From: Candidatus Poribacteria bacterium
GTDB taxonomy: Bacteria > Poribacteria > WGA-4E > WGA-3G
Assembly (NCBI GenBank): GCA_965214095.1
Contig: OZ243938.1
Location: 640,001 to 704,000, forward strand
Length of the DNA stretch: 64,000 nt
Reading direction: 5' to 3'
Positions 1 through 64,000 of this stretch are shown here, one piece after another. Every line of letters begins with the position of its first letter. Positions within the stretch are counted from its first letter, which is position 1. The notes beneath the pieces are model-generated. The model saw only the letters and a list, made by a program, of their open reading frames with translations, had not been told where the DNA came from and did not search any database. Position numbers and translations under genes: made by a program.

Positions 1-791
1 CCCTTGAAACTCTCATCATATACCCACTGACCCGATTTCTCAAAGTAACCATACTTAGCATTTACAGCCACAGGTGCAAGTCCTTCAGAAAACTCCCAGG
101 CTGTATCAAATCTCGGTTCAATGACTACGATCCCGGTTTTATCTGCATAACCGTATTTATGATCGATCTTAACACCGACCAACCCTTCAGAGAAATATGG
201 CGGATAAAATATTAACTCGGATTCAAGAACCATCTGACCGGTTTTATCAATAAAACCCCGTTTTCCCTCCTTTGTTTTTACATAGGCATAACCTTCAGAG
301 AAATCTGTAGTGTCTCCAAAGCGAAGTGGAATTACAACTGCCCCCGTTGTATCAATATAACCTTCATTGATCTTCTCTCCTTTCAATCCTACTCTTGCTA
401 ATCCCTCATAAAAGGATAAAAAGCATTCATAAAGAGGGACGAGTGTCCACTCACCGCCGGTGTTAATATAACCAACGGTCATTTCGGTTCTTACAAAAGC
501 TAAACCGTCTGAAAAGTGATCAGCAAATTTAAACGTCGGCGGTATGACCACAGTGCCAACTCTATTGATGTAGCCGTATTTACCATCTATAGAAACAGCA
601 GCTAATCCTTCACTGAACCAAGATGCCGTTTCAAATTGGAGGGGAATGACAAAATCACCTTGTTTGTCAATGAACCCAGATTTTCCATCAACTGCCACAG
701 ATGCTACACCTTCAGAAAATTCGTTGCAGCCATCAAACTGTGGAGGAATGACGAAACTACCCCCTTTGTCAATATAACCGTATTTTGACAT
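1..791 (-). CDS. WG (KWG Leptospira-type) repeat protein, 3' end runs off the window
   Basis: Manual translation from ATG at 791: MSKYGYIDKGGSFVIPPQFD..FSEGVASV..GFIDKQG..FSEGLAAV..YGYINRVG, with about 7 repeats of GYID..G..VI...F..A..FSEGLA. No stop in the window, so absent from the ORF track. Confidence 0.9.
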   Translation of the reverse strand, partial: MSKYGYIDKGGSFVIPPQFDGCNEFSEGVASVAVDGKSGFIDKQGDFVIPLQFETASWFSEGLAAVSIDGKYGYINRVGTVVIPPTFKFADHFSDGLAFVRTEMTVGYINTGGEWTLVPLYECFLSFYEGLARVGLKGEKINEGYIDTTGAVVIPLRFGDTTDFSEGYAYVKTKEGKRGFIDKTGQMVLESELIFYPPYFSEGLVGVKIDHKYGYADKTGIVVIEPRFDTAWEFSEGLAPVAVNAKYGYFEKSGQWVYDESFK

Positions 792-856
792 ACTCAAGGC
801 CTACTTGATTAGTAGTGTTGTTTTCTGTGGTGTATGTGTTCCACAGAAAACTTTCA

Positions 857-1996
857 CTAACGGAAGATGAATTGACACCCGGCAGTGAACTGTAATCGGT
901 TGATGAGTTGTATCCCTGTTAGATTTTGATACACCGGTATCTGAATCTCAAACGCTAAACGGTTCCGTTGAAGAGGCCCTCTTGTAGGGGTAGGGATCAT
1001 AAAATCAGTTGAAATAGCGATGTCAAGTTGCGTGCTGCCTTGGGAATCTATTTGATGGATTGGACTTATGCTTTGATTCAACTCAGGACCGCTGCTGCTG
1101 AATGCCGCTTTGTGTGAAAATAGAAGTCTCCCTCCAAACTGGAACCAATTGTTTACGCGTTGTGTGCTCCAAGCAGTCACGGTAAAAGTGTTGCCATGCC
1201 GATATTTGCGTGCATTTTGATGTAAGGGTAAGGAACTTATCAATTGACTACCATAACTCCAGTCCTCTTTTGTACCGAAAACCGTGATGGCCGGACGAAC
1301 TTCATAGGAACCACTACCGAGTTGCATCGGGTAAGGCAGTACCCGTCCATCATCTCCCGTTTTCGCGATACTCCCTGCTGGCAACGAAACACCGATGTTT
1401 CCGACGAGCGTAAGGTGATCTTTTTTCAATAACGTGAGTAACGTATCAAATTTGATATCACCAAAACCTTCGCTGTCTATATTATATATCCCAACAGGTT
1501 GTTTTTGATGGTCTCTTTGCTGATATGAACCTTCCATCTGCATGTACTGTTCATGATAATTCATTATCGCCATCAAAGTAATATGATCATGCGGGGCATA
1601 GGTAGTGCTGAATATCTGTGTTGATGTAATTATATAGTTTGGAGCAAACATATAATCTTTTAGCACATCTGCCGTTTCAATCGTTTCTGTGCCAGACTGC
1701 AATGCATGCAAACCTATCACCACACCTCGTTGGCTGAACACTACATCACCTGCTTTGTATCCGTGATCGGTTATTAAACCAATAGGTGCGTTTCCACCAA
1801 GACGAAGTGTTGAATTATCCGCGAAAGTGACAGACAACGTGAGTAGAAGAAGAGTAATACCGAGTGTTATTCCCAGAACTTTTGATTGCCAATTATACTT
1901 TTTGAATAACATTATAATCTCCACATTTATAGTAGAATTTACAATTGATGTAAGACATTGGTAGGCGCGCTTACTAAGCAAACCTGTGGATATCAA
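857..1996 (-). CDS. Putative outer-membrane beta-barrel transporter (phenol MetA degradation-like family); probable start near 1912
   Basis: Signal peptide; APIGLITDH, GFGDI, LPYPMQLGSGS motifs; alternating strands; aromatic C-terminus. Confidence 0.6.
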   Translation of the reverse strand: MISTGLLSKRAYQCLTSIVNSTINVEIIMLFKKYNWQSKVLGITLGITLLLLTLSVTFADNSTLRLGGNAPIGLITDHGYKAGDVVFSQRGVVIGLHALQSGTETIETADVLKDYMFAPNYIITSTQIFSTTYAPHDHITLMAIMNYHEQYMQMEGSYQQRDHQKQPVGIYNIDSEGFGDIKFDTLLTLLKKDHLTLVGNIGVSLPAGSIAKTGDDGRVLPYPMQLGSGSYEVRPAITVFGTKEDWSYGSQLISSLPLHQNARKYRHGNTFTVTAWSTQRVNNWFQFGGRLLFSHKAAFSSSGPELNQSISPIHQIDSQGSTQLDIAISTDFMIPTPTRGPLQRNRLAFEIQIPVYQNLTGIQLINRLQFTAGCQFIFR

Positions 1997-2054
1997 AATT
2001 TTCTTATATTCTATTACTACTATTTAAGACTTCAGTTACTCTATTTGTATGAGA

Positions 2055-2093
2055 AAACCAGTGCTTAAACTCTAATTGTCCAAGCACTGGTTT
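2055..2093. terminator. Intrinsic terminator-like hairpin downstream of the DUF1501 gene
   Basis: AAACCAGTGCTT ... AAGCACTGGTTT inverted repeat, followed by a T-run on the minus strand. Confidence 0.6.
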
Positions 2094-2109
2094 CAGTATT
2101 AGAACTAAT

Positions 2110-3558
2110 TTAGAATATGCCTGTAATCACTTCGCCTTTCACCAATTCCCGTGGTTGGTCTAAGTGATTCATCACAATAGTGTGCGGATCAATACCAAGT
2201 GTATGATAAATCGTAGCGAGGATATCGCGCGGATGCACAGGTTTTTCAAGTGGTGTTGAACCTGTTGCATCAGACTTACCATAAACCTGACCACCTTTGA
2301 CACCAGCACCTGCGATCAAACCGGTATAGCAATAGGGCCAATGGTCACGTCCATCAGGCGCGTTTCCATTACCAGATGTACTAATACCCATCCGTGGTGA
2401 TCGTCCAAATTCACCAATAGCGAGCACAAGCGTCTCTTCTAACATACCCTTCTGATCTAAATCTTCGAGCAGAGAAGAAACCGCACTATCTAACTTGGGA
2501 CAGTGTAGGTTTTTCAACGGACCAAAGTTGGCAGCATGCGTATCCCATGCAGTAGTATTTGGATTGCCGTTCGCTACTGAAGGCCAGTTCACCTGAACGA
2601 ATCGCGTACCTGCTTCTACCAAACGGCGTGCAAGCAGTGCACTCTGACCAAATGTATGTCGACCATACTTGTCACGTAGTACATCCGTTTCTTGAGACAA
2701 ATCAAACGCATTTCGTGCCTTCTGTGAAAGGATGAGATCATACGCCTTTTCATAATATTCGTTCAATGCATAAGAATCGGCGACCTTGTCAATCTCTGGC
2801 ATATTTGCGTTGATCGTTTCGAGTAGAGTTTTTCGACGCTGCAATCGCGCAGGTGGTATTTCGGGTCGGAGTGACAGATCATCCAACTTGATTTCTTGGT
2901 TCGGATCTTGGAAGAGAAAATACGGGTCATACGCTCTACCGAGGAACCCAGCATTTCCACCTTTACCAATGATACCACTCTCCTGCATCGGTCGTGGGAG
3001 TTGCACAGCTGCCAACATCGGTTCATCTGGTGGTTTGAACTTCGCAATATGTGCAGCAGCATTTGGATGGTCAGCAGGTGAGGGTGGGTCAAGCTGCCCC
3101 GAAGGCGCGACCTTGTCCGGTGTCTCTCCTGTAACCATCTGATACATCGCAGCAGTATGATTGAAAAGTCCCGCTGGCGTATAACTCACTGAACGAATCA
3201 GACATGCTTTATCCATCTGTTGCGCTAATTTCGGCATCGTTTCTGATAACTGAATGCCAGGTACATTTGTCGGAATAGGATTAAATTCACCCCGTATATT
3301 TGACGGAGCATCAGGTTTTGGATCCCAGATATCAATGTGACTCGGTCCACCTTGTAAGAATAGCAAAATGACAGAATTTGCTTTACCCCAACCGTTGAGA
3401 GGCGTCACGGGGGCAACTGTCGTGTTTGCCTTGGCTTGGAGTGACAATACTTGTGGTAGACTTATACCGAGCATCGCCGCGCCACCCACGCGGAGAAACT
3501 CTCTACGTGAGAACCCATCACATAATCTTCCGGGTGTTTGTGGTAACGATATCATCAA
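2110..3558 (-). CDS. DUF1501 family protein (Tat-exported)
   Basis: SRREFLR Tat motif; FLQGGPSHIDIWDPKP, WDTH, GEFGRSP, GRDHWP motifs. Confidence 0.92.
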   Translation of the reverse strand: MMISLPQTPGRLCDGFSRREFLRVGGAAMLGISLPQVLSLQAKANTTVAPVTPLNGWGKANSVILLFLQGGPSHIDIWDPKPDAPSNIRGEFNPIPTNVPGIQLSETMPKLAQQMDKACLIRSVSYTPAGLFNHTAAMYQMVTGETPDKVAPSGQLDPPSPADHPNAAAHIAKFKPPDEPMLAAVQLPRPMQESGIIGKGGNAGFLGRAYDPYFLFQDPNQEIKLDDLSLRPEIPPARLQRRKTLLETINANMPEIDKVADSYALNEYYEKAYDLILSQKARNAFDLSQETDVLRDKYGRHTFGQSALLARRLVEAGTRFVQVNWPSVANGNPNTTAWDTHAANFGPLKNLHCPKLDSAVSSLLEDLDQKGMLEETLVLAIGEFGRSPRMGISTSGNGNAPDGRDHWPYCYTGLIAGAGVKGGQVYGKSDATGSTPLEKPVHPRDILATIYHTLGIDPHTIVMNHLDQPRELVKGEVITGIF

Positions 3559-3621
3559 TTATTTCCTCCATTGTGTCGTGTGAGAACTATCTCTATTATA
3601 ACACACAAATCGGTTTAGGCA

Positions 3622-6111
3622 TTAACGATTGAATAAGAATGCAGGACTATTAATTAATGCCCACATCAAATCTTGTACGCCTTCCTCCTTAGATTTGGCA
3701 CTGGCAAGATGATCAATCGCAATCGTATATTCGTTCTCCATTGGTAACCGTGCAAATGTTGCAAGATACATCTCTTCAATGATGACACGATCATCATTGT
3801 TTTCTTTGAGGAGTTTTGCAATTCGTCCGTTAGGATCAATAATAGCATTCGCAACGGTTGGTCCGTTGATTAGGTTCATCGCATGAGCGAGGCTTACTTC
3901 AGTTGTTCTTTCACATTCACAAGAACTCTCACGTTCCGGACGACCAAACAATTTCAAAAATCCATCGTCCTTTACTTTACTATCGGGTAATTGAACAGCA
4001 CGGAACTCTTTTGGAACACCTTGAAACTTCGGTTGACTGCCAGTAGCAACACCTATGGCATCTAACAACTGTTCTGCTGTCAACCTTCTGGCAATTCCGT
4101 GTGAAAAATTAATCGTGTCTTCTTTATTCCATTCGTTCGTCTTGATACTCTGTTGATATGTTCGAGAACGGACAATCGTTTTCATGATATGCTTAATATC
4201 AAATCCGCTTTCAACAAAATCCTTCGTTAGGGCATCAAGAAGTTCAGGATTGCTGGGTGGGTTACTTGTCCGAATATCATCAACAGGTTCAATGATACCA
4301 CGTCCCATAAAGTAACTCCATATACGGTTTACACCAGCTCTCGCAAACATCGGATTTTCAGTTGAGGTTAACCATTCTGCTAAAGATTCACGTTTATTAG
4401 TGATTTCTTTCTTTGTTTCACCAAATGGAACAGACGGTGGCACAACCGCTAAGGTTCTCGGATGTTGAACCGGCGTAGGATTGAAACTGGCATAGACAAC
4501 TTCTTCACCCGGTAATCGTCCATTTTTGACCTTAACATCTGAGAAAAATGCACCGAATTCATAGTATTGATTCTGTGTCCATACCTCAAATGGATGGTCA
4601 TGGCATTTATTACAGGAGAACCGAACCCCAAGAAATAGCTGCGTTGTATTCTCAACTGCTGCAGTATATTCACGTGAAACACGGAAATAATTCGCCGCCG
4701 GGTTCTGATAAGCACTACCAGTAGCAGTAATCAAATCATGAACAAATTTGTCGTAAGGACGGTTTTCTGCAATTGACTCATGTATCCACTGTTGGAAAAG
4801 CCACATACCGCGTTCACCAAGGAATTTTCGGTTTGATTGCAGCAAATCACCCCATTTATGTGTCCAATGATCAACATATTCTGAGGTATCTACCAACTCA
4901 TCAATCAGTTTTTCACGTTTCTCCTTAGTGGGTGTTTTATCGGCAAGGAAACTTCGCACCTTATCAGGTGAAGGTGGCAGTCCGGTCATATCAAAATAAA
5001 TCCTACGTACAAACTCTTCATCTGTACAAAGTTCAGACGGTAGGATTTTCAACCTTTTCAGTTTGTTGTGGACATGTGTATCTATATAGTTGTAAACAGG
5101 TGTCTCAACCCATTCGTATCCACTCCGATCCCCCATCACGATGATGCCATTCGTACTATACGCACCTTCATAACGAGTAAGGATTGCAGTCTCTCCACGA
5201 CGTTCTGCTGTAACAACTCCATCGTCAGTTACCTTAGCAACGTCATTCATGCTGCTGGTGAATTTCGCTTCACGAGTGACATCACGTGTTGTGCCATCTG
5301 GATAGTGAGCAATAACTATTAATTGCTGCTTTGTCCCTGGCATAGACAACTCTGCTGAATCCGGAAATACCTCTAAACGTTCAACACGTTGGGTTTTTTC
5401 AACATCCGATACGACACCTTCACTAATCCATTGATGAATCAGATTGTAGTCACGCGATTCTGGAACGATGACCTGTCCACCCTTGTGTGGAACTTCCGAT
5501 GTCGGTTTCAGCAACATCAAACTCTGCTCTGGAAACGCACGATTGAAACGTCTACCTGATATATCCTCAATCAACAATTCGTAGTCGAAATCAGGATCGT
5601 AACCACGTAGAGAGAGTTTGAAGCCGTTTTTCCCTTTTGCACCACCATGACACGTGCCGTTATTACAACCCGCATGACTCAAGATCGGCATGACATCTCT
5701 AACAAAACTTACAGGTGGGGCATCAACACTTTTCACAGTCACAGGTAATTCGGTTGTCATACCATTAACTGTTACAACTATCTTTGTATTGCCAACTGCT
5801 GCAGGAAAGATATATCCATCTTCATGTAATTTTACACCATCTGAGGCAGGTTTTAGTACTGCCCACGTTGTTACATCAACCCATTTTCCATCTTTCGTTT
5901 GTCCCGAAACAAGCACACGACGACCATCTCGCGCATGCTCAAGCATCAGAGACTCTGGGTGAGTTTTCAACGCTTTTATATCAGGAACTTCTACACTCGG
6001 TGTTGTCTCCTCCATCTGACCCCATGTTGATTGTTGTAAAATCATACAACACGAGAGAACAACAAGAAGGGCAACAACCAAGTTTAAATTGAGTTTCACA
6101 TTAACCTCCAA
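3622..6111 (-). CDS. DUF1549/DUF1553 (PSD1) protein with Ig-like domains
   Basis: GCNNGTCHG, LFLGVRFSCNKCHDHPF, NPPSNPELLDAL, RRLTAEQLLD, FGRPERESSCECER motifs. Confidence 0.92.
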   Translation of the reverse strand: MEVNVKLNLNLVVALLVVLSCCMILQQSTWGQMEETTPSVEVPDIKALKTHPESLMLEHARDGRRVLVSGQTKDGKWVDVTTWAVLKPASDGVKLHEDGYIFPAAVGNTKIVVTVNGMTTELPVTVKSVDAPPVSFVRDVMPILSHAGCNNGTCHGGAKGKNGFKLSLRGYDPDFDYELLIEDISGRRFNRAFPEQSLMLLKPTSEVPHKGGQVIVPESRDYNLIHQWISEGVVSDVEKTQRVERLEVFPDSAELSMPGTKQQLIVIAHYPDGTTRDVTREAKFTSSMNDVAKVTDDGVVTAERRGETAILTRYEGAYSTNGIIVMGDRSGYEWVETPVYNYIDTHVHNKLKRLKILPSELCTDEEFVRRIYFDMTGLPPSPDKVRSFLADKTPTKEKREKLIDELVDTSEYVDHWTHKWGDLLQSNRKFLGERGMWLFQQWIHESIAENRPYDKFVHDLITATGSAYQNPAANYFRVSREYTAAVENTTQLFLGVRFSCNKCHDHPFEVWTQNQYYEFGAFFSDVKVKNGRLPGEEVVYASFNPTPVQHPRTLAVVPPSVPFGETKKEITNKRESLAEWLTSTENPMFARAGVNRIWSYFMGRGIIEPVDDIRTSNPPSNPELLDALTKDFVESGFDIKHIMKTIVRSRTYQQSIKTNEWNKEDTINFSHGIARRLTAEQLLDAIGVATGSQPKFQGVPKEFRAVQLPDSKVKDDGFLKLFGRPERESSCECERTTEVSLAHAMNLINGPTVANAIIDPNGRIAKLLKENNDDRVIIEEMYLATFARLPMENEYTIAIDHLASAKSKEEGVQDLMWALINSPAFLFNR

Positions 6112-6180
6112 AGTGTGACATGAAACTGATTCTCACGGTAGAACCGTCTTTTTTACTATTATACCAATTTTTTTGACTTT

Positions 6181-6999
6181 TTACCTCTGATTCTTCAAAT
6201 CTCCCCAAACTACGGGCAATTTCCCGCGAGAGGATACATCTAAATATGCTGATTCACTTGCTAACCAATTAATTATATTTTCTGTGACTTGTTCTAAGTT
6301 ATCAATACTCTGATTATTCTTATGATAGTTTGGTAGTCGCCAATTCAAGTTAAAGACTTTACCGTCTCCTGCTTCCCAATACCCAAAGGCAGCAATTCTG
6401 TCAGCATAATCAGTTCCACCTTCCCAAGCATGAGCAAGGGTGGTAAAATTCTTAGCAAGACTGTCAAAATAATCCCCGCTCAGTGGATAACCCGTAGAAT
6501 TTAATTGAATCCAATCATTAAGTTTTGGAGCATCCCCATCAACGTTTTCCAGACCATCGATTAGACCAAGGTCTATTGTCTCTTGCAAAACAATTATTCC
6601 AACTTTACTGCCGTCGTCAACAACGGGGTCAAATAAGCGCGGTTGTGCAGCCTCAAGTCCCATGGGTGTGACATAACTAAATGCCCTACCCGTAAAGAGC
6701 AAAGCACCACCACTTTCGGCATAATCTAAAAGCGCATCAATTTCTGCATTGGACAACTCACCAGGATCGGTATCACCTTCATGCCACCACACAACGCCAT
6801 AATTCTTCAAAGTTGCACTCTTAATGTCGTTTTTTCCTAATTCTGTTGTGCTAAATGAATCTTTAGCAAATTCCAACGCAGGTTTCGTAAAATCTCCATT
6901 ATCTCCAAGATAAAGAAATCCTACCTCTAATGCTGCGTTTACCACATTTAAACCACATATTAGCATTAATGTCAAGTAAATGATAATTTTTTTATGCAT
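6181..6999 (-). CDS. Secreted hypothetical protein with C-terminal V..GKL...WG.LK motif
   Basis: Signal peptide; C-terminus DVSSRGKLPVVWGDLKNQR. Confidence 0.7.
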   Translation of the reverse strand: MHKKIIIYLTLMLICGLNVVNAALEVGFLYLGDNGDFTKPALEFAKDSFSTTELGKNDIKSATLKNYGVVWWHEGDTDPGELSNAEIDALLDYAESGGALLFTGRAFSYVTPMGLEAAQPRLFDPVVDDGSKVGIIVLQETIDLGLIDGLENVDGDAPKLNDWIQLNSTGYPLSGDYFDSLAKNFTTLAHAWEGGTDYADRIAAFGYWEAGDGKVFNLNWRLPNYHKNNQSIDNLEQVTENIINWLASESAYLDVSSRGKLPVVWGDLKNQR

Positions 7000-7087
7000 T
7001 CTTTCCTCCGATTTTAAGGGTAAAGTAAATCTATCAACATTATAACGCTTTACAAAATATGTGCAACTAAATTATGAATATAACAAA

Positions 7088-8539
7088 TCACATAGGACCA
7101 ACGCGTTCAGGCCCCCTATCCATAGCAAACATTGAGGCATCAAAACTTCTTTTCAATAAATCATATTTTATATCTTGTTTCTCTTGCAATTCCCAGAGAT
7201 TATTGAACTCATCCGCATCCTCAACTAAATCGTAGAGTTCACCCGCTTCATGTCCGTGGTATACTACTAACTTATAACGTTTATCTCGGTACATTGTTGC
7301 GTAGGAATGATCCCGGCTATCCAATGCATCATAGTATTCACAACGTACAAAGTCACGATGATGATTAGCATCCGATTCACCTTTGAGAACTGATAACAAT
7401 GATCGTCCATGCATCTCATCTGGAACAGACAATCCTGCCAATTCCAACAGTGTTGGCACTTTGTCAACAAGTTCAACAAGGGCATCACTTTTCAAACCAC
7501 TCTCAAAATTATCTGGATAGGAGAAAATCAATGGTACTCTGACCAAACCTTCATAAAAACGACATCCTTTTTGAATAAGACCGTGATCCCCTAACATCTC
7601 ACCATGATCACTTGTGAATATGATTACAGTGTTTTCTCGTTGTCCTGTTTCGTCAAGTACATCCAACATTCGTCCTAACTGATCATCAATCAGTTTAATC
7701 ATCGCATAATATGCTGCAATAAACGTCTTGGCATCTCTTTTACCAACTGTGCCGTCACGTTTCGTCCCTGGTGATCGAGGTAGTATTGGATTACGAATGT
7801 CAAGTTCATCTGGTGTTCTGACTTTTGATTGGAAATCTATTTTTTCCAATCTTTGCTGTTGTTCTAAATCACTCTCTTTGAATAGCGGTTCAGGCATCTC
7901 ATCAGAATTAAACTGTTCGCGGTATGTCTGTGGTGGATTGAATGGTGGATGTGGGTCATATATGTTAACACTCGCAAGCCAAGGACCATCACGTTCCTCC
8001 CGGATAAAATCTATCGTTTTTTCCGCACACCAAGTTGTTTGGTGTAATTCTGCAGGAACACCTTCAGGGTTCTTGGTTAACTCCCCAAGAATATACCCTT
8101 TTGAACGAACCCAATCGGCATAATCGTGACCTTCTTTCCAATCATCTCGTGGGGCATGACTGTATTGCCAATAACGGTAACCATCGTTCGCCCGCGGTTC
8201 TATTCTACCATAAGCACTCGCAAGATGTAATTTTCCTATCAGTCCACAATCGTAACCTATGTCTGCAAGTGTACGCGTAATCAGAGGATATGTCTCAGGA
8301 TAATAAGCGTTCCCATTGCCATTAACATGCGTTGCACTCGGATACATCCCTGTCAAGAAACTGGAACGACTCGGTGTACATATCGGACTTTGACAATAGG
8401 CATGTGTAAAGGCTACACCCTCTGCAACTAAACTATCTATATTCGGTGTTGAGACATAAGGATTGCCTAATGCACCTATAGTATCGTAACGTTGTTGGTC
8501 TGTGCAAATCCAAAGGATATTTGGCTTTTCAATAGGCAT
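7088..8539 (-). CDS. Formylglycine-dependent sulfatase (S1 family)
   Basis: PNILWICTDQ, CTPSRSSFLTG, GKLHL, DPHPP, SDHG motifs. Confidence 0.93.
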   Translation of the reverse strand: MPIEKPNILWICTDQQRYDTIGALGNPYVSTPNIDSLVAEGVAFTHAYCQSPICTPSRSSFLTGMYPSATHVNGNGNAYYPETYPLITRTLADIGYDCGLIGKLHLASAYGRIEPRANDGYRYWQYSHAPRDDWKEGHDYADWVRSKGYILGELTKNPEGVPAELHQTTWCAEKTIDFIREERDGPWLASVNIYDPHPPFNPPQTYREQFNSDEMPEPLFKESDLEQQQRLEKIDFQSKVRTPDELDIRNPILPRSPGTKRDGTVGKRDAKTFIAAYYAMIKLIDDQLGRMLDVLDETGQRENTVIIFTSDHGEMLGDHGLIQKGCRFYEGLVRVPLIFSYPDNFESGLKSDALVELVDKVPTLLELAGLSVPDEMHGRSLLSVLKGESDANHHRDFVRCEYYDALDSRDHSYATMYRDKRYKLVVYHGHEAGELYDLVEDADEFNNLWELQEKQDIKYDLLKRSFDASMFAMDRGPERVGPM

Positions 8540-8549
8540 CTATGTACGT

Positions 8550-10145
8550 CTACTTTGCGGTAGCAGTAAAACCCACTGTTTTAACGACATCTGTGAGTTC
8601 GTCAACTTTTGTTGTGTTCTTACGAACCTTAATAACTGCTTGATCAGGGAGAGAAACTTCGGCACTAATAACGTTCTGATGTTTTGTAAGTGCATCCTGC
8701 ACTTTTGCTACACACGCACTTCATGTCATACCCGATACTGTCAATACCACCTCTTCGCTGGCAGTTGTTTCTATTGGCACGGACATAAACATTTTCAGTT
8801 GACTACCTGAGTTTGCATCAAAGATACGAATTTTGCCATCAAAACCGCCTGCAGCAAGTTGTGTGCCATCTGGATGAAAAGCAAGTGCAAAAACTGATAC
8901 GGTATCACCTTGCATTGATGCCAACCGTTTCCCATCTGCTACATTGTATATACGTGCTTCTCCAGAAGAACTACCCGTAGCAAATTTGCTTCCATCTGCA
9001 GAAAAGGCAACAGACTTAATTGCCCCAGACTGCGCTTCGTAAGCACGAATGAGATTGAAGTCTGTGTTACCAACATCTCTACGAGTTTGACGGAACATTC
9101 TATAAAGTCTTGGAATTCGGTCTTCTCCTACACTTAACACCTGGTCTTCATTAGGATGCCGTGCAATTGCGTTGATTTCTCCGTAACCTTTGTTACTTGA
9201 ATTTACATCGTCTACAAAAGAACCTGTATCAACTTCAACCAATTTCAGGGCAGTATCACGACTACAACTTACAAAATGCGATCCATCAGTAGAAAATACA
9301 GTACCGAACACCCAATCACCATGATTGTCAAATTTAACAAGTTCCTTCTCGTCCGCTACAGAGATTACACGCACAGTCTTATCAGAAGAACCTATAGCAA
9401 CACGGGACACATCTGGTGAAAATGAGAGTCCATAAATTGTGTCATAAGTTGAACGGATTGCTTTGTTAAGTGTGTTCGTTGCAGTATCCCAAAGCTGTAT
9501 TTCTCCAAATTGTGCAGGAGAACCGCCAGCAACCCCAAGTGTTTTACCGCCATCCGCATAGACAATTGATGTTATGCGACGGGCTTTTCCAACATATCGC
9601 GCTTTGATCTCAAAGGTCTTGGAATCATACAATAAGACTTCATTAACACCTGACACAGCGAGTGTCGTTCCATCAGGTGAAAAAGCAAGTGCTGAAACAA
9701 CTGGTGGCACTGTGTATACAGGAAGTTCGCCATCCATTGCATCTGCATTCTCTGGAGTATCATCCTTCGCTCCCTCAAGAATCCATCGTCTGAATAAATC
9801 TATCTCTTCTTTGGTGAGTGGGTCTTGATTCTGTGGCATAGCAGGTGGATCCCCAGAAATAAGTTCAATGAGTAAACTTTCATCCGGTTTGCCTACAATG
9901 ATGGCTTCTCCTGCCATTCCACCCCGTTTGAGCTCAGCATAAGTCGTTACTATCAAATCTGCATTTGGATCACCAGGGTGATGACAACCTTGGCAGCTAC
10001 GTTTTAGGATCGGTACAATCTGTGTATGGTAACTAACCGGTTTCTCTTTATCGTGACCGTCTGCCATAACGGAAGGATTCCAAAGTAAAAAACTGATTAA
10101 AATTAGACCAAAATAAGATATAAACTTCATACTTGATATACTCAT
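8550..10145 (-). CDS. Planctomycete-type cytochrome c + WD40 propeller + C-terminal HMA domain with probable selenocysteine (UGA at 8721-8723)
   Basis: CQGCH heme motif and WD40 repeats. The frame continues past TGA as GMT*SACVAKVQDAL...GFTATAK to TAG at 8550-8552. GGGAG RBS precedes ATG 10145. Confidence 0.85.
8688..8704 (-). promoter_or_regulatory. Putative bacterial SECIS hairpin
   Basis: mRNA AAGUGCA-GGA-UGCACUU forms a perfect 7-bp stem; the loop starts 23 nt after the UGA and begins with G. Confidence 0.7.
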
Positions 10146-10258
10146 TTTTGTATCACTCCCTAAGATCACACAATCTGCAACATTTGAGATTATTAACACA
10201 ACTTTGCGGTAATTATACAACAATTCCAACTTATAATTCAAGAAAAAGTGATTCAGGG

Positions 10259-10478
10259 CAGGGTTATTTAGTTATAGGTTTATCTTGTGTTTTTTTCACA
10301 AATGCTAAATGCCTCAAGCTGGTAGGTGCGGTTTCCTAACCGCACCGAATTTGTGCGAAAACCTTTCATAGTCATTATTCTTGTAGGTTCCAGTGCGGTT
10401 AGGAAACCGCACCTACCGGCCTGGGATTAACTTTCAGTAATCTCTATTTTGGAAAATACCGAAAACTAAATAACCCTG
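10259..10478. mobile_element. MITE, CAGGGTTATTTAG-type TIR, carrying an inverted REP pair
   Basis: TIRs CAGGGTTATTTAGTT/AACTAAATAACCCTG; 9-bp direct repeat GATTCAGGG at 10250-10258 and 10479-10487; GTAGGTGCGGTTTCCTAACCGCAC at 10322 and inverted copy ending 10416. Confidence 0.85.
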
Positions 10479-10486
10479 GATTCAGG

Positions 10487-10551
10487 GGGTGTGTAAAGTT
10501 CTTGGCACTACAATGGTGACTGGGATATTTTGCCAAAAACTTTACACACCC
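10487..10551. mobile_element. 65-bp MITE with GGGTGTGTAAAGTT TIRs
   Basis: GGGTGTGTAAAGTT...AACTTTACACACCC; flanks GATTCAGG/GATTCAGA. Confidence 0.7.
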
Positions 10552-10590
10552 GATTCAGATCAAATAACAAATATTTGGAAGATAATAATT

Positions 10591-10923
10591 TAGGGTTATT
10601 TATAGTAAAATCTGAAATTAACAATACACTTTACATTTAGAAAAACGCGTTTGTAGTCGCGCAATTCATTGCGCCTCTTACATTGTATGAATATGCAATT
10701 GGGACAATATGTTTCATTAATTGTCCGTTTTACTATAGTTTTCGGTTTTTCTGCTATATTTTTCACATTTCAATATAACAGCCTGTAGGTCGGGTAGAGG
10801 CACGAAACCCGACTTTATTGATGATAAATGGTTACATGTCGGGTTTCGTGCCTCTACCCGACCTACGATATAAACTCTTAGTAACATTCATCAATTGAAA
10901 ATTATTAAAACTAAATAACCCTG
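10591..10923. mobile_element. MITE (CAGGG-type) with REP pair, left TIR interrupted by a second MITE
   Basis: 9-bp direct repeat ATAATAATT at 10582-10590 and 10924-10932; GTAGGTCGGGTAGAGGCACGAAACCCGAC at 10785-10813 and exact inverted copy at 10838-10866. Confidence 0.85.
10603..10735. mobile_element. TA-flanked MITE (TAGTAAAA TIR) with GTAGTCGCGCAATTCATTGCGC REP
   Basis: TA|TAGTAAAA...TTTTACTA|TA; removing it restores AGGGTTATTTAGTTTTCGG. Confidence 0.8.
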
Positions 10924-10940
10924 ATAATAATTTGTGTAAC

Positions 10941-10969
10941 TTGACATTTCATATTTAACGTATTACTAT
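10941..10969 (+). promoter_or_regulatory. sigma70-type promoter upstream of the metal-binding protein gene
   Basis: TTGACA-17 bp-TACTAT. Confidence 0.6.
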
Positions 10970-10974
10970 ATACA

Positions 10975-11100
10975 TAAGCAATATTAAATAATAATCTTCC
11001 GATTTTTTTTCGGCAGATGACGACACCGAGTTCGTAGGGGCGGGGTTTCCCCGCCCGATATCAATGGACAATGTGCATATTTAATATTGAAACTTGCTTA
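10975..11100. mobile_element. MITE with TAAGCAA..TATTAAATA TIR and GTAGGGGCGGGGTTTCCCCGCCC REP
   Basis: Ends TAAGCAATATTAAATA / TATTTAATATTGAAACTTGCTTA (left end lacks 7 bp); REP at 11034-11056. Confidence 0.65.
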
Positions 11101-11196
11101 ATCATTGCTCATGCGAAAACTTGTTTCCACAACATTAGAAATCCAAAATTTACAAATTTATTGTCCAAATACAAAAATTAAGAAGGAGTTAAGTAT

Positions 11197-12162
11197 TTGA
11201 GATCACGTAATTTAAGAAAGCACCTAAGTTTGTTAATGTTGTTCATACTAATTATTGTAACTGGATGCCATGATAAAGTAGATGTTGATCATAAATCCGA
11301 TAGGAAATTGAACGTCGTCTCTACAATTGGTATGATTACTGATATAGTTGAAAATGTAGGACGAGATAGAATAGACATTACAGGTATTATCGGGGAAGGT
11401 GTTGACCCACACCACTACAAACCAACGGCAAGAGACACTGAAATTATGAAGGACGCAGATATTATCTTCTATAATGGATTACATCTTGAAGTTAGAATAA
11501 CCGGATCAGTCTTTAAAAAAATGGATGATAAAACGAAAGCAATCGCTGTAACAGATGGAATAAATCGTTCACAACTTCGGAAAACATCGGAGTTTATAGG
11601 TGGATATGACCCACATGTATGGCATGATGTCTCTTTGTGGATGAAGGCAACAGAAAAAATTCAAGACACATTAATAAAGAGAGATCCACAAAATGCTGAA
11701 TATTATCGTGCCAATGCAAAATATTACTTGACGCAGTTAGATTCTTTGCACTATGAGATGCAAAGACTTTCAGCACTGATACCAATAAAGCGACGGGTGC
11801 TTATAACAACTCATGATGCATTTGGTTATCTTGGAAAAGCCTACGGTTTTGAAGTGCGCGGTTTACTAGGTATAAATACGGAAGATGAAGTAAGCATTGC
11901 TGATGTTAGAGATCTCGCAGAATACATTATTGAAAATAGAATCTCAACTATGTTTGTTGAGACTTCCTCCCCGCCACGTGGTATCTTTGCTGTTCAAGCA
12001 GCTGTGAAGGCAAGAGGTTTCAACGTTAAAATTGGTGGTGGATTGTTTTCGGATGCAATGGGTACGCCCGGCACAACTGAAGGTACTTATATCGGGATGA
12101 TGCGACACAACATAAACATCATAGTAAGCATGCTTCAAACAGAGTTAGCATATCATGAGTAA
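11197..12162 (+). CDS. Zn/Mn ABC transporter substrate-binding lipoprotein (TroA/MntA family)
   Basis: Lipobox VTGC; GVDPHHY, YDPHVW, THDAFGY, LFSDAMG metal-ligand motifs. Confidence 0.92.
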   Translation: MRSRNLRKHLSLLMLFILIIVTGCHDKVDVDHKSDRKLNVVSTIGMITDIVENVGRDRIDITGIIGEGVDPHHYKPTARDTEIMKDADIIFYNGLHLEVRITGSVFKKMDDKTKAIAVTDGINRSQLRKTSEFIGGYDPHVWHDVSLWMKATEKIQDTLIKRDPQNAEYYRANAKYYLTQLDSLHYEMQRLSALIPIKRRVLITTHDAFGYLGKAYGFEVRGLLGINTEDEVSIADVRDLAEYIIENRISTMFVETSSPPRGIFAVQAAVKARGFNVKIGGGLFSDAMGTPGTTEGTYIGMMRHNINIIVSMLQTELAYHE

Positions 12163-12208
12163 TTGGTTGTTATAGTTCATAGAATTTCGTATCAAATTTA
12201 CTACTTTG

Positions 12209-12236
12209 AAAGACGGGTTACTATGCCCGTCTTTTT
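12209..12236 (+). terminator. Rho-independent terminator
   Basis: AAAGACGGG-loop-CCCGTCTTT followed by a T-tract. Confidence 0.75.
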
Positions 12237-12394
12237 GATTCCTATTCAAACAAATTTAGATTGTACAATTGACATTTGCTGAATAGACCTGAAATGTCTT
12301 TTTCGTTGACTTCTTTCGAAATATCAGTTATACTGAAATTATATTTAATCCTATTTGAAAACAAGACTATAACTATTTATAAAGAGGTATCCTG

Positions 12395-13012
12395 ATGATT
12401 ATCTGGTTTAGACGACACTGGCATGTTTCATTTATTGGACTTTTGGTATTAGGAATATTTATCATATCTTTTAATCAACAGTCAGAATCCCAAAATACTG
12501 AGAAAACATATAATATTGACTCTGTCCATTCATCCGTACTTTTCCGAGCGAAACACATGGGAGTTGCTTACAATTACGGCAGATTCAACGAATTCTCAGG
12601 TAATATCGTATTGGATGATACTGATATATCCAAAAGTAAAGTTGAATTTGAAGTGAAAAGTGCAAGTGTTGACACTGCAAATGCCAAACGTGACCAACAT
12701 CTAAGAAGTTCAGACTTCTTTAGTGTAAAACAGTTCCCAGTTATTACTTTCAAAAGCACAAATGTCAGTACCAAGGCTGAACAAGAAAATATGTTGGAAG
12801 TTACAGGAGAACTCAATCTGCACGGTGTGAAGAAATCAATAACCATTGATGTTGAAATAACGGGTAAGAAGTCTATCCCACAAACTGGTGAAGTAATCGG
12901 TTTTCATACAATCTTTGACATAAAACGGAGTGAATACGGAATTAATTTTGCAATGGACGGTGTCAATGATGACATCCAAATAATTATCAGTGTTGAAGCA
13001 GCAAATAAATAG
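12395..13012 (+). CDS. YceI family lipid/polyisoprenoid-binding protein
   Basis: YNIDSVHSSVLF..KHMG, SVDT..AKRDQHLRSSDFF, GELNLHGV motifs. Confidence 0.92.
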   Translation: MIIWFRRHWHVSFIGLLVLGIFIISFNQQSESQNTEKTYNIDSVHSSVLFRAKHMGVAYNYGRFNEFSGNIVLDDTDISKSKVEFEVKSASVDTANAKRDQHLRSSDFFSVKQFPVITFKSTNVSTKAEQENMLEVTGELNLHGVKKSITIDVEITGKKSIPQTGEVIGFHTIFDIKRSEYGINFAMDGVNDDIQIIISVEAANK

Positions 13013-13059
13013 AAATGCATAATGTGTATTGAGTATTTCGTTAAAGAGGAATAATATGC

Positions 13060-13962
13060 GTGCCAACTCTTAATCAGTTGTTTTTCAGATTGATAATTCC
13101 TGCTATCGTTTGTGGTGGAATATACATTGCAGCCATATTCATACGGACGCGTTCAGAAAACAAAAAACATCTATTATGGTCAACTGCTGTTGCAATTGCA
13201 ATAGCATACATTATTGGTTACATCAGCATAGAACGTACAATTACATTTCTTCCAAGAGAAGGTATACATTGGTTATTCTATCTCACTTTATTTGCACTTT
13301 TCAGTAGTACTTATTGGGATTCTGAAGGATTACGACGAACAATTTCACAGGGACTCTATTCTATTATAATACCACGGATTTTGTTAGACGCACTTTTTAG
13401 ACATACATGGGGTACTTTTCAAGAAATAATCTGGTGGATATCCTTGTCTGTGGGAATATTTGTTTTTTGGAATATAGTAAAACAGAGTTTTTCGGATAGT
13501 CCATCAGTTAGTTCTGTTCCGTTAGTATATTTTGTTCTATCTGGTGGAACTGCATTGATATTAGCGTTAACAGGAAGTCTTAGGTTAGCACAACATGCAG
13601 GTATATTAACAGCAAGTCTCGCAGCAGTATGGATCATTACGCTTACCTTACAATATAGGATGCAAGTAGATAGCGAAATAAATCTCTTTGAATTCCCACA
13701 GAGTCTATCTCCATTGCTTGTTTTCTTATTCGTTGCTATCTGGATGAACGGATATTTTTACGGTGAAACGCCATTCATTTGTGTCCTACTGTTGGCGATT
13801 TCACCCACTTTCACACTGATGGGAAAATTAAATATATTTAGCGGATTAATGAGCAAAAAACCGGTATTGATACAAGTTGGACTTATAGTGCTGTGTATTG
13901 GTATAGCAGTCGCAATAGCAGTTGTTCGTTCCGGACTATTCGGTGAAGACACATACTACTAA
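13060..13962 (+). CDS. Multi-pass membrane protein, function unknown
   Basis: About 9-10 hydrophobic segments. Confidence 0.75.
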   Translation: MPTLNQLFFRLIIPAIVCGGIYIAAIFIRTRSENKKHLLWSTAVAIAIAYIIGYISIERTITFLPREGIHWLFYLTLFALFSSTYWDSEGLRRTISQGLYSIIIPRILLDALFRHTWGTFQEIIWWISLSVGIFVFWNIVKQSFSDSPSVSSVPLVYFVLSGGTALILALTGSLRLAQHAGILTASLAAVWIITLTLQYRMQVDSEINLFEFPQSLSPLLVFLFVAIWMNGYFYGETPFICVLLLAISPTFTLMGKLNIFSGLMSKKPVLIQVGLIVLCIGIAVAIAVVRSGLFGEDTYY

Positions 13963-13965
13963 CTT

Positions 13966-16900
13966 ATGGAGGAGAAAAGAATGCAATTTAAGTATAACAA
14001 GAACTCATATAGAAACTGGATAAAACGAACTGCTTTATTTCCCTATGTATTTATTCTCAGCATAATGCTTCTCATCAATGGTTGTGTTAAGATGGAAGCG
14101 ACGCGTAAAGCAGATTGGGAGACAAACTTCACGGATCTTCACTTTGTGAACGTTAATAAAGGATGGATCGTTGGTCTTGGCGGCACAATAGTACATACAG
14201 CTGACGGTGGAAAAACTTGGGCAAAACAGGAAGTAAATACAACAGGTGATTTTAAAGCGGTCTATTTTGCTAATGAAAATGATGGGTGGGCGGTAGGAAC
14301 AGATGGATTGATTGCTACTACCGATGATGGCGGAAGATTCTGGAGCCTACAAAAGAGTGGAACTTCTGCTATGCTTCGCGATGTATTCTTTGCTAACGGT
14401 AAGGAAGGATGGGTTGTTGGTGAGGATTCTGATGTATTATACACCTACAACGCTGGAAAATCTTGGGGTAGACTTGAAGCTGTCAGTGAATTTCCTCTCA
14501 ACGGTGTCTGGTTCGTGGACAATGATAGAGGTTGGGTTGTGGGAACGTATGATAGAATTTTCCATACAAAAACCGGTGGAGAATCTTGGAACGAACAGAG
14601 CAATCGCTTTGAAGGTGAACGCGACAGACTAATAAATGATAACAAAAAAGTATTCTTTATAAGTAACAATGAAGGTTGGATTGCCGGGAGTGACGGTTCC
14701 ATTTTCCATACTACATCTGGCGGAGTCAGTTGGGAGAAACAAGATAGTCGTATACCACTGATTAATGGACACGTCAGAGAAACTATTAACAGTATCCATT
14801 TCGTAGACAAAAACTACGGTATCGCAGTTGCTGATATAGGTTTCATCACACGCACTGAGGATGGTGGAGACAACTGGCAGTTGATGGAGAGCAGCATTGA
14901 GAATAACCTTACGGGTGTGCAGTTCACTTCAAGAAATGAAGCATGGGCTGTCGGATGGTCAGGGACTATCATGCACTCAGAAGATTCAGGTAAGACTTGG
15001 GAAATGGTCAGTGGAACCACAGCAAATGACCTACAAAACGTTCAGTTTACAGATGCAAATCGGGCAATCGCTATCGGTGAACGCGGCACAATGGCAGTAA
15101 CAAATGATGGTGGAGAAACGTGGAAGGAATTGGACAACGAAATATGGGATGGAATCTGGAATATCTATTTTGCAACCGACAAACACGGCTGGGCAGTAGG
15201 GGAACGCGGACTCATAATTCATTCCAATGACGGTGGTACAAACTGGGAACCGCAACGCGCACCAGCACCTTTTGCTCTTCGCGCAGTCCATTTCATCAGC
15301 GAGAATGTCGGTTGGATCGTCGGAGATATGGGAACCATCATTCATACTATTGACGGAGGAAACATCTGGCTACCGCAAATACCTATTGGTGATTTTCTCT
15401 CTGTCATGCTAAAGGGAGTCTTCTTCCTTGATGAGAAAACTGGTTGGGCAATCGGGTGGCCGGGTGTATGCATTGCAACAAAAGATGGTGGTTTGTCATG
15501 GCAACAACAATCTACTGATACATTCAATGAACTCTACGGTGTCTATTTCATTGATGAAAATACAGGCTGGATTGTTGGACAATTTGGTGAGATTTTACAT
15601 ACGAAAAATGGTGGGAAGGATTGGAATATCCAACATAGTGGCACACAAGAAAACTTAAACAAACTCTATTTTGCCGATGCACAACACGGTTTGATCGTCG
15701 GAGATAACGGAATTATGCTCACCACTGTGAACGGTGGAAAAAAATGGGAACTTCAAGATAGTGGCACGGAAAATGACCTTTATGGATTGGCTCTTTCACC
15801 GGATGGAGTAGTCGCAGTTGGTAAAGGTGGAATCGCAATGCGATACTCCGTTGACAATATGAAAATACCAGCGAAACTGCCTCCTACCGCTACAGAACCA
15901 GAGGTCGTCGTTGTGGATGAGGAAAAACCTGTTGTGCCAGTAGTTTATCATTGGGATATAATTCGTCAAGCAACTTGGCGGACAGATTTTTCTGATACTC
16001 ATTTTGTAGACGCAAATACTGGATGGGCAGTAGGTTCTGCAGGAGCTATCGCACACACCAAAGATGGTGGTAAAACTTGGTTACCACAACATAGTGGAGT
16101 TAGCGTGAATTTACGAGATGTAGAATTTACTGACCATCAAAATGGACGTATTCTTGCATCTAATATGATACTCCAGACAGACAACGGTGGAGAAACATGG
16201 AAACCGATGGTTAAGACAACACAACAGAACTTGCCACGTATCAGCATGATGAAATTCATCAATAAAGATGTTGGTTGGCTTGGTGCGTCAATAGGACAAG
16301 TCTTACATACAACAGACGGTGGAAAAACGTGGCAAGTCCAGAAGACAGGCACGACAAACGCAAATATCACAGACCTTCACTTCATCAATGCATTGGAAGG
16401 ATGGGCAATTGCACCACAACGACGTGATGGCGGATTTGTTCTACAGACAGTAGATGGTGGAAAATATTGGAAAATACAGTCAAAAACCAACCAGTCTGGA
16501 ACTGCAATCCATTTTTCAGATGCAAAAAATGGCTGGGTCATTCTGGGCAATGGCAACTCTTTGCTCTCAAATGATGGCGGAGAAACTTGGAAACTGCAAA
16601 TTACAAAACAGAGTCCAGGTAGATTACGTCGTATTACATTCCGTTCCCATACAAGTGCATGGGGAATTGGTGGTGGAGGCGCGTTTATCACCGAAGATCA
16701 GGGATTGAATTGGCAACAAATTCCTGTTTCAACAGGAAACCAAATGATAGCGATGCGTCAACCACCTCCTGAAACTCCAGAACAATCAGACACCGATGAA
16801 GAAAACAAAGATCAAGAAACAGCTGCAACAGAAGAATTTAACCCGTTTGATTCACTACAAAGACAATTAAGTCAGCAAAGACAACAACCAGGAAACCTTG

Positions 16901-18021
16901 CGCCTGAAGGCACAGTACCATCAAATCCTGAACAGGCAAATACCGCGCCAGCACAACAGCCAACACCGCAACCTGAACCGAGAAGAAGGTTTAGACGTGG
17001 TGGAAGCGGAATTGCACACGTTTATTTTCTTGATGACAAAAATGCATGGGCAGTAGGAAGTGCCGGGAGCATCTATCACACAGCAGATAGCGGAAAAACT
17101 TGGGAACGTCAACTCGGTGAACAGCAACGGAATAACTTCAGAGAAGTTCTCTTTTACAACGATATGACCGGTTGGATTGCAAGTAGTGATGGCACCCTGA
17201 TAGAAACACAAGATGGTGGTAAAACATGGGAAAAACTTGCTATCAGAACAAACCAACGTCTTATAGGAATTCACTTCGCAAGTCTTGACCCAAAATGGGG
17301 TTGGACAATGCGAAGTGATGGAACAGTCCTTTACACCACTGATGGAAAGACTTGGACAGCAGGGGACACACCTGAAAGACCGCCATTTATTGAAGGTGAC
17401 CCACCGGGGCGATACTCAATCAACGATGTTGATTTTGGCAAATTTTCCGAAGGATGGGGTGTTGGTAGATTTGGTGACATCATACATAACAAAGATGGCG
17501 GGCCTACCTGGACATTGCAACGCACAACTGCCAATGACACCCTCACAAGTGTTGACATGAAATTTGCGCCACTCGGTTGGGCAGTTGGTCAAAGTGGCGT
17601 AATACAAAGGACTATCAACGGTGGAGAATACTGGCGAATGCACGAATCTAACACAATATATGACCTAACTTCTGTATCATTTATTACAAAACGGAAGGGA
17701 TGGGCAGTTGGAGAAGGTGGTATTGTCCTCAAAACTGTGGATGGTGGATTTACATGGCAACCCAAAATGTCTGGCAATACAAACACTTTGAATAGTATAA
17801 TCGCACTATCAGAAAAGGTTATATACGCTTGTGGTGATGCAGGAACAATTATACGTTCATCCGATGGTGGTGAAACTTGGCAACAAGAGCATACCGATAT
17901 AGATAACGACCTCTATGTCATCACCCGTGCAAAAGAAGGTAATTCACTTTGGGTTGTTGGTCAATGGGGAGTTATTCTACGGAGAAAAGTAGAAAATCCA
18001 CTACACGCGTCAACGCGGTAA
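13966..18021 (+). CDS. Large YCF48/BNR-repeat beta-propeller lipoprotein
   Basis: More than 25 repeats of F....GW.VG..G.I..T.DGG..W; lipobox INGC; Q/P-rich linker. Confidence 0.9.
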   Translation: MEEKRMQFKYNKNSYRNWIKRTALFPYVFILSIMLLINGCVKMEATRKADWETNFTDLHFVNVNKGWIVGLGGTIVHTADGGKTWAKQEVNTTGDFKAVYFANENDGWAVGTDGLIATTDDGGRFWSLQKSGTSAMLRDVFFANGKEGWVVGEDSDVLYTYNAGKSWGRLEAVSEFPLNGVWFVDNDRGWVVGTYDRIFHTKTGGESWNEQSNRFEGERDRLINDNKKVFFISNNEGWIAGSDGSIFHTTSGGVSWEKQDSRIPLINGHVRETINSIHFVDKNYGIAVADIGFITRTEDGGDNWQLMESSIENNLTGVQFTSRNEAWAVGWSGTIMHSEDSGKTWEMVSGTTANDLQNVQFTDANRAIAIGERGTMAVTNDGGETWKELDNEIWDGIWNIYFATDKHGWAVGERGLIIHSNDGGTNWEPQRAPAPFALRAVHFISENVGWIVGDMGTIIHTIDGGNIWLPQIPIGDFLSVMLKGVFFLDEKTGWAIGWPGVCIATKDGGLSWQQQSTDTFNELYGVYFIDENTGWIVGQFGEILHTKNGGKDWNIQHSGTQENLNKLYFADAQHGLIVGDNGIMLTTVNGGKKWELQDSGTENDLYGLALSPDGVVAVGKGGIAMRYSVDNMKIPAKLPPTATEPEVVVVDEEKPVVPVVYHWDIIRQATWRTDFSDTHFVDANTGWAVGSAGAIAHTKDGGKTWLPQHSGVSVNLRDVEFTDHQNGRILASNMILQTDNGGETWKPMVKTTQQNLPRISMMKFINKDVGWLGASIGQVLHTTDGGKTWQVQKTGTTNANITDLHFINALEGWAIAPQRRDGGFVLQTVDGGKYWKIQSKTNQSGTAIHFSDAKNGWVILGNGNSLLSNDGGETWKLQITKQSPGRLRRITFRSHTSAWGIGGGGAFITEDQGLNWQQIPVSTGNQMIAMRQPPPETPEQSDTDEENKDQETAATEEFNPFDSLQRQLSQQRQQPGNLAPEGTVPSNPEQANTAPAQQPTPQPEPRRRFRRGGSGIAHVYFLDDKNAWAVGSAGSIYHTADSGKTWERQLGEQQRNNFREVLFYNDMTGWIASSDGTLIETQDGGKTWEKLAIRTNQRLIGIHFASLDPKWGWTMRSDGTVLYTTDGKTWTAGDTPERPPFIEGDPPGRYSINDVDFGKFSEGWGVGRFGDIIHNKDGGPTWTLQRTTANDTLTSVDMKFAPLGWAVGQSGVIQRTINGGEYWRMHESNTIYDLTSVSFITKRKGWAVGEGGIVLKTVDGGFTWQPKMSGNTNTLNSIIALSEKVIYACGDAGTIIRSSDGGETWQQEHTDIDNDLYVITRAKEGNSLWVVGQWGVILRRKVENPLHASTR

Positions 18022-18036
18022 TACGAGTTTTCGTTA

Positions 18037-18162
18037 TACCATTTCTAAATGATGATTTACCATTATAGAGACACGCGTTCGTAGTCGCGCAATTCATTGC
18101 GCCTCTTACATTCACAAAACCTCGCAACTCTTCTAATGCGACTTTATTTCTTAGAATTGGTA
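18037..18162. mobile_element. TACCA-type MITE with GTAGTCGCGC REP
   Basis: TACCATTTCTAA...TTAGAATTGGTA; REP at 18081. Confidence 0.75.
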
Positions 18163-18283
18163 TTATATTCCAGACGTTGCTTTATTTTGTGTAACCCTTA
18201 TGAAAGAAAAAATCGTTACGTTCTGTAACAACTTACTCAATCATAGATTGATATCTATAAGCAGATTTTGAGAGCAAATCTAA

Positions 18284-20071
18284 ATGCAAGAAACCAATCA
18301 ACCTGAAGACTATTTAGAACGACTTCGCCATTCAACCGCGCATATTATGGCGTATGCAGTACAACAACTGTTTCCTGACGGTGAAAACACTGTCAAACTC
18401 GCAATCGGTCCCCCAATAGAAAATGAATTCTATTATGATATGGAGGTACCACGTCCAATAACACCCGATGATTTTCCTGAAATTGAAAAACACATGAAGG
18501 CAATGATTAAATCCAATGTGCCTTTTGTACAGGAAACATGGAGCTATGATGAAGCACGTGAATGGTTTGGTGAACGCAACCAAAAGTTCAAACTTGAACT
18601 GATTGAAGGTATTTCTGACCAAGAAGTCAATGCTTCAGATGAAGGTGTTGCTGACGAAGGTGTATCTATATATCACAATGGTGACTTTACAGATCTTTGT
18701 AAAGGTCCGCACGTAGAAAAAACAGGAGAATGTTGGCATTTTAAGTTACTACGTGTTTCGGGAGCATATTGGCGTGGCGATAGCAACCGTGAGCAGCTAC
18801 AACGAATATACGGCACGGCATGGAAAACAAAAAAAGACCTACAAGCATTTATAAAACAACGCGAAGAAGCGGCAAAACGAGATCATCGGAAATTGGGACG
18901 TGAACTGGAACTTTTTCAAATGCATCCAGAGTCACCAGGAAGTGTCTTTTGGCTACCGAAAGGCGCATTTATATATAATCATCTATCTGAAAAGGTCAGA
19001 AAACTCAATCTCAGCGAAGGTTACCAAGAGGTACGGACTCCACTTATCTACGACAGCAGTCTATGGCAAACATCAGGGCATTGGGAACACTTTAAGGATG
19101 ATATGTTCCTCATTGAGAATGAGGATGGTGAGCCAACAAGTGCACTCAAACCGATGAACTGTCCAGCACACATGCTAATTTACAAGAGCGTCCGGCACAG
19201 TTACCGTGATTTGCCATACAGACTCCATGATCAAGGCGTACTACATCGAAATGAAGCAACTGGAACATTGAGCGGTTTATCTCGCGTCCGTCAATTGTGT
19301 CAAGATGACGCACACAACTTCGTCACTGAAGACCAGATTGCTGATGAATATGAACGAATTCTTGAACTTTTCCAACGTATTTACGGTAGTTTTGACCTTC
19401 CCTTCCGATGTGACTTCAGCACACGAAATCCTGAAAAATTTATGGGAGATGTAGATGTTTGGAATCGTGCTGAGGATATACTTGAATCTGTCTTGAAAAA
19501 CAACGAGATTGAGTATTCAGTTGAACCGGGTGAAGCGGCATTTTATGGTCCAAAACTTGATTTCCAAGTGCGTGATTCATTAAATAGAGATGTACAATGT
19601 GCAACCGTCCAACTCGATTTTCAACTGCCAGAACGGTTCGAATTGATATATATTGCACCGGATGGATCTGAAAAGAGACCTGTTGTAATTCACCGTGCTA
19701 TATGTGGTAGTTTTGAAAGATTCATTGCAATGCTCATTGAACACTATGCGGGCGCGTTCCCAACCTGGCTTTCACCTGTTCAATGCGTTGTCATGACAAT
19801 CAGTCAGAAATTTGTTGATTATGCAACAGAAGTTCAAAGCCTACTTCTACAGAAAAACTGTCGTGTTGCATTGGATAACAGTGATGACAAAATAGGCGCG
19901 AAAATTCGTCAAGCACGTTTACAACGAGTACCATATATGTTAATCATCGGAGAACGTGAACAGGAAAACAGAACTGTCAGTGTCCGAAGTCGTGATGAAG
20001 GGGATATCGGTGCGATGAACCTTGAGACTTTCGTTGACAAAATCATTAAAGAAGCCGATTTAGATTTCTAA
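18284..20071 (+). CDS. thrS: Threonine--tRNA ligase
   Basis: RHSTAH, DLCKGPH, GAYWRGD, RDHRKLG, KPMNCP, GEAAFYGPK, IHRA..GSFERF motifs. Confidence 0.98.
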   Translation: MQETNQPEDYLERLRHSTAHIMAYAVQQLFPDGENTVKLAIGPPIENEFYYDMEVPRPITPDDFPEIEKHMKAMIKSNVPFVQETWSYDEAREWFGERNQKFKLELIEGISDQEVNASDEGVADEGVSIYHNGDFTDLCKGPHVEKTGECWHFKLLRVSGAYWRGDSNREQLQRIYGTAWKTKKDLQAFIKQREEAAKRDHRKLGRELELFQMHPESPGSVFWLPKGAFIYNHLSEKVRKLNLSEGYQEVRTPLIYDSSLWQTSGHWEHFKDDMFLIENEDGEPTSALKPMNCPAHMLIYKSVRHSYRDLPYRLHDQGVLHRNEATGTLSGLSRVRQLCQDDAHNFVTEDQIADEYERILELFQRIYGSFDLPFRCDFSTRNPEKFMGDVDVWNRAEDILESVLKNNEIEYSVEPGEAAFYGPKLDFQVRDSLNRDVQCATVQLDFQLPERFELIYIAPDGSEKRPVVIHRAICGSFERFIAMLIEHYAGAFPTWLSPVQCVVMTISQKFVDYATEVQSLLLQKNCRVALDNSDDKIGAKIRQARLQRVPYMLIIGEREQENRTVSVRSRDEGDIGAMNLETFVDKIIKEADLDF

Positions 20072-20112
20072 TTTCACTTCCTACACATAAAAATATCTAA
20101 GGAGCAAATCAA

Positions 20113-20715
20113 ATGAAAAAATTATTGTCATGTCTATTGTTTGTAGGCATCATCGTTTCTGTTGGATGTGGACCAACCAAACAGGTCACTCGAATTGATA
20201 GCGATACCACCGTTGACTTATCTGGTCGTTGGAACGATACTGATTCCCGTTTAGTAGCGGACCAAATTATTGATGACTGTTTGAACCACACCTGGATTAA
20301 CGACCACGGTATTCAGACCAGTAGTAAACCTATTGTAATTGTCGGAGCTATTCGTAATAAGAGCAACGAACACATTGCAACACAAACATTCGTTGTTGAC
20401 ATTGAACAGGCATTTATCAATTCTGGAAAAGTTCGGACGGTCTCAAGTAAAAGTGAACGTGATGAGATACGAGAGGAACGCGCAGACCAGAGTGAAAACG
20501 CAGCTATTGAAACCATCAAACGGATGGGACGCGAATTAGGGGCAGATTATATGATGACTGGTCAAATAAATACTATTGAAGACCGCGAAGGTGGGAAACA
20601 AATTGTATTCTATAAGACTAATCTCACATTGACACACATTGAAAGCAATGAGAAAGTATGGATCGGGACAAAAGAGATTAAAAAGTTTATCGGGCGTAAA
20701 AAGTTTAAGATGTAA
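20113..20715 (+). CDS. Penicillin-binding protein activator LpoB-like lipoprotein
   Basis: Lipobox SVGC; DLSGRWNDTD, N.SNEHI, GADY motifs. Confidence 0.8.
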   Translation: MKKLLSCLLFVGIIVSVGCGPTKQVTRIDSDTTVDLSGRWNDTDSRLVADQIIDDCLNHTWINDHGIQTSSKPIVIVGAIRNKSNEHIATQTFVVDIEQAFINSGKVRTVSSKSERDEIREERADQSENAAIETIKRMGRELGADYMMTGQINTIEDREGGKQIVFYKTNLTLTHIESNEKVWIGTKEIKKFIGRKKFKM

Positions 20716-20827
20716 TACCATTTCTAATAGAAAACATCGCATTTTTGTAGCACAAACTGCCAGTTTGTGCCCTCCTTCAAGACATTCTTAACAGATGTTA
20801 ATGGGATAAACATCTATAGAAATGGTA
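20716..20827. mobile_element. 112-bp TACCA-type MITE with GTAGCACAAACTGCCAGTTTGTGC REP (copy 1)
   Basis: TACCATTTCTA...TAGAAATGGTA; near-identical, same-length copy at 23807-23918. Confidence 0.85.
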
Positions 20828-20914
20828 TAAGATGAACTACAACTAATTTGTTGAAGAGGTGGTTGGGCGGGTAATGATTCCCGCCCTCTCTTATTATTTA
20901 ATAGCAGTGATTTT

Positions 20915-22267
20915 ATGACGAAATTATTTCCATTACTACTAATTGTTCTAATAACAGTTGGTTGTGCCGGTTACAAATTTGAAAAAGTTGAAAATGGTTT
21001 AGAATCTGGCAAACCATCCGTTGCTTATAATTACCTTAAGAAAAATTCTCCCAAAAAACCTGATATACCCCATCAATTTGAATTAGGGTTGACCGGACAT
21101 TATGCTAATCTATTCACAGAAAGCAGCAAAGTGTTTGACTTGGCACAAGACATTGCAGAAGAACGATTTACAAAAAGTGTGTCGGTAGAAGCTTTATCAC
21201 TTGTTACTTCTGATCAACTACGACCATACCCTAGCACAAAATATGAGAGGCTACTGAGTCACTATTACAGTATCCTAAATTATATCTATGATGGAAGTCT
21301 TGAGGGAGCAGTCGTTGAATGCAAGCAGGCTACAAATCTAATTCAATATTTCAAAGGAGAAGAGAAAGACTACAACTATTTTGCAACAGGATTTCTCGCA
21401 CACTTATGTGCAATGGTCTTTGAAGCAGCCGGAGAACTGAATGATGCATTTATTTCATATAAACAAGCTGCAGAATACTATAAACACGCCTCCAGATACA
21501 CAAGTGTTGCGCCGCCTGTAGATGTTGGCCACTCATTAGTTCGTGTATCTCAAAAACTCGGATTTACAGACGAATATGAACGTTTTCGCAAACAGTACGG
21601 TGATACGCCTCAGCAACCTGAAAACTACGGTGAGTTGATACTCTTTTATGAAACTGGGTTTGTCCCTCGCAAGATAGAAGAGTCATTGACTTTTCCAATT
21701 TTAACTACAGATAGATTTGGTGAAAAAGATAACAAAGATAGCATGAAGTTTGCACGAACATTGAGAACACGAGAAGGTATGGTAGTGGAAGAGATAAAAT
21801 TAGAATATCTTCTACGGGTTGCCATGCCAACAATTCGATCAAAACGTCCGAAATTTGCTGGAATACAAGTATCGGTTGGTGATCATACCGCACAAGGCGT
21901 GTTGATAGAAGATGTTGAGAATATGGCGATTGAAACCCTCAATGCACAACGCACCATTATACTTATTCGTACATTAGCACGCGCTTTAGGTAAATATCTT
22001 TTATTTCGTGAAGCAAAAAAGAAAAGTACAGCATTAGGAATTGTCGCAAACCTCGCAGGTGTTCTCACCGAAAGTGCAGATACGCGATCTTGGCAAACAC
22101 TACCAAATCAGATATACATGGTACGGATGCCACTTCCTGCAGGAAATCATAGGCTAAAACTATCGTTTTTGAATGCTGCTGGAAATGTTAGAAGAAGCAA
22201 TCCTAACATTGAAGTGCAGATAAACCCAAATCAGATTTCCTTTCTAAATTACCGAACTTATGACTAA
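20915..22267 (+). CDS. COG3014-like lipoprotein (partner of LpoB-like gene)
   Basis: Lipobox TVGC; YE, AVVE, G.VP, ADTRSWQTLP motifs. Confidence 0.75.
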   Translation: MTKLFPLLLIVLITVGCAGYKFEKVENGLESGKPSVAYNYLKKNSPKKPDIPHQFELGLTGHYANLFTESSKVFDLAQDIAEERFTKSVSVEALSLVTSDQLRPYPSTKYERLLSHYYSILNYIYDGSLEGAVVECKQATNLIQYFKGEEKDYNYFATGFLAHLCAMVFEAAGELNDAFISYKQAAEYYKHASRYTSVAPPVDVGHSLVRVSQKLGFTDEYERFRKQYGDTPQQPENYGELILFYETGFVPRKIEESLTFPILTTDRFGEKDNKDSMKFARTLRTREGMVVEEIKLEYLLRVAMPTIRSKRPKFAGIQVSVGDHTAQGVLIEDVENMAIETLNAQRTIILIRTLARALGKYLLFREAKKKSTALGIVANLAGVLTESADTRSWQTLPNQIYMVRMPLPAGNHRLKLSFLNAAGNVRRSNPNIEVQINPNQISFLNYRTYD

Positions 22268-22284
22268 GTCACTTGACCACATAA

Positions 22285-22499
22285 TAGTGAATTATAAAAT
22301 TAGTAGTCGCGCAATTCATTGCGCCTCTTACATTCACAGGTATGTGAGGTTACTAATACCAATCAAAAAAAAAATGAATGTGCATAAAGAAAAAGATTGT
22401 TCGTAGTCGCGCAATTCATTGCGCCTCTTACATTCACAGGTATGCAAGGTTTACTAACATCGCCTAAGCAGAGTGTTCAAATAATTTCAAAATCTACTA
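22285..22499. mobile_element. TAGT-type MITE region with two direct copies of the GTAGTCGCGC REP
   Basis: Imperfect TIR TAGTGAATTATAAAATTA / TAATTTCAAAATCTACTA; REPs at 22303 and 22403. Confidence 0.65.
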
Positions 22500-22525
22500 T
22501 ATTATAGATTTCGTGGACAAAAAAA

Positions 22526-23686
22526 ATGCAACGTATTTACCTTGATTACAACGCCACTACACCTCTCCGGCCTGAAGTCCGTGATGCAATGATGCCATAT
22601 CTTACCGAGGCATTTGGAAACGGTTCAAGCATACATGCTTATGGACGTGAAGCACGCAATGCTATTGACACCGCAAGGGAGCAAGTTGCTGAACTCATCG
22701 GTGCTAAGAGTCCAAGTGAAATTATCTTCACAGGGAGTGGCACAGAAGCAGACAACCACGCCATCAAAGGACTTACGGAACTACAAAAAAGTCGTGGAGA
22801 AGGCAACCACATCATCACCTCTTCCGTTGAACATCATGCAGTTTTACATACATGTCAATATCTGGAACAACGCGGTTATGAAATAACTTACCTTCCTGTA
22901 GACCGATATGGTCGAATCAATCCTGATCAATTACGTACCGCTATACGAGATACTACAATTCTGTTCTCGATTATGCATGTCAACAATGAAAATGGTACAG
23001 TCCAACCGTTGGAAACGATCTGCCAAATAGCACAAGAACACGAGATCCCAGTTCATACTGATGCGGTTCAATCAATTGGGAAATTGGAAATTGATGTACA
23101 GGAAATGGGTGTTAATCTCTTATCTCTATCAGGACACAAAATCTATGCTCCCAAAGGTATCGGTGTCCTCTACATCCGTCGTGGTACCAGATTAGCAAAT
23201 CTCGTCCATGGTGGATCACACGAAAGGAATAGACGTGCCGGTTCAGAGAACGTTCCTGCTATTGTTGGTCTTGGTGTCGCTGCTGAACTTGCGAAACTGG
23301 AGCGCGACAATTATAATCAGCATCTCAATAAACTAACGCTTAGGTTACGTGATGGACTTGACGCACACATTGATCGTTTACACTATAACGGACATCCTGA
23401 ACACTGTGTCCCAGGAACACTGAATGTCTCTTTTGAAGCCGTTGAGGGTGAAAGTCTTATCTTGCGTTTAGATATGGAAGGCGTTTGTGTCTCAACAGGA
23501 TCAGCATGCACTTCAGGTTCTATGGAACCTTCACATGTGCTCGCAGCACTTGGATTACCACCCAGATTAGCGCAGGGTACTGTTCGGTTTTCTCTCGGTA
23601 GAAACACTACAGAACAGGAAATTGACACCGTGATAGCAAAATTACCAAAGGTCATTAAACAGATGCGAACCTTGTATCGTGGTTAG
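22526..23686 (+). CDS. iscS: Cysteine desulfurase (IscS/NifS group I)
   Basis: IYLDYNATTP, VEHHAV, HTDAVQ, SGHKIY, STGSACTS motifs. Confidence 0.93.
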   Translation: MQRIYLDYNATTPLRPEVRDAMMPYLTEAFGNGSSIHAYGREARNAIDTAREQVAELIGAKSPSEIIFTGSGTEADNHAIKGLTELQKSRGEGNHIITSSVEHHAVLHTCQYLEQRGYEITYLPVDRYGRINPDQLRTAIRDTTILFSIMHVNNENGTVQPLETICQIAQEHEIPVHTDAVQSIGKLEIDVQEMGVNLLSLSGHKIYAPKGIGVLYIRRGTRLANLVHGGSHERNRRAGSENVPAIVGLGVAAELAKLERDNYNQHLNKLTLRLRDGLDAHIDRLHYNGHPEHCVPGTLNVSFEAVEGESLILRLDMEGVCVSTGSACTSGSMEPSHVLAALGLPPRLAQGTVRFSLGRNTTEQEIDTVIAKLPKVIKQMRTLYRG

Positions 23687-23715
23687 TATTCTGTCTACCT
23701 TTATTTTAAAGGTAA

Positions 23716-23918
23716 TACCATTTCTGAAAAATAACTTCTCATTAAGAAAGGAACCGTTCGTAGTCGCGCAATTCATTGCGCCTCTTACATTCTCTATTTT
23801 AAGTTATACCATTTCTAATAGAAAACGCCGCATTTTTGTAGCACAAACTGCCAGTTTGTGCAGTCCTTCAAGACATTCTTAACAAATGTTAATGGGATAA
23901 ACATTTATAGAAATGGTA
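23716..23918. mobile_element. Two abutting TACCA-type MITEs: a truncated one with GTAGTCGCGC REP and copy 2 of the 112-bp element (23807-23918)
   Basis: TACCATTTC at 23716 and 23807; REP at 23760; TAGAAATGGTA ends 23918. Confidence 0.8.
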
Positions 23919-23935
23919 TTACATTCATCAAAAAT

Positions 23936-26563
23936 CTAATACTTTGCTTTCCTCGGATTCCAAAATGCACAGATAATCGCAGTAATCGGTATTGCTAATA
24001 CCAAACCAAGTGTCCCCGCAAGTAACCTCACAATCTCTGCTGATACAACACCTAAGCTTAACATCTGTACCGTAGGTGCTAAAAATAATTCATGACTTTC
24101 AGTCGTAATCGTCATTATCAGTAACAATTCAACGCCAAGATATGCGAATACAAGCGTATTGATCATTGTTCCAAGAATATCAGTCCCTACATTGAGACCA
24201 GAAGTAATCAATCGCCAGGTAGGCATGTTCGGATTTGCTCGGCGTATTTCCTCCATACTTGATGCTACCTCAATTGCCCCATCTACAGCAACTCCTAACA
24301 CACCCATTAACATACCTGCTATCAATAGTTGGACAAATACAAACGGTGGATTACGCGTTGCTTCAACAATATCTGCAGCAATCGCAGTTTCTAAGCCAGT
24401 AAAATGCAATTGGTTTTGTGCAAAGAGCAGGATGAGACCTGCAACGAGAATGCCACCCATTGTGCCAAGTACTGCTGAAAAAGTCTTACGGCTTGGGCCA
24501 ATAACAAAAACCAAAGAAACAAATGCTACTACGCCAGATGTCAATGTAACTACAAGCACTGCATTCATTCCTTGTGAAATCAGCGGAAGCATAAAGTAAT
24601 AGATCACTGCACCTGAGATTATCATGGCACATACGGTACGGATACCTTCCATTCTACCGACAAGGATGATAAGCAGAAACATTCCGCCAACAAACCAAAT
24701 CAGAAACCTATCCCGACCGTATTCCTGTACAATGTTTACCAGACCAATCTGTTCTGGATCGCCACTGACCTTACACACAACTATATCCCCCGGTTCTGCT
24801 GGAATACTCAACAATGGCATACCGTGATTGACAACGTTACGTAATATCAGATGCTTTCCTTTATACATTCCACCCAGTATCTCTACTTCAACCACATGAT
24901 TCTCTGATTCTGAGTCATATACATTCAATGTATTAGTCCCGTCTTGACTCATACGAATACTAAATGTCTGTTCATATTCTGGATCGGAGATCAGCCACCG
25001 ACTGTCTTTCCAAGGTTTAATTGAAACTGTTGACTTTTCTGACAAAGAAAATTGGTTATCTACGAATGCTTGTTCTAATTCTGATGGCACAATTTTTCTG
25101 TCCAAGATATCTGCATTTGATACGTCAATGGAGAACAGGAATAACCCCGTAGATTCAACTAATCGTAATACTCTTCCCTTTACATATTCCTGTTTTGATG
25201 CCAGTTGTCCTTGTTCGTCGTGCACTTCTGATATCGTAGCAGACATGCCTTGAATTCGAAAATAGAGCACAGTTGTAACAATTAGAACGAGTATCATCGC
25301 CAATGGCACTGCGGTGCGTTTAGAAAAGATAGATCGACCACCATGCGCGCTTTCGTCTCCAAATAACTCTTCCAATTCTTCTTCTGTTGGTATGTTCTCA
25401 TGGATTTCTGATCTTTGGACTTTAGTATATTTCGTGAGGAAACCAGCAACAGTCGCTGCAATTGGCACAGTCAGGACTAAGCCGATAGTTCCAACTACTG
25501 CTTGGATAATCGCAACTGTTGTTGTTTCTTCGTTGACTAAACGTAAAAATGGATACAATATACCTGCCTCTGGAAAATCAATACGCGGCAGTAACATCGT
25601 AATCATGTGTGCACCCAAATACGCAAAGATAAGCGTATCTGCCATCGTTCCCATAATATCCCGACCAACATTCAAACCCGCACGTATTGATTGACGCACC
25701 GTGATATTCGGATTTACTTGTTTTACCTCATGCACACTTGAGGAGATAGACATACTGACATCCATCATCGCCCCAACCGCACCTAAAATGATACCAGCAG
25801 AGAGTATTCCTGTGAAATTCCAATGATGTGAGCCTGCTGTCCTCCACAAAGCCAATCCAAGTTCCAAATAACCAAACTCTTGTGCTAATCCTGTTAATGC
25901 CATCACATGTTGACTGATAATTGAAAGCACGCCAACAGCAGTTAAACCACCCAGAGTACCAAGCACGCCGGAGATAACTTTATAACTAAATCCTGTAATG
26001 AAGAGAAATGTTACGAATGTAAGGAACGATGCAATGAGTAGTGCCACCATAATCGGGTTGTATCCACGCATCATTAATGGTACAAGAAGGTAAATGACTG
26101 ATAGTGCCGTAACAAACAGTGTCAATATAGCTCGCACACCTTTCATGCCAGCCACAAGTATCATCATGATACATAATGCACCAGCAAGATACAGTAGAAA
26201 AGGTGTTCGAAAGTAATCCCCAATGGAGACAGAATAAATTGTAGGATTATTAGGATCTCTGATCTGAATATCAAGGTAAACGATATCGTCTTTGCTAAAC
26301 ACACGATCACTATATTGACGACCATACCAGATATTATTTACCTTAACAGTTTCACCGCGAAATTCCCCAGAGAGAACACGTAATGTAAGTATTTGATCGA
26401 TGTCACCCCCTGTATCAATATCTGTCACCTTACCCAAACAGACCAAAATCTGCAATGCACCCTGTTCTGTCATAGCGGCAAAACTATACAGTTTGAAATG
26501 TAGGAATATAACACCAAACAGGATTAAGAGAATTCCGATGATTCTTATATATGATTCGCGCAT
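23936..26563 (-). CDS. YibE/F family membrane protein with two YibE/F units
   Basis: GAVGAMMDVSMSISS..GLNVGRDIMGTM..TLIFAY repeated as GVLGVAVDGAIEVASS..GLNVGTDILGTMINTLVFAY. Confidence 0.88.
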   Translation of the reverse strand: MRESYIRIIGILLILFGVIFLHFKLYSFAAMTEQGALQILVCLGKVTDIDTGGDIDQILTLRVLSGEFRGETVKVNNIWYGRQYSDRVFSKDDIVYLDIQIRDPNNPTIYSVSIGDYFRTPFLLYLAGALCIMMILVAGMKGVRAILTLFVTALSVIYLLVPLMMRGYNPIMVALLIASFLTFVTFLFITGFSYKVISGVLGTLGGLTAVGVLSIISQHVMALTGLAQEFGYLELGLALWRTAGSHHWNFTGILSAGIILGAVGAMMDVSMSISSSVHEVKQVNPNITVRQSIRAGLNVGRDIMGTMADTLIFAYLGAHMITMLLPRIDFPEAGILYPFLRLVNEETTTVAIIQAVVGTIGLVLTVPIAATVAGFLTKYTKVQRSEIHENIPTEEELEELFGDESAHGGRSIFSKRTAVPLAMILVLIVTTVLYFRIQGMSATISEVHDEQGQLASKQEYVKGRVLRLVESTGLFLFSIDVSNADILDRKIVPSELEQAFVDNQFSLSEKSTVSIKPWKDSRWLISDPEYEQTFSIRMSQDGTNTLNVYDSESENHVVEVEILGGMYKGKHLILRNVVNHGMPLLSIPAEPGDIVVCKVSGDPEQIGLVNIVQEYGRDRFLIWFVGGMFLLIILVGRMEGIRTVCAMIISGAVIYYFMLPLISQGMNAVLVVTLTSGVVAFVSLVFVIGPSRKTFSAVLGTMGGILVAGLILLFAQNQLHFTGLETAIAADIVEATRNPPFVFVQLLIAGMLMGVLGVAVDGAIEVASSMEEIRRANPNMPTWRLITSGLNVGTDILGTMINTLVFAYLGVELLLIMTITTESHELFLAPTVQMLSLGVVSAEIVRLLAGTLGLVLAIPITAIICAFWNPRKAKY

Positions 26564-26592
26564 ATTTTATTTAAGAAGAAATATCGTATATA

Positions 26593-26726
26593 TAGTAAAA
26601 ATCATAATTATTTACACACGACGGTAGGTTCGGTTTCCTAACCGAACCGGTGTTTGTTCAGTCTCATAGATGCGGTTAGGAAACCGCATCTACCGGGGAG
26701 TGTGAACGTATTTTTACATTTCACTA
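26593..26726. mobile_element. TA-flanked TAGT-type MITE carrying an inverted GTAGG..CGGTTTCCTAACCG REP pair
   Basis: TA|TAGTAAAAAT...ATTTCACTA|TA; REPs at 26624 and inverted copy ending 26693. Confidence 0.8.
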
Positions 26727-26981
26727 TAGATAATACCATGCCTCGGACATTCATAGTAGTAGGCACACTCCGAGTGCCGTTCTTCATTGCTAATGATTTA
26801 TCAAAATTAATTCGTTAACCAATGTTGTTTTAGCAAATATTGTGCCATACAAGGAATTCAATCATATCAACAACTACCACCCTTTCATACATAATTTCAT
26901 GCACGTAAAGGTGCATACAGAAAATATAAAGCACATAATGGGGCAGGTTCCGAAACAAAGAAAGTCGGTGTGAGGTAATTT

Positions 26982-28850
26982 TCAGAGATTCTTTCGTATG
27001 TTTTCAGCAACGTTACGTGGTATGCCTTTCACTGAGAGAAGTTCGTCCAAACTCGCCTTCCGAATTGCATCTATTGAACCAAATTGTTGTAGTAATGCCT
27101 GCTTCCGTTTTGGCCCGATGTTAGGTATTTCATCAAGAACAGAGTCACTCAAGGCTTTATGCCTGAGTTTTCTGTGATATGTGATTGCAAATCGGTGTGC
27201 TTCATCCCTTAACCTTTGAATTAGATGTAACGTTGGATTGTCCTCCCGCAAAACAATTGGGTCAGGATTCCCCGGAACAAATATTTCTTCAATCCGCTTT
27301 GCTAAGGCAATCAGAGGGATTTGCGTTGGAACTGGATCAATTTTCGATTCTGAAAACGGTTTGAGTGCAGTTTGAACTGCATTCAATTGTCCTTTTCCAC
27401 CATCAATCAACATTAAATCCGGTAACTTACTAAATTTTTTATCGTCTGTCTCTGCGCGACGAAAACGACGTGTGATGACTTCCTGCATCATTGCATAGTC
27501 ATTCTGTCCAACAACATCTTTTATACGAAACTGACGATATTCACTGTTAGCAGGCTTTCCGTCTTCCAAAACAACCATTGAACCGACTGCATATCTATCA
27601 CCCAGATTAGAAATATCATAAGCCTCAATTCGTCTCAGCGGATGACTAATCTCAAGCAATTCCTGCAATTCCACCAATGCTGGATCAACATCACTACTTA
27701 ACACCACACTCTGTTCACGCTGCATAAGCAATACTTCAGCGTTTTTCATTGCCAAAGTCTGCAACCTTCTTAACCGACCTGCTTTTGCTACATGCAGTGA
27801 GACTTTATTTCCGCGCTTCTCACTGAGCCATTTTTCAATCAGTTCAACAGATTCAACCTGCCTTGGTAGCACAATCGTTTTGGGAACAAGCACAGCATTT
27901 TGATAATATTGTGAAACAAATGCACTGATGGCAGTTGGTATCTGTTCTGCATGTACATCATTTAAATAATAATGTTCCCGATCAAGCAGTTTTCCATCTC
28001 TAACATGTAAAACTTGCACACAGGCGACATCACCCAAACGGCTTTGCAGGTCATGCTGAAAAGCAGTTGCAATGCCTATCACATCCTCATCAACAGCAGA
28101 CACATTATCAAGACTTTGCTGTGATGAAACTGCTTGTTGGACATCGTTTAGCATGTCTCTATATTTCGCAGCAACTTCAAAATCAAGCGATTTTGCTGCA
28201 TCTTTCATTTGTTGCTTCAATTCTTTGACAACGGAGCCTGTGTTTCCTCCTAAGAATTGGCAAACTTTCTGAACGATCTTCTTATATTCTTGAACGTTTA
28301 TCAGATTAGCACACGGAGCTGGACACCTGCCAATATGATAGTCAAGACATGCACGATATTTGTTATTTATTTCTTCAAGAGGTAGCGTGCAGGTGCGGAT
28401 AGGAAAAAGTTTCGTCAACTGTTTGAGAACTTGTCGCGTGGAACGCACACGAACAAACGGACCAAAATATCGTGTTCCATCAGTGTCAGTTTTACGCGTT
28501 ATCATGATGCGTGGAAACGGTTCGTTTGTGGTGACACGGAGAAATGGATATCGTTTATCATCTTTCAGTTTTACATTGTATCGTGGTTGATGCGACTTAA
28601 TCAGATTGTTTTCAAGTATTAATGCTTCAATCTCATTACTCGTGACGATATAGTCTACCTCTATAACATACCGCATCATCTGGGCAGCAAGAGGGTTGTC
28701 AGTTAAGCCACTTTGCTGGAAATAGGAGCGAACACGGTTCCGTAGATTAACCGCTTTGCCAATGTAAATGGGTGAACCATCAGAGGCTTTCATCAGATAA
28801 ACCCCTGGTGCGTTAGGTAGAGATTGCCACATTTTTCCCTGATTTTCCAT
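26982..28850 (-). CDS. uvrC: Excinuclease ABC subunit C
   Basis: PGVYLM..YIGKAVNLRNRVRSYF GIY-YIG domain, RIEAYDISN, DGGKGQ, RDEAHRFA, HhH. Confidence 0.98.
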   Translation of the reverse strand: MENQGKMWQSLPNAPGVYLMKASDGSPIYIGKAVNLRNRVRSYFQQSGLTDNPLAAQMMRYVIEVDYIVTSNEIEALILENNLIKSHQPRYNVKLKDDKRYPFLRVTTNEPFPRIMITRKTDTDGTRYFGPFVRVRSTRQVLKQLTKLFPIRTCTLPLEEINNKYRACLDYHIGRCPAPCANLINVQEYKKIVQKVCQFLGGNTGSVVKELKQQMKDAAKSLDFEVAAKYRDMLNDVQQAVSSQQSLDNVSAVDEDVIGIATAFQHDLQSRLGDVACVQVLHVRDGKLLDREHYYLNDVHAEQIPTAISAFVSQYYQNAVLVPKTIVLPRQVESVELIEKWLSEKRGNKVSLHVAKAGRLRRLQTLAMKNAEVLLMQREQSVVLSSDVDPALVELQELLEISHPLRRIEAYDISNLGDRYAVGSMVVLEDGKPANSEYRQFRIKDVVGQNDYAMMQEVITRRFRRAETDDKKFSKLPDLMLIDGGKGQLNAVQTALKPFSESKIDPVPTQIPLIALAKRIEEIFVPGNPDPIVLREDNPTLHLIQRLRDEAHRFAITYHRKLRHKALSDSVLDEIPNIGPKRKQALLQQFGSIDAIRKASLDELLSVKGIPRNVAENIRKNL

Positions 28851-28857
28851 GATTGTA

Positions 28858-29472
28858 TTATCTACCTATTAGTTTGACTTTGGCATAAATTGCTCGGAGT
28901 GCCAATTGACACTCAATAGATGCATTTATCATCACATCATTAAGAGAACGGTATTCCATTAATTTCCAATCCTCCTCTTGTCGTATATACTGTTCCACAC
29001 AGACATCGGACTGAGAAACAAGGATATATTCCTGTAAGGATTCAAGTGTTTGATAGGAATAAAATTTGCCGCGTCTATCATAATCCTCTGTTGAAGGCGA
29101 AAGCACCTCTACAACAACAGTTGGATTTAGTAAAGTATCAAAGTGTCCATCTTCAAAACGTGGTTCATCACACACAACGATTACATCTGGATAAGTGTAT
29201 AAACCACTATCACTTACTTTTACACGCATATCGTTTGTGTAAACTTCACATGTTTTATCCAAAAGTTGGATATGTAAGCCACTGGACACATTGACTGTAA
29301 TCAAATTATGATCACGACTCGCACCAGGCATCATAACAATCTGCCCGTTTCGGTATTCGCTTTTGAATTCAGCTTCCCGTTCCAAAATAATGTATTCTTC
29401 GGGTGTCAGTAGTTTTTTTTCTGGGATAGCAGACACTGTTTTCTCCTGATCACATCTTACCGTAGACAGCAC
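28858..29472 (-). CDS. Uma2 (DUF820) family endonuclease-like protein; true start probably near 29439
   Basis: KSEYRNG..M.GAS..H, YTYPDVIVVC, VVEVLSPSTEDYDR..KF motifs. Confidence 0.92.
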   Translation of the reverse strand: MLSTVRCDQEKTVSAIPEKKLLTPEEYIILEREAEFKSEYRNGQIVMMPGASRDHNLITVNVSSGLHIQLLDKTCEVYTNDMRVKVSDSGLYTYPDVIVVCDEPRFEDGHFDTLLNPTVVVEVLSPSTEDYDRRGKFYSYQTLESLQEYILVSQSDVCVEQYIRQEEDWKLMEYRSLNDVMINASIECQLALRAIYAKVKLIGR

Positions 29473-30148
29473 GGTAGATTTTACGACCTTCTAATTGATA
29501 CTTATTTTCAAAGTTGGTTGTAATGTGCTGGTAATCATCTGTCTCATGTGAAACAGGTTTTAAATCTATCTGTTGAGCAAGACGTCCTTGGATTTCATCA
29601 AAATACTCTGCATAATCTGTAACCACATACAATCTACCACTATCCAATGACAACGTGCTTGACATTGCATCAAGAAATTCTCTATTTCGGAAGATTCGTC
29701 TTTTCTGCTGACGTACTTTTGGCCACGGATCGGGAAAATAGACATGGTATGCTTTTATTGAATTATCTGGTACATATCGCGAAAGAAAGTAATTTGCATC
29801 AGTCCATACAAGCCGAACATTCCCAAAAACACCTGAGTTTTTATCTACTGCGTAATGTCGTATGTATTTACGAAACCTTTGCCGTGTAAGTTCAACATAC
29901 TTTTGCGCGCGTTCAACACCTATAAAGTTAACATCAGCATACTGCTTTGAAGCCTCCAGAAGAAACCTGCCTTTACCAAATCCGACCTCAACTTCTACTG
30001 GATTTGTGTTGCCAAATAGGTCCTGCAAGTCAATTGGAGAGGACACTTCATTTAAAGAGATTGCATTGTCTTGCACAACGTCTATTATCTGCGAGTGTGA
30101 AGTTGTGCGTTGATAGAATAAGTCGTTATAACGTGGTTCTGCATTCAT
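29450..30148 (-). CDS. trmB: tRNA (guanine-N7)-methyltransferase
   Basis: VEVGFGKG, FIGVE, YFPDPWPK..KRR, VTD, TNFE motifs. Confidence 0.92.
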   Translation of the reverse strand: MNAEPRYNDLFYQRTTSHSQIIDVVQDNAISLNEVSSPIDLQDLFGNTNPVEVEVGFGKGRFLLEASKQYADVNFIGVERAQKYVELTRQRFRKYIRHYAVDKNSGVFGNVRLVWTDANYFLSRYVPDNSIKAYHVYFPDPWPKVRQQKRRIFRNREFLDAMSSTLSLDSGRLYVVTDYAEYFDEIQGRLAQQIDLKPVSHETDDYQHITTNFENKYQLEGRKIYRAVYGKM

Positions 30149-30906
30149 GACTTATTAGTGATAAATTTATGTTGATGCGTCTTAATCAAGTTATCCTGCG
30201 GTTCATATCCTAACACATCAACCGCACCGCTGATGTCTAAATAACTCTGCTGGTATCCATCCGAATTTGCTGAACGTCCGTAGGTAATCAGATATTTGAC
30301 AGGTCCGTCATAGTCAACCGCTAACCTAAACAGTTGCTCACAATCACGTGGTGTGAGAAGTGTGCTGCAGTGTCGGATTCCATTCGGTTCATAAGTGCCG
30401 TTGAAACTACCGATACGTATACTGATAAACCGCATATTATATGCGTCTACGAGATAACGTCCAGCAATCTCAGCCATACCTTTCATCGCACCATACCAGC
30501 CATCAGGTCGGAATTGGTCACCCGTTGAAAATCGAGGTGGCGAACTTAATCTTTCATTCCAACCGGATACATGATTAGTACTTGCATAGACTATTTTCTG
30601 AATTCCACCTTCTCGTGCAGCCTCAAATATGTTCATTGAAACGTCAATGTCGTTAACATCCTCCGGTGAATTAACAGGGGAACTTTGATGGAGATAAGCC
30701 AGATGCACCAATACATCTTGATCTCTACATAACCTTTTCATCTCAGAATAATCTCTGATGTCTGCCATTGCTACCTGACTATTTGAACTTTGAATCGGTT
30801 TGATATCCAATAAGGTTAATGTATAGTTATCTTGTTTTTCCCATGCTTGCCAGAGCGTTGTACCAACCGTCCCCGCTGCACCTGTGATAAGTACTCTTTG
30901 TTTCAT
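30145..30906 (-). CDS. NAD-dependent epimerase/dehydratase (uronate dehydrogenase-like)
   Basis: VLITGAAGTVG, YASTNHV, PDGWYGAMK, IRIGS motifs. Confidence 0.85.
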   Translation of the reverse strand: MKQRVLITGAAGTVGTTLWQAWEKQDNYTLTLLDIKPIQSSNSQVAMADIRDYSEMKRLCRDQDVLVHLAYLHQSSPVNSPEDVNDIDVSMNIFEAAREGGIQKIVYASTNHVSGWNERLSSPPRFSTGDQFRPDGWYGAMKGMAEIAGRYLVDAYNMRFISIRIGSFNGTYEPNGIRHCSTLLTPRDCEQLFRLAVDYDGPVKYLITYGRSANSDGYQQSYLDISGAVDVLGYEPQDNLIKTHQHKFITNKS

Positions 30907-30918
30907 CTATTTCTTCAC

Positions 30919-33627
30919 CTATTCCGATGGCAATTCTGCCAAAATCTGATCCCGCACTTTTTGTCGATCCACAACGGGTTGCACATAAAAGCGATCGATC
31001 GCTTGTCCTCCCAAACCAGAACATTTACACATCTCAACGTTCAACTCCAATTTCGTCAGTATTCCACTAAAATAGTGGAGAAAACCGACCTTCTCTTCAC
31101 CTGTTACGACGATTTCTGTGTAATTCCTTGCTGATTCTACCGCAACATCATAAACCTTCCATGTGTCACTTAGGTTGACATACCGTTTCTCAAAAATCTC
31201 CTCAAGTGTGACCTCACCAGACATCAAGCTACGTATATCAAAATCTAAATCACGTTTCAGTTCTTCGTCAAGTGGGAGTGGTTCTGAAGATTGCTGTGCT
31301 GACTGATGCACAAGCCGATATATTTCCAACTCCAAGTTTGAATCCTGTTTGGTGTAGACGCGCGCATCACGCACATCTATGTTATTCGCAAAGAATAATC
31401 CACTGACCGTATGCAGTTTTCCGATACGACTATGACCACAAAGATGTAATTCCGTAAAACCTGGTTTATCTACAAACTGCAAACTCACCGCACCAGAAGT
31501 AGAATCGTTGTTCTCTGTGGTTGTTGCTTCTGCTTGAGTCATCATTTTCATGTGGATTGATATCTCTTCAGGGGCAACACCGATACGATAGGTGACAGGC
31601 ATCTGTTGAAGGAAATGCTGGAATTCTTCTGGGGGTGAGTATGTTCCCCATTGTGATTCTTCCGGTCCTACGAATCGCACACGAACAACTTCATATAATC
31701 GTTTGAGATTGTGCTTTACAAGATTGCTAAAGTTCTGTGCACCGTTCGCCATTGAATCACAATATGTCAACAGATAGAGTGCGGTTAGTCGTTCTAACGA
31801 ATTAACCTTCTCACAAAACTCCGTAATCGTCGGTTCATCCCATTGGTGATACCGTGCTAATGTGATCATTCTGAGATGCTCTCGTATCAGAAAGCAGATA
31901 TCCTCTGTCTGTTGAGAATTAAATCCAAATTCTGGTGCAATACGTTTCGCTTTTTCCGCGCCAGTTTCTGGGTGAGCAGGATCCGGTTTATCAATATCAT
32001 GCAGGAAAAGAGCCATATAGAGCGAGGCAGTATCTGACAATGAACGAAACGCAGTATTCAACTCCTCTAACTCAGAGTTAGGAGATAGAGACATCTGTTG
32101 ACCGATGCGTGGACCACCGAAAGGACTACTGGGTTCTGTCCGACGTATCTCATCAAGATGTCCAATAGCAGTCAGTGTGTGTTTTCCTACGGTATATGGG
32201 TCAAGACTCCGTTCACTTCGAGTCATCATTGCCTTTTCAAATCGTTCTCCACCTTCTCCGAGTCGAGACAATATCCCAAGTCTATGTAGCCGCGTTAAAC
32301 TCTTTTCAACATTGCCGGGGGTATTGATGAGTTCTGCCATTCTCGGTCTAAAGCGATCCCAATCAAACGCATCAACATACGCAAAGATAAAGGTCGCAAG
32401 TGACGGATCAATCTCAAAATCGTATTGCTGGAAATAGGTGAATAGTCTATAGAGTTCGTCTGTATCCAGTTCTCCGAAGTTATTATCAATGCAATACAAC
32501 ACATCCGTTCTAACACCAAGCACATCCGAAACTGGTATGCCATTCGCAAGAAACTTACGTATCAATAATTCTGCTTTAAAGTGTAGATACTTTGCTTTGG
32601 CGTAGTAATCTGACATGAAGTCATAACGACCTTCCTCCGATTCATCAGAATAACCGAGCGCACAAGCAATCTGTGATTGGAGTGTATCTTCCTGTTCCGG
32701 ATGGAAAGAGAGTGCGTCATGTGGGGCATCTGCCAATACATGTAATAAATTCCGCACTTTGAACATAAAATCAAGAGCCGGTTTCAGCTGTTCGTCATCA
32801 AATCTCTCATATAGTTCAAGGACTGATGTAAAATTCGGTAGACCGCACATCCATAACGCATACTGAAGTGTTCGCAACCCACCGCGTCCCGTTTTTATGT
32901 CGGGTTGATTGAGATAAATCGTGTCTTCAGTGGTATTGAAAGAATCTGCTCTTGATTGAAGTAGGTCAAGGACAAGTGAAATGTCTGATTTATCGGATTG
33001 AACTGCTTTACGGAACTTTTCTGTCAATGTAGAATCGCCTGCAATAAATCGCATATCAATCAAAGCGGTCATATCCATAAAGTTCCATTTTGCTATGTCT
33101 GCCATCGGACGATAGATAAAACTAAATTCAAAACCGGGAATCACCGTATGCAAACTATCAAAAAAGTCGTAGAACCATCTGACAAGTTCCAGTGTGCCTT
33201 CGTCGTAGACATCCTCAAGGTCAACGGAAGATGTATAGACGACATCCACATCTGAAAAATAGCACAACTCATGCCTGCCGTAGCTTCCGACTCCATATAG
33301 TGCAACATCGGGAGTCCAATCTTCTGGCACTTCGTCCATAAAATCACTATAGTCAATACCCGGTATCTTCAGCAGTTCTTCTATCTGCTTGGAGTATTCT
33401 GTCTTGATTTGATAGGTAGCGACTTCATATACCTTTTGGATGATTGCGTCCCATATCTGCGTGTGGGTAGTACACGCAGAGAAACCACTCTCTCCAGCTA
33501 ATATATCTGATTTGAGTAGTTCACGCTCGGATTTGATGAATGCTCCCAACTGCTCTTGCAAGACTTGTTGAGAGATGTTAAGATTCGGAATATATTGTGT
33601 GAGTCGGTTTTCTATCTGTATTGACAT
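30919..33627 (-). CDS. glnD: [Protein-PII] uridylyltransferase
   Basis: GSYGR..SDVD nucleotidyltransferase; PDIKTGRGGLR; YTVGKHT..LHDI HD domain; C-terminal ACT-like regions. Confidence 0.85.
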   Translation of the reverse strand: MSIQIENRLTQYIPNLNISQQVLQEQLGAFIKSERELLKSDILAGESGFSACTTHTQIWDAIIQKVYEVATYQIKTEYSKQIEELLKIPGIDYSDFMDEVPEDWTPDVALYGVGSYGRHELCYFSDVDVVYTSSVDLEDVYDEGTLELVRWFYDFFDSLHTVIPGFEFSFIYRPMADIAKWNFMDMTALIDMRFIAGDSTLTEKFRKAVQSDKSDISLVLDLLQSRADSFNTTEDTIYLNQPDIKTGRGGLRTLQYALWMCGLPNFTSVLELYERFDDEQLKPALDFMFKVRNLLHVLADAPHDALSFHPEQEDTLQSQIACALGYSDESEEGRYDFMSDYYAKAKYLHFKAELLIRKFLANGIPVSDVLGVRTDVLYCIDNNFGELDTDELYRLFTYFQQYDFEIDPSLATFIFAYVDAFDWDRFRPRMAELINTPGNVEKSLTRLHRLGILSRLGEGGERFEKAMMTRSERSLDPYTVGKHTLTAIGHLDEIRRTEPSSPFGGPRIGQQMSLSPNSELEELNTAFRSLSDTASLYMALFLHDIDKPDPAHPETGAEKAKRIAPEFGFNSQQTEDICFLIREHLRMITLARYHQWDEPTITEFCEKVNSLERLTALYLLTYCDSMANGAQNFSNLVKHNLKRLYEVVRVRFVGPEESQWGTYSPPEEFQHFLQQMPVTYRIGVAPEEISIHMKMMTQAEATTTENNDSTSGAVSLQFVDKPGFTELHLCGHSRIGKLHTVSGLFFANNIDVRDARVYTKQDSNLELEIYRLVHQSAQQSSEPLPLDEELKRDLDFDIRSLMSGEVTLEEIFEKRYVNLSDTWKVYDVAVESARNYTEIVVTGEEKVGFLHYFSGILTKLELNVEMCKCSGLGGQAIDRFYVQPVVDRQKVRDQILAELPSE

Positions 33628-33743
33628 GGGTTTTAGGTTATTCTTGGTTGAGAATTAGTCCTTGATTTTTGGTGAGGTATTACTGTTGCTTTTTGTTCAT
33701 TATACACTGATGGTTTATTTTAAACAAGAGATTATGTGGAATT

Positions 33744-34230
33744 CAGGGGTATTTAGTTTTAAGGATTCATAATCATTGAGGTTAACTTTACATTTGTAAA
33801 ATAAAACCGAAGATATTACCACCACGCATTTGCATGGCTTCTGATTTGGACACGCGTGTCCAGCCGATTTCGTTAGCATATTTGGGTAGTGGTTCTTCAA
33901 CTGCGGACCGTTCAGACAAAATCGTTTCCAAATGTCAATTAGAGTGATATAGTGTTGATACTTTTAGGCAATTGGTAATTTTTTCTGTACACGAATCCTG
34001 TCTATGACTGGGTTTTCCCGATCAAAAAATTACCAATTTTACCAATTAGTAATTTAACGTAAATTGAGTAAATATTGGATATTTATAGTGAACATTGAAA
34101 ATAATAGGACAAAGTCTCTGTAAGAGCGATCTCCGAATCGCGAGTTAACTCAGTGATACTCGGGAATCGGAGTTCCCTCCTACATCTCAAAATGTCCCAT
34201 TAATTCAAGAGTTTACTATAAATAACCCTA
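33744..34230. mobile_element. Composite CAGGG-type MITE with nested elements
   Basis: CAGGGGTATTTAG...TAAATAACCCTA with 9-bp direct repeat TGTGGAATT (33735-33743, 34231-34239); nested TA-flanked MITE 34086-34218 and inverted repeat 33970-34038. Confidence 0.8.
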
Positions 34231-34252
34231 TGTGGAATTTGGAAAATCGGTA

Positions 34253-34281
34253 TTGATAATTTGATTGGATTGTGGTATAAT
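34253..34281 (+). promoter_or_regulatory. sigma70 promoter giving a probably leaderless transcript of the DUF4007 gene
   Basis: TTGATA-17 bp-TATAAT with TG extension; ATG 34288 lies 6 nt downstream; no RBS. Confidence 0.65.
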
Positions 34282-34287
34282 ACCTGT

Positions 34288-35219
34288 ATGGAAAATTTAC
34301 TTGCTGAAACTTCTTCAAGACCATATTTGGTCAACCCATCTTTTTCTGGACACCAAACCTTTCCGTTCCGATATACGTGGCTAAAAAAGGGTGTTGATGC
34401 TGTTACTAAAGAACCTACAGTTTTCTCATCAGAGAACGCATCAGTGATTTTAGGTGTTGGGAAAAATATGGTGAGTTCCATACGGCATTGGTGTAATGTC
34501 GCGGGACTAATATATAATGATAAATCAGAAAGGAGTCGTTGTGTTCCAACAGAATTAGGTAAAGCAATTTTTGAAGAAAATGGCTTTGATCCATATCTTG
34601 ACGATCCTGCTACACTATGGTTGATTCACTGGAAAATCTCAACAAATATGAACCAAGCAACGACTTGGTATTGGGCATTTAATATACAGAAGAACAACCA
34701 ATTCATACGTGAGACATTTAGACAACAGATGTCCGAATGGGTTTTACAAAATAAAAAATCTATGCGATCTGCTTCCAAAAACACACTTGATCGTGATGTA
34801 AATTGCTTTATCAGAACATACTGCCACTCACGACAAACTACTGCTGTCATGGAAGAGTCCTTTGATTGTCCACTTGTTGAACTCAATCTTATCTCCGAAC
34901 TACCTGATGGTGAAGGATATGAATTCCAACGTGGCGAAAAAGTAACATTGCCAATTGAGGTCTTCTCGGCAAAACTTGTTGCATTTTGGGTCAATCGTTT
35001 CTCTGAAAGGGATTCTCTCACATTTACAGAAATTTTGACTGCTCCTTTGAGTCCCAGACGTATTACAGATTAGATGAAAATACACCGCCCCAATATCTTG
35101 AAAAACTCGAAGAACTGACAGAAGGTGCAATGCGATACGATGAAACTACAGACTTAAAGCAAGTTTACAGACATAGAGATGTAGATCCGATGCATCTATT
35201 AAAGAGGTATTATGGCTAA
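34288..35219 (+). pseudogene. DUF4007 (SspB-like) protein, frameshifted near 35065
   Basis: FSGHQTFPFRYTWLKKG, LGVGKNMVSSIRHW, DPYLDDPATLWLIHW. After SPRRI the family-like tail (RLDENT..YLEKLE..YDETTDLKQVYR..LKRYYG*) continues in another frame to TAA 35219, overlapping the next ATG. Confidence 0.85.
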
Positions 35220-38200
35220 CGTTCCATTGTCTGATTTATTTCATGTAAAGGGTCGTTTTCGTAGATCTGTACATCTTGAACGCGACTTCTATAGAGAAAA
35301 TGCTATAGATGGTTATGTCCTTACTGCTACAGCACGCGAGATGTTATCACGTGTAATTTCAACGCTTGAGAATGGGTCGACCTCTAAAGCATGGTCACTT
35401 ACTGGTCCCTACGGGTCAGGCAAATCAGCCTTTGCACTATTTGCTGCCAAATTATTAGGAAATTCAAATTCACCTACAGCACAACAGGCTTTAGAACTAT
35501 TGGAACGTGGTGATACTTCACTATATGAGCGATTTAAAAACTCAAACGGTAATGGCAATCAGTCAGATTCTGGATTCTGTCCCGTTCTCATTTCGGGTGA
35601 ACGTGCACCACTCTCGCTTGCTTTATTACGCAGTTTGGATCGTGGACTTTTAAATTCCAACGGAACATATATATCTATTTCACTACAGCAGGAACTTAAA
35701 GAACTGTTGGAAGCGGCAAGTAAAGATTCCCTGCCGACTGCTTCCGATGTAACACATCTATATGAATCTGCAACCCAGCAAATTTGTGATTCTGGTGGAT
35801 CTGGTTTGTTACTCATAATCGATGAACTCGGTAAATTTCTTGAATTCGCGGCACAAAATCCATCACAAGGGGATATGTTTATCCTTCAGAGTCTCGCTGA
35901 ATTGGCAGACCGAAGTCAACAAACACCGTTGTTTCTAATGACTATCCTCCATCAAGCTTTTGAGGCTTATGCATTGCGAACAGAACAATCGCAACGAGAG
36001 GAATGGACAAAGGTTCAGGGAAGATTTGAAGACGTAGTTTTCACAGAACCCACTGAACAAGTGCTTCGCTTAGTTGGTGCAGCACTTGAAAAACCATCAG
36101 ATATAGTTTCTAAAGAAGATCTCAGTACTGCAACCGAATTAGGATTAATTCCACAACAACTAAATGAAAACGAATTTTCACATCTCTTACAAGAGTGTCT
36201 ACCTCTGCACCCTACAGTAGCATTACTCATTGGTCCTCTATTCAAAAGATTTGCGCAGAATGAACGTTCGCTCTTTGCTTTTCTCAATTCCAGTGAACCT
36301 TATGGATTACAAGATTTCCTAACCCAACAAGATTATGACGGTTCCATACTTCCGAAGTATACAATTGCAGACCTATACGATTATCTTGACGCAACACAAG
36401 GGAACGAACTCTTCACTTCAAGTAATGGAAAAAAGTGGGCAGAAATTGAATCGGCATTAATGCAAATACAAAACCCATCTGAACTGACAGTCAAATTGAT
36501 CAAAACGATAGGACTGCTCGGTATCGTCCGTGAATCCGTTCCAAATCTGAAAGCATCAGAAGAACTACTCCGATATGCATTATTCAATGGAGAAGAAGGA
36601 TTTGACAGTGAATATTCTAATACACTTACAACTTTAAAGAATCGTTCAATAGTTACCTATCGAAGACACAACGATGTTTATGTCTTATGGGAAGGAAGCA
36701 ACGTTGACATAGAGGAAAGACTCCGTGAAGCAGAAACACACGTTGACACAAGAGCAGCACTTGTTTCGGATTTATCACGCTACATGCCAACCCGTCCACT
36801 TGTCGCAAGACGACACCTATATCAGACTGGCACGCTACGATATTTCTCAATTCGCTACACTGATCTTGATAACTTTGATACTGACCTTAATGAACCACTC
36901 GGTGATGCAGATGGACTTATTCTATATGCTTTACCAGCAGATGACTTTGAGGTAAAGCAACTCATAGAAAAAACAACAGACGATGACATTGCAGAACGCA
37001 AAGAAGTTCTAATTGCTATTCCACATTCCATTGGTTTCCTTAACAATGCTGTAACACAACTTGCATATTTACACTGGGTTTCAGAAAACACACCCGAACT
37101 CAACGGTGATGCTGTAGCAAGACGTGAACTTGAAAAACGACTTGAAATAGTTGAACGTGAAGTGTCTGAAAGTTTGTCAGCAATATATGGCGTTGACAAC
37201 AAAGAAGCATGTGTTTGGTATCATCAAGGACAATCAACAGACATTGATTCTGAACGCGCAAGAAATGAATACCTTTCAAGAATTTGTGATAATGTATTTT
37301 CCGAAACACCGTTTATACGAAATGAACTAATCAACCGTCGCAAAATCTCTGGTGCTGTAACCTCTGCACGCAGAAAATTAATTCAAGCAATGCTTGAAAA
37401 TGGAGACAAAGAAAATCTCGGTATTTCTGGATACCCGCCTGAAATGAGTATCTACCGTTCTCTCTTATGGGATACGGGTATTCATCGTATGGAATCAGGT
37501 GTTTGGGGATTCCACCCACCAAAATCGCATGATCAAAACAGAATAGAACACACTTGGCATGCATTTGAGTCGTTTCTTAACAAATGTGAAGAGTCAAGAC
37601 AACCTGTAGAGAATCTGTATAACCATCTTAGCTTTCCACCACTTGGAGTCCGAAAGGGTCCACTTCCAATTCTGTTATGTGCAGTAATTCTCCACTACAG
37701 AACTGAAATCGCACTCTATGAAAATGGATCTTTTGTTGCTGATCTCTCAATGCCTCTCTTTGAACGATTGTTAAAAGCACCAGAGAACTTTGAACTGAAA
37801 CGTTTTCGGTTAACTGGTATACGTACAGAGTTGTTTTCACAATTCTTAGAATTGCTCAATCAACCTATATATTCAGAAGACGCTGATCTTTTGACAATCG
37901 TTGCACCACTGATGCGATTCATTGCACAACTCCCAAACTACACACAGAAAACACAAGAAATAAGTCCGGAAGCAAAAAATCTTCGAGAAGTAGTGAGCAA
38001 AGCAAGTGAGCCTGACGAACTACTTTTTAAGCAGCTGCCTGAAGCACTCGGATATTCAGTTTTTTCTGCGGAATCAACAGACACAAAGAAACTTACAGAT
38101 TTTTTCAACACACTACAAAATGCACTTTCCGAATTAGGTGGGGCGTATGACAGACTACTCAATTCACTTGAAAGGATGCTTGCAGATGCATTCATGTTAG

Positions 38201-38694
38201 AGGTCTCAAAAGACGATCTCCGAAATGAATTGACAGAAAGGGCGGAACCTCTATTAGAGATCACAGTAGAAGCACAACTCAAAGGATTCTTAATCAATCT
38301 ATGCAACGAGGGGCATGATTTTACAGGTTGGGTCGAGGCACTTGGAACATTCCTTACCAAAAAACCGCCTGCCTCATGGGTAGACACCGACACAGTACAA
38401 TTTGAGATAAACCTTTCGCAACTTGCAAGAAAATTCCGACATTTTGAAGCCGTGTCTTATGAAAAACTACAACACGATGAATCTGATACAGAAACAATAC
38501 GTATAGGAATCACAACACCTAACGAAAACGAACAGGAACGTGTTGTAAAACTAACTGATGAGCAACAAGCTAAACAAATAGAACACGCAATTATTGAAGT
38601 ATTTGAGAAATATGATTTGGATGAAAAATCTGAACTTCGTCTGGCAGTTTTGGCACGAATTACAAAAAACCTGATACGTGAATCTGATGAATAA
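35212..38694 (+). CDS. Large P-loop ATPase (SspC/BrxC-like)
   Basis: RFRRSVHLERD, Walker A GPYGSGKS, Walker B LLIIDELGK, EWTKVQGRF, PLHP, QNERSLF motifs. Confidence 0.85.
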   Translation: MANVPLSDLFHVKGRFRRSVHLERDFYRENAIDGYVLTATAREMLSRVISTLENGSTSKAWSLTGPYGSGKSAFALFAAKLLGNSNSPTAQQALELLERGDTSLYERFKNSNGNGNQSDSGFCPVLISGERAPLSLALLRSLDRGLLNSNGTYISISLQQELKELLEAASKDSLPTASDVTHLYESATQQICDSGGSGLLLIIDELGKFLEFAAQNPSQGDMFILQSLAELADRSQQTPLFLMTILHQAFEAYALRTEQSQREEWTKVQGRFEDVVFTEPTEQVLRLVGAALEKPSDIVSKEDLSTATELGLIPQQLNENEFSHLLQECLPLHPTVALLIGPLFKRFAQNERSLFAFLNSSEPYGLQDFLTQQDYDGSILPKYTIADLYDYLDATQGNELFTSSNGKKWAEIESALMQIQNPSELTVKLIKTIGLLGIVRESVPNLKASEELLRYALFNGEEGFDSEYSNTLTTLKNRSIVTYRRHNDVYVLWEGSNVDIEERLREAETHVDTRAALVSDLSRYMPTRPLVARRHLYQTGTLRYFSIRYTDLDNFDTDLNEPLGDADGLILYALPADDFEVKQLIEKTTDDDIAERKEVLIAIPHSIGFLNNAVTQLAYLHWVSENTPELNGDAVARRELEKRLEIVEREVSESLSAIYGVDNKEACVWYHQGQSTDIDSERARNEYLSRICDNVFSETPFIRNELINRRKISGAVTSARRKLIQAMLENGDKENLGISGYPPEMSIYRSLLWDTGIHRMESGVWGFHPPKSHDQNRIEHTWHAFESFLNKCEESRQPVENLYNHLSFPPLGVRKGPLPILLCAVILHYRTEIALYENGSFVADLSMPLFERLLKAPENFELKRFRLTGIRTELFSQFLELLNQPIYSEDADLLTIVAPLMRFIAQLPNYTQKTQEISPEAKNLREVVSKASEPDELLFKQLPEALGYSVFSAESTDTKKLTDFFNTLQNALSELGGAYDRLLNSLERMLADAFMLEVSKDDLRNELTERAEPLLEITVEAQLKGFLINLCNEGHDFTGWVEALGTFLTKKPPASWVDTDTVQFEINLSQLARKFRHFEAVSYEKLQHDESDTETIRIGITTPNENEQERVVKLTDEQQAKQIEHAIIEVFEKYDLDEKSELRLAVLARITKNLIRESDE

Positions 38695-38731
38695 TTATAT
38701 TGATTTTTTCTGGCACTTATAATATAATCTA

Positions 38732-38998
38732 TAGTTAGGACAATTTCTCTTGGTTACATACTGATATTGCTAGCATTTGCAATATATTGTAAGTTTTGGA
38801 TAGGATAGGACTTTGATGAAAAAGTGTGAAAACATCAAAATGAGCAGCCCCAGCGGGGCGGAATGTGTATAGAAAAATGTCCCCGACCAATGCAAGCCCC
38901 AGCGGGGCGACAGGTGTATCATTGAAGAAATAGGTCCGATGACTGTGATGCTCCTTGTCCAGAGCAATGTTCACGTCCTCAAAAAATTGTCCAAACTA
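38732..38998. mobile_element. TA-flanked MITE with two GCCCCAGCGGGGCG hairpins
   Basis: TA|TAGTTAGGACAATTT...AAATTGTCCAAACTA|TA; related partial copy at 50764-50957. Confidence 0.8.
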
Positions 38999-39251
38999 TA
39001 GTAATATAATGCATTGTATGAATAAAGCAGTCCTACAGGACGATCTTTTACCCGAATATGATTTATGAAAGTTACGGGACCGAGGGACAGGTCCTGGACA
39101 CAAATCCTTGCTGGTAAACCTATTGTCCAATTAGAACCTGACGTTGCATGGGTTTTTCCAATGTTGTAGTTGTGAATGAAGCACTACTATTTCTGATTCA
39201 CATTACAAGAAAAACAACGTTGGAGATTAATCGGGGTTATTGGGGAGCAAC

Positions 39252-40070
39252 ATGTCACAGAAAATTAGACATCTACTCGGTCTATCGGGTGGAAAAGACA
39301 GTTCTGCACTTGCTGTCTACATGCGAGACAGAGTGCCAGAGATGGAATACTTCTTCACTGATACCGGTAAAGAACTGCCAGAGACTTACGATTTTTTAGA
39401 CCGACTTGAAGCATTCCTCGGCAAACCGATTGCGCGTCTCAACGTTGAACGTGATTTTGATCATTGGTTGACACTTCACGGTGGATTATTGCCATCCTCT
39501 CAAGTCCGTTGGTGCACTATCAAACTCAAAATCAAACCTTTTGAGGAATATGTCGGCGAAGATATGGTGTATCATTACATCGGTATTCGTGCTGACGAAG
39601 ATCGTGTCGGATACAAACCACCTAAGATAAGTTCCCTTCAAAACATTTTCCCCAAATATCCATTTAAAGATGACGGTATTACCAAAGAGGACGTTTTCCG
39701 AATCCTTGAGGAGAGCGGACTCGGTTTGCCTGACTATTACAAATGGCGCACGCGTTCTGGTTGCTACTTCTGCTTTTTCCAACGCAAATCCGAATGGGTG
39801 GGACTCTTAGAGGAACACCCCGATCTCTTTGAACTTGCCAAGGGTTATGAGAAATTCAATACAGATACAGGTGAACGGTTTACATGGAGTCAGGGTGAAA
39901 GTTTAGAGGAGTTAACAGACCCAGAACGGATAGCACAAATTAAAGAACGCACAGAACAGGCAAAGACATCCAAGAAAAAGGAAAAACCGAATCGTCGTTT
40001 GATAGAAATTCTTACCGATGTTCACGATGATGAGGATGACGAGGAACCTTGTTTGGTTTGTCATAAGTGA
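39252..40070 (+). CDS. PAPS-reductase family protein (SspD-like)
   Basis: LSGGKDS PP-loop, RWCT, GIRADE, RSGCYFC, C-terminal CLVCH; GGAG RBS before ATG 39252. Confidence 0.88.
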   Translation: MSQKIRHLLGLSGGKDSSALAVYMRDRVPEMEYFFTDTGKELPETYDFLDRLEAFLGKPIARLNVERDFDHWLTLHGGLLPSSQVRWCTIKLKIKPFEEYVGEDMVYHYIGIRADEDRVGYKPPKISSLQNIFPKYPFKDDGITKEDVFRILEESGLGLPDYYKWRTRSGCYFCFFQRKSEWVGLLEEHPDLFELAKGYEKFNTDTGERFTWSQGESLEELTDPERIAQIKERTEQAKTSKKKEKPNRRLIEILTDVHDDEDDEEPCLVCHK

Positions 40071-41029
40071 AAATGTGGAGATTGGCAATGGATAGAGAAC
40101 AAATTCTGCAAAAATTTGAAACCTTACGACAATGGGGCAGTAGAGGTGAACGAGCACCACACAAACCCTTGTTGGTTCTCTATGCCATTGGTAAATTGCT
40201 ACGCGGTGAAGATAGACTTATTCCTTATACTGATGACATTGAGGAAAATCTCAAGAAATTGCTGAGAGAATTTGGTCCGAGGAGAAATACTTATTATTCA
40301 CATTTCCCATTTTGGAGACTGCAAAATGATGGAGTCTGGGAAGTCACCAATGCAAATAATATACGGCAAACAGCAAGTGGTGATGCTTATGTTACAGATT
40401 TAAGAGAAAACAACGTATCAGGTGGCTTCAATGAGACAATCTCTGAACAACTACAAAACGATTCTGATCTTGCAGTTGAAATAATTCATAGCCTTTTAGA
40501 TGCTCATTTTCCAACTTCAATTCACGAAGACATCCTACAGTCAGTTGGTATTGAACTTCCCTTACAAGCATTTGATACGAGAACGCGCACATCTAATTTC
40601 CGAACTAGCATTCTTAGAGCTTATGAGTATAAATGTGCTGTCTGTGGGTTTGATGTAAAATTGGGTGATTCTCCTGTAGCATTGGAAGCTGCACATATCA
40701 AATGGCAAAGGGCAGACGGCCCTGACATTGAAGTAAATGGATTGGCTCTCTGCTCGCTGCATCATAAGTTATTTGACCGTGGTGCATTCACATTGTCAAG
40801 ACAACTACAAATCTTAGTCTCTGATGATGCACATGGGACAACGGGTTTTCAGGAGTGGCTGATGGATTTTCACGGCAACACGATCAATTTTCCACAGAGA
40901 CGTTCCTACTATCCAGAGGAAGAGTTTATCGGTTGGCACGTCAAAGAGGTGTTTCAAGGACATTATCGTGAATTGAAATCAGCAGGAATTGAAAATACTC
41001 AACATCATAAGAAAAATAACCCTGACTGA
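40067..41029 (+). CDS. Sulfur-binding-domain (SBD) HNH endonuclease, ScoMcrA-related phosphorothioate-reading family
   Basis: N-terminal RAPHKPLLVL...HFPFWRLQNDGVW; C-terminal CAVCG..EAAHI..NGLALCSLHHKLFD. Confidence 0.8.
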   Translation: MKMWRLAMDREQILQKFETLRQWGSRGERAPHKPLLVLYAIGKLLRGEDRLIPYTDDIEENLKKLLREFGPRRNTYYSHFPFWRLQNDGVWEVTNANNIRQTASGDAYVTDLRENNVSGGFNETISEQLQNDSDLAVEIIHSLLDAHFPTSIHEDILQSVGIELPLQAFDTRTRTSNFRTSILRAYEYKCAVCGFDVKLGDSPVALEAAHIKWQRADGPDIEVNGLALCSLHHKLFDRGAFTLSRQLQILVSDDAHGTTGFQEWLMDFHGNTINFPQRRSYYPEEEFIGWHVKEVFQGHYRELKSAGIENTQHHKKNNPD

Positions 41030-43049
41030 TTCCACAGGTATGCACAAGAATATGAGAAACTATAAATCAAAATCAAACAAGTATGGATTAACTCTAAACT
41101 TTTTGGAGGTAGTTTTTGGGAAAAAAAGACTTTCTCTCCAAAAAGCAGAATACTCACATGATTTGTTTGTTGAATATAAGGAAAATCCGAATTTTTATAT
41201 CCACAGATATGATGATGGAATGTACGTCTGGGAACTTTGTCCAACAGACGAAGTATTGCCCAATTCTTTCAGCGAAGCAGAGGTAACAATAGAACACCAT
41301 GCTCCAATTTTCACCAAAATTATAGAACGTGCTATTGTTACTTTTTTTATTAATAATAATTATAAAGTTTCCAAACGTCGATATTCTTCAATATGGGAAG
41401 TCGAACTTAAAAAGGAAGATGAAGGAAGTTTTAATGCTTTGGTTGTACGACCAACTATAGTGTTTTCCTTAAGAAACTTGTACTCAAAATTGGAAAGTAG
41501 ACAAGTTGTTGCTCTCACTATTAGAAAACGAGGAAAACCAATTTTTACTGGAAGTGAAGAAGAAATTAAAACACAATTAACAGACACACGTGGATTGACA
41601 CGTAACCGTGATGAAAATTTCGTTGCATCACGGGACAATCTAAAAAGATACCTAGAAGCTACAGGGCAGATGCAAGACTATGAAAGTTTCCTTAGTGAAA
41701 TGGAAAAACCACAAAACGAATTTTCATATCTTAAACAATGTCCAGCATCCTTTAATAAAATTGCTCCAAATTTGCACCTTCCAAATGAATTGGAAGTCTC
41801 AAACTTTTTACTTGTTAATCTTCCAAGTGCTTCTTTTGAATCTACTGTGATTGACAAACCAAAATACTATTTTTACAACGAAGGGACAAAAAGAGGATAT
41901 TATAACCAGGTTGTCTCTGAATTGAGACCTTATTCATACGATCTCTTTAGAAATAGAAAGTTGAATATCCTTGTAGTCTCTCCTGATGAATATGAGGGCA
42001 GTGTTGACGAGTATATGGTAACATTGAAGAAAAAGTTGCGAGATTTATTTCATTTGAAAGATGTTAAATTCCACTTCACGATGGTGAGGTTACCAGAAAC
42101 TTATCTTAGTGCTTTAAATAAGATAGATGTAAAGGATTACGATATTGCAATTATTATTTTATCTCAACGAGACAAAGATATTGAAAGTTCGCTTTCTCCA
42201 TATTTTTTGACAAAAGCAAAGCTATTAAACCAGCGACTTCCAACTCAAGATCTAACGATAGAGGTTCTGAGAAAGAGTGATTATATTATAGACAATAATA
42301 TTGCTCTAAATGTCTATTCTAAACTTGGTGGAATAGCGTGGACGATAGAAAAGTCCGAGAAAAACATTTCAGAGCTAATTATAGGGATTGGGTCTACAGT
42401 TGATGATAGTGGGGAACGAATTATTGGTTTTGCCAATGTTTTTGACTATAATGGAGCGTACCTTGTTGGAGACTGTAGCCAATTAAGTACATTAAACGAA
42501 TATACGAAAAATCTTGAAAATTATTTGGTAGAGACTTTAACACAATCATTTGAAAAGAAAGGTTTTACAGAGAGAGATAGTGTTAGACTCATATTCCATC
42601 TGTTTAAAGAAGCAGGAAAAAAGCATGAATTGAAGTCCATTGAAAATGTTCTAAAGCGTTTTAAAGATTACAATATACAATTTAGTTTAGTGCACCTTAG
42701 TTATGGGCACAATTTTAGAATGTTCAAGAATTGGGGAAATGATCGTCCCGATCGTGGCACATTTGTACAACTGTCTTCGCGACAAGCATTGCTTCATTTG
42801 GGTGGTAGATCAGTTGTACCAATACAAATACGGTTAGATAGAAGGTCAGAATATAGAGATCTTTACGAAATCACAAGACAAGTTCTTTATTTCACTCACC
42901 TTTCATATCGCACTTTTATTCCACCAAGTCAACCAGTTACCGTTAAATATCCAAATTTAATGGCGAAAATGGTTAGTGAACTCAAGAAAGTTCCAGGATG
43001 GGATTATTCAATTCTGAATCATTTGAACGAAAAGCTCTGGTTCATTTAA
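40989..43049 (+). CDS. Long prokaryotic Argonaute, catalytically inactive (long-B-like); true start probably 41040 or 41052
   Basis: MID pocket PYFLTKAKLL..LPTQ..NIALNVYSKLGG; PIWI with LIIGIG, RLIFHLFK, RGT, QVLYFTHLSY, PVTVKY; DEDX acidic residues replaced. Confidence 0.88.
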   Translation: MKILNIIRKITLTDSTGMHKNMRNYKSKSNKYGLTLNFLEVVFGKKRLSLQKAEYSHDLFVEYKENPNFYIHRYDDGMYVWELCPTDEVLPNSFSEAEVTIEHHAPIFTKIIERAIVTFFINNNYKVSKRRYSSIWEVELKKEDEGSFNALVVRPTIVFSLRNLYSKLESRQVVALTIRKRGKPIFTGSEEEIKTQLTDTRGLTRNRDENFVASRDNLKRYLEATGQMQDYESFLSEMEKPQNEFSYLKQCPASFNKIAPNLHLPNELEVSNFLLVNLPSASFESTVIDKPKYYFYNEGTKRGYYNQVVSELRPYSYDLFRNRKLNILVVSPDEYEGSVDEYMVTLKKKLRDLFHLKDVKFHFTMVRLPETYLSALNKIDVKDYDIAIIILSQRDKDIESSLSPYFLTKAKLLNQRLPTQDLTIEVLRKSDYIIDNNIALNVYSKLGGIAWTIEKSEKNISELIIGIGSTVDDSGERIIGFANVFDYNGAYLVGDCSQLSTLNEYTKNLENYLVETLTQSFEKKGFTERDSVRLIFHLFKEAGKKHELKSIENVLKRFKDYNIQFSLVHLSYGHNFRMFKNWGNDRPDRGTFVQLSSRQALLHLGGRSVVPIQIRLDRRSEYRDLYEITRQVLYFTHLSYRTFIPPSQPVTVKYPNLMAKMVSELKKVPGWDYSILNHLNEKLWFI

Positions 43050-43967
43050 ATGTTAATAATTGAAGAATTTAAAAGATATAAACAGTATTATCTTGATCGG
43101 TCAAGTCCAAAGCAAGAGATATTTTACAAGTTTTTAAATAGAGAGACGTTGTTAGATTTTCTAACTAAAGAAGATCTGACAGATATTGAACAGATGTGTC
43201 TTTCCATTTTCTGCACTGATGTCCCTTCTAGAAAAAAATTGATAGAAAGGAAAAGGAAGGAAAAAGTAATTGGAGGAATGCACTACACAAGGAATTTAAT
43301 TGAACTCACAGCGATGGCGATTGATGATTTGAAACAAGAAGAGGATAATTTGAAAACATATTGCCAAGACAACCCTACAAGACATTTTTTTATACTCAAT
43401 CAATTGTTTCCTGATCTTACATTCTATCGAGCGGATCCACAAGGAAGTGTTGACCAAATTGCATTACATCTCTGCCAAAAAGACTTACCAAAAGAAGGAT
43501 GGAAAACTCTTTTGATCAATGCACTTTACGAAATATCAGATTTGAATGACTTCTATGTGGTTGAACAAGGATATCACCAAGCAATGGATGATCATCCCAT
43601 TATCCACCAAGTAAACGATATCCTTTATGTGAAAAATGACTGCGAGAGGTTTGTTAAAAAAACTGAACGTAATGTAAAACTCGCTATAGGGCTAGTGCTC
43701 TTTCTACTGCTGGTGGGTATATGTTTTTTAGTTCCAACAATTCGCGAAAAATGGAATGAAGTTGAACCAATTTTTGGCGTAACTGGGGTTTTCTTATTTC
43801 TAATCGTAGAATTAATTTTTATTTTTCGCGGAAAAATTCTAGACCGAACAAAATTCACTAAGATGCTTATAGAAAAGATCACCAACTTTGTATTTAAAAA
43901 GAAGGGATGTAATCGTCTACAGTTAAAAGAAAGTTTATGTCGCCTAGTAAATGTGGGTGAAAAATAA
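43050..43967 (+). CDS. Argonaute-associated protein with two C-terminal TM helices (putative effector)
   Basis: ATG immediately follows the pAgo stop; TM segments LAIGLVLFLLLVGICFLV and IFGVTGVFLFLIVELIFIF. Confidence 0.75.
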   Translation: MLIIEEFKRYKQYYLDRSSPKQEIFYKFLNRETLLDFLTKEDLTDIEQMCLSIFCTDVPSRKKLIERKRKEKVIGGMHYTRNLIELTAMAIDDLKQEEDNLKTYCQDNPTRHFFILNQLFPDLTFYRADPQGSVDQIALHLCQKDLPKEGWKTLLINALYEISDLNDFYVVEQGYHQAMDDHPIIHQVNDILYVKNDCERFVKKTERNVKLAIGLVLFLLLVGICFLVPTIREKWNEVEPIFGVTGVFLFLIVELIFIFRGKILDRTKFTKMLIEKITNFVFKKKGCNRLQLKESLCRLVNVGEK

Positions 43968-44107
43968 AACTTCTATTGTAAGTGTTATTATTCACTACTA
44001 TTGTTGTGTAAGTATGATATAACAAATTCTCTGTTATCCTTCATTCATACCTTCAAATAAGAAATGTTTGTCACTTTCCTATCAACACCACCCACCAAAA
44101 ACTTCCC

Positions 44108-44137
44108 TTGACAAACCGCCAGTCCCTCAAGTATAAT
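44108..44137 (+). promoter_or_regulatory. Consensus sigma70 promoter; homologous copies near 45597, 49514 and 52149
   Basis: TTGACA-18 bp-TATAAT in four homologous copies. Confidence 0.75.
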
Positions 44138-44174
44138 CAATAAAACAACCGGAAACCGAGGCACAACACACAGC

Positions 44175-44266
44175 ATGGCACAATATGACGAAATCGTGAA
44201 GCATCTGATGCACCAGTACGCCAATGAGTTCGCCATGCTATCCTTTAGCACACCCGATGTCCAAGT
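44175..44266 (+). pseudogene. 5' fragment of Rpn gene
   Basis: MAQYDEIVKHLMHQYANEFAMLSF matches 45665; breaks after GATGTCCAAGT. Confidence 0.85.
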
Positions 44267-44269
44267 TTT

Positions 44270-44515
44270 CAGGGTTTTTTGTTCAATATTATTCACAATC
44301 GTTAATCTTCTTGTGGGTATGTATTCCTATTTGTCTGAAGCATGATTAGTAGATGGACAGGATAGATACTTGGTGTTTCTAAGTGCCACTGAAAAGAAAA
44401 AGGTAATCATTTAGACAGGCACTTCGGCGTGACAAACTCTAATCCCGGGGAATGCCAAAAGGCATTCATACCGTTGATTTGAAAATCTACTAATCCTGAA
44501 AATCCTGGTTCAGAG
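44270..44515. repeat. CAGGG-derived element with inverted AATCCTG-type repeats; related copies 46883-47270 and 51408-51515
   Basis: TGTCTGAA..GATTAGTAGAT..CAGGAT ... AATCTACTAATCCTGAAAATCCTGGTTCAGA. Confidence 0.7.
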
Positions 44516-44532
44516 AATAAAAAGAGGAAATC

Positions 44533-44778
44533 ATGCAAGAATCTCCATTTTACGAACTAATTATACAACGTGGTGTTCAACAAGGTGCACGTGAAAATTC
44601 CATCAAGAATATCCTATCTGTGCTCACTGAGCGTTTTCCACAGAGCGATGTGCAACCAGTGGCGGAAGCACTTGAATCTATTCAAGACATTGATCGTTTG
44701 ACAGAGCTTCATCGAACAGCAGTCCGGACATTTAACGTTGAAACGTTCCTGCAAGAAATTGACAAACAGGAAGTGTAA
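44533..44778 (+). CDS. Stand-alone Rpn C-terminal domain (RpnS-like short form)
   Basis: MQESPFYELIIQRG.. homologous to the C-termini of both full Rpn genes; RBS AGAGGA. Confidence 0.75.
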   Translation: MQESPFYELIIQRGVQQGARENSIKNILSVLTERFPQSDVQPVAEALESIQDIDRLTELHRTAVRTFNVETFLQEIDKQEV

Positions 44779-44868
44779 TACCAAATCAACCTAAATCGTA
44801 GGGGCAGGGTTCCCCTGTCCATCCGTGTTCTCAGTATCAAGAATAATACAGAGCTCGTTAATTTGGTA
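44779..44868. mobile_element. TACCA-type MITE with GTAGGGGCAGGGTTCCCCTGTCC REP (duplicate near 48697-48786)
   Basis: TACCAAAT...ATTTGGTA; REP at ~44798. Confidence 0.7.
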
Positions 44869-44958
44869 TAATACTTCCTCTGTCTGAACGATCTCCGAAC
44901 GGATGACAAACATAGACTAATCCGTCAACGCATCAATCCCACACACGGCAAATATCCA

Positions 44959-45466
44959 TCAGGACTCGTTGCTATAGCGGGTGTCTTCGCTAACGACTTC
45001 TTCTGTGGTTCCGTTCAAAAACTCTGATAGCAGTTGCGTTTTTTTACCGCCACAGTCGTTCAGATGGACAACAGTGACTTCCTCAGGGTCACTTGCTGCC
45101 TCTATATCTTCAAATATCAGCATCGTCATAGAATGGGTTTTGTATCTTGAGAAGCTGCTGGAATGCTTTGACCTCCTCTTTCATCTCAGCGATTTTGTGT
45201 ATCCTCTCAAGATACCTATACTACACATGTGTGCGAGCATTTTCCACACGGAGATATAGATCCAGTTTCTTTTTCTCATTGGTATTGAGATCACTTTTCT
45301 TAATCTTGCCATCTTCAAGCTGCTGCTTGTATTCCTCTCCGTCTCTCAACCAGTTCCGAAGAGTCTGGTAAGTGATCCCACAATAGGCTGCAATGCGATG
45401 CAGCGGGAGATTGGATACTTCCACAACAGTCACGATTCGTTCTGCGATAATCGGTGTTAATTTCAT
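44959..45466 (-). pseudogene. HTH protein resembling phage terminase small subunit; internal TAG plus a 1-bp insertion
   Basis: MKLTP..IAAYCGITYQTLRNWL..RVENART; homology to copy 2 continues past the TAG; extra base near 45113. Confidence 0.65.
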
Positions 45467-45664
45467 AATAATGATATTATAGCATGAAAAAAGCCACTAA
45501 CAGGTGGCAGCTCCGAATTCTGTTTACGCTGCTATATTTTAGAAACAGATTTTTGATTTCAGTAAGAATATTGGTTCCCCTCAGTTGAATCTTTCCTTGA
45601 CAAATCACCGCCCCATCAAGTATAATCAATAAAACAACCAAAGAACCGAGGCATAACACACAGC

Positions 45665-46549
45665 ATGGCACAATATGACGAAATCGTGAAGCATCTGATG
45701 CACCAGTACGCCAATGAGTTTGCCATGCTATCCTTTGGCACACCCGATGTCCAAGTATTAGAGACACTTGACACCGAACATCAAAAGATTAAGGTGCATC
45801 GCAATGATATGACATTTAAAGTGCTATGGCACAATGAGACAGTCCTTCTACATATAGAGGTGCAAACGGAGGATAGTAGAGATAAACCGATGCCGTTCCG
45901 GATGCTCTCTTATGCGAGTGAACTTCTATTACGTCATGAACTTCCCGTATATTCGGTAGTGATATATTTGAGTCCAAATGCAGGGCAGACCGACCCAGGC
46001 GGTTATAGTTATGGAAATGATGTGTTCGGTTTGCAGCATAAATATCAGGTAATTCGGTTGGCGGATTTAGAAGGGGAAGCGTTTTTGGAAGCAGCATCGG
46101 TTGGACTGCTACCGTTTACGCCTTTAATGAAGCCACCAGAGGGTATCAACACAGAAGCCTGGTTGCAAAGATGTGTTGAGAAGACAGAAGCCGCACCCGT
46201 TGACACACAGACGCGTGGAACACTGTTGTTTGCCCTATCTCTATTAGGTGGTTTAGTCCATGACCCAAGTTTTTTTGAAAAACTTATAACGGAGGAAATC
46301 ATGCAAGAATCTCCTTATTATGAACTGCTTGCGCAGCGAATCTATGAACGAACTGCCCGTGAAACTTCTATCAATTATATTCTATCTGTGCTTACAAAAC
46401 GTTTTCCGTTGAGCGATGTACAACCTGTAGCGGAAGTACTGGAATCTATTCATGACCTTGATAGATTAACAGAGCTGCATCTCACTGCAATTGACATACC
46501 AAGTGTTGAGACATTCTTACAAACAATTGTTAGAACTTATAGCGAGTAA
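45665..46549 (+). CDS. Rpn family (YhgA-like PD-(D/E)XK) nuclease
   Basis: YD...K.L, D..F...LLHIEVQT..MPFRMLSY, PVYSVVIYL, GLLPFTPLM, IMQESP motifs. Confidence 0.88.
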   Translation: MAQYDEIVKHLMHQYANEFAMLSFGTPDVQVLETLDTEHQKIKVHRNDMTFKVLWHNETVLLHIEVQTEDSRDKPMPFRMLSYASELLLRHELPVYSVVIYLSPNAGQTDPGGYSYGNDVFGLQHKYQVIRLADLEGEAFLEAASVGLLPFTPLMKPPEGINTEAWLQRCVEKTEAAPVDTQTRGTLLFALSLLGGLVHDPSFFEKLITEEIMQESPYYELLAQRIYERTARETSINYILSVLTKRFPLSDVQPVAEVLESIHDLDRLTELHLTAIDIPSVETFLQTIVRTYSE

Positions 46550-46702
46550 GAGCTAAGAACTCAAATTAAATAGGTATCTGAAGTGGCAAGAATGGGACAT
46601 AAAGTCTATCCTTTTCTTTCCTTATTTTACCGAATCCTTATGTTTTACTCAATATGACTTCTTACATAAATCACCTTGGCAAGAATGAAATCACGCCCCC
46701 TA

Positions 46703-46760
46703 ATGCAACCCAAAATCACCGTCATCGGCAGTGCAAACGTTGACCGCGTCATCTGCACAG
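46703..46760 (+). pseudogene. Duplicated 5' fragment of rbsK
   Basis: ATGCAACCCAAAATCACCGTCATCGGCAGTGCAAACGTTGACC.. matches the rbsK start at 52217. Confidence 0.85.
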
Positions 46761-46786
46761 TCTTTAGGAAAAGGTACAACACACAG

Positions 46787-46878
46787 CATAGCACAATATG
46801 ACGAAATCGTGAAGCATTTGATGCACCAGTACGCCAATGAGTTCGCCATGCTATCCTTTGGCACGCAGGATGTCCAAG
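46787..46878 (+). pseudogene. 5' fragment of Rpn gene (ATG mutated to ATA)
   Basis: Same breakpoint as the 44175 fragment. Confidence 0.8.
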
Positions 46879-47068
46879 TCTTCAGGGTTTTTTGTTCAAT
46901 ATTATTCACAATCGTTAATCTTCTTGTAGGTATGTCCTCCTATTTGTCTGAACCAGGATTAGTAGATGGACAGGATAGATACTTGGTGTTTCTAAGAGCC
47001 ACTCAAAAGAAAAGGTAATCATTTAGACAGGCACTTCGGCGAGACAAACTCTAATTCCGGGGAATGCC

Positions 47069-47187
47069 TAATGAAGATTAATTTATTAAACGGGTAATTC
47101 TCATTTTCTCAAACCCGGTAGGAGCGGTTTCCTAACCGCTCCGGACTTCTCAAGGAAATTACCTGATTTATTTCTTAATCTTCATCA
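47069..47187. mobile_element. 119-bp MITE (TAATGAAGATTAA TIR) carrying GTAGGAGCGGTTTCCTAACCGCTCC REP
   Basis: TIRs TAATGAAGATTAA/TTAATCTTCATCA; absent from the homologous site at 44450-44467. Confidence 0.85.
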
Positions 47188-47320
47188 GGCGTTCATACCG
47201 TTGATTTCTTGATTTGAAAATCTACTAATCCTGAAAATCTACTAATCCTGAAAATCCTGGTTCAGACAATAAAAAGAGGAAATGATGAGATCTACTCAGT
47301 TTGCGTCCGTCCTGATATTA

Positions 47321-48394
47321 TTACTTTGCCTCTTTTGACACAGTCTCCTCACCTTTCTGAACCACATTCTCATCAGAAAGCACATCCGAAGCAGGCGCAT
47401 TCAGTGCCGCAACCTTAGGCGGCGCAAACGACTGCATTTCAGATGAACCAATCGCATCAGACGACTCCACACCCAGCATTTCCAAAGTATTATGCTCCTT
47501 CAAAGAATCCAACTGATCCCGATAAACAGGATCACGCGTCAACGTAAACAAACCCGCTACCGTCTTAACAATCGCATTCGATAACGACACCAAATCCCTC
47601 GGATCCTTCGCAGAATCTCGCGCCTCAACCAACTTTTCATAATGATCCGACAACGCCTGAACCTGCTCCACTACCGTCGACATCGGTATACCCGTCAACG
47701 CCTGCTGAAAAAGTTCACGCTCATCATCCCAAACACACCGATATTTCTTCGGAAAACGAGGATTAGACGATTTCAAATATACTAACTGCGGATGAAGATA
47801 CCTACGAAGCCGATCCATACCGCAAACATCCTCAAACTTCCATGACGCAAACGGCGACAAATCATCATCCGAAAAAATCAAATCAGTAATCACCGCTGTC
47901 GTAGACAATCCACGTGCATGCCCCCGTACAGCTACCTCCCGCAACGAAGGCAAAAGACACTTACGATAATACGGATAAAGCAGATCGTCCATCCATTCCC
48001 GACACGCTTCTTTGTAATCAATGAAAATGCCGGTATAGTCACGAAACGGTTCCCGGTCATAATAATTTCTATAACCATCGTGAATTTTTCTATAGTTAAC
48101 TTCTCCTTTGATACCCACACCGATTTTGTCCTTATCTTCCACACACTTACGATACCCAATCAAACACATCATCCAAGACATATCTTTCATCGTCATATAA
48201 CCCAAACCAAAAAATTCCTCCTGCACCGACAAAGGCATCTCTGATGGAAGACTTTGCTCCAAAACACACGGATGATACAACGCAAATGCCTCCTCTAATT
48301 CCAGAAAACCAACCCCCATCGCTTCAAACATATTTTCAATAGATGCCGGTTCTTCTACATGTTTTGTCCAATAAGACTTCAACTTCTTATTCAT
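47321..48394 (-). CDS. Hypothetical protein, C-terminal part DUF2280-like (phage)
   Basis: FPKKYRCVWDDERELFQQALTGIPMSTVVEQVQALSDHY resembles the DUF2280 pattern from memory; GGAG RBS; atypical G/T-rich third positions. Confidence 0.55.
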   Translation of the reverse strand: MNKKLKSYWTKHVEEPASIENMFEAMGVGFLELEEAFALYHPCVLEQSLPSEMPLSVQEEFFGLGYMTMKDMSWMMCLIGYRKCVEDKDKIGVGIKGEVNYRKIHDGYRNYYDREPFRDYTGIFIDYKEACREWMDDLLYPYYRKCLLPSLREVAVRGHARGLSTTAVITDLIFSDDDLSPFASWKFEDVCGMDRLRRYLHPQLVYLKSSNPRFPKKYRCVWDDERELFQQALTGIPMSTVVEQVQALSDHYEKLVEARDSAKDPRDLVSLSNAIVKTVAGLFTLTRDPVYRDQLDSLKEHNTLEMLGVESSDAIGSSEMQSFAPPKVAALNAPASDVLSDENVVQKGEETVSKEAK

Positions 48395-48632
48395 TTCTCA
48401 CTCCTATAAATCAAAATTTGATGATGTCAGAGACGTAGTCTCCTTACAAAGTTCAAGAATCCGTTCACGATTATTGACTTCCGCGCCACTTTCTAACTTC
48501 ACACTATGTTTTCGTACCACTCCTTTTTGACCACGCACTACACGCTTACACGCCAAATAATGCTTACGAGACCCACGAGTCCGCCTGCCGAACTCACGAA
48601 GCAAACATTCATAAGGTGTATCAACGGCATTA

Positions 48633-50231
48633 AACAGCAGTCCGGACATTCAACGTTGAAACGTTCCTGCAAGAAATTGACAAACAGGAAGTGTAATACC
48701 AAATCAACCTAAATCGTAGGGGCAGGGTTCCCCTGTCCATCCGTGTTCTCAGTATCAAGAATAATACAGAGCTCGTTAATTTGGTATAATACTTCCTCTG
48801 TCTGAACGATCTCCGAACGGATGACAAACATAGACTAATCCGTCAACGCATCAATCCCACACACAGCAAATATCCATCAGGACTCGTTGCTATAGCGGGT
48901 GTCTTCGCTAACGACTTCTTCTGTGGTTCCGTTCAAAAACTCTGATAGCAGTTGCGGTTTTTTACCGCCACAGTCGTTCAGATGGACAACAGTGACTACC
49001 TCAGGGTCACTTGCTGCCTCTATATCTTCAATATCAGCATCGTCATAGAATGGGTTTTGTATCTTGAGAAGCTGCTGAAATGCTTTGACCTCCTCTTTCA
49101 TCTCAGCGATTTTGTGTATCCTCTCAAGATACCTATACTACACATGTGTGCGAGCATTTTCCACACGGAGATATAGATCCAGTTTCTTTTTCTGTTTAGT
49201 ATTGAGATCACTTTTCTTTATCTTCCCATCTTCAAGCTGCTGCTTGTATTCTTCTCCGTCTCTCAACCAGTTCCGAAGAGTCTGGTAAGTGATCCCACAA
49301 TAGGCTGCAATGCGATGCAACGGGAGATTGGATACTTCCACAGCAGTCACGATTCGTTCTGCGATAGTTGGTGTTAATTTCATAATAATGATATTATAGC
49401 ATGAAAAAAGCCACTAACAGGTGGCAGCTCCGAATTCTGTTTACGCAACATTATTTTAGAAACAGATTTTTGATTTCAGTAAGAATATTGGTTTCTCTCA
49501 GTTGAATCTTTCCTTGACAAATCACCGCCCCATCAAGTATAATCAATAAAACAACCAAAGAACCGAGGCATAACACACTGCATGGCACAATATGACGAAA
49601 TCGTGAAGCATCTGATGCACCAGTACGCCAATGAGTTTGCCATGCTATCCTTTGGCACACAAGATGTCCAAGTATTAGAGACACTTGACACCGAACACCA
49701 AAAGATTAAGGTGCATCGCAATGACATGACATTTAAAGTGCTATGGCACAATGAGACAGTCCTTCTACATATAGAGGTGCAAACACAGGATAGCAGAGAT
49801 AAACCGATGCCATTGCGGATGCTCTCTTATGCAAGTGAACTCCTGCTACGTCATGAACTTCCCGTGTATTCGGTGGTGATATATTTAAGTCCAAATGCGG
49901 GGCAGACCGACCCGGGTGGATACAGTTATGGAAATGATGTGTTCGGTTTGCAGCATAAATATCAGGTAATTCGGTTGGCGGATTTAGAAGGGGAGGCGTT
50001 TTTGGAAGCAGCATCGGTTGGACTGCTACCGTTTACGCCTTTAATGAAGCCACCAGAGGGTATCAACACAGAAGCATGGTTGCAAAGATGTGTTGAGAAG
50101 ACAGAAACCGCACCCGTTGACTTACAAACACGTGGAACGCTGTTGTTTGCCCTATCTCTATTAGGTGGCTTAGTCCATGACCCAAGTTTTTTTGAAAAAC
50201 TTATAACGGAGGAAATCATGCAAGAATCTCC
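48633..50231. repeat. ~1.6 kb direct repeat, copy 2
   Basis: Matches 44715-46314. Confidence 0.92.
48877..49383 (-). pseudogene. TerS-like HTH gene with a single in-frame TAG (49138-49140)
   Basis: ORFs 49138-49383 and 48877-49101 are in frame, joined by YRYLERIHKIAE. Confidence 0.7.
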
Positions 50232-50454
50232 ATTTTACGAACTAATTATACAACGTGGTGTTGAACGAGGTGCACGTGAAACTTCCATCAATAATATTCT
50301 ATCTGTGCTCACTGAGCGTTTTCCACAGAGCGGTGTGCAACCAGTGGTGGAAGCACTTGAATCTATTCAAGACCTTGATCACTTGACAATATTGCTTCGT
50401 AAAGCAGTCAAGACTCCCAGTGTCAAAGAATTCTTACAAGCAATTGATTCATAA
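49582..50454 (+). CDS. Rpn family nuclease, second intact copy
   Basis: N-terminal ~215 aa near-identical to the 45665 copy; divergent C-terminus. Confidence 0.88.
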   Translation: MAQYDEIVKHLMHQYANEFAMLSFGTQDVQVLETLDTEHQKIKVHRNDMTFKVLWHNETVLLHIEVQTQDSRDKPMPLRMLSYASELLLRHELPVYSVVIYLSPNAGQTDPGGYSYGNDVFGLQHKYQVIRLADLEGEAFLEAASVGLLPFTPLMKPPEGINTEAWLQRCVEKTETAPVDLQTRGTLLFALSLLGGLVHDPSFFEKLITEEIMQESPFYELIIQRGVERGARETSINNILSVLTERFPQSGVQPVVEALESIQDLDHLTILLRKAVKTPSVKEFLQAIDS

Positions 50455-50486
50455 AACACCTTAACAGAATTGAAATCACGCCCCTA

Positions 50487-50544
50487 ATGCAACCCAAAAT
50501 CACCGTCATCGGCAGTGCAAACGTTGACCGCGTCATCTGCACAG
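50487..50544 (+). pseudogene. Second duplicated rbsK 5' fragment
   Basis: Identical to 46703-46760. Confidence 0.85.
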
Positions 50545-50571
50545 TCTTTAGGAAAAGGCACAACACACAGC

Positions 50572-50662
50572 ATGGCACAATATGACGAAATCGTGAAGCA
50601 TCTGATGCACCAGTCCGCCAATGAGTTGCCATGCAATCCTTTGGCACACCCGATGTCCAAGT
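50572..50662 (+). pseudogene. Third 5' Rpn fragment
   Basis: Same breakpoint, followed by CAGGGTTATTTA. Confidence 0.8.
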
Positions 50663-50665
50663 TTT

Positions 50666-50970
50666 CAGGGTTATTTATGGTGAAGTATGAAATTATATCT
50701 ACACTTTCTTTCTACGGTAGGCAAGGTTTCCTCACCTCGTCCAAGCAATGTGTTAAATCACTATAGTTTGGACAATTTCTCTCGGTTGCATACTGATATT
50801 TCTAGCATTTTCAACATTTTGTGAGTTTTCAATAGGATAATAACTTGACGAAAAAGTGTTAGAATATCAAAATGAGCAGCCCCAGCGGGGCGAAATGTGT
50901 CCAGCACATCCTGAACAAACGATTTATAGCCCCAGCGGGGCGACAGGTGTATCATTCAAAGTTCACCATA
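50666..50970. mobile_element. Nested MITE stack
   Basis: CAGGGTTATT|TA|TGGTGAA...TTCACCA|TA containing a degenerate GTAGG REP and a TAGTTTGGACAATTT element. Confidence 0.7.
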
Positions 50971-51017
50971 ATTAACCATAGTATGAATCCTATAAGGATA
51001 AAATCCGACCTTTACCT

Positions 51018-51404
51018 ATGAAAAAAGCACTTGTAATCTGTGTACAATTTATCGCTTCAGTTGTAATCGGGTTGATATGGCATTTCCTAATCGTACCATT
51101 CCTTTTTTATAACACCTTTGCATCTAGTGTTATGAAAGGTAGAATGCGAGGAGATCCAATTGAATTTTATGGCATGGCTCAAGAGATAGTTTTGTATGCA
51201 AAGAAAGGATTTGCCCCTACTTTAGCAGAAAAAATCTGTACGATTTTTGCTGCGGTGGGGATACACGGTGTTTGGATATTTCCATTATTAGGTATTTTGC
51301 TTGGAATCCGACATCTCCTTTCTCAAAAAAACTATTCTGAAGATAAACTGATCAAAAGCAAAAATCAGATGAATGCAAATGCTGAAAATACAACTTTGGG
51401 ATAA
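51018..51404 (+). CDS. Small 2-TM membrane protein
   Basis: 128-aa ORF with two hydrophobic segments, enclosed by MITE ends. Confidence 0.6.
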   Translation: MKKALVICVQFIASVVIGLIWHFLIVPFLFYNTFASSVMKGRMRGDPIEFYGMAQEIVLYAKKGFAPTLAEKICTIFAAVGIHGVWIFPLLGILLGIRHLLSQKNYSEDKLIKSKNQMNANAENTTLG

Positions 51405-51609
51405 GATAATCCTGAAAATCTACTAATCCTGCAAATCCTGGTTCAAACAAATAGGAATGCAAACCAATAAAAAAATAACGTTTGTGAATGATATTGAATA
51501 AAAAACCGAAAACTATGGTGAAACATAAAAATAAATGAACATAATAACGACACCAAATCCTTCGGATCCTTCACAGATAAGACTTCAACTTCTTATTCAT
51601 TTCTCACTC

Positions 51610-52053
51610 CTAAAAATCAAAATTTGATGATGTCAGAGACGCAGTCTCCTTACAAAGTTCGAGAACCCGTTTACGATTATTGACATCCGCGCCACTTTCT
51701 AACTTCACACTACGCGTTCGTACCACTCCTTTTTTCCCACGCACTACACGCTTACACGGCAAATAATGCTTACGAGACGCACGAGTCCGCCTGCCGAACT
51801 CACGAAGCAAACATTCATAAGGTGTATCAACGGCATTCGGAACACGCCGGCGCGAAAGCTTACGAGACTCCCAATGCCAACGATAATACGAACTAACACT
51901 CACACCCGCTTCTTTACATGCCAAACTCACAGAAGTGCGCCTTAGCAACACAACCAGATCAGCAATAACCCTTGTGACAACCGCATTCAACCCTCCTTTT
52001 TCGCGAAGGTTTTTATTATAATTTTTTTCCAAAAACACCAAATTATAATGCAA
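51610..52053 (-). CDS. HTH-containing hypothetical protein; truncated paralogue at 48404-48631
   Basis: VSLACKEAGVSVSSYYRW HTH; 51577-51837 matches 48371-48631. Confidence 0.6.
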   Translation of the reverse strand: MHYNLVFLEKNYNKNLREKGGLNAVVTRVIADLVVLLRRTSVSLACKEAGVSVSSYYRWHWESRKLSRRRVPNAVDTPYECLLREFGRRTRASRKHYLPCKRVVRGKKGVVRTRSVKLESGADVNNRKRVLELCKETASLTSSNFDF

Positions 52054-52216
52054 TTAATGCAAAATGTTTTTAAGGATACCATATTTTCAACCCAAAACAC
52101 AACATAACAATATAACATCCTTAACACCATCCCACCAAAAAATCTCCCTTGACAAACCACCGACCCATCAAGTATAATCAAGAAAATAACCTTTAGGAAA
52201 TGGATCAGAAACACCG

Positions 52217-53185
52217 ATGCAGCAGCCCAAAATCACCGTTCTCGGCAGTGCAAACGTTGACCTCGTCATCCGCACAGAACGCTTACCCAATAGAGGCGAA
52301 ACCCTCATCGGAGACGCTTTTGACATCTTCACAGGCGGCAAAGGATTCAACCAAGCAACTGCCGCAGCCAGATTAGGTGCAAAAGTCACCTTTATAGGTA
52401 GAATAGGGGATGACCCCTTTGCAGACATACTCCGATCCGCAATAGAATCTGAAAAAATTGACAGCCAATATGTCAAAACCGATCCAGATAGCGGTACAGG
52501 CACCGCAACGATAGTTGTTCAACCGGATGGTGAAAACAGTATCATCGTAGTACCACGCGCCAACATGCACATCACCCCAGCAGACATAAACGAAGCAGAA
52601 AATAACATTGCAAATGCAAATGTCTTGATGCTACAATTAGAGACACCGATTGACGCATCCATACGCGCAGCAGAAATCGCAAAAGCAAACGGGACAATCG
52701 TCATGTTGGATCCAGCACCTGCGCGTCAACTGCCGGCAAGTCTATTGTCAAACGTGGATATACTAAAACCGAACAGAACTGAGGCATCAGTACTATTAAG
52801 ACGTAAAGTAACAACACCAGAGACAGCAATTGCTGCAGCAAAAACATTACAAACAAAGATTGCCAACGATGGATTATCCGCAGTTGTGCTAACACTTGGA
52901 GAACAGGGATTAATCTTATGCACACCAACGCAAACCTTTCACGTTCCAGCAATAAAAACGGATGTAGTGGATACAACGGGGGCAGGAGATGCGTTCTGTG
53001 GTGCCCTCGCGACGATTCTCGCTAACGGAAATAGCTTAGAAAATTCCGTTACGTTTGCAGCGGCTGCAGGTGCAGCGGCGGTCTCAGTTCTTGGTGCAAC
53101 CCCATCAATGCCAACACATGAACTATTGAACCAGTTCTTTCAGAAAAACAGTCAGCAAGGAAATACACAGAAACAGAGGAGATAA
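52217..53185 (+). CDS. rbsK: Ribokinase
   Basis: GSANVDLV, GGKGFNQATAAARLG, MLQLE, DTTGAGDAF motifs. Confidence 0.93.
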   Translation: MQQPKITVLGSANVDLVIRTERLPNRGETLIGDAFDIFTGGKGFNQATAAARLGAKVTFIGRIGDDPFADILRSAIESEKIDSQYVKTDPDSGTGTATIVVQPDGENSIIVVPRANMHITPADINEAENNIANANVLMLQLETPIDASIRAAEIAKANGTIVMLDPAPARQLPASLLSNVDILKPNRTEASVLLRRKVTTPETAIAAAKTLQTKIANDGLSAVVLTLGEQGLILCTPTQTFHVPAIKTDVVDTTGAGDAFCGALATILANGNSLENSVTFAAAAGAAAVSVLGATPSMPTHELLNQFFQKNSQQGNTQKQRR

Positions 53186-53188
53186 GAG

Positions 53189-56068
53189 ATGAAAAAATTA
53201 ACAGCACTCACACTTACACTCTCATTTTTCATATTAACCCTATCTATCCATGCACAAGAAAAATGGGAAATTGATATGCAAAAAGACTTCGCGAAAATCT
53301 TGAAAGCAAGCAAAGATGCAACAGTAAAACATCGTGAATACATTGTAAAATGGCGAAAGAATGGACACCTCACTGATGTAACCAATTTATATGAAGCACA
53401 AAAAGTAAATTACTCAGATAATGCTGCATTTATTTACGGTTTAGGGTACGCCTATGCACTCACGGATATCAAACAGAATCCTGACGCAGAAACCAAAGCA
53501 ATTGCCAACTATGAAGCATCCCTTCAACTTGACCCATCAATGTTCTGGGGACATTATAGTCTCGGAGCGATCTACCAGAAACAGAAAAAATATGATGACG
53601 CACTCACCAAATTCAAAACCAGTCTTACATTAAATCCAAATTACTATCCCGCGCACTACTATATCGGTGAGATACACCTCAAACAAGGTAATCATACAGA
53701 CGCATTCCAATCCTTTGAAATCGCACAATCGCTCAACCCAAAATGGGAATATCCTGTCTACGGCATAGGCTTGGTATATTTCGACCAAGGGAATCTGAAT
53801 CAGGCACGAGCAACATTTGAACGCGCAATACAGAACAACAGAAAATTCGCACCCGCTTACATCAAACTCGGACAGGTGCTCGCGAAGGAAGGCTTTTTTG
53901 AGGAAGCATTAAAAGAATACCAAAAATCTGCTGAAAATCAGCCCTATACTGCTGAAGATGTGTTTGATCTCGCAGTCATTTTTGCTGAAGGTGGAAACTC
54001 AGATGGTGCTATACAGTTGTATCGTCGCACAATTGAAATAGAACCTACGCATGCTAAAGCACATTACGCTGTTGCCGAAGTGTTATATGCTCAAGGGGAT
54101 ACAGGGACTGCTGTCACACATTATCGTCAGGCGATTGATAGCGATCCGGCACTCAAGAGTAACTTCTACGAACCTATTGAACCATATTTTATCGGTATTT
54201 TAGGGGCAAATCAGGCACGTGAATTGATGGCTAAAGCAGTAGCAGTATTACCAGATGACCCCCGTTCACACTTCTATATGGCGAAGTTGGAAGCAGATAC
54301 TGGCAACGCCGATAAAGCAATAGAACTCTACAAAAAGACGCTTGAAATTGTTGAGGCAGAACCCTCCTTTCTGGAAATGGAACTCCCGCACGGTCATTTT
54401 CACGATTCACATATTCATCTGGGTGATTTGTATCGTAAAAAAGGCGATTTGGATGTAGCAGCAACACATTATCGGCGCGCACTTGAACTCAATCCTGCTT
54501 ATGCAAACAAGTTTATTGAACAGGGAAAGACTGCGTTTCAGGCAGAAGACTATAGAGCTGCCATTGAACCACTTAACATACATGTCATCCTATTTCCGGA
54601 GGACATTGAAGCAACGTATCTATTAGGACAATCCTACGAAGCAAGTGAAGATACTGCAAACGCACTCATCTATTATGAAAAGACTTTACAGTTAGACTCA
54701 AATCGCGCTGATGTCCTATACAAGATGGCACATATTTACATTCAGACCGCATCCCATCAAAACGCATTGGATGCCTTAAAGAAAATCATCGCAATTGCTC
54801 CAACAGACGCACAAGCACATTATCTTTCCGCTCAATCCTATCTCGCTCTTGAACAACACGATGCAGCATTAACTTCATATTTGGAGACAATCCGATTGCA
54901 ACCAGAGAATGTTGATGCACAATATCAAGCAGGTAAGTTATATGAAAACAAAGGTGATATTGACAACGCACTCGTCTATTATGAAAAAACCATTGAATTA
55001 GATCCAGAAAACGCTGAACCGTTCTTCAAACTCGGTGGTATATATGAAACTCGCAAAGACGAAGACAACATGATTCGGGTTTATCAACCTGCGTTGATAC
55101 TTGAACCCAACCATCCCAAAATTCACCACACACTTGCTGCTATCTTTGACAAACGTAGCAAGAAGGTTGAAGAAGGTCAAGAGCAAAGTTATGAAGAAAA
55201 TATCAATCAAGCCATTCATCACTATAGATTAGCCAATGAACACGATCCAGAACAATGGGAGTGGCACTATCAATTCGCACGGCTATTGGATACTCACGCA
55301 GCGACACTTGAAGACTACCATCTTCATGGGGATATGGCTGTAACAGAGTATTCAAACACTATCAAACTAAATTCGGGGCATGCTGACTCCTATTTCTATC
55401 GCGCTATGATAACAAACAGATATAAACGCATAAAAGACAAATTGTATCTCAGTGAACAGATCATCAATGATTTTATGCAAGTTGTGACATTAGATCCGAA
55501 AAGAACTGAAGCATACTACCACATGGGTGTCCTCAAAGTCTGGATAGAAAAGTTTGATCAAGCAAATGAAGCATTCCAAAAAGTCCTTAAACTTGATCCA
55601 AAATATAAGGGTGTTCACACTCAACTTGGGAAACTTGCTGAACGTCAACAAAATTGGAAACAGGCAATCAAACTCTATGAAAAAGAGATTGAAATTGATG
55701 ATAAAGCTGTCACAGCATATCAACGTCTCGGTGATCTCTACTACAATTCCGAGTTGGAATTTAACAAGGCAAAGGCGATGTTAGAAATTGCTCTTAACTT
55801 AGACGATAAGCATGTGGATACACTTATTGCCTATGCCAACGTATTATATAGTATGGACAAACTCGGCGCTGCATCTGAACAGTTTGAACGTGTCCTACAG
55901 ATTGATAAACGAAATCTGACAGCAAACTTCAATCTCGCTCTGATGTATGAATATACTGACCGCATTGAACTTGCAAAAACTCAATGGAAACGATTCCTTG
56001 AATTAAATCCACCGGAACAGTGGAAAGTACAAGCAAACGACCATCTCAGCAAACTCGGTGGAAAATAA
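53189..56068 (+). CDS. Secreted multi-TPR protein
   Basis: Signal peptide followed by ~20 TPR repeats. Confidence 0.92.
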   Translation: MKKLTALTLTLSFFILTLSIHAQEKWEIDMQKDFAKILKASKDATVKHREYIVKWRKNGHLTDVTNLYEAQKVNYSDNAAFIYGLGYAYALTDIKQNPDAETKAIANYEASLQLDPSMFWGHYSLGAIYQKQKKYDDALTKFKTSLTLNPNYYPAHYYIGEIHLKQGNHTDAFQSFEIAQSLNPKWEYPVYGIGLVYFDQGNLNQARATFERAIQNNRKFAPAYIKLGQVLAKEGFFEEALKEYQKSAENQPYTAEDVFDLAVIFAEGGNSDGAIQLYRRTIEIEPTHAKAHYAVAEVLYAQGDTGTAVTHYRQAIDSDPALKSNFYEPIEPYFIGILGANQARELMAKAVAVLPDDPRSHFYMAKLEADTGNADKAIELYKKTLEIVEAEPSFLEMELPHGHFHDSHIHLGDLYRKKGDLDVAATHYRRALELNPAYANKFIEQGKTAFQAEDYRAAIEPLNIHVILFPEDIEATYLLGQSYEASEDTANALIYYEKTLQLDSNRADVLYKMAHIYIQTASHQNALDALKKIIAIAPTDAQAHYLSAQSYLALEQHDAALTSYLETIRLQPENVDAQYQAGKLYENKGDIDNALVYYEKTIELDPENAEPFFKLGGIYETRKDEDNMIRVYQPALILEPNHPKIHHTLAAIFDKRSKKVEEGQEQSYEENINQAIHHYRLANEHDPEQWEWHYQFARLLDTHAATLEDYHLHGDMAVTEYSNTIKLNSGHADSYFYRAMITNRYKRIKDKLYLSEQIINDFMQVVTLDPKRTEAYYHMGVLKVWIEKFDQANEAFQKVLKLDPKYKGVHTQLGKLAERQQNWKQAIKLYEKEIEIDDKAVTAYQRLGDLYYNSELEFNKAKAMLEIALNLDDKHVDTLIAYANVLYSMDKLGAASEQFERVLQIDKRNLTANFNLALMYEYTDRIELAKTQWKRFLELNPPEQWKVQANDHLSKLGGK

Positions 56069-56081
56069 TTAAATTAATTGT

Positions 56082-56742
56082 GATGGATATTGAATCCTTT
56101 CAAGAAACATTAAACACTGAAGTTATTGGCAAAAGCCACATAGAATATCACCTACAAGTCTCATCAACAAACGATTTAGCAATCAGTCTAGGAAAAACCG
56201 AGGGGGCAATAGAAGGAACACTCATCATCACGGAGCATCAAACTGAAGGACGGGGAAGGTACGGCAGAAAATGGAGTGCACCGCACGGTAAATGTATTCT
56301 CGCTTCCGTAATCTTTAGACACCGACTGAAACAGGATCAAGTCCATTTGCCGAACCTTATCGGTGCACTTTCCATCGCTCAAGGTATTCATACAATCACT
56401 GGACTTGATGCGCAGATAAAGCATCCAAATGATGTGAGGATAGCTAAAAAGAAGGTTGCGGGTGTCCTCACTGAAATTGAATACGACAAACACCGTCAAC
56501 CCTTCTTCGTATTAGGTTTCGGTATCAATGTAAATATCACCGTAGAGGAATTTTTACCTGAACTTCTAAGCACTGCCACCTCACTACAACTTGCTGCTTC
56601 CGATACTGGAAACAGGGAGATTTGCCGAATTGCAGTGCTACAATCCGTTTTGCAAAAACTTGAAGAAAATTATCTTATCCTGAAATCAGGTGACATATCT
56701 GGCATAGAACAGAAAGTATCTGCCTGGGAAGAAAAGTCATGA
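56082..56742 (+). CDS. birA: Biotin--[acetyl-CoA carboxylase] ligase (no N-terminal HTH)
   Basis: SSTND, QTEGRGRYGRKW, IKHPNDV, KKVAGVL, GFGINVN motifs. Confidence 0.92.
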
Positions 56743-57176
56743 AAATGCTTATCAGTGCCTGTCTACTCGGTGTCAACTGCAGATATGATGGTGGCAACAG
56801 TCGTGATGAAAACGCTATCAATCTCCATCAGAATGACGAACTGATACCTGTATGTCCCGAAGAAGCAGGCGGACTGCCGACTCCTCGACCCGCTGTTGAA
56901 ATCGTCGGTGGTGATGGAAACGACGTTTTGGATGGAAATGCAAGAGTGCTAACTGCAGATGGTGTGGATAAGACTGAAGAATTTCTAAAGGGGGCACAAT
57001 TTGCACTGGAACTGGCACAATCACAAGACGCAACTACTGTCTTGTTAAAATCCAAAAGTCCATCATGTGGTTGTGGAAAGATTTATGATGGGTCATTTTC
57101 AAGCACACTTATATCAGGAGATGGTGTTACAACAGCACTCCTTAAACGACACGGAATAGAGGTGATTTCAATATAG
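56739..57176 (+). CDS. DUF523 family protein (2-thiouracil desulfidase-like)
   Basis: ISACLLG..CRYDG, VCPE..GGLPTPR, KSKSPSCG motifs. Confidence 0.9.
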   Translation: MKMLISACLLGVNCRYDGGNSRDENAINLHQNDELIPVCPEEAGGLPTPRPAVEIVGGDGNDVLDGNARVLTADGVDKTEEFLKGAQFALELAQSQDATTVLLKSKSPSCGCGKIYDGSFSSTLISGDGVTTALLKRHGIEVISI

Positions 57177-57179
57177 TCG

Positions 57180-57953
57180 TCAACCAATTAATCTTCGAAC
57201 CTGTTCGCCAATATCCGGACTTCGCATCAATGATTCACCTACCAAAATAGCGTTAACACCGACCTCACGTAAAGATTCCACATCTTCTCTCGTATAAATT
57301 CCACTTTCACTTACAACAACTTTTTCGGATGGAATAGATTCACGTAGTTTGAAAGTTGTGGCTAAATCAGTATTAAAAGTTCGTAAATCACGATTGTTTA
57401 TCCCGATGATTTCTGCGCCAACATCTAATGCTATATCCAATTCTGCTTCGGTGTGTACCTCTACCAGAGAAACCATTGAAAGAGAGGATGCAATGTCAGC
57501 AAACTCACGCAGCTGATCACTACGCAAAGCAGCCACAATAAGAAGCACGGCATCTGCACCAGCAACGCGCGCTTGATAGATATGATACGGATCAATCGTG
57601 AAATCTTTCCGTAACAACGGCACATTAACTTCTTCACGGATTGCTGTTAGATAGTCAAGACTCCCATCAAAAAACCGAATATCTGTCAACACGGAAATCG
57701 CTGCTGCACGGTTCTCAGCATAAATTTTAGCAATACCTACAGGATCAAAATCTTCTCTAATAATGCCTTTACTTGGAGATTTTTTCTTTACTTCTGCTAT
57801 GAGATTGATGGTATCAGGTAGAGAAATCGCTTGCTTGAAATCCTTCGTTGGGGGTAGGTCTGCTAATGTTGACTTTAGAGTAGCCAACGGCACCTTTTCC
57901 TGATCTGTTTGAAGTTCTTTTTGTTTGTGTTCAATGATAGAGTCTAAGATCAT
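57180..57953 (-). CDS. trpC: Indole-3-glycerol phosphate synthase
   Basis: IAEVKKKSPSKG, LRKDF, GINNRDL, SESGI motifs. Confidence 0.97.
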   Translation of the reverse strand: MILDSIIEHKQKELQTDQEKVPLATLKSTLADLPPTKDFKQAISLPDTINLIAEVKKKSPSKGIIREDFDPVGIAKIYAENRAAAISVLTDIRFFDGSLDYLTAIREEVNVPLLRKDFTIDPYHIYQARVAGADAVLLIVAALRSDQLREFADIASSLSMVSLVEVHTEAELDIALDVGAEIIGINNRDLRTFNTDLATTFKLRESIPSEKVVVSESGIYTREDVESLREVGVNAILVGESLMRSPDIGEQVRRLIG

Positions 57954-57963
57954 AACATCCCTA

Positions 57964-58974
57964 TTACTGATTTGAGACAGATTTCAATCCTTCTAATTTC
58001 TCAAGTGCATTCCCAGAGTCAATAGATGTGGCAGCAAGTTCAAGTCCGTTTTCTATGCTGTCGGCTTTTCCACCAACAACAATCGCAGCGGCTGCGTTCA
58101 ATAAAACAATATCGCGCTTTGGTCCCTTTTCACCTTTGAGTATACTCGTTGTTATCTCTGCATTTTCTTCAGGGGTGCCGCCAAGTAACGATTCTGGTGA
58201 AGCTTTTGGAATACCATGTTTGGTCGGGTCAAAGGTGTATGTATTCACATCACCATTAGAAAGTTCGGAGATGCGGGTAGTAGTAGTAGTTGTGATTTCA
58301 TCTAATCCATCATTACCATGCACAACATAAGCCTTTTTCGTTCCAAGATTGTTCAGCACATTTGCATGCATCGGTGTAAGTTCTCTTGTATACACTCCCA
58401 ATACTTGCGCTTGTGCACCCGCAGGATTTGTCAGAGGTCCAAGTGCATTGAATATTGTGCGGATACCGATTTCACGGCGCGGACCAATTGCATGCTTCAT
58501 CGCGCCATGTAGCATCGGCGCAAACAGAAACCCGATTCCCACCTCATCAATACACTGACCAACCTGTTCTGGAGAAATCTCAATATTCACACCTAATGCC
58601 ATCAGCACATTAGCACTGCCACTTTGTCGAGTCACACCTCTATTGCCATGCTTTGCAACAGGGACTCCCGCTCCCGCTACGACAAACGCAGATGTGGTTG
58701 AAATGTTGAATGAATGTCCTCCTGTTCCCCCTGTGCTGCAAGTATCCACCAATAAAGGTTGTTTCGTAGGAACTTTAGTTGCCTTTGCACGCATCACACG
58801 CGCAGCACCAGTGATTTCTTCAATCGTTTCTCCTTTAAGCCTCAATGCAGTCAAGAAGCAAGCAATTTGTGCATCTGTCGTTTCTCCTGCCATAATCTCG
58901 TTCATTGTTTCAATCATTTCCGCTTCAGACAATGACTTCCCATCAATAACCTTCTGTATGGCTTCACGAATCAT
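57964..58974 (-). CDS. trpD: Anthranilate phosphoribosyltransferase
   Basis: DTCSTGG..FNIST, KHGNR, GPLTNP, DGLDE motifs. Confidence 0.97.
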   Translation of the reverse strand: MIREAIQKVIDGKSLSEAEMIETMNEIMAGETTDAQIACFLTALRLKGETIEEITGAARVMRAKATKVPTKQPLLVDTCSTGGTGGHSFNISTTSAFVVAGAGVPVAKHGNRGVTRQSGSANVLMALGVNIEISPEQVGQCIDEVGIGFLFAPMLHGAMKHAIGPRREIGIRTIFNALGPLTNPAGAQAQVLGVYTRELTPMHANVLNNLGTKKAYVVHGNDGLDEITTTTTTRISELSNGDVNTYTFDPTKHGIPKASPESLLGGTPEENAEITTSILKGEKGPKRDIVLLNAAAAIVVGGKADSIENGLELAATSIDSGNALEKLEGLKSVSNQ

Positions 58975-59151
58975 ATAATCTTCCTCCTATTTTTATCACC
59001 AATATTGTTCCTATTTATTATACAGAATAATTATCCGTTTTTCAAGAACTGAAAGTGAATTGCTTTTTTCTTGACACACTTTATACGTGTTGCTAATATG
59101 CAAAAATCTAAATCATACACACTTTCCATCGTCCGTTCAGGAGAAATCAAT

Positions 59152-59940
59152 ATGAACGAAGAGCAGAAGTATCTATTTGATTTGACAGGTTATCTAATAG
59201 TCGAAAACGCGCTTTCTACCGATGAGGTTGCACAGTGTAACGCGGCGATTGACCACCACATTCAACATCTTAGGGAACGTGAAAACTCACTGGCTGGCGG
59301 CTCGGAAGCACTTGCTGGTACAGCACACCGCATGGACATGGGTGGGATGTTGGCGTGGGAAAAACCTTGGTGTGAACCATTTCGAGAACTCCTGATACAT
59401 CCCAACATAAAACCGCACTTACTGGAAATCTTAGGCAAACAATACAGACTTGACCACGGACCAGGTCTAATTGCAATGGAAAACGGCACTGAAGGTGGCA
59501 CACTTCATGGTGGAGGTATAGAACGACCTAATTTCTCAGAAGCATATTTCTTCAAATATGGACGTATCTATACCGGTCTAACCGTTGTAGAATACATGCT
59601 TGCTGATGAAGGTCTTGGGGATGGTGGGCTTGCGATAATACCCGGCAGTCATAAAGCCAACCTTCCATGTCCAAGTAATATGAAACAATACGAAAAACAT
59701 CAAAACTTGGTGCTTGAAGTGAATGCCAAAGCAGGTGATGCTGTCATTTTCACTGAAACTCTTACACACGGAACACTCCCATGGACAGCATCACACCAAC
59801 GACGTGCACTACTCTATAAATTTAGTCCAGGATTTCAGGCATATAGTGCTGGTGCACATCGTATTGAGTATCCAGATTACATTGAAGACATGACACCCGA
59901 ACAACGAGAAGTTATGGAAGCACCACACATAAGACATTAA
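59152..59940 (+). CDS. PhyH family Fe(II)/2OG oxygenase, HxG variant
   Basis: YLFDLTGYL, LHGGG, IPGSHK, LTHGT, RRALL motifs; GGAG RBS before ATG 59152. Confidence 0.88.
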   Translation: MNEEQKYLFDLTGYLIVENALSTDEVAQCNAAIDHHIQHLRERENSLAGGSEALAGTAHRMDMGGMLAWEKPWCEPFRELLIHPNIKPHLLEILGKQYRLDHGPGLIAMENGTEGGTLHGGGIERPNFSEAYFFKYGRIYTGLTVVEYMLADEGLGDGGLAIIPGSHKANLPCPSNMKQYEKHQNLVLEVNAKAGDAVIFTETLTHGTLPWTASHQRRALLYKFSPGFQAYSAGAHRIEYPDYIEDMTPEQREVMEAPHIRH

Positions 59941-60899
59941 TGGTGAATGGTATGGAAAAACTAAGAATTGCCCTAATCGGATGTGGCGGACGTGGACGAG
60001 GACACTTGAATATACTATCTGGATTTGATGACGTTAACCTCGTTGCAGTCTGTGATCCCGTTGAAAATGCCAGAAACAGTACAGGCGATACATTCAAGAT
60101 CCCAAAACGTTATGAATCTATTGATACCTTACTTGACAATGAAGAACTGGATGCAGTTTTCGTAGCGACACCAGCACATCTCAATGGTGAAGCCGCGTTA
60201 CCCTGTTTTGAACGTGGTATTGACACTTTACTTGAAAAACCACCAGGAATGAGCGTAGAAGAGACCATCACTTTACGAGATACCGCTAAGCAGACAGGTG
60301 CGAAAGGGATGGTTGGTTGGAACCGCCGTTTTCACCCCATTATAGTTCAAGCTAAGCAAATGGTGATGGAACGCGGTCCCGTCACGCAAGTGGTCGGGGA
60401 ATTCCACAAGAGCATCACCCGATTAGCACAATCCGGTATATTTCCTGAAATACTGATGGATAATATGTTCCTTGAAACACCCATTCATGCTCTTGACACT
60501 ATACGCGCTATCGCTGAGTCGGACATCCAGGAAGTGCATAGTGTTGTGAAACGGACAATCTCCGATTATAAGGATGTTCACGCCGCGTTGATACTCTTTG
60601 AAAATGGATGTGTTGCACAACTCATCGCAAACTATACAACCGATGCACGACTTGAACGTTATGAGATACACGGTAGAAATATCTCCGCATATCTTGAAGG
60701 TGTAGGTCAAGGAACAGTCTATTGCAATGGCACACACCATAAACTCACAGATGCTGGGAGTGGCGGAACAGTTCAGCAAAACCGCTATTTTCTGGATTGT
60801 GTTCAAAACAACACGCCAATTTCATTGCCAGCAGCGAACTTAGATGAAGCAGTTAACACGATGCAACTTGCAGATCAAATATTAAAGTCTACGAGATAA
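59940..60899 (+). CDS. Gfo/Idh/MocA oxidoreductase
   Basis: IGCGGRG, VATP, LEKP, GWNRRF motifs. Confidence 0.92.
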   Translation: MVNGMEKLRIALIGCGGRGRGHLNILSGFDDVNLVAVCDPVENARNSTGDTFKIPKRYESIDTLLDNEELDAVFVATPAHLNGEAALPCFERGIDTLLEKPPGMSVEETITLRDTAKQTGAKGMVGWNRRFHPIIVQAKQMVMERGPVTQVVGEFHKSITRLAQSGIFPEILMDNMFLETPIHALDTIRAIAESDIQEVHSVVKRTISDYKDVHAALILFENGCVAQLIANYTTDARLERYEIHGRNISAYLEGVGQGTVYCNGTHHKLTDAGSGGTVQQNRYFLDCVQNNTPISLPAANLDEAVNTMQLADQILKSTR

Positions 60900-60926
60900 T
60901 TTTTCACATTTTCTACAGGATACAAC

Positions 60927-61751
60927 ATGCCAACATTAGAACAACGACTTGAAGACTATAAGACCGACGGTTTCACTATCTTTGAAAAAGTTTTTGACGA
61001 TGAACAGATGGAACTCTGGAAAGAGAAACACCAAGAACTTTCGGCAGCACATAATGGTCAAACATGGTTTGCAAATACGCTTGAATTAGCACCAAAACTA
61101 ATGTGGTCTGCCGTTTCTCATCAAACTATCTTAGATTTTCTTGAAAAGGTGATGGGACCCTTTGTGCAGTTAGATAATCTAACACTTGCTGCATTTGCCT
61201 CAATTGAACCAGAAAAGGCAGAGGGGAGAGTTTCAGGATGGCATCGAGATAGATGGGCGCATGTTCCGTTCACCGATGCATATCATCGACCAAATGCTAT
61301 CAATGCAATATCATACCTACAAGACCTAACCGATGCGTTCGGTCCTCTCCGTGTGATTGTCGGTTCACATAGAAAACCTATTACTATTGAAGATGCAGAC
61401 CGTGGAATTCCACATCCAGATGAAACCATTATTCACATGAAAGCAGGGGACGTTGTTATTACTCATAACGGTCTCATACATTCAGGAACGCCGAATACTT
61501 CCGGTCAACTTCGCTACTTCTTTAGTATTTATTACAACTTGACATGGCTTAAACATACCGACCATCACACCGGACCCCATACACAAAAGATTCTTGCAGA
61601 TGCAAAAGCAGCAAATAATCATCAATATATGCGTCTTCTTGGTGTTGATGAGCAGCTACAACCCCGATGCAACTCAGGTTTCCTCCAGTCTGACGAAGAA
61701 CGATGGGAACAGTGGGCAGCCGCAGACAAAGCAGCGATTAAGGAGGAGTAG
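60927..61751 (+). CDS. PhyH family dioxygenase
   Basis: WHRD, VGSH, IHSG motifs. Confidence 0.9.
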   Translation: MPTLEQRLEDYKTDGFTIFEKVFDDEQMELWKEKHQELSAAHNGQTWFANTLELAPKLMWSAVSHQTILDFLEKVMGPFVQLDNLTLAAFASIEPEKAEGRVSGWHRDRWAHVPFTDAYHRPNAINAISYLQDLTDAFGPLRVIVGSHRKPITIEDADRGIPHPDETIIHMKAGDVVITHNGLIHSGTPNTSGQLRYFFSIYYNLTWLKHTDHHTGPHTQKILADAKAANNHQYMRLLGVDEQLQPRCNSGFLQSDEERWEQWAAADKAAIKEE

Positions 61752-61754
61752 ACA

Positions 61755-62501
61755 ATGGCAGAAGGACCTGTAGTACCTCCACATTTGAACGTTGAACTTG
61801 ACCATCAACTGCAACAGGAAGTGAACTTTTTCCTAAAATGGGGTTATCTTATAGTAGATGATGCAGCAACCCCTGAACAGATTGAATCTCTACGTAATGC
61901 ACTCGATGAAAGTTATGAGAGACGCGAAAAAAGTCAATTCATCGGGGAATTGCTTGAAGAGGATGACAGGTTTGCATTTCTCCTTGACAACCAACCTGTG
62001 ATGAAACGGATGGAGGCAATATTGGGAACGTGTGTCCAACTCCACAGTGCCACTGCTCGTATCACTGAACCGGGAACTCCAGACCAAAATTGGCATCGTG
62101 ACGGACCTTGGCCGGTTGACCCTTATGGGACACCTTATGGAAGTCTACCTGCTCAAATAAACTGCGGATACTATCTTGATGAAGTCACTGATGAAGCCGG
62201 GCCGACAGTGGTGCAACCCGGTAGTCATAGGGCACCATTCCGTCCACCCCCAAGTCCTGTTCAGCTTCCAGACGAGAAACGTGTGTTAGTTTCACCAGGA
62301 CAGGCAGTGATGTTTGATGGATGGACGTGGCATCGTGGTGCTGCAAATACATCAGATAAACGGAGACGTGTCTGTTTGATGTGCTATCAGAACGCATGGA
62401 TGAAATCTCGCGAACCCTTTAACGGACCCCGCGTCACAAAACTACGAGAGGAAGGCACTCCCAAACAGAAGTTACTTCTCGGAGCAATCCCAAAATGGTA
62501 A
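61755..62501 (+). CDS. PhyH family dioxygenase
   Basis: WHRD, PGSH, WHRG..N.S..RR motifs. Confidence 0.9.
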   Translation: MAEGPVVPPHLNVELDHQLQQEVNFFLKWGYLIVDDAATPEQIESLRNALDESYERREKSQFIGELLEEDDRFAFLLDNQPVMKRMEAILGTCVQLHSATARITEPGTPDQNWHRDGPWPVDPYGTPYGSLPAQINCGYYLDEVTDEAGPTVVQPGSHRAPFRPPPSPVQLPDEKRVLVSPGQAVMFDGWTWHRGAANTSDKRRRVCLMCYQNAWMKSREPFNGPRVTKLREEGTPKQKLLLGAIPKW

Positions 62502-62550
62502 CATGAAAAAATTGGTGCAGTCTTTGTACCATTACCAACGGAGAATTTAT

Positions 62551-64000
62551 ATGAATATCGCTTACATTGTTATTGATACACTACGTTATGATTACATTGG
62601 CGCAAACGGTAATGATTGGATAGAAACCCCTAACTTCGACCGATTTGCTGAGAAATCTTGGGCATTTGATCGTGCGTTCTTAGCAAGTTTCCCGACTATT
62701 CCATATCGGACAGATGTTATTACGGGGCAATATGGGGCTCCCTTCCATCCTTGGAAACCACTTCGTCATGAACGACAAACACTCCCCAGAACACTTGCAC
62801 AACGTGGATACGCAACACAACTCATTCACGATACACCACACCTTGTCAATGGTGGACACAACTTCGATTGGCCCTTCCATGCATGGACATTTATCAGAGG
62901 TGCTGAAGTAGACCGTGATTGGATTATGGATACTGTTCCGTGGCCAGAGAATTGGAAGAAAGAACCACTCTTTGATTGTTTAGGTGATCAGGCATTTCAA
63001 TCAAATATGCTACGAAGTTATTCTCGTGCAAACCGGAATCGCAAATCTCTTGACGATTGGAACTGTGCTAAATTATTCAACACTGCCGCACAATTTCTCA
63101 AAGATAATGCTAAAAGAGAAAACTTCTTCCTTTGGGTTGATTGCTTCGATCCACATGAACCGTGGGATGCACCTCCAGAATTTATGCTAAAATACGATAA
63201 ACGAGATGGATATGATGGAAACATTGACCCACGCAGCCTCGGTGGAAGAAACAAAGATGTCCTTTCAGATGAAGCAACTGAACACATCAAACATCAATAC
63301 GCAGCAAAGGTAACGTGGATGGATCATTGCTTCGGGCAATTCGTGGACGCACTTGAATCCACCGGTCTTGATAAGAATACTGCTGTTATTCTCACAGGTG
63401 ATCATGGCACAAATGTCGCGGAACGCGGTTCGTTTGGTAAAGGACAACCTATTCGTGAACAGGTAGGACACGTTCCACTATTCGTCCGTTTACCTGAAGG
63501 AGATACCGGACGAAGTAATGTCATTGTGCAACCACAGGATTTCTTCCCAACTATTATTAATATGCTTGGACAAGATCTTCCAGAAGGTCTTGAAGGACAC
63601 GACTTTTTAACACCAGCACGAGACGGAAAATCTGGAGAAAGAAAGATCGCCTTATCAGGTGGAAGTGTTGAAAGATGGAGACAAGCAGGCAATAGAGAAA
63701 AAGCTGTCCTCTTTACAGCATTTGACCAAGAATGGAATATAGAGGTTGCGACAAAACCTGAAAACTCAAGATTGATAAAACTCGGTTCGTTGGATTATGT
63801 TGAAGATCAACATCAGGATGTCGTTGCGAAACTACATGCAACTGCTGTTGATGAGATTTCCCAACGGGGGATTGATCCTGCATTGATGGATTGGTTGCGT
63901 AGTGAAGGTAAGAATGAATTTCCTTCCGATGTTGTCTTTTGGGATGGTTACCCGGGTCCAGCAGGTTATTCACCATATTTCGGCAGGCTTTATCCTGGTG
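62551..64000 (+). CDS. Sulfatase-like hydrolase (alkaline phosphatase superfamily), runs off the window
   Basis: Manual translation: MNIAYIVIDTLRYD..TPNFD..SFPTIPYR..FDPHEPWD..GDHG; no stop before the window end. Confidence 0.88.
   Translation, partial: MNIAYIVIDTLRYDYIGANGNDWIETPNFDRFAEKSWAFDRAFLASFPTIPYRTDVITGQYGAPFHPWKPLRHERQTLPRTLAQRGYATQLIHDTPHLVNGGHNFDWPFHAWTFIRGAEVDRDWIMDTVPWPENWKKEPLFDCLGDQAFQSNMLRSYSRANRNRKSLDDWNCAKLFNTAAQFLKDNAKRENFFLWVDCFDPHEPWDAPPEFMLKYDKRDGYDGNIDPRSLGGRNKDVLSDEATEHIKHQYAAKVTWMDHCFGQFVDALESTGLDKNTAVILTGDHGTNVAERGSFGKGQPIREQVGHVPLFVRLPEGDTGRSNVIVQPQDFFPTIINMLGQDLPEGLEGHDFLTPARDGKSGERKIALSGGSVERWRQAGNREKAVLFTAFDQEWNIEVATKPENSRLIKLGSLDYVEDQHQDVVAKLHATAVDEISQRGIDPALMDWLRSEGKNEFPSDVVFWDGYPGPAGYSPYFGRLYPG

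Follow-up and report, generated by a model that had tools for sequence, protein, structure and literature searches.

Locus organization and domain architecture

The window, the whole 64,000-nt stretch of Candidatus Poribacteria DNA analysed here, carries on its minus strand a gene for a cytochrome–propeller protein whose reading frame meets an in-frame UGA and runs on to a TAG. Downstream of it, the same strand carries genes for a sulfatase, a 272-aa protein without family assignment, a PSCyt2 (DUF1549)/PSD1 (DUF1553) protein and a DUF1501 protein (Table 1).

Table 1. Features of the locus, in window coordinates
Feature	Position	Strand	Basis or remarks
Read-through gene	8550..10145	-	Signal peptide + PSCyt1 + seven-bladed WD40 + HMA (U-x-x-C); 531 aa, then TAG
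Probable signal peptide	10062..10145	-	MSISSMKFISYFGLILISFLLWNPSVMA, followed by DG; sequence and modelled N-terminal helix (residues 2–22)
PSCyt1 (Planctomycete cytochrome c) domain	9834..9995	-	PF07635, E 2.7e-8, 34.7 bits vs cutoff 22
CxxCH heme motif within PSCyt1	9981..9995	-	
Seven-bladed WD40 beta-propeller	8784..9689	-	PF00400, 112 bits
HMA domain, split by UGA	8556..8759	-	PF00403; beta-alpha-beta-beta-alpha-beta fold
UGA, probable selenocysteine codon (U475)	8721..8723	-	Cys1 position of GMT-C-x-x-C; conservation and HMA alignment
Candidate SECIS apical hairpin	8688..8704	-	AAGUGCA-GGA-UGCACUU; 7-bp stem, loop GGA 8695..8697
Possible lower SECIS helix enclosing UGA	8668..8729	-	AUGACGU 8723..8729 with RYGUUAU 8668..8674; RNAalifold; tentative
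True stop TAG	8550..8552	-	Conservation collapses beyond
Sulfatase	7088..8539	-	PF00884, 169.7 bits; starts 10 nt downstream of TAG
272-aa protein without family assignment	6181..6999	-	Sub-threshold Pfam matches only
PSCyt2 (DUF1549)/PSD1 (DUF1553) protein	3622..6111	-	PF07583, 163.8 bits; PF07587, 166.6 bits
DUF1501 protein	2110..3558	-	PF07394, 349.7 bits

Homologues begin at the equivalent of the ATG at 10145, which is the likely true start, rather than the TTG at 10241. Because the start is placed at this ATG, the full gene encodes 531 aa, with the proposed selenocysteine (Sec) at residue 475. When the read-through sequence starting from the TTG was used as a tblastn query, matches reached query residue 563 in nearly all of the 80 loci. 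The N-terminus resembles a signal peptide, and the protein is predicted to be exported. Within the PSCyt1 domain, C51, C54 and H55 of the CxxCH motif are invariant in 36/36 aligned orthologues; the structure model of this heme domain is of low confidence (pLDDT ~30, residues 48–107). The WD40 strands occupy residues 153–454 of the model with pLDDT mostly of 80–97, and the best Foldseek matches in the PDB are seven-bladed WD40 propellers (TM 0.85–0.90 on the target). All of these PDB matches are generic propellers, giving no functional lead.

The initial annotation had described a heme–WD40–HMA fusion heading a DUF1549/DUF1553/DUF1501 cluster. Both parts hold: PSCyt1, WD40 and HMA domains are detected behind the signal-peptide-like N-terminus, and the downstream genes follow on the same strand in the order sulfatase, unassigned ORF, DUF1549/DUF1553 and DUF1501. 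Across the 80 Poribacteria loci, the sulfatase adjoins the cytochrome–propeller gene in 70, and the 272-aa protein is likewise found in 70. The DUF1549/DUF1553 protein, whose N-terminal part gives a weak, sub-cutoff Big_2 signal (E 0.0095), occurs in at least 43 loci and the DUF1501 protein in at least 20, both counts being limited by flank length.

This arrangement matches a four-gene module of the PVC bacteria, reported in PMC3542564 to comprise a PSCyt1/WD40 protein, a PSCyt1/Big_2/PSCyt2/PSD1 protein, a DUF1501 protein and a small protein with a signal peptide. An electron-transfer role was proposed for it there, and papers from 2012 and 2017 still call the function of the PSCyt1/PSCyt2/PSD1/DUF1501 module unknown. 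PSCyt1 with WD40, PSCyt2 with PSD1, and DUF1501 are all present at our locus; the other two module proteins gave no PSCyt1 or PPC match. The gene studied here is the PSCyt1/WD40 member of this module. It shares architecture and neighbours with the PSCyt1/WD40 protein of Planctomycetes and Verrucomicrobia (PMC3542564), whereas the relatives inspected outside Poribacteria have neither an HMA tail nor the UGA, and the sulfatase belongs to the Poribacteria operon, where it is inserted into the four-gene module. Elsewhere, a single chain combines both cytochrome proteins (P0147, P0182, P0245 and P0246).

An in-frame UGA splits a conserved HMA domain

The minus-strand frame reads ...VVLTVSGMT, TGA (8723..8721), SACVAKVQ... 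and stays open for 56 codons past the TGA. The initial annotation had placed this TGA exactly at the first Cys of an HMA motif and had counted 56 more codons to the TAG at 8550, 10 nt before the sulfatase. Direct reading agrees, with the sulfatase ATG at 8539, as do the PF00403 and PDB alignments; in the latter, the TGA position matches the first Cys of GMTCxxC in domains of ATP7B, CopA and MerP.

Conservation was assessed in 82 gene copies, namely that of the window and 81 copies in 80 species-level Poribacteria genomes, with 153 weaker genome matches left out. The codon is TGA in 82/82 copies and TGT or TGC in none, while the second Cys of U-x-x-C is encoded by TGT or TGC in all 82. In 81 copies the tail runs for 56 codons, in the remaining one for 57; its identity to that of the window is 59–89%, and it closes with TAG (58 copies), TAA (23) or TGA (1). 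Its pN/pS is 0.25, against 0.29 for the 60 codons upstream, and entropy at its three codon positions is 0.49, 0.34 and 1.25; past the true stop, each of the three positions stands at ~1.7 bits. By these measures the tail is under purifying selection and evolves as coding sequence. TGA is also the ordinary stop of eight other ORFs among 41 examined in the window, and the codon is therefore not reassigned. No meaningful read-through was found behind the other TGA-terminated ORFs of the window.

Together with the 12 residues preceding it, the tail matches PF00403 at E 1.5e-9 and 38.5 bits, above the gathering threshold of 24.8. The structure model gives the expected fold, with strands at residues 463–471, 492–498, 502–508 and 527–530 and helices at 476–487 and 514–523 (block pLDDT 80–93). 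U475 falls between strand 463–471 and helix 476–487, so that the GMxCxxC loop links the first strand to the first helix. The HMA-like extension suspected at the outset is thus a selected reading frame with an HMA domain above the Pfam cutoff.

Public records present the gene in two pieces, a ~474-aa 'hypothetical' or 'WD40' protein and a 50-aa orphan. Among the best 120 database homologues (72–95% identity), 119 are annotated as ending at ...GMT, and the split-off tails are on record as 22 separate proteins of 50–55 aa. These calls would suit a UGA that is only a stop, with 474 aa as the whole product and the downstream frame a separate small gene or a decaying remnant; so would the distant relatives at 40–51% identity, which end naturally a few residues past a VPI/L motif and have no HMA domain. 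However, the downstream frame is unbroken in 82/82 copies, fixed at 56 or 57 codons and constrained at the pN/pS given above. The stop would, moreover, cut a single HMA domain, and the 50-aa calls begin at an internal GTG inside HMA helix 1. Because strand 1 and the GMT loop would lie on one piece and the remainder on the other, neither piece could fold alone. We regard a plain stop as extremely unlikely.

The hairpin downstream of the UGA is a candidate bacterial SECIS

The initial annotation had reported a perfect 7-bp hairpin with a GGA loop 23 nt downstream of the UGA. The stem and loop are as described; the distance of 23 nt is that to the loop, and the stem begins at 16 nt. Folded alone, the minimal hairpin has an energy of -6.4 kcal/mol (z -3.74), and 0/200 shuffles fold as well.

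Nucleotide conservation of the hairpin extends to its synonymous sites. UGA-to-loop spacing is 23 nt in all 82 sequences, which align here without gaps, and 98.1% of stem cells are paired. The loop opens with GG in every copy, as GGA (60), GGG (12), GGC (9) or GGT (1). Synonymous entropy at hairpin codons +6 to +12 is 0.1, 0, 0, 0.12, 0.1, 0.61 and 0.37 bits, against 1–2 bits for flanking codons. Codon choice is all but fixed for Val (GTG, 82/82), Gln (CAG, 80/80) and Ala (GCA, 81/82), although the hairpin's amino acids are encoded by two to four codons each elsewhere in the tail. RNAalifold finds the hairpin unaided. One-sided stem changes lead mostly to G-U pairs, and double changes are confined to one stem pair, which goes from A-U to G-C in two sequences; true covariation is minimal because the stem is almost invariant.

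The published consensus for bacterial SECIS elements, as given in PMC13188914, describes a loop of 3–9 nt, an upper stem of 4–16 bp, 16–37 nt between UGA and loop, a G at loop position 1 or 2 that G or U usually follows, and a minimum free energy (MFE) of -7.5 kcal/mol or lower. The element described here lies within these ranges in loop size (3 nt), stem (7 bp), loop GG and spacing (23 nt); for energy, the hairpin alone falls short of -7.5 kcal/mol and reaches it only with flanks included. For the 63-nt segment the median MFE is -18.3 kcal/mol, and the 7-bp hairpin is part of the MFE fold in 62/82 sequences. When the hairpin was imposed, 63-nt folds ranged from -25.3 to -9.8 kcal/mol, seven of them overestimated through a forced non-standard outer pair; these energies are given as a range only, because the seven fell below the unconstrained MFE. 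In the window's own sequence, the MFE favours another pairing, of the hairpin 3' arm with AGUGCG just past the UGA, and a naive 91-nt fold around the UGA is no better than shuffles (z 0.76). The signal is confined to the minimal hairpin and the comparative data.

Outside the apical hairpin, a lower helix enclosing the UGA was tentatively identified, with 98.1% of cells paired and a covariation score of 0.100, matched by 8/500 shuffles; slid controls gave at most 0.051. A candidate middle helix (alignment columns 19–23 with 46–50) was rejected, with 80.5% of cells paired and many breaks at the TGT/TGC wobble of the Cys codon. Behind TGA codons in the window and the loci, 33 other matches to the apical sequence were inspected and none was convincing. 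Rfam gave no match at gathering thresholds anywhere in the window, SECIS models included, and at permissive E-values only chance-level matches in 8540–8780 (a viral pseudoknot and CsrB).

Compared with the SECIS of Escherichia coli fdhF, the hairpin shares a position just 3' of the UGA and within the coding region, and its apex, UGCAGG(A)UGCAC, resembles UGCAGG(UC)UGCAC of fdhF, with G opening both loops. The fdhF loop has 4 nt (GGUC) and lies 18 nt from the UGA, as opposed to 3 nt (GGN) and 23 nt here. SelB binding requires the bulged U of the fdhF SECIS, which has no counterpart in the perfect stem of the present hairpin.

Another use for the hairpin was considered, as a CsrA/RsmA site with its GGA loop, a ribosome pause or a control element of the sulfatase gene. 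The weak CsrB match over GCAGGAUGC would point this way; it scores 7.4 bits (E 4.5), where the gathering threshold is 71. CsrA sites require GGA, yet the third loop base is free among the 82 copies. The constant distance to a universally conserved in-frame UGA and the position ~150 nt upstream of the sulfatase start also argue against such roles, which we judge very improbable.

Selenocysteine machinery and the absence of cysteine orthologues

None of selA, selB and selD was found among the 42 ORFs of the window, and a tRNA scan, which would have included selC, was negative both for the window and for 60 of the 80 loci. For Ca. Poribacteria WGA-3G, two SelA, one SelB and one SelD are listed in PMC5649159 (Table S4); locus L070, from this same WGA-3G genome, carries the TGA form of the gene. 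Hydrogenases of the Sec type have also been reported from Poribacteria (PMC13582414).

Searches for a cysteine-bearing form covered several groups of relatives. Those inspected outside Poribacteria end right behind the propeller, and none of the 30 representative homologues inspected among 150 listed, a list swamped by long WD40-repeat proteins, ends at GMT. With query residues 495–563, proteins of 309–986 aa yielded 32 candidates for a full-length Cys form, none significant. Among shorter proteins the same query recovered nothing but the 22 split-off tails; no closely related stand-alone HMA protein emerged. Cys homologues exist within the wider HMA domain family (PF00403 and PDB); among orthologues there are 0/82. 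This absence is unusual, because nearly all selenoprotein families include Cys forms according to PMC13188914.

The hairpin could instead serve a recoding that inserts Cys or some other residue, through a non-canonical tRNA with SelB or near-cognate read-through. A plain Cys product would make TGA in every copy, and TGT/TGC in none, hard to explain, and the Sec-making SelA and SelD are listed for WGA-3G (PMC5649159); we hold this reading to be very unlikely.

Proposed function and relation to known selenoproteins

The sequences show that the UGA is conserved, that the tail is coding and that the hairpin is constrained as nucleotide sequence, and they establish the domain content and the synteny. 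From this we propose that UGA 8721–8723 is very probably a selenocysteine codon served by the downstream hairpin as a bacterial SECIS, the product being an exported cytochrome–propeller protein with an HMA tail. At the UGA, the hairpin 16 nt downstream would bring SelB with GTP and Sec-tRNA(Sec) to the ribosome and Sec would be inserted. Translation would then run 56 codons to the TAG, giving an exported 531-aa protein with an HMA binding loop G-M-T-U-x-x-C. Termination at the UGA would give a 474-aa form with the architecture of the tail-less relatives outside Poribacteria.

By analogy with the Cys pair in the HMA domains of MerP, CopZ and ATPases, the likeliest role of the selenolate–thiolate pair, at about an even chance, is to bind soft metal ions, Cu(I) or Hg(II) for example. 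The main alternative, possible but on balance doubtful, is that the U-x-x-C is a redox centre, cycling between selenenylsulfide and selenol/thiol and coupled to the c-type heme. Most UxxC selenoproteins tabulated in PMC13188914 are thiol-oxidoreductase-like, a heme c domain with its invariant CxxCH sits on the same polypeptide, and electron transfer was proposed for the module in PMC3542564. Yet fold and motif are those of a metal-binding HMA domain, the best matches being Cu-ATPase domains, MerP, the MerA N-terminal domain and CopZ; thioredoxin-like families give no match, and the earlier Sec-containing HMA-type families listed in PMC13188914 are all named as metal-handling.

That Sec-containing HMA/MerP-like domains exist, as assumed from the start, is confirmed by three precedents. 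The metal-binding (seleno)protein family NF041115 ('UxxU_metal_bind') appears in PMC13188914 as a 'putative mercuric reductase' of Olavius symbionts. It resembles the present tail as an HMA-type domain with UGA-encoded CxxC positions and is its best NCBIfam match, but as a stand-alone protein of ~74 aa with two Sec (UxxU) it differs from a single Sec (UxxC) at the C-terminal end of 531 aa. Membership was rejected: the score of 42.4 bits is far below the cutoff of 95, and the second position is Cys in 82/82 copies. The other two precedents are a heavy-metal P-type ATPase with Sec (TIGR01525, UxxC) and Sec MerP from marine metagenomes (PMC13188914, PMC2398784). Both share UxxC or Sec in an HMA/MerP-type metal site; the partner domain there, unlike here, is a transporter or there is none. 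MerP is likewise a periplasmic HMA protein, and the tail aligns with its solved structures, 1osd and 1afi, with E-values between 2e-6 and 2e-5. Assignment to MerP itself (TIGR02052) was rejected, the tail scoring 32.2 bits against a cutoff of 92.55, and no mer genes occur among the 42 window ORFs.

We class the gene as a new selenoprotein family, with Sec in an HMA CxxC site already known as a kind. No description of a selenoprotein with PSCyt1–WD40–HMA architecture was found in the portions of the literature searched, and the terms WD40, PSCyt, Planctomycet, DUF1549 and sponge are all absent from a 2026 selenoproteome review. In species-level Poribacteria genomes, at least 80 of them, the gene is systematically misannotated, its record divided between a truncated WD40 'hypothetical protein' and an orphan of 50 aa.

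Every copy examined has the proposed Sec codon and no Cys orthologue was seen, which argues that selenium does something here that sulfur cannot. A Sec–Cys HMA site at the head of the module offers a testable handle on its function, be it soft-metal handling or periplasmic redox chemistry of selenium. More speculatively, and rather improbably in our estimate, UGA and SECIS might act as a selenium-gated switch, low selenium yielding the ancestral tail-less form and selenium supply the form with a Sec-bearing HMA arm. Such an arm would capture or pass on a soft metal, for instance copper, or shuttle electrons, for the co-transcribed sulfatase and the sulfatase-like DUF1501 enzymes. If true, this would for the first time attach concrete chemistry to a module that has expanded massively in Planctomycetes, Verrucomicrobia and sponge symbionts. 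The Sec codon would also imply a selenium requirement in Poribacteria, a dominant group of sponge symbionts.

Gene structure and domain organization

The minus-strand ORF running from 10241 stops at TGA 8723..8721, and homologues indicate ATG 10145, rather than 10241, as its probable true start. Translated through the TGA, the frame continues as ...EEVVLTVSGMT-U-SACVAKVQDALTKHQNVISAEVSLPDQAVIKVRKNTTKVDELTDVVKTVGFTATAK and terminates at TAG 8552..8550, the sulfatase ORF starting at 8539; direct reading thereby bears out the continuation to TAG 8550, ending 10 nt short of the sulfatase, described in the initial annotation. The protein combines PSCyt1, WD40 and HMA domains, and the CxxCH motif of PSCyt1 shows no variation in 36/36 aligned orthologues. 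GMTCxxC is the canonical metal-binding loop of HMA domains. Because the HMA domain spans both sides of the TGA, the codon is intradomain, and residue-by-residue alignment to solved ATP7B domains places it at the first Cys of GMTCxxC, the position first proposed for it and upheld by both the Pfam match and these alignments. A stop that divides one single HMA domain in two also led us to reject a pair of independent genes.

Features of the window, with family matches and occurrence among the best 80 loci of relatives
Feature	Coordinates	Strand	Evidence or occurrence
DUF1501 protein	2110-3558	-	at least 20/80 loci (flank-limited)
PSCyt2/PSD1 (DUF1549/DUF1553) protein, sub-threshold Big_2 signal	3622-6111	-	at least 43/80 loci (flank-limited)
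272-aa protein, no family	6181-6999	-	70/80 loci
Sulfatase	7088-8539	-	70/80 loci
PSCyt1 "Planctomycete cytochrome c" domain	N-terminal part of the protein	-	34.7 bits vs cutoff 22; single copy
WD40 propeller	middle of the protein	-	domain search
HMA domain	final 71 residues	-	38.5 bits vs Pfam gathering 24.8
ZnuA/AztC-like metal ABC substrate-binding protein	11197-12162	+	near the gene in 10/80 loci
YceI protein	12395-13012	+	near the gene in 51/80 loci
1351-aa protein, many Ycf48/BNR-like propeller repeats	13966-18021	+	NF010237, 426 bits, 11 stretches; near the gene in 41/80 loci
PAPS-reductase-like protein	39240-40070	+	NCBIfam search
Phosphorothioated-DNA-binding restriction endonuclease	40067-41029	+	NF045808, 356 bits vs cutoff 180
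Argonaute-like protein	40989-43049	+	NF052569, 130 bits, under cutoff 700

Conservation of the in-frame UGA

In a word-indexed search over 5.8 billion proteins, 8000 candidates were scored and 4452 proved to be significant relatives. Among the best 120 of these (72–95% identical), several of which carry the name Candidatus Poribacteria, 119 end in ...GMT, the sole exception being a 403-aa fragment (P0107). A scan of species-representative genomes confirmed 233 relatives; the analysis used the best 80 of them (69–94% identity to the query, nearly all titled Poribacteria). Adding the window gene and another, partial copy from locus L071 brings the total to 82 copies, and the UGA noticed in a single genome proves to be shared by every one (82/82). 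Behind it, 81 copies have 56 further open codons and the remaining copy has 57, with TAG (58), TAA (23) or TGA (1) as the final stop. Since TGA and open frame are kept in all copies, we exclude both sequencing error and a recently arisen nonsense mutation. No Cys form of the tail was found among the 82 copies or in the protein-database searches run.

The codon preceding the UGA (8724-8726 in the window) is ACG in 73/82 copies and the following base is G in 70/82, possibly because Sec decoding favours this context. Locus L071 holds two copies of the 3' end of the gene (6836-7654 and 5084-6640), each with TGA and hairpin; the second lies in-frame behind a sulfatase-like N-terminus (MTVNTPNILWICTDQQ...), and the doubling may be either an artefact of assembly or a genuine duplication.

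Coding character and predicted fold of the tail

Across codons +13 to +56 of the 82 copies, mean entropy was 0.49, 0.34 and 1.25 bits at positions 1, 2 and 3, and pN/pS was 0.25 in the tail versus 0.29 in the 60 codons before the TGA; tail entropies and pN/pS alike resemble those of the upstream codons. The 13 triplets past the true stop carry ~1.7 bits at each codon position, and tails of relatives retain 59–89% identity to that of the window. By these measures the tail is translated sequence. An AlphaFold model made from 36 read-through orthologues (mean pLDDT 75.7) gives the tail a beta-alpha-beta-beta-alpha-beta HMA fold (block pLDDT 80–93), with residue 475 in the loop joining strand 1 to helix 1. 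In public records the same tail appears as 22 Poribacteria "hypothetical proteins" of 50–55 aa (P0272-P0293), called from an internal GTG; the gene is thus systematically mis-annotated, and the read-through reading corrects this.

A constrained RNA hairpin downstream of the UGA

In the ungapped alignment of 82 sequences, the stretch AAAGUGCAGGNUGCACUU is nearly invariant, synonymous sites included. Val +7 within the hairpin is GTG in 82/82, with four codons used for Val +4 elsewhere in the tail; Gln +8 is CAG in 80/80, other tail Gln codons being mostly CAA; and Ala +10 is GCA in 81/82, with four codons at Ala +28. Third-position entropy is correspondingly 0.19 bits in hairpin codons versus 1.25 across the remaining tail. 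The 7-bp stem was found by RNAalifold unguided, standard pairs account for 98.1% of stem cells, and single stem changes mostly yield G-U, the outer A-U becoming G-C in two sequences. The loop is GG plus any base (GGA 60, GGG 12, GGC 9, GGT 1), and the identity of its third base determines whether Asp, Gly, Ala or Val is encoded. As these variants alter the amino acid while GG and stem persist, it is the two loop G's and the stem that are constrained, rather than the encoded protein.

The bacterial SECIS consensus, as given in the Fig. 2 legend of PMC13188914, comprises a loop of 3–9 nt, a stem of 4–16 bp, G in the first two loop positions, a UGA–loop distance of 16–37 nt and an MFE of ≤ -7.5 kcal/mol. 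The hairpin agrees exactly with the first four (loop 3 nt, stem 7 bp, GG, 23 nt from the UGA), in keeping with the initial comparison to such elements, although the 23 nt originally assigned to the hairpin holds for the start of the loop and not for the stem, which begins at 16 nt. The 63-nt segment has a median MFE of -18.3 kcal/mol against the criterion of -7.5, with the hairpin inside the MFE fold in 62/82 sequences, whereas the bare hairpin, at -6.4 kcal/mol, falls short of it. The experimentally studied E. coli fdhF SECIS has the apex UGCAGG-UC-UGCAC, compared with UGCAGG-A-UGCAC here. Rfam gave no match to the element, and the 91-nt fold of the window sequence was not better than shuffles.

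AUGACGU, which contains the U of UGA, could form a lower helix with RYGUUAU ~50 nt downstream (98.1% of cells paired). Its covariation is slight (0.100, equalled by 8/500 shuffles; slid controls ≤ 0.051), and we assign it to the element only tentatively. In the window alone, the codons AGU GCG immediately 3' of the UGA are able to base-pair with the hairpin 3' arm (8707-8720 with 8686-8695, minus strand), and this competing pairing is the MFE fold there; most other loci have GGG GCU after the UGA and so lack it.

Meaning of UGA and selenocysteine machinery

Among 41 window ORFs examined, stops were TAA in 23, TAG in nine and TGA in nine. Apart from the present gene, the TGA-terminated ORFs, which include uvrC, trmB, trpC, birA and the sulfatase, show no meaningful continuation; therefore TGA is a normal stop in this organism and not reassigned. 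No selA, selB or selD was present in the window (42 ORFs against NCBIfam), and no tRNA was detected in the window or in 60/80 loci. Slaby et al. (2017, PMC5649159) reported SelA together with SelB from most bins of sponge symbionts, and the Ca_Poribacteria_WGA3G column of their Table S4 lists SelA 2, SelB 1 and SelD 1; locus L070, from that genome, has the TGA form. Sec-type group 4 hydrogenases are also listed for nine phyla, Poribacteria included, and all of their SECIS elements are described as having G at loop position 1 or 2 (PMC13582414, 2026).

Genomic context and evolution

The initial annotation placed the gene at the head of a DUF1549/DUF1553/DUF1501 cluster, and these genes are indeed encoded behind it, likewise on the minus strand. 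Kamneva et al. (2012, PMC3542564) described a "most complex four-gene cluster" of Planctomycetes and Verrucomicrobia, comprising DUF1501, a small signal-peptide protein, PSCyt1/Big_2/PSCyt2/PSD1 and PSCyt1/WD40; its function is termed unknown there and electron transfer is suggested. Judged by domain content, the window operon minus the sulfatase is this cluster.

An exhaustive search of cluster representatives recovered more distant relatives (40–51% identity), and 30 of its 150 listed entries were inspected. The short ones among these 30 end a few residues past a VPI/L motif, which in the window gene precedes the HMA tail; this suggests an older protein to which the HMA(Sec) tail was added specifically in Poribacteria. 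In five of the more distant relatives (P0147, P0182, P0245, P0246 and P0212), PSCyt1-WD40 and Big_2-PSCyt2-PSD1 form one chain of 1000–1700 aa, and such Rosetta-stone fusions in other organisms support a physical or functional link between the operon's first and fourth genes.

The ZnuA/AztC-like and YceI genes lie divergently upstream, and the 1351-aa propeller-repeat gene also recurs nearby (Table). A metal transporter as conserved partner was rejected given the low recurrence of the ZnuA gene. Elsewhere in the window, three adjacent genes (39240-43049, plus strand) look like a defence island.

Proposed mechanism and relation to known selenoproteins

A conserved UGA is followed by a constrained hairpin within the coding region. 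By analogy with the established bacterial pathway, SelB loaded with GTP and Sec-tRNA(Sec) would bind the hairpin apex, Sec would be inserted at the UGA and the ribosome would then finish the HMA domain. Sec insertion at UGA competes with release factor 2, so a fraction of chains should stop at Thr474, matching the tail-less architecture of non-Poribacteria relatives. PSCyt proteins are thought to be exported, and since the N-terminus resembles a Sec-type signal peptide, this protein would be too.

In MerP, CopZ and ATPase domains, the best sequence matches of the tail, two Cys form a soft-metal site; by analogy, the selenolate and Cys478 would make a two-coordinate soft-metal site. We give even chances to metal binding rather than a redox role, the main rival being a redox-active Se-S pair communicating with the heme of the same protein.

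Sec in HMA-type sites is on record in the UxxU "metal-binding protein" NF041115, a UxxC heavy-metal P-type ATPase and MerP (PMC13188914, PMC2398784). The tail scores 42 bits against the NF041115 cutoff of 95 and has one Sec in place of UxxU, and was therefore rejected as a member. The literature searched describes no Sec-containing PSCyt1/WD40 protein or Poribacteria selenoprotein of this type, although the supplements of PMC13188914 and PMC13582414 could list one. The 2026 review PMC13188914 has no mention of WD40, HMA, PF00403, Planctomycet, PSCyt, PF07635, DUF1549, beta-propeller or sponge. We class the protein as a new selenoprotein family, ordinary in its recoding mechanism and new in its protein and genomic setting.

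Overall, the initial observation is confirmed and its interpretation supported: this is very probably a genuine, phylum-wide selenoprotein, with Sec in every one of the 82 copies examined from a major sponge-symbiont group, and it offers the first chemically specific lead on the PSCyt/DUF1501 module.

Follow-up and report, generated by a model that had tools for sequence, protein, structure and literature searches.

GTAG-led REP hairpins inside several unrelated MITE-like shells of a Poribacteria chromosome

The window analysed here is a 64-kb stretch of a Poribacteria genome of sponge-symbiont type, and positions are counted from its start. Between its genes lie small elements with inverted ends (shells) and short hairpins led by GTAG (cargo), which the original prediction had taken for unrelated miniature elements enclosing the same REPs. 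Shells are named by their ends: S1, CAGGG/CAGGGTTATTTAG; S2, TAGTRAA; S3, TACCA; S6, TAGTTAGGACAATTT; and F1, ATGAAG. The putative MITEs and REPs of the window are as follows.

10259..10478, + strand: S1 MITE with CAGGGTTATTTAG ends; 9-bp duplication GATTCAGGG at 10250-10258 and 10479-10487
10322-10346 (+) and 10392-10416 (-): REP-A inverted doublet inside S1 10259..10478
10591..10923, + strand: second S1 MITE; 9-bp duplication ATAATAATT; left end broken at TA by an S2 element
10603..10735, + strand: S2 MITE TAGTAAAA...TTTTACTA within the S1 end; TA duplication; REP-B at 10653-10674
10785-10866: REP-G, another GTAG doublet, forming the centre of S1 10591..10923
10975..11100, + strand: lone element; TAAGCAA ends, complementary at 80% over 20 nt; encloses GTAGGGGCGGGGTTTCCCCGCCC at 11034-11056
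18037..18162, + strand: S3 MITE TACCATTTCT...TGGTA; 3-bp duplication TTA; REP-B at 18081-18102
20716..20827, + strand: S3 MITE; 3-bp duplication TAA; REP-C GTAGCACAAACTGCCAGTTTGTGC at 20747-20770
22303..22424, + strand: REP-B pair (22303-22324, 22403-22424) in a 100-nt direct duplication
23716..23806, + strand: one-ended S3-like unit, left arm plus REP-B at 23760-23781
23807..23918, + strand: S3 MITE; 3-bp duplication TTA; REP-C at 23838-23861
26593..26726, + strand: S2 MITE, TA duplication; REP-A inverted doublet at 26624-26648 (+) and 26669-26693 (-)
33744..34230, + strand: third S1 MITE; 9-bp duplication TGTGGAATT
34086-34218: S2 element with a REP-H doublet, nested at TA in the right end of S1 33744..34230
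38732..38998, + strand: S6 element, TAGTTAGGACAATTT ends, TA flanks; two direct AGCCCCAGCGGGGCG hairpins, not GTAG-led
47071..47185, + strand: F1 element ATGAAG...CTTCAT; one REP-A at 47118-47142
47062-47068 (GAATGCC) and 47188-47194 (GGCGTTC): arms of the host hairpin around F1
50666..50960, + strand: three-piece pile-up, the S1 left end (50666-50677) first
50678-50763: S2-type piece of the pile-up, with a decayed REP-A-like centre
50764 to ~50960: partial S6 of the pile-up, with two AGCCCCAGCGGGGCG hairpins

Related loci, given L-numbers (L012, L037 and so on), come from a scan of reference genomes for REP-A that yielded at least 122 matches at no fewer than 109 loci, at least 106 of these in Poribacteria MAGs; because the loci were selected for the presence of REP-A, shell frequencies around REP-A are biased. 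Several window elements recur. The S2 family of 26593..26726 is also present in L051, L073, L107 and others, the one-ended unit of 23716..23806 returns in L074 with 87% identity over 83 nt, and the S3 at 23807 matches the S3 at 20716 in 106/112 aligned positions. The predicted TAGTTNGGACAATT family (38732-38998, our S6) is real, with copies in L031 and L045, but its two AGCCCCAGCGGGGCG hairpins lack the GTAG lead. The TAAGCAAG family proposed at 10975-11100 comes down to one element whose terminal repeat spans 20 nt at 80%, since related DNA, 335 kb in all, yielded no second copy. Cargo B (REP-B) had been placed in two shells. It does occupy the TAGTAAA shell at 10603-10735, the TACCA shell at 18037-18162 and the half element at 23716-23806, but the shell supposed at 22285 could not be verified: the copies at 22303 and 22403 fall in a direct duplication of 100 nt without a convincing terminal repeat.

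The hairpins are far more numerous than chance would allow. Five exact copies of the cargo A (REP-A) core, CGGTTTCCTAACCG, occur in the window (10329+, 10396-, 26631+, 26673-, 47125+) against an expectation of 0.23, a number reached in 0/100 shuffles, and REP-B, GTAGTCGCGCAATTCATTGCGC, likewise has five exact copies, on the + strand each time, where 0.00 were expected. Perfect GTAG-led hairpins number 17, compared with a mean of 2.97 and a maximum of 6 in 30 Markov simulations. The REP-A consensus, GTAGG-NN-CGGTT-TCCT-AACCG-NN, folds at -11.2 kcal/mol (z -5.7), and REP-B, GTAGTC-GCGCAA-TTCA-TTGCGC, at -6.3 kcal/mol (z -2.0). Both agree with the definition of a REP, an imperfect palindrome of 20-40 nt with a 5' GTAG tag in high copy between genes, and their copies in the window (5 + 5 in 64 kb) are intergenic without exception. 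Among the 121 distinct REP-A contexts listed, both free stem positions are complementary in 104, through five pair combinations, and the stems would thus appear to be maintained by compensatory changes. Inverted doublets of REP-A stand at 10322/10416 and 26624/26693 in the window, a strict inverted partner was found in 9/121 of the REP-A contexts listed (a count that leaves out decayed partners), and REP-B doublets are present in L046, L043 and L106. The GTAG hairpins would comprise the REP families A, B, C, G and H and a GGGGCGGGG type.

The original prediction assigned these hairpins to a RAYT system, and a related Poribacteria chromosome bears this out for REP-A. The L037 ORF at 2592-3065 scores 128.4 bits against the NCBIfam model of REP-associated tyrosine transposases, NF047646 (cut-off 80), compared with 46.3 bits against the IS200 model, below the cut-off of 55; it matches Pfam Y1_Tnp at 1.7e-16, and its translation has an HVH motif and a Tyr in RYCYANP, motif positions being assigned by eye. 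REP-A flanks this ORF on either side, in both orientations. Because it flanks a gene that passes the RAYT model, cargo A is, on sequence evidence, a genuine REP of a RAYT system; the link was seen for REP-A alone, in L037, and none was established for REP-B, C, G or H. Relatives of the L037 protein form 91 clusters at 53-99% identity, each on 1-4 contigs, and the four clusters with a source name are all from Poribacteria. No RAYT gene was found in the 64-kb window itself. The GTAG hairpins would belong to a REP/RAYT system conserved across Poribacteria, with REP-A arrays bracketing the RAYT gene in the related genome of L037.

The shells carry insertion signatures of a different kind. A perfect 9-bp duplication flanks 7/8 S1 elements, including all three window copies (GATTCAGGG, ATAATAATT, TGTGGAATT) for which it had been predicted; TA stands at both sides of 17/24 S2 elements, again as foreseen for TAGTRAA; and 5/8 S7 elements have a 7-9-bp duplication. 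The TA flanks proposed for TACCAWTT proved instead to be a 3-bp TWA duplication, found in 6/6 S3 elements. S1, S2, S3 and S7 are small, non-coding and repeated, with terminal inverted repeats and duplications of fixed length. These features support the view that the shells are genuine MITEs, with duplications such as cut-and-paste transposases of at least three classes would leave. Most shells are near-palindromic along their entire arms. They may represent several unrelated transposase classes mobilised in trans: 9 bp for S1, 3-bp TWA for S3 and S8, TA for S2 and S6, and 7-9 bp for S7. The TA class may be IS630/Tc1-like and the 3-bp TWA class IS5/PIF-Harbinger-like, alongside the 9-bp classes. 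The expectation that all shells are of this ordinary type fails for the ATGAAG element. Of the partner genes to be sought, the RAYT with REP-A flanks was found, but no autonomous transposase with matching ends, and self-comparison of 431 locus ORFs gave no multi-copy transposase-like family.

Shells and cargo combine in a many-to-many pattern. In the window, 11/15 intergenic perfect GTAG-led hairpins lie within shells, which make up ~26% of the intergenic DNA (binomial P = 2e-4), and counted by element the figure is 9/13 (P = 1.5e-3), an enrichment of these hairpins within shells. Exact copies of cargo A sit in the three different shells named for it (10259-10478, 26593-26726 and 47071-47185), and across related genomes it is found in at least eight shell families. 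When the 121 REP-A contexts listed were compared with eight such families, 59 matched both arms, 22 one arm and 40 none. Conversely, S3 carries REP-A, B or C; S2 an A singlet, an A doublet, B or H; S1 A, G or H; and F1 REP-A or a B-like one. F1, S1, S2 and S7 shells share a further, derived cargo compounded of a GAATACGCG..GGTATTC hairpin and, next to it, a damaged REP-A. Arms remain homologous across copies with different REPs, in S3 with A, B and C and in S1 with A and G.

Composites of shell and REP have dispersed as single units in many related genomes, with the REP hitchhiking. Two F1 copies of L012 match in 113/114 positions, lack the same nucleotide of the REP-A loop, a deletion private to them, and occupy two different hairpins; the S7+REP-A composites of L066 and L091 match in 120/120 positions and are separated by 1.8 Mb of the same chromosome. 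Since such (near-)identical composites occupy different sites of one chromosome, REP and shell must move together. The hitchhiking half of the predicted layering is thereby confirmed; the other half, a preferential invasion of MITEs by REPs through RAYT action, is not, for REP-A units themselves bear no tight insertion signature: 8/120 of them lie between inverted repeats of >=6 nt, vs 3.3% of controls. We therefore infer the entry of REPs into shells from the pattern only. Within S2 cargo type follows arm subfamily, and acquisitions may thus be few and old.

F1 differs from the other shells in its target. The ends predicted for it, TAATGAAGATTAA, had to be redrawn as ATGAAG...CTTCAT, and the element lacks an ordinary duplication and lies inside another hairpin. 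It is ~115 nt long and without an ORF. Of 20 F1 copies, 15 lie between the arms of a perfect inverted repeat of 5 nt or longer, compared with 2.7% of 4,000 control positions, and 17 have the same base on both sides. At least 7 of the 15 hosting hairpins are GTAG-led. Unfilled hairpins with a matching triloop include GTCCC-GTA-GGGAC, found 14 times, CGCGTTT-TGT-AAACGCG, and ACAAACT-GTT- and -AAA-AGTTTGT; target and F1 together fold as one long hairpin (z -6.3 to -9.9). Elements of the IS1397 type encode an IS3-family transposase and make a 3-4 bp duplication, and F1 was rejected as such an element because it has no ORF and a 1-nt duplication in 17/20 copies. F1, with REP-A in its middle, would target the dyad centre of short palindromes and duplicate 1 nt on insertion. 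These palindromes would be triloop hairpins and in many cases GTAG REPs of other kinds, among them REP-C, itself a cargo of S3 shells; hairpin-in-hairpin nests would result.

We favour, at a probability of roughly 0.6, a reading that sees two sorts of small mobile DNA, REP/RAYT hairpins and unrelated MITEs, superimposed in the Poribacteria chromosome through repeated combination, joint transposition and the targeting of hairpins by F1. REP or REP-doublet cassettes would repeatedly have arrived in MITE interiors, leaving the ends undisturbed, by a route deduced from the pattern; the composite would then multiply as one unit through transposition of its shell. REP entry, composite multiplication and F1 insertion would add up to the combinatorial appearance. 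Among the findings that count against this reading, the REP of S7 lies off-centre, between flanks of ~63 and 33 nt, and REP-B outside the window genome occurs mainly in tandem arrays and less in shells. A bolder reading, which we rate as possible at best, would make the hairpin DNA of Poribacteria a self-referential system in which REPs are both passengers and landing pads. F1 would be integrated, as folded single-stranded DNA, at the apical nucleotide of the triloops of other hairpins by the RAYT (HUH) enzyme and not by a DDE transposase; recursion of this step, combined with REP cassettes entering the interiors of MITEs, would give rise to the combinations. Were that so, RAYT-driven mobility would for the first time have a visible insertion signature, that of F1.

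It is unlikely that the composites are instead recombination mosaics, in which REPs do not transpose in and elements already in place trade their centres by exchange at hairpins. Such exchange would be gene conversion between similar GTAG hairpins, or the work of RAYT, cleaving single strands at C|T (CTAC included) and religating them. The variable centre of S1 is bounded within ~10 nt by GTAGG...CCTAC while its arms stay homologous, and the missing insertion signature of REP-A would suit such exchange. Passages of one report on E. coli TnpA-REP (PMC3333891) describe an enzyme that acts on single strands only, requires GTAG and cuts C|T, also within CTAC, at sites over >400 nt around the REP, and state that its strand transfer 'can create sequence variability'. 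However, the F1 segment swapped in L022 relative to the rest reaches past the REP by 17-30 nt at either end and is therefore not bounded by GTAG, cargo orientation varies among S3 copies, and exchange itself left no direct evidence in the loci compared.

The layered reading also has to be set against a decidedly doubtful origin of the shells around REPs, in which an insertion sequence lands beside a REP or doublet and fold-back or deletion leaves inverted ends. That several insertion sequence families target REPs, according to passages of PMC1525189, is in its favour, as are the near-palindromic arms and the presence of REP-A in eight or more shell families, but homologous arms around different REPs (S3 with A/B/C, S1 with A/G) would need either multiple entries into a single shell or the same shell born more than once, and no full-length parent element was seen. 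That a single system is at work, the composites being enlarged REPIN-like hairpins moved by RAYT with coincidental duplications, is very improbable: whole elements do fold as long hairpins, and passages of PMC3733652 record long terminal repeats around RAYT-related genes, as well as REPs to which unrelated stem-loops are attached, but perfect, family-specific duplications in 7/8 (9 bp), 6/6 (TWA) and 17/24 (TA) elements are unexpected for HUH single-strand transposition. Equally far-fetched is the retention by selection of host-useful hairpins, such as RNA stability or protein-binding sites, in neutral MITEs with no part for REP mobility, for although the exact 14-nt REP-A core is common to ~50 species-level genomes among the matches listed and all five window copies of REP-B lie on the + strand among + strand genes, no T-run was seen 3' of the window hairpins inspected, an Rfam search with the hairpins gave no family match, and the RAYT association and many-to-many pattern would go unexplained.

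Bacterial MITEs moved in trans by DDE transposases resemble these shells in their terminal inverted repeats, fixed-length duplications, length of 100-330 nt, lack of coding capacity, multiple copies and mutual nesting; the shells differ in having REPs of an unrelated (HUH) system as their interiors. The SDRs of Nostoc are reportedly very small hairpin-like repeats, nested in each other and in larger repeats, and by that description are like the nested hairpin elements found here; they are not known to be linked to RAYT. With REP/REPIN-RAYT systems (Bertels & Rainey 2011, PMC3116915; Ton-Hoang 2012, PMC3333891; Di Nocera 2013, PMC3733652) the present case shares short, GTAG-led imperfect palindromes in high copy between genes, some of them paired as inverted doublets, a small HUH/Y1 gene with those REPs on its flanks and several families per genome, but two thirds of the REP-A copies listed are neither naked nor in BIME-like clusters and lie within MITE-like shells from eight or more families. 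A literature search found no REP/RAYT report for Poribacteria. Insertion sequences that target REPs, namely IS1397/ISKpn1 of the IS3 family and IS621 and ISPpu9 of the IS110 family in passages of Tobes & Pareja 2006 (PMC1525189), insert like F1 inside REP-type palindromes; F1 differs in being 115 nt long and non-coding, in carrying a REP itself and in its 1-nt duplication, and its targets, unlike theirs, differ in sequence and have only hairpin shape in common.

In view of the closest precedent, the claim of an undescribed hybrid system holds only in part. Di Nocera et al. 2013 (PMC3733652) noted dimers of GTAG-15 REPs inside long palindromes of Anabaena variabilis, which were 'not investigated in detail' there, and GTAG-23 inside small palindromes of Thermomicrobium roseum. 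The likeness extends to a REP or dimer at the centre of a longer palindrome with TATAG-like ends, and to empty target palindromes in one species. Those cases pair one REP family with one palindrome, whereas the Poribacteria elements display a many-to-many pattern, target duplications and composites that move as units.

Short GTAG-led hairpins (REPs, here called cargo) enclosed by terminal-repeat, MITE-like elements (shells) form an arrangement that is real and robust. In the window, the core of the first cargo family, REP-A (cargo A), occurs in five exact copies against 0.23 expected. REP-B (cargo B) likewise has five exact copies (0.00 expected), every one of them on the + strand. Perfect hairpins led by GTAG number 17, compared with a mean of 2.97 and a maximum of 6 in 30 Markov simulations, and 15 of the 17 are intergenic. 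Shells, whose coordinates for this comparison are approximate to a few bases, cover about 2,400 of the 9,085 intergenic bases and hold 11 of these 15 hairpins (P = 2e-4; 9/13 and P = 1.5e-3 when counted by element). The window has a G+C content of 41%, and its gene content includes DUF1501, PSCyt2/PSD1, sulfatases, WD40, TPR, PhyH, Uma2 and a Piwi-domain protein. The HIP1 motif (GCGATCGC) has no occurrence in the window, and an Rfam search of the whole window returned nothing at gathering scores.

A single reference-genome scan with the cargo-A pattern GTAGGNNCGGTTTCCTAACCG provided at least 109 loci for comparison (L-numbers), from which the window itself is absent. Among the matches listed, 106 of 109 loci belong to Poribacteria-titled records, the remainder being one Stahlbacteria MAG and two other bacteria; the closest to the window is L031, at 97% over the 47059-47185 element, and L063 is 74% identical over 1.7 kb of coding DNA. 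A cyanobacterial source, first suggested by the gene content, is rejected given the lack of HIP1 and the Poribacteria share of these loci; the window is taken to derive from a Poribacteria genome outside the loci compared. Because these loci were chosen for the presence of REP-A, shell and cargo frequencies among them are skewed toward REP-A-bearing elements. Over the 121 distinct contexts among the matches listed, the REP-A consensus is CCGGTAGG-NN-CGGTTTCCTAACCG-NN-CCGG. The 3' NN, which the search pattern left free, is complementary to the 5' NN at both positions in 104 of the 121 (TG/CA 60, TT/AA 35, CA/TG 5, AG/CT 3, CG/CG 1). REP-B forms inverted doublets within tandem arrays (L046 1050-1920, L043 and L106; periods of 169 and 236 nt), where they alternate with REP-A cores devoid of GTAG. 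Further GTAG families are as follows.

REP-C: GTAGCACAAACT..AGTTTGTGC
REP-G: GTAGGTCGGGTAGAG...
REP-H: GTAGGAGCGATCTCCGAATCGCGAC
A further type: GTAGGGGCGGGG

The shells are MITEs belonging to different classes, which, going by typical duplication lengths, may be linked to IS630/Tc1, IS5/PIF-Harbinger and other families.

Shell families and their insertion signatures
S1 (CAGGGTTATTTAG): perfect 9-bp duplication in 7/8 elements (all three in the window, and L047, L052, L059 and L073); the exception, L070, is two elements in tandem, without duplication
S2 (TAGTRAA...TTYACTA): TA at both ends in 17/24 candidates; several of the seven missing TA look wrongly delimited
S3 (TACCAWTTCT...TGGTA): 3-bp TWA duplication in 6/6
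S7 (ACGTGAGTTTGATAA): 7-9-bp duplication in 5/8
S8 (TACCAAATTAACG): TAA at the flanks; looks related to S3

Three of the four S2 elements in the window sit at the TA within the TTTAG/CTAAA that closes an S1 element (10601-10602, 34084-34085, 50676-50677), a placement that suggests that one MITE prefers the end of another as its target. It is absent from L073, where S2 lies about 20 nt past the S1 end. The S1 element of that locus (1083-1950) is swollen to 868 nt by about four tandem units of about 170 nt inside a REP-G doublet, and keeps its 9-bp duplication CCTTTATAA intact.

Shells and cargo are combined many-to-many. Within the window alone, a tally untouched by the selection of loci for REP-A, cargo A occupies three shell types, cargo B occupies two, and S1, S2 and S3 each carry at least two cargo types. 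When shell assignment demands terminal-arm matches, 59 of the 121 REP-A contexts among the matches listed possess both arms of a shell, with eight families represented (F1 24, S2-singlet 15, S2-doublet 5, S1 5, S3 3, S8 3, S7 2, S9 2), F1 being an element with ATGAAG...CTTCAT ends, about 115 nt long, that bears REP-A in its middle. One arm is matched in 22/121 of these listed contexts and no shell in 40/121, the latter including arrays beside a transposase gene described below.

Cargo types found in individual shells
S1: REP-A doublet; REP-G doublet; REP-H
S2: REP-A singlet; REP-A doublet; REP-B; REP-H doublet
S3: REP-A (L049, L101, L018, L024); REP-B (window, L074); REP-C (window, L099)
F1: REP-A in 18/20 (two with a 1-nt deletion); a B-like REP (L022); a variant (L057)
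Compound cargo: F1 (L013); S1 (L052); S2 (L107, L007); S7 (L071)

Only four F1 copies lie at a distance from the match that selected their locus: L012 has two, L022 and L057 one each. These hold deleted REP-A twice, the B-like REP once and the variant once. The original prediction had REPs layered in MITEs, with cargo A in three shells and cargo B in two, REPs enriched in shells over other intergenic DNA and cargoes not each bound to a single shell; the window bears out the first two of these claims, and the spread of REP-A over eight families supports the third. The compound cargo, a derived GAATACGCG..GGTATTC hairpin next to a damaged REP-A, is found in four kinds of shell, so that either the cargo has changed shells or the small hairpin strictly prefers a REP-A site. 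Within S2, cargo type tracks the subfamily of the arms, which suggests that acquisitions were few and old and were amplified afterwards.

Proof that composites transpose as units comes from near-identical copies at different sites. L012 contains a pair of F1 copies, separated by 3 kb, that are identical at 113 of 114 positions and have in common a private deletion in the loop of REP-A; the two nevertheless reside in different GTAG host hairpins. Likewise, the S7 elements carrying REP-A in L066 and L091 match at 120/120 positions and lie at 3.95 Mb and 2.17 Mb on one chromosome, and a pair of S3 elements carrying REP-C in the window matches at 106/112 with distinct duplications.

The insertion of F1 is sharply defined. 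Perfect inverted repeats, 5 nt or longer (mean 6.8) and mostly starting 2 nt from either end, flank 15 of 20 F1 copies, compared with 2.7% of controls, and the bases immediately left and right of the element are identical in 17/20. The flanking arms vary among copies, and matching hairpins with a fitting triloop also exist empty.

Empty and F1-filled hairpins
GTCCC-GTA-GGGAC (14 copies), empty; GTCCC-GT[F1]TA-GGGAC, filled
CGCGTTT-TGT-AAACGCG, empty; ..TG[F1]GT.., filled
ACAAACT-GTT- and -AAA-AGTTTGT, empty; GT[F1]TT and AA[F1]AA, filled

The flanking repeats, the empty triloop hairpins and the equal flanking base together demonstrate, therefore, that F1 enters the dyad center of short palindromes with a 1-nt duplication. 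The target may be either extruded as a hairpin or present as a symmetric duplex. Target and F1 fold as one hairpin in L109 (-42.5 kcal/mol, z -9.9), L012 (-35.9 kcal/mol, z -9.0) and the window copy (-27.9 kcal/mol, z -6.3). At least 7 of 15 targets are GTAG-led, and one of them is REP-C, which is present empty within S3 shells in the window; judged by eye, the REP-A of F1 and the target GTAG lie on the same strand four times and on opposite strands four times, and thus exhibit no bias. The hairpin entered by F1 in the window (47186-47215) belongs to a small element, GAATGCC..GGCATTC followed by ATACCGTTGATTT, which is seen elsewhere in REP-A and REP-B loops (L037 1900-2360, L029, L074, L057). 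REP-A is not as tightly seated in hairpins as F1 (8/120 versus 3.3% of controls), and since it lacks a tight insertion signature, we infer the route of REPs into shells.

REP-associated tyrosine transposases (RAYTs), which are active in vitro and are not known to leave an insertion signature, are represented in L037 (chromosome OX638316.1) by one gene. Its 157-aa product matches Pfam Y1_Tnp (1.7e-16), exceeds the cut-off of 80 bits set for the NCBIfam equivalog 'REP-associated tyrosine transposase' with a score of 128 bits, and falls below the threshold of the IS200 model (46 bits versus 55). On both sides the gene is bordered by REP-A arrays with copies in both orientations, several of which hold other small elements in their loops. 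Relatives of the protein form 91 clusters at 53-99% identity, on one to four contigs each, some of these contigs being 5-6.7 Mb long; a source name is attached to four of the 91, and all four are Poribacteria. L006 was rejected as a RAYT locus, as it contains only a 95-aa IS200-type fragment (60.7 bits with the IS200 model versus 28.5 with the RAYT model). Of the genes expected to share these ends, a RAYT flanked by REP-A was recovered in L037, none was found in the window, and self-comparison of 431 locus ORFs revealed no multi-copy transposase-like family and no autonomous transposase.

Two neighboring regions of the window adjoin or contain these elements.

34261-43967: probable defense island, with a DUF4007 protein, a 1160-aa ORF without family, a PAPS-reductase domain protein, an HNH_2 nuclease, a Piwi-domain protein (prokaryotic Argonaute) and a 305-aa ORF without family; it is bordered upstream by an S1/S2 nest and contains S6 (38732-38998) between two genes
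43968-52216: dense in segmental repeats, with two complete ORFs of about 290 aa (45665-46549, 49582-50454), three further copies of that gene reduced to 5' fragments, and small HTH ORFs
44710-45412 and 48628-49329: 700-bp duplication at 97-99%
44097-44150, 45586-45639, 49503-49556 and 52138-52191: four copies of the promoter-like TTGACA..TATAAT stretch that precedes a pfkB kinase gene
46705-46760, 50489-50544 and 52222-52277: first 56 nt of the pfkB kinase gene, two of the three joined to Rpn-like ORF fragments
44474-44535, 47209-47287 and 51407-51468: partly tandem TGAAAATCTACTAATCCTGAAAATCCTGGTTCAGA repeat, common to other Poribacteria genomes (L078, L103, L074, L005)

For the ORFs between 43.9 and 52.3 kb, the pair of about 290 aa included, neither Pfam nor NCBIfam gave a family with a useful score; the pair adjoins ESM Atlas clusters named 'Rpn family recombination-promoting nuclease/putative transposase' (0.97), which serves as a lead only.

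Nested hairpin elements make up a large share of the intergenic DNA of these uncultured sponge symbionts. Because their REPs ride elements that leave signatures (9 bp, TWA, TA, and a 1-nt repeat at a hairpin center), sequence alone suffices to trace single movement events, and F1 supplies a structural target, the center of a triloop hairpin. Both bear on how REPs and REPINs spread and on their relation to MITEs.

REPs, REPINs and RAYTs are established systems (PMC3116915). The E. coli TnpA-REP requires GTAG, acts on single strands only, cleaves C|T, within CTAC too, and transfers strands (PMC3333891), and REPs are targets of insertion sequences from five families (PMC1525189). GTAG REPs of eight phyla are the subject of a survey by Di Nocera et al. 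(2013), which in one paragraph places A. variabilis GTAG-15 dimers within long palindromes with TATAGGA ends, and T. roseum GTAG-23 within small palindromes that also have many empty copies; these cases were 'not investigated in detail' (PMC3733652). The literature searched contained nothing on Poribacteria REPs or MITEs. The proposal of an undescribed hybrid repeat system is to be narrowed: the Di Nocera survey offers partial precedent, and the finding is largely one of known elements (REP/RAYT, MITEs and nesting) in an unusually rich many-to-many arrangement. Within the literature searched, the Poribacteria REP/RAYT system, the breadth of shell-cargo combinations with composites moving as units, and a REP-bearing miniature element aimed at the center of triloop hairpins appear to be new.

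Follow-up and report, generated by a model that had tools for sequence, protein, structure and literature searches.

Repeated insertion of TA-duplicating MITEs at one TA in the terminal repeat of an ISAs1-type MITE of Candidatus Poribacteria

Introduction

The insertion sequence IS231A reportedly inserts into the terminal repeats of Tn4430 generating a duplication of 10-12 bp, which is said to have been shown experimentally by Hallet et al. in 1991 and 1994. The elements described here resemble this pair as one transposable element finds its preferred target in another's terminal inverted repeat. They differ from it (IS4-type guest, Tn3-type host) in the families involved, in the duplication of TA and in being known from sequence alone. 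IS1397 and ISKpn1 insert into the palindromic units of enterobacterial repeats and likewise home to a fixed site within a short dispersed repeat; there, however, the host repeat is no transposon end and the guest belongs to the IS3 family. For plants, PMC5172404, referring to Jiang and Wessler (2001), describes nested MITEs (Stowaway and Tourist) that arose by independent insertions with some families being preferred hosts, and Stowaway-type elements duplicate TA. The poribacterial elements share with these the insertion of MITE into MITE by independent events and the TA-duplicating guests as in Stowaway, but they reside in a bacterium, the host is derived from ISAs1 and insertions fall on one dinucleotide of the terminal repeat instead of being spread over the host. 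Finally, the IS630 family inserts at TA and duplicates it, and for ISY100, a bacterial member of the Tc1-mariner family with inverted-repeat ends and cut-and-paste transposition, many TAs were used in vitro, 34 of 39 products being at TA (PMC2170065). As ISY100, the guests described here use and duplicate TA and have inverted-repeat ends; unlike for these guests, ISY100 has no reported preference for the end of a second element.

The locus presented here is a clear case of a transposon preferring another one as landing site, which is not unprecedented and leaves the view of transposon behaviour unchanged. It is well defined: a single dinucleotide of a 20-bp repeat is hit, the transposase families concerned are two and unrelated, and the pattern recurs in several genomes of a sponge-associated, uncultivated phylum. 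It could be used as a simple system in which to study how IS630-type enzymes choose their target, and it also bears on whether an occupied ISAs1 end still works. Transposons that prefer transposons limit genome damage, build layered repeat clusters, drive rearrangements and break assemblies. Mobile DNA of Poribacteria is apparently undescribed, as papers combining 'Poribacteria' and 'MITE' contained nothing on the subject judged by titles and abstract openings; those matching the first ten bases of the repeat were, among the matches listed, unrelated by title.

The host element is an ISAs1-type MITE

The ends of ISAs1-family elements start with CAGGG and their target duplications comprise 8-10 bp (ISfinder). 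The CAGGG element acting as host is a MITE, a non-autonomous derivative of an insertion sequence of the ISAs1 family. Its terminal inverted repeats of approximately 20 bp start with CAGGGTTATTTAG, CAGGG being replaced by TAGGG in four ends, and the two ends are unlike internally, reading GTTTTAAGAATT on one side and GTTTTCGGTTTTT on the other. The basic form has a length of 148-254 bp. The target duplication is 9 bp, the flanking 9-mers matching in at least 7/9 positions in 14 paired elements and perfectly in 10 of these. In the window, i.e., the whole stretch of 64,000 nucleotides analysed, the copies are devoid of ORFs, their hairpin cores are exchangeable and their two ends are unlike on the inner side. 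The transposase was found outside the window between host-type repeats, in a full-length relative of 1,314 bp at locus L010 of the genome scan described below (OY282386.1, Candidatus Poribacteria), which carries the same repeats at both ends (at 2001 and 3314). Its ORF of 388 aa (L010:2018-3181, minus strand) matches the NCBIfam model NF033564, ISAs1 family transposase (E 1.4e-60, 205 bits, cutoff 70), and also Pfam DDE_Tnp_1_assoc and DDE_Tnp_1. This element is similar to the ISAs1 family in its size (IS1548, an ISAs1-family member, has 1,316 bp; PMC7096684), in encoding one ISAs1 transposase gene, in its CAGGG ends and in its 9-bp duplication, whereas the elements in the window differ as ORF-less derivatives with unlike inner ends. 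Another ORF starting at a repeat (L028) encodes, by eye from its translation, a sigma-54-type response regulator and no transposase.

Copies of the host are present in at least 45 Poribacteria loci. A cyanobacterial origin of the window was considered and rejected: the cyanobacterial HIP1 octamer has 0 occurrences in it, its repeat families have counterparts in Candidatus Poribacteria assemblies (95-97% over 93-121 nt), and its gene content, with sulfatase, WD40 and TPR proteins, is in keeping with these. In a plasmid collection E1 and the left part of E2 (Table 1) were without match, and a 30-nt repeat query yielded 16 chance matches only, in unrelated genera.

The guest elements are small TA-flanked MITEs

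Duplication of TA is a hallmark of IS630/Tc1-mariner transposition. The guests in the window have lengths of 86-134 bp, termini of the type T[AG]GT[AG]AA and inverted repeats of roughly 28 bp; including the other Poribacteria loci, guests in the repeats span 86-200 bp (133 bp twice, 86, 99 and 200). TA is present on both sides of the guest in E2, at 26593, at 34086 and in L013, L034, L060, L094 and L075. Host and guest are both small and present in many copies, with inverted-repeat ends, a target duplication and no ORF of 90 aa or more. A search of the 46 ORFs of the window and of 73/110 ORFs (at least 150 aa) of 34 Poribacteria loci, covering approximately 200 kb, detected no IS630-type transposase and no full-length element with ends of the type T[AG]GTGAA. 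The copy at 26593 resides at an ordinary intergenic site and shares 95% identity over 105 nt with the copy in L034, which likewise lies outside a repeat. As a control, it demonstrates insertion at other TAs too; such ordinary sites were also found in L013 and L060.

Insertions in the terminal repeats of the window

Table 1. Coordinates of host elements, guest elements and their flanking duplications in the window.
Feature	Position	Strand	Remarks
E1, uninterrupted ISAs1-type MITE, 220 bp	10259..10478	+	both terminal repeats intact
E1, 9-bp target duplication GATTCAGGG	10250-10258 and 10479-10487		
E2, ISAs1-type MITE, 333 bp including insert	10591..10923	+	left (GTTTTCGG-type) repeat interrupted, right intact
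E2, 9-bp duplication ATAATAATT	10582-10590 and 10924-10932		
Nested TA-MITE, 133 bp, ends TAGTAAAA...TTTTACTA	10603..10735	+	TA at 10601-10602 and 10736-10737
TA-MITE, 134 bp	26593..26726	+	TA both sides; intergenic, outside any ISAs1-type repeat
E3, 487-bp unit, ISAs1-type repeat at each end	33744..34230	+	interior not recognisable as family
E3, perfect 9-bp duplication TGTGGAATT	33735-33743 and 34231-34239		
TA-MITE, 133 bp, ends TAGTGAAC...GTTTACTA	34086..34218	-	TA at 34084-34085 and 34219-34220
Paralogous third host element, one piece	44270..44352	+	15-bp deletion removes target TA; second such copy 46883-46965
ISAs1-type repeat, outer half CAGGGTTATTTA	50666..50677	+	end of duplicated gene fragment; TGGTGAA directly after
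TA-MITE, 86 bp, ends TGGTGAAG...ATCACTA	50678..50763	+	TA at 50676-50677 and 50764-50765
Alternative reading of this insert, 291-bp unit, ends TGGTGAAG...AGTTCACCA	50678..50968	+	then TA (50969-50970) and ATTAACCAT
Inner half of split repeat (TA-GTTTTCGGTTTTTT...) and 85 bp of element body, inverted	51429..51515	-	TA 51514-51515 abuts TGGTGAA end
Remnant of TGGTGAA-ended element, 25 bp	51516..51540	+	cut off by truncated paralog of ORF 47321-48394

The original prediction was that TA-type MITEs had inserted four times, by events suggested to be independent, at the same TA inside the CAGGG terminal repeat, and that one family might thus immobilise the end of the other or act as its parasite. 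All four junction strings on which it was based are present in the window at the positions given. The first case (10601) is fully confirmed as a textbook nested insertion. It reads T-AGGGTTATT-TA, the insert and TA-GTTTTCGG, and the flanks of E2 without the insert and one TA restore an intact repeat as present 130 bp upstream at 10459-10478 on the minus strand. An uninterrupted relative of E2 is L065:1795-2018 (77% over 206 nt, same GTTTTCGGTTTTTCTGCTATATTT). In the second case the TA-MITE at 34086 abuts the outer ten bases of the right repeat of E3 and the junction at 34219/34220 is exact, while the host repeat is not continued in the inner flank, GGATATT-TA. Reading this inner flank by eye as diverged host body was unsupported, z being at most 1.4 against bodies with GTTTTCGG-type ends in shuffles.

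The remaining two junctions, at 50676 and 51514, were found to be the two halves of one repeat, since in the two uninterrupted paralogs at 44270 and 46883 the left half (50556-50676) is directly continued by what corresponds to 51429-51514 in reverse complement; the inverted segment 51514-51429 is matched at 80-81% by 44264-44352 and by 46877-46965. The arrangement would have arisen either by one insertion followed by inversion or by two insertions followed by recombination. Events at this TA number three to four rather than a clear four. The 86-bp insert belongs to the same family as the copies at 26593 and L034:2039-2177 (50678-50762 versus L034: 86% over 64 nt). In the alternative reading, the ATTAACCAT flank looks like the outer half of the host repeat in inverted, degenerate form (7/9 bases, by eye). 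That the DNA following the 86-bp insert is diverged host body was unsupported (best z 2.5, with 11 of 300 shuffles scoring at least as high). Mis-assembly at repeated MITEs that mimics the inversion would fit a region full of repeats of 80-96% identity and the contig breaks of related assemblies at precisely this kind of junction, as in L041 and L056, which are contig ends, but both junctions are precise TA joins and the sequence itself shows no error, making this explanation unlikely.

The inserted elements differ as had been proposed: those at 10603 and 34086, both of 133 bp, share 84 of 143 aligned columns, and the third has TGGTGAA ends with a different body. At least three different guest sequences inserted independently at the TA forming bases 11-12 of the host terminal repeat.

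Preference for the repeat TA

In the window AGGGTTATTTA occurs six times versus 0.00 expected, and followed by T[AG]GT it occurs three times (10592, 34215 on the minus strand, 50667) versus 0.00 expected in 100 shuffles. Three of the four to five TA-MITE insertions with readable junctions are located on the seven repeat TAs, the window containing 3,983 TAs (binomial P approximately 2e-8 to 5e-8). One might argue that guests insert at random TAs and are retained just in harmless DNA such as another MITE, and every guest seen indeed lies between genes. However, the enrichment persists if only the 732 intergenic TAs are considered (P approximately 3e-6 to 9e-6), and, although each host has approximately 19-22 TAs, all three in-host insertions in the window fell on the same TA (chance approximately 0.003), rendering survivorship as sole explanation quite improbable.

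The 8-bp word around the target TA, TATTTAGT, occurs four times in the window, in 4/4 cases inside repeats; a modest sequence preference would therefore act as targeting of element ends. TTATTTA sites are occupied in 3/7 cases within repeats versus 0/10 outside (Fisher P = 0.051), marginally indicating that the outer half alone is insufficient for targeting. Compared with the background TA rate, as the original prediction had suggested, independent hits at one position of the terminal repeat are enriched in the window, but the rate elsewhere is low: among the matches listed, 0/26 assessable partner ends of uninterrupted seeds outside the window were interrupted (95% upper bound 11%).

The same junction in other Poribacteria

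A genome scan listed at least 113 loci, at least 45 from Poribacteria and 68 being chance matches in unrelated taxa; its pattern was unspecific and sampled only intact ends of the GTTTTAA type, and the source genome of the window was not among the loci. A second tip within one mismatch was found in 22/34 Poribacteria versus 5/46 non-Poribacteria loci (loci of at least 2 kb, among the matches listed). At least seven of the 45 listed Poribacteria loci, from at least six other assemblies, contain the same junction; since the scan pattern for interrupted seeds required the junction, these seeds yield no rate. Clean cases are L094, with outer half, TA, an insert TGGTGAA...CTACCA, TA and GTTTTAGGGG, and L075, with TA, insert, TA and GTTTTACTG. 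L103 and L104 together form one element of 1,078 bp with the duplication AGAGACACC on both sides and one end interrupted. As in E3, the inner flank is not host repeat in L069 and L104.

The locus formed by L041 and L056 is interrupted at both ends, whereas its ortholog in another species, L047, has both repeats uninterrupted with flanks of 85-86% identity and the same duplication, showing that the host copy was in place before the guest arrived. Guest insertions at the host TA followed the establishment of the host copies, in the window as well as in six other Poribacteria assemblies. As the inserts differ and this ortholog is uninterrupted, descent of all cases from one composite ancestor, the outcome that would have overturned the original prediction, is excluded. 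One old host-plus-guest insertion multiplied by the ISAs1 transposase would be consistent with the host-type 9-bp duplications kept around the guest-bearing units in E3 (9/9) and L075 (7/9), which imply that, in principle, occupation of an end need not have prevented a host from moving. With inserts varying in sequence and length, host copies carrying different duplications and the uninterrupted L047, this origin appears largely refuted and is very unlikely.

Target choice and its consequences

Probably, an IS630-like TA-inserting transposase strongly prefers this TA in the terminal repeat of the ISAs1-type MITE. The predicted guest transposase would favour the sequence or shape around TTATT-TA-GTTT. 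In some hosts both ends were hit, leaving a guest between two 12-base host tips, and recombination between guests can rearrange a locus, as may have happened at 50.6-51.5 kb.

Guests bracketed by two inverted tips are present in L075 and in the L041/L056 locus, and in degenerate form at 50666-50981 and 34077-34227. These structures might also suggest that the 12-base tip belongs to the guest, CAGGGTTATTTA plus T[AG]GTGAA being the end of a chimeric element moved by the ISAs1 transposase. Such an origin is improbable, since the far flank in E2 and L094 is the inner repeat half and no inverted tip, L075 retains 47 bp of host flanked by one full and one partial guest copy, which fits two hits, and the flanking 9-mer of L041/L056 is the same as in the uninterrupted ortholog, indicating that this locus changed in place.

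Going beyond the preference of an IS630-like transposase for this TA, it might be speculated, with considerable doubt, that an IS630-like lineage of Poribacteria evolved recognition of the ISAs1 repeat, homing to and capping the ends, with double hits replacing the interior and keeping the 12-base tips. If true, chimeric elements would result, possibly mobilised by either transposase, and ISAs1 activity could be throttled. In a bolder variant, a single insertion into the hairpin stem formed by single-stranded DNA of a host MITE would at once produce a single guest bracketed by both tips. Finally, a guest preference for the GTTTTCGG-type over the GTTTTAA-type end, as suggested by E2, the split repeat, L094 and L104, is contradicted by L041, in which the junction lies at the GTTTTAA-type end of its ortholog.

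The nested elements and their families

Short units with inverted CAGGG repeats at their two ends lie between 9-bp direct repeats, and three such copies (E1, E2 and E3) are present in the window (Table). The flanking 9-mers of 14 paired units from the window and related loci agree in at least seven of nine positions, and they are perfect in ten of the 14. The basic unit of this host element has 148-254 bp, and its two ends differ on the inside, one being continued by GTTTTAAGAATTATC and the other by GTTTTCGGTTTTTCTG, with a hairpin core that is variable. Among the 46 window ORFs scanned no transposase was found. In contig OY282386.1 (scan locus L010), an element of 1,314 bp carries host-type repeats at both ends. 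The 388-aa ORF in this element is matched by 'ISAs1 family transposase' of NCBIfam (NF033564; E 1.4e-60, 205 bits, cutoff 70) as well as by Pfam DDE_Tnp_1_assoc and DDE_Tnp_1. Since this relative with the same repeats encodes an ISAs1 transposase, the CAGGG element is classified, on sequence grounds, as an ISAs1-family MITE. Ends of this family start with CAGGG and the target duplications have 8-10 bp (ISfinder). Moreover, the size of the L010 element fits to that of the ISAs1-family member IS1548, reported as 1,316 bp in the available text of PMC7096684.

The guests have a length of 86-134 bp in the window and of up to 200 bp elsewhere, with imperfect inverted repeats starting T[AG]GT[AG]AA and TA on either side. 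Removal of 10603-10735 and one TA from E2 leaves flanks identical to the intact repeat at 10459-10478, and the closest uninterrupted E2 relative among the matches listed (L065:1795-2018) has the same inner half. The guest insertion in E2 is read as a 2-bp TA duplication, which is described as a trait of the IS630 family (available text of PMC2170065). No guest-matching transposase was found in the 46 window ORFs or in 73 of the 110 ORFs of at least 150 aa at 34 Poribacteria loci, the other 37, mostly overlapping frames, having been dropped by eye, so that the TA duplication and the ends are the two features suggesting membership in the IS630 family. Guests are also present at ordinary TAs, i.e., at 26593 in the window and in L013, L034 and L060.

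Insertions in the window

The original prediction counted four insertions into the terminal repeat, at 10601, 34219, 50676 and 51514, and all four junction strings quoted for them are present in the window. Compared with 0.00 copies expected in 100 dinucleotide-preserving shuffles, AGGGTTATTTA has six copies in the window, and three copies are followed by T[AG]GT (again 0.00 expected). The case at 10601 is a clean nested insertion. At 34219 the junction is exact and a perfect 9-bp duplication surrounds the whole 487-bp unit; its inner flank shows no recognisable host end (z ≤1.4 in comparisons with the nine bodies that follow a GTTTTCGG-type end).

The two remaining junctions are halves of one repeat. 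The left half (50556-50677) consists of a duplicated gene fragment and CAGGGTTATTTA; joined to the reverse complement of 51429-51515 it is contiguous in two paralogs (44159-44352 and 46772-46965), and TGGTGAA ends adjoin both halves. Several features lie in between (Table), and the query 50678-50762 has 86% identity over 64 nt to the guest of L034. This arrangement fits a single insertion with a later inversion that ended at an element end, and it also fits separate guests in two host ends that then recombined with each other; it may also be a mis-assembly. As two histories fit, the predicted total is reduced from a firm four to three, perhaps four or more, guest events in the window.

Both paralogous hosts (44270-44285, 46883-46898) have the same 15-bp deletion in the terminal repeat, which takes out precisely the target TA and the bases around it; either a mutation common to the duplicated segment or the scar of an earlier guest could account for it. 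The region 44099-50676 contains segmental duplications (44710-46529 versus 48628-50446, 94% over 1,820 bp), and neither Pfam nor NCBIfam gave a match for the paralogous ORFs at 45665-46549 (294 aa) and 49582-50454 (290 aa). A unit of the first 110 bp of the paralogous gene plus the ISAs1-type MITE is present in three copies, at 44159, 46772 and 50556.

Related loci in other Poribacteria

A genome scan with the pattern AGGGTTATTTAKDKTDAA yielded at least 113 loci, 45 of those listed being from Candidatus Poribacteria assemblies, and no relative was found in the plasmid collection. The 68 non-Poribacteria loci among the matches listed look like chance matches; a second tip, i.e., the outer 12 bases of the host repeat with at most one mismatch, is present in 5/46 of the non-Poribacteria compared with 22/34 of the Poribacteria loci of at least 2 kb among the matches listed, with roughly three of the former estimated to occur by chance. 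Further repeat families are common to the window and L010 (23802-23922, 97%), L034 (26591-26695, 95%) and L050 (50858-50950, 96%). A Poribacteria-like genome, rather than a cyanobacterial one, is the most likely source of the window, and the sulfatase, WD40 and TPR genes agree with such an origin.

Seven of the 45 Poribacteria seeds among the matches listed (seeds being the host ends matched by the pattern), from six assemblies, are interrupted by guests of two end classes (Table), and the host repeat resumes after the insert in L094 and L075. L103 and L104 belong together as opposite ends of a single 1,078-bp element, which has AGAGACACC on both sides and is interrupted at one end. L041 and L056, two contig ends of one assembly that both read tip, TA, TAGT, flank a locus that holds an uninterrupted 281-bp element in another species (L047), with flanks of 86% and 85% identity and the same 9-mer. 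Since the ortholog is uninterrupted and the 9-mer is shared, the comparison shows that the guest came later than the host. In the window, the two 133-bp inserts are identical in 84 of 143 aligned columns and the third insert differs from them in ends and body. The differing inserts had been taken as a sign of independent insertions, and this holds: the inserts are unlike in sequence and, at L041/L056, the guest followed the host, which together exclude a single composite ancestor.

The L041/L056 locus and L075 have guests between two inverted host tips, and a degenerate form of this is seen at 50666-50981. In L075, a full guest copy and a partial one are separated by 47 bp of host, and two hits with subsequent deletion between direct copies would fit. 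Within L075:508-3775, this doubly hit element has a Cas4-Cas1 fusion gene on one side and a small toxin-antitoxin-like pair on the other, and cas6 adjoins.

Enrichment and site choice

The window contains 3,983 TA dinucleotides, 732 of them outside ORFs taken as genes, and seven are repeat TAs (bases 11-12 of the host repeat). Of the 4-5 guest insertions whose junctions could be read, three are at these seven TAs. Compared with background TAs in the window, insertion at the repeat TA is enriched, in line with the targeting originally proposed (binomial P ~2e-8 to 5e-8 for all window TAs, ~3e-6 to 9e-6 for intergenic TAs only). Each host offers ~19-22 TAs and the same one is used by all three in-host insertions. 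Survivorship of guests alone does not explain their positions, as it gives no account of the use of one TA among ~20 per host. A preference for a sequence of ~8 bp would give the impression that the ISAs1 end is targeted, because all four window copies of the 8-mer TATTTAGT are inside repeats and TTATTTA, with 16 window copies, six of them in repeat context, is occupied at none of the ten outside (Fisher P = 0.051). A guest bias for the GTTTTCGG-type end seemed likely and is contradicted by L041.

The scan gives no insertion rate, as interrupted seeds were chosen by pattern and intact seeds comprise GTTTTAA-type ends only. The 38 intact seeds among the matches listed give a fairer sample through their partner ends (26 assessed, four elements truncated, eight loci too short), and none of the 26 assessable ends is interrupted (95% upper bound 11%). 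With 3/7 repeat ends interrupted in the window versus 0/26 partner ends (Fisher P ~0.006, hand calculation), the window is unusually rich in interrupted ends.

IS231A homes to the Tn4430 terminal repeat and IS1397 to dispersed palindromes. Furthermore, nested MITEs with preferred hosts are already known from plants (available text of PMC5172404). A limited literature search, judged by titles and abstract openings, gave no description of Poribacteria MITEs. The nesting in the ISAs1 end is a new, well-defined example of known transposon-into-transposon behaviour.

Other small elements and neighbourhood

A further MITE family has two window copies that are 93% alike, and a Poribacteria locus resembles one of them at 97%. 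ISAs1-type MITEs and TA-MITEs have the same hairpin module, GGTAGGTGCGGTTTCCTAACCGCAC with its complement, as their core; such cores seem to be swapped or to move independently. The module TAGTCGCGCAATTCATTGCGCC has five window copies and is duplicated internally in a 172-bp element. Two more nested families occur, one with ends TTGTCTGAACCAGGATTAGTAGAT, inside which an element with ends ATGAAGATTAATTTATT is nested, and the ISAs1-type MITE cores of L027, L034 and L038 are packed with yet other repeats. A 65-bp hairpin element lies directly beside E1, so that four or more small elements are clustered in 10250-10930. The window genes include sulfatase, WD40 and TPR, and 34261-43967 is likely a defence island.

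Table. Positions of elements, inserts and neighbouring genes
Feature	Position or locus	Detail
E1	10259-10478	9-bp repeat GATTCAGGG
E2	10591-10923	9-bp repeat ATAATAATT
E3	33744-34230	9-bp repeat TGTGGAATT
Between split halves, first	50678-50763	complete 86-bp guest
Between split halves, second		TA, then ~200 bp of other repeat
Between split halves, third		second guest-like end AGTTCACCA, then TA
Between split halves, fourth		small ORF
TAGT-type guests in seeds	L041, L048, L056, L104
TGGT-type guests in seeds	L069, L075, L094
Further MITE family	20714-20829, 23798-23921, L010:41-161	ends ATACCATTTCTAA...TTAGAAATGGTAT, TA-type flanks
Hairpin module GGTAGGTGCGGTTTCCTAACCGCAC	10315-10423, 26611-26706, 47100-47150; L022, L058, L075
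Two more nested families	46944-47269, 44330-44513, 51407-51450; L048
ATGAAGATTAATTTATT-ended element	47062-47194
65-bp hairpin element	10487-10551	ends GGGTGTGTAAAGTT...AACTTTACACACCC, GATTCAG both sides
172-bp element	22285-22456	ends TAGTGAAT...GGTTTACTA, no TA on either side
Likely defence island	34261-35073	DUF4007 protein
Likely defence island	35212-38694	1,160-aa ORF without family
Likely defence island	39240-40070	PAPS-reductase-like protein
Likely defence island	40067-41029	phosphorothioated-DNA-binding restriction endonuclease (NF045808, E 9e-107)
Likely defence island	40989-43049	Piwi-domain Argonaute-like protein
Likely defence island		305-aa ORF without family

Follow-up and report, generated by a model that had tools for sequence, protein, structure and literature searches.

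Six open reading frames lie on the plus strand at positions 34253-43967 of the window, a 64-kb stretch of a Poribacteria (sponge symbiont) genome, in the order sspB, sspC, sspD, a gene for a nuclease with a sulfur-binding domain and an HNH domain (SBD-HNH), an Argonaute (pAgo) gene and a gene for a protein with two trans-membrane (TM) helices (Table 1). A sequence-only reading had named the six products as SspB, SspC, SspD, SBD-HNH, a long-B-type pAgo and a 2-TM protein, and all of these identities were borne out by Pfam, PADLOC and NCBIfam profiles together with the hydrophobic segments of the last protein. Its description of the genes as mostly abutting or overlapping applies to the last four only, as sspB and sspC are separated by 138 nt and sspC and sspD by 545 nt. 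The pAgo frame was called at 40989-43049, although its start is probably 41052, because the database copy (P0001) has 665 residues; with that start the gene begins 22 nt past the HNH stop and the overlap disappears. The joins from sspD through the TM gene are not an assembly artefact, since contigs of three samples from a single study, which may be the assembly's own source, span 38937-44100 without differences. Outside coding sequence, the plus strand from sspD to the 3' end of the TM gene yielded no terminator-like site, making co-expression likely, and the SspBCD/SBD-HNH and pAgo/TM modules are probably co-transcribed.

Table 1. Features of the locus and its surroundings, with positions in the 64-kb window
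Feature	Position	Strand	Evidence
Class-V aminotransferase / cysteine desulfurase	22526..23686	+	Pfam Aminotran_5 4.4e-90; PADLOC DndA 7.1e-157, SspA 2.3e-156
SspB (DUF4007)	34261..35073	+	Pfam DUF4007 4e-76; PADLOC SspB 1.8e-83
SspC, 1160-aa ATPase, BrxC-like	35212..38694	+	PADLOC SspC E=0, 1137 bits, model 2-1053 of 1054
MITE-like dispersed repeat between sspC and sspD	38723..39009	.	Own-genome matches
SspD, PAPS-reductase-type ATP pyrophosphatase	39240..40070	+	Pfam PAPS_reduct 1.1e-11; PADLOC SspD 1.5e-118, model 1-277 of 277
SBD-HNH nuclease, N-terminal sulfur-binding domain and C-terminal HNH	40067..41029	+	NF045808 8.7e-107; HNH_2 3.7e-11
Long-B-type pAgo, 665 aa	41052..43049	+	Pfam Piwi 3.8e-18; PADLOC pAgo PDLC02395 1.4e-220
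bAgaM-like effector, all-helical N-domain (~1-180) and C-terminal two-TM region	43050..43967	+	Hydrophobic segments 206-234, 237-265

SspB, SspC and SspD, the writing core of Ssp phosphorothioation (PT), are encoded together and are all near full length against the PADLOC models. The desulfurase gene lies 10.6 kb upstream of sspB behind housekeeping genes; the neighbors mapped in between encode YibE/F, UvrC, Uma2, a methyltransferase, an epimerase and a GlnD-like protein. Its product fits the DndA and SspA models equally well, and these models do not separate a dedicated enzyme from housekeeping IscS/NifS, leaving it a candidate sulfur donor in the SspA/IscS role. The gap between sspC and sspD, only ~60-290 nt in relatives, holds a repeat of ~285 bp that has 45 matches in its own genome, some 20 of which exceed 150 nt, with the best copies 82-96% identical over ~280 nt. 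The repeat is skipped in a relative from run X5.

The SBD-HNH nuclease, with a probable start at 40088, matches NCBIfam NF045808 ('phosphorothioated DNA-binding restriction endonuclease') at 356.5 bits (cut-off 180) over positions 2-284 of the 284-position model. Residues 14-159 align to the solved SBDs of SprMcrA (7cc9, 1.9e-8) and ScoMcrA (5zmo, 2.1e-6), and Pfam HNH_2 covers residues 190-243. The C..C, H, N and H-H columns of the HNH domain and the pocket motifs H-K-P and P-F-W of the SBD are invariant in 24 relatives. Pocket residues H116, R/K117 and P165 of ScoMcrA, with roles as described in PMC6224610, were mapped by motif, the residue-level alignment used being that of SprMcrA; K stands for R117. 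The two-domain build, the pocket H, K and P and the HNH motif are those reported for SprMcrA, EcoWI and relatives (PMC7461809, PMC6224610, PMC7470945), whereas the Y164 position is F here. Relatives stop after ...YREL, and here the corresponding codon (40976-40978) reads AAA, such that codons past 40975 derive from a lost stop and the last 17 of the frame are read-through. This loss, together with the MITE-like insertion, could indicate a decaying locus in which the repeat has split the operon, the copy is partly inactive and the arrangement has no present function. Relatives do show damage: pAgo is broken in G175 and reduced to a fragment in G046, SspBC is deleted from G091, and the SspD genes of G021, G050 and G079 contain internal stops. 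Here, however, six of six frames are full length against the models and the read-through adds only 17 residues beyond the conserved end, and we consider decay very improbable.

The linkage of SBD-HNH to Ssp was surveyed in 176 Poribacteria genomes, with SBD-HNH counted where NF045808 scored above its cut-off. SspD occurs in 124 genomes and SBD-HNH in 78 (83 genes), compared with 4/401 and 3/401 genomes in samples of two other phyla. On the same strand and within 10 kb of sspD lie 65 of the 83 genes, in two gene orders: 34 start no more than 200 nt downstream of sspD, 21 precede it by 4.8-5.3 kb in the order HNH-SspB-SspC-SspD (as in L096), and ten others fall elsewhere within the 10 kb. That the same linkage is kept in two orders argues for function. 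SspE, which we take to be of the DUF262/DUF1524 domain type, has no match in the genome studied here (PADLOC model PDLC02783; genome 94% complete) and was found with the same model in 17/176 Poribacteria genomes. Compared by eye, it lies within 3 kb downstream of another sspD copy in 15 of those 17, and within ~420 nt in 12. The position right after sspD is thus occupied by SBD-HNH in 34 cases and by SspE in about 12, at different sspD copies, and these counts uphold the proposal that the place of the usual Ssp effector is taken by a PT-reading nuclease.

The locus resembles SspABCD-SspE and SspABCD-SspFGH (PMC8092258, PMC9646914) in having SspB (DUF4007), the SspC ATPase and SspD in the same order, an effector gene directly after sspD and a desulfurase encoded elsewhere, as reported for some Ssp loci; it differs in that the effector is SBD-HNH, of the PT-dependent type IV nuclease family, instead of SspE or SspFGH. 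A PT writer beside SBD-HNH is paradoxical, because characterized SBD-HNH enzymes cut PT-DNA and are rarely near PT writers, with less than 3.6% next to dnd clusters (PMC7461809), in contrast to the 65/83 Poribacteria genes in or beside the ssp operon. No description of SspBCD paired with SBD-HNH was found in the literature searched, and this pairing is a more novel part of the locus than the pAgo linkage. The nearest case is brxP-mcrA-brxC in BREX type 4 of Bacteroides salyersiae (PMC12914056), where a PAPS-reductase-type PT writer and a BrxC/SspC ATPase enclose an McrA-like putative PT-reader gene that was not needed for PT synthesis. BrxZ (PglZ) and BrxL occur there, whereas SspB, SspC and SspD occur here without PglZ or BrxL, and the McrA-like proteins are likened by description.

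If characterized SBD-HNH enzymes are taken as the guide, being PT-dependent type IV nucleases (PMC7461809, PMC6224610), the locus could consist of three independent systems. SBD-HNH would be a stand-alone enzyme against foreign PT (e.g., Dnd-type double-stranded PT), its proximity to ssp would come only from island clustering or selection for compatibility, and SspBCD would be an orphan modifier or have another partner. In line with this, 11 of the 78 genomes with SBD-HNH have no SspD match, and SBD-HNH can therefore stand alone; SspD-HNH occurs without SspC in G091; and 2,211/2,678 sspBCD clusters lack sspE and sspFGH (PMC8092258). We nevertheless regard this reading as doubtful in view of the close, same-strand linkage in two orders and the alternation of SBD-HNH and SspE in one slot. 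Moreover, sspD lies within 1.5 kb at 0/7 above-cut-off SBD-HNH loci from the samples of the two other phyla, and chance clustering would not give such a phylum-specific pattern.

A profile of 25 pAgo relatives found EcAgo (PDB 23wq) as its best solved match (7.9e-70), followed by RsAgo (~4e-50). An invariant G-I-G-S-T strand of the family aligns with G-I-G-S in EcAgo and G-M-G in RsAgo, the aligned set being long-B relatives; we take this position to be the site of the first catalytic Asp of the DEDX tetrad. In the MID 5'-phosphate pocket, Y384, K388, Q399 and K424 (P0001 numbering) are invariant or nearly so among relatives and align with Y426, K430, Q441 and K469 of EcAgo, residues named in PMC13535254, and with the corresponding Y-K-Q-K of RsAgo. 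Judged by these motifs, the pAgo is presumably catalytically inactive but guide-binding.

The downstream TM frame (305 aa) matched no family, and its AF2 model has a mean pLDDT of 79. A homologous 2-TM protein of ~300 aa is encoded directly after pAgo in 17/48 genome loci, its frame opening no more than ~25 nt from the end of the pAgo gene; in metagenomes, tblastn placed a match downstream of pAgo in 23/71 loci. These recurrent neighborhoods, the two hydrophobic segments and the EcAgo and RsAgo matches support the pairing of a presumably inactive long-B pAgo with a membrane effector that had been proposed for this locus. Sister pAgos (26-36% identity) carry non-TM effectors, of which the two tested are REase_DpnII-MboI. 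The profile of this nuclease family matches EcbAgaN at 4.5e-15, and its N-domain is homologous to that of the TM protein (hhalign 98.2%, E 3.3e-14); homology of the EcbAgaN N-domain to either was not detected by sequence. The pair therefore resembles BPAN EcAgo-EcbAgaN (PMC13535254) in its pAgo and, through the sister clade, in its effector N-domain, and differs in its output domain, where it has two TM helices and BPAN a PD-(D/E)XK nuclease. BPAM EaAgo-EabAgaM (PMC10620215) is also a two-gene unit in which a long-B pAgo precedes a protein with a trans-membrane C-terminal region of ~100 residues; the two are likened by layout, not sequence, and the long-B class here is that of the nearest solved relatives. 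A profile search toward EaAgo/EabAgaM relatives matched 36 proteins, with no names attached. Unlike the BPAM pair, the one described here sits behind an SBD-HNH gene in five Poribacteria genomes.

Those five genomes, the present one and four more, span three genera and are the only ones with HNH-pAgo adjacency, and the linkage is accordingly not limited to one genome; restriction to a single genome would have been a refuting outcome for the sequence-only reading. Measured to the first conserved pAgo motif, the spacers are 104-112 nt long and 42-62% identical, which suggests that the five junctions go back to one ancestral event. The pAgos have diverged to 62-69% identity, neighboring cargo turns over quickly, and what occupies the slot after HNH differs from relative to relative. 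The persistence of HNH-pAgo through this divergence and turnover could reflect selection for the combination. In the closest relative, G091 (~92% nucleotide identity in the flanks), SspD-HNH is present with neither SspBC nor pAgo-TM.

SspBCD, SBD-HNH, pAgo and the TM effector might form one integrated pathway in this Poribacteria lineage, with PT marks or HNH cuts licensing or feeding pAgo, or with pAgo/TM as a wired-in abortive backup for when PT restriction fails. In its favor, the genes lie on one strand with short spacers, the HNH-pAgo spacer has kept its length and some of its sequence, and the adjacency has outlasted pAgo divergence and cargo change. In the HNH tree, moreover, the pAgo-linked HNHs of G019 and G175 are placed, on long branches, outside the clades of their genera, which is weakly consistent with movement together with pAgo-TM. 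Outside Poribacteria, however, where the pAgo/TM pair recurs across phyla, neither SspB, SspC, SspD nor SBD-HNH was found beside pAgo relatives at any of 117 loci (0/46 in genomes, 38 of them with at least 1 kb of upstream sequence; 0/71 in metagenomes, 55 with as much), and NF045808 scored above cut-off in 0/4 other-phyla genomes with a pAgo relative (three with a TM and one with a nuclease effector). Within the phylum, pAgo-TM follows a Type III R-M system in G047, a TIR-STAND gene parts HNH from pAgo in G095, and two of the five genomes with the junction, G019 and G175, gave no match to the SspC query, although in G019 pAgo-TM is intact. The junctions, looking like one event, amount to effectively n=1, and SBD-HNH lacks the effector N-domain that marks pAgo partners (hhalign probability 0.1%). 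EcAgo, the closest solved relative, uses 5'-P guide RNA (PMC13535254), with which the suggestion that HNH cleavage products serve as guides fits poorly by analogy. The earlier placement of the Argonaute module within the Ssp system is thus not supported, and a single pathway appears quite unlikely. It seems equally improbable, or slightly more so, that HNH, pAgo and TM alone form one co-transferred, co-transcribed unit behind the Ssp writer that couples PT reading to Argonaute sensing; in such a unit, PT marks or HNH action could set what pAgo treats as foreign, or pAgo/TM could fire once PT restriction is overcome.

The locus is best explained, with reasonable probability, as two separable, adjacent defense modules, arranged head to tail, that travel together in a chromosomal defense island. 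In the first, going by their families, SspB, SspC and SspD would write PT on host DNA together with a cysteine desulfurase from another locus, and SBD-HNH would stand in the place of SspE, its SBD reading PT and its HNH domain nicking or cutting. We favor the reading that SBD-HNH is the restriction partner of SspBCD, sensing PT as SspE does, but judge its odds to be about even within this module, and an SspE-like mode of action is putative. Since dozens of genomes carry both writer and reader, SBD-HNH must tolerate the PT pattern of its own host, and since it is retained after loss of the writer, the host can survive its presence without PT. In the second module, by analogy with the related pairs, the presumably inactive long-B pAgo would load a 5'-phosphorylated guide, probably RNA as in EcAgo, recognize invader nucleic acid and engage the N-domain of the effector encoded next to it; the two TM helices at the C terminus of that effector would damage the membrane and bring about abortive infection. 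In a few Poribacteria the two modules would have moved as a pair or stayed side by side, with neither needing the other.

The pAgo/TM pair adds a BPAM-like clade. Effectors of related long-B pAgos, whether membrane proteins or nucleases, have an N-domain in common, which suggests that this domain is a shared docking module to which different outputs can be attached. PT-Argonaute coupling, if true, would connect a DNA-backbone modification system with an Argonaute for the first time. Most sspBCD clusters have no known restriction partner (PMC8092258), and SBD-HNH is a candidate for that role, belonging to a class considered to attack PT-DNA and occupying the SspE slot in dozens of genomes of one phylum. 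Current models have reader nucleases avoiding writers (PMC7461809), which makes the pairing paradoxical; if functional, it would be a further type of PT defense and offer a testable route by which a PT reader spares self DNA. The frequency of SBD-HNH in Poribacteria, set against its rarity in the two other phyla sampled, suggests that these sponge symbionts draw heavily on PT-based immunity.

The preferred reading of the island is a pair of neighboring defence modules. One is a variant of the Ssp phosphorothioate (PT) system with an SBD-HNH partner, in which a sulfur-binding domain (SBD) is joined to an HNH nuclease, and the other is a BPAM-like pair of an Argonaute (pAgo) and a two-transmembrane (TM) protein. 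The sequence-only reading had named all six genes correctly, as judged by Pfam, PADLOC and NCBIfam profiles. Its description of six ORFs on the same strand also holds, but its claim that they mostly abut or overlap does not hold throughout, as SspB and SspC are separated by 138 nt and SspC and SspD by 545 nt, the second gap containing a dispersed repeat of ~285 bp. NF045808, the NCBIfam family that identifies the SBD-HNH gene, is named 'phosphorothioated DNA-binding restriction endonuclease' and has a curated cut-off of 180 bits. The canonical SBD-HNH stop codon (...YREL-stop in relatives) is AAA in the window (40976-40978), and the final 17 codons of the HNH ORF are read-through past this lost stop into the spacer preceding the pAgo. 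Since the database copy of the pAgo (P0001) is 665 aa long, the pAgo start would most likely lie at 41052. In three samples of one study, contigs span 38937-44100 and show no difference from it, although these contigs may be the source of the assembly itself. A promoter and terminator scan of 33600-44700 found fewer sites than in shuffled sequence (25 vs 33.6 and 5 vs 6.8, respectively), and is hence uninformative.

Features of the island and its surroundings, with positions counted within the window
Feature	Position	Strand	Evidence
Six ORFs of the locus	34261-43967	+	ORF call and profile searches
SspB	within 34261-43967	+	DUF4007; PADLOC 1.8e-83
SspC, 1160 aa	within 34261-43967	+	PADLOC E=0
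SspD	within 34261-43967	+	PAPS_reduct; PADLOC 1.5e-118
SBD-HNH nuclease	within 34261-43967	+	NF045808 8.7e-107, 356 bits; Pfam HNH_2
pAgo	within 34261-43967	+	Piwi; PADLOC pAgo 1.4e-220
Two-TM protein, 305 aa	within 34261-43967	+	No family match; hydrophobic segments 206-234, 237-265
Cysteine desulfurase	22526-23686		PADLOC DndA and SspA models match equally
Uma2-family putative endonuclease	28858-29472	-	PADLOC candidate family PDC-S03, 4.5e-32; housekeeping neighbours
MITE-like repeat, ~285 bp	38723-39009, also 50761-50959		G+C-rich palindromes; 45 matches in own genome, best copies 82-96% identical
Two paralogous ORFs (294 and 290 aa) and third-copy pieces	44084-44782, 45588-46549, 49505-50454		No Pfam or PADLOC family
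959-aa ORF	53189-56068		TPR-repeat protein by Pfam; PADLOC 'PrimPol' match spurious

Housekeeping genes flank the island on both sides (GlnD-like, epimerase, methyltransferase, Uma2, UvrC and YibE/F on the left; PfkB, TPR protein, lipoate ligase, TrpC and TrpD on the right). The cysteine desulfurase may simply be a housekeeping enzyme; IscS is reported to be used by Ssp systems (PMC8092258, available part). The first copy of the MITE-like repeat parts sspC from sspD, and a relative in run X5 has no repeat at that site.

NF045808 matched above its cut-off in 78/176 Poribacteria genomes (83 matches), and SspD was detected in 124/176. When the coordinates of the 83 HNH matches were set against those of SspD, 34 started no more than 200 nt downstream of sspD on the same strand, and a further 10, also on the strand of sspD, lay downstream of it within 10 kb. 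Another 21 preceded sspD by 4.8-5.3 kb, again on its strand, corresponding to the order HNH-SspB-SspC-SspD (seen in locus L096). There was no SspD match on the same contig for 15, and 3 were more than 10 kb from sspD. Conversely, among the 139 SspD matches that are 700 nt or longer, 62 had a same-strand HNH inside 10 kb. Tandem SBD-HNH copies occur in some Poribacteria genomes (G047, G172). SspE (PADLOC model PDLC02783) was found in 17/176 Poribacteria genomes and was not found in the window's own genome by profile search. It lay no more than 3 kb downstream of an sspD copy in 15 of the 17, and within ~420 nt in 12 (compared by eye). In several genomes SspE and SBD-HNH accompany separate ssp loci, and a single locus in G154 has HNH at its 5' end and SspE at its 3' end. 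From these positions relative to sspD, SBD-HNH and SspE alternate in the slot following sspD. Outside Poribacteria, NF045808 exceeded its cut-off in 4/401 sampled genomes (phylum of Planctobacterium marinum, G176) and 3/401 (phylum of Sunxiuqinia elliptica, G177). None of these seven above-cut-off loci had SspD within 1.5 kb, in agreement with a report in which the share of SBD-HNH genes close to dnd clusters is below 3.6% (PMC7461809, available part).

The SBD-HNH protein looks competent from its sequence. Its residues 14-159 can be aligned to two SBDs of known structure, those of SprMcrA and ScoMcrA, an HNH motif was found, and the H-K-P and P-F-W motifs are invariant across 24 relatives; the sulfur pocket is described as being formed by the H, the R/K and the P (PMC6224610, available part). 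SBD-HNH coexists with apparently intact PT writers in dozens of genomes, and must therefore spare self DNA carrying the cognate PT. It also persists in genomes that have lost the writer (in G091, SspD-HNH is kept but SspC gave no match, and SspD was not matched in 11 of the 78 HNH genomes), so PT is not needed by the host for protection against it. Both constraints are compatible with an SspE-like, PT-sensing partner, and also with a type IV enzyme directed against foreign PT patterns. We prefer the SspE-like partner, as the tight linkage in two gene orders would favor it. Compared with Ssp systems, the writer genes of the window are alike, whereas the known effector SspE was not found by profile search and the effector slot is taken by a member of the SBD-HNH type IV family. 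Among published loci, BREX type 4 of Bacteroides salyersiae comes closest, with mcrA lying inside the cluster; in that study this mcrA proved dispensable for PT synthesis, the one function for which it was assayed (PMC12914056, available part). No description of SspBCD paired with SBD-HNH was found in the literature searched, although supplementary tables (e.g. those of PMC7461809 and PMC10620215) may list cases.

In the second module, a profile of 25 pAgo relatives matched first the solved long-B Argonautes EcAgo (7.9e-70) and RsAgo (about 4e-50). One strand of the window pAgo reads G-I-G-S-T, aligned to G-I-G-S of EcAgo and G-M-G of RsAgo, and is probably the strand that carries the first catalytic Asp in active Argonautes. 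Its MID residues Y-K-Q-K align with those of EcAgo, where they hold the 5' phosphate of the guide RNA (PMC13535254, available part). Poribacteria also contain another, larger Argonaute-like protein type, seen as open frames of 1114-1136 aa in G153, G129 and G158 (L008-L010) that are 25-27% identical to the PIWI half of the window pAgo.

Effectors were compared at the 48 genome loci in which the 3' end of a related pAgo is present. A two-TM ORF of ~300 aa starts within ~25 nt of the pAgo stop at 17 of these loci, whose pAgos are at least 35% identical to that of the window and which belong to Bacteroidota, Bacillota, Gammaproteobacteria and a Heimdallarchaeota bin. The other loci have pAgos of 26-36% identity and a downstream non-TM ORF of ~300-390 aa (one exception, 111 aa). 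Two of four such ORFs checked were REase_DpnII-MboI and two had no family, and a profile of 21 of them matches the nuclease domain of EcbAgaN (4.5e-15), the effector of the BPAN pair EcAgo-EcbAgaN. The N-terminal ~180 residues, a helical domain, are homologous between the TM and nuclease families (alignments A2 and A3; hhalign probability 98.2%, E 3.3e-14), which suggests that effectors of related long-B pAgos dock through one shared module and exchange their output domains. In EcBPAN, EcbAgaN engages pAgo-guide-target complexes with its N-domains (PMC13535254, available part). By analogy with this engagement, and from the homology between the two families, the TM protein probably docks onto the pAgo through its N-domain and uses its TM helices as the output. 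Homology of the effector N-domains to EcbAgaN's own N-domain was not detected by profile. For the TM protein, Foldseek of its model against the PDB gave no match at E <=0.001, an ESM Atlas search gave no usable match, and the family profile found nothing below E 0.1 among PDB sequences. A profile search returned 36 relatives, all unnamed, hence no link to EabAgaM. In the BPAM pair EaAgo-EabAgaM, a long-B pAgo with a trans-membrane effector, cell death requires both proteins, and the C-terminal TM region of EabAgaM spans 106 residues (PMC10620215, available part). The window pair is alike in build and would be a new member of this kind.

The sequence-only reading had proposed that all six genes form one composite system. 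Linkage of HNH and pAgo beyond this genome is real and recurrent, as a neighborhood survey found five linked Poribacteria loci, that of the window included. Close relatives of the window pAgo occur in 7/176 Poribacteria genomes (five full length, two fragments). The order is SspC-SspD-HNH-pAgo-TM in G149, SspD-HNH-pAgo-TM in G019 and HNH-pAgo(broken)-TM in G175. G095 has SspD, an SspD fragment, HNH, an 833-aa TIR-STAND gene, an HNH tail fragment and pAgo-TM, the TIR and STAND-NTPase gene occupying L019 5944-8445. In G047, pAgo-TM follows a Type III R-M system and HNH is absent from the locus, and G046 has only a pAgo fragment. In 5/5 linked loci, 104-112 nt separate the HNH stop from the first conserved pAgo motif, and this spacer is 42-62% identical between loci; the likeness in length and identity suggests that the junction arose once, in an ancestor. 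When the window is compared with its close relatives, homology stops at ~40975, the canonical HNH stop, and restarts at ~44084, making pAgo-TM plus spacer the indel. The slot following HNH holds other genes elsewhere: DUF6884 (PDC-M57A), PIN-like, BrxD-like ATPase and TGT/DpdA-like genes in G091 (L098 4346-9655), and a DndB/DpdB-like gene in G105 (L099 10605-13036). A homologue of the 294- and 290-aa ORFs forms the conserved right flank of this variable slot in five related genomes.

An HNH tree was built from 33 rows (the 30 best loci plus G095, G175 and the second G047 copy), after three duplicates and hits shorter than 250 aa were dropped. The five pAgo-linked HNHs do not cluster together, requiring 5 changes, at least 3 of which are forced by supported branches, and the sister of the window HNH (support 99) comes from G091, a genome without the pAgo.

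One integrated SspBCD/SBD-HNH/pAgo/TM system could account for a junction that has outlasted both the divergence of the pAgos, now 62-69% identical, and the turnover of nearby cargo. It would also suit the HNHs of G019 and G175, which fall outside their own genus clades, on long branches, as if they had moved together with pAgo-TM. Against this, no Ssp gene or SBD-HNH was found at 46 pAgo genome loci outside Poribacteria (38 with at least 1 kb upstream) or at 71 metagenome pAgo loci (55 with at least 1 kb upstream), and NF045808 was not above cut-off anywhere in 4 pAgo-bearing genomes of other phyla. An SspC query had no match in G019, G175 or G091. In G019 the writer seems broken with SspD-HNH-pAgo-TM still intact; an enolase-superfamily gene, a GFO/IDH/MocA oxidoreductase and an LRR protein lie between sspB and sspD, in sspC's place (L020 1000-8100). 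The HNH protein was rejected as the pAgo effector, as it has no shared effector N-domain; a predicted complex of pAgo (A1) and SBD-HNH (A4) scored 0.00 without controls and is evidence neither way. Taken together, the linkage is restricted to one lineage and probably goes back to one event, with neither module dependent on the other. The gene content is confirmed and the composite proposal is partly supported, but we consider a single integrated system unlikely.

No description of a link between a PT system and an Argonaute was found in the literature searched, although supplementary tables may list cases. The Ssp variant with an SBD-HNH partner is apparently undescribed, and it is widespread in Poribacteria. 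The interest of the region rests mainly on the paradox of a PT writer kept together with a PT reader and on the N-domain shared by the membrane and nuclease effectors.
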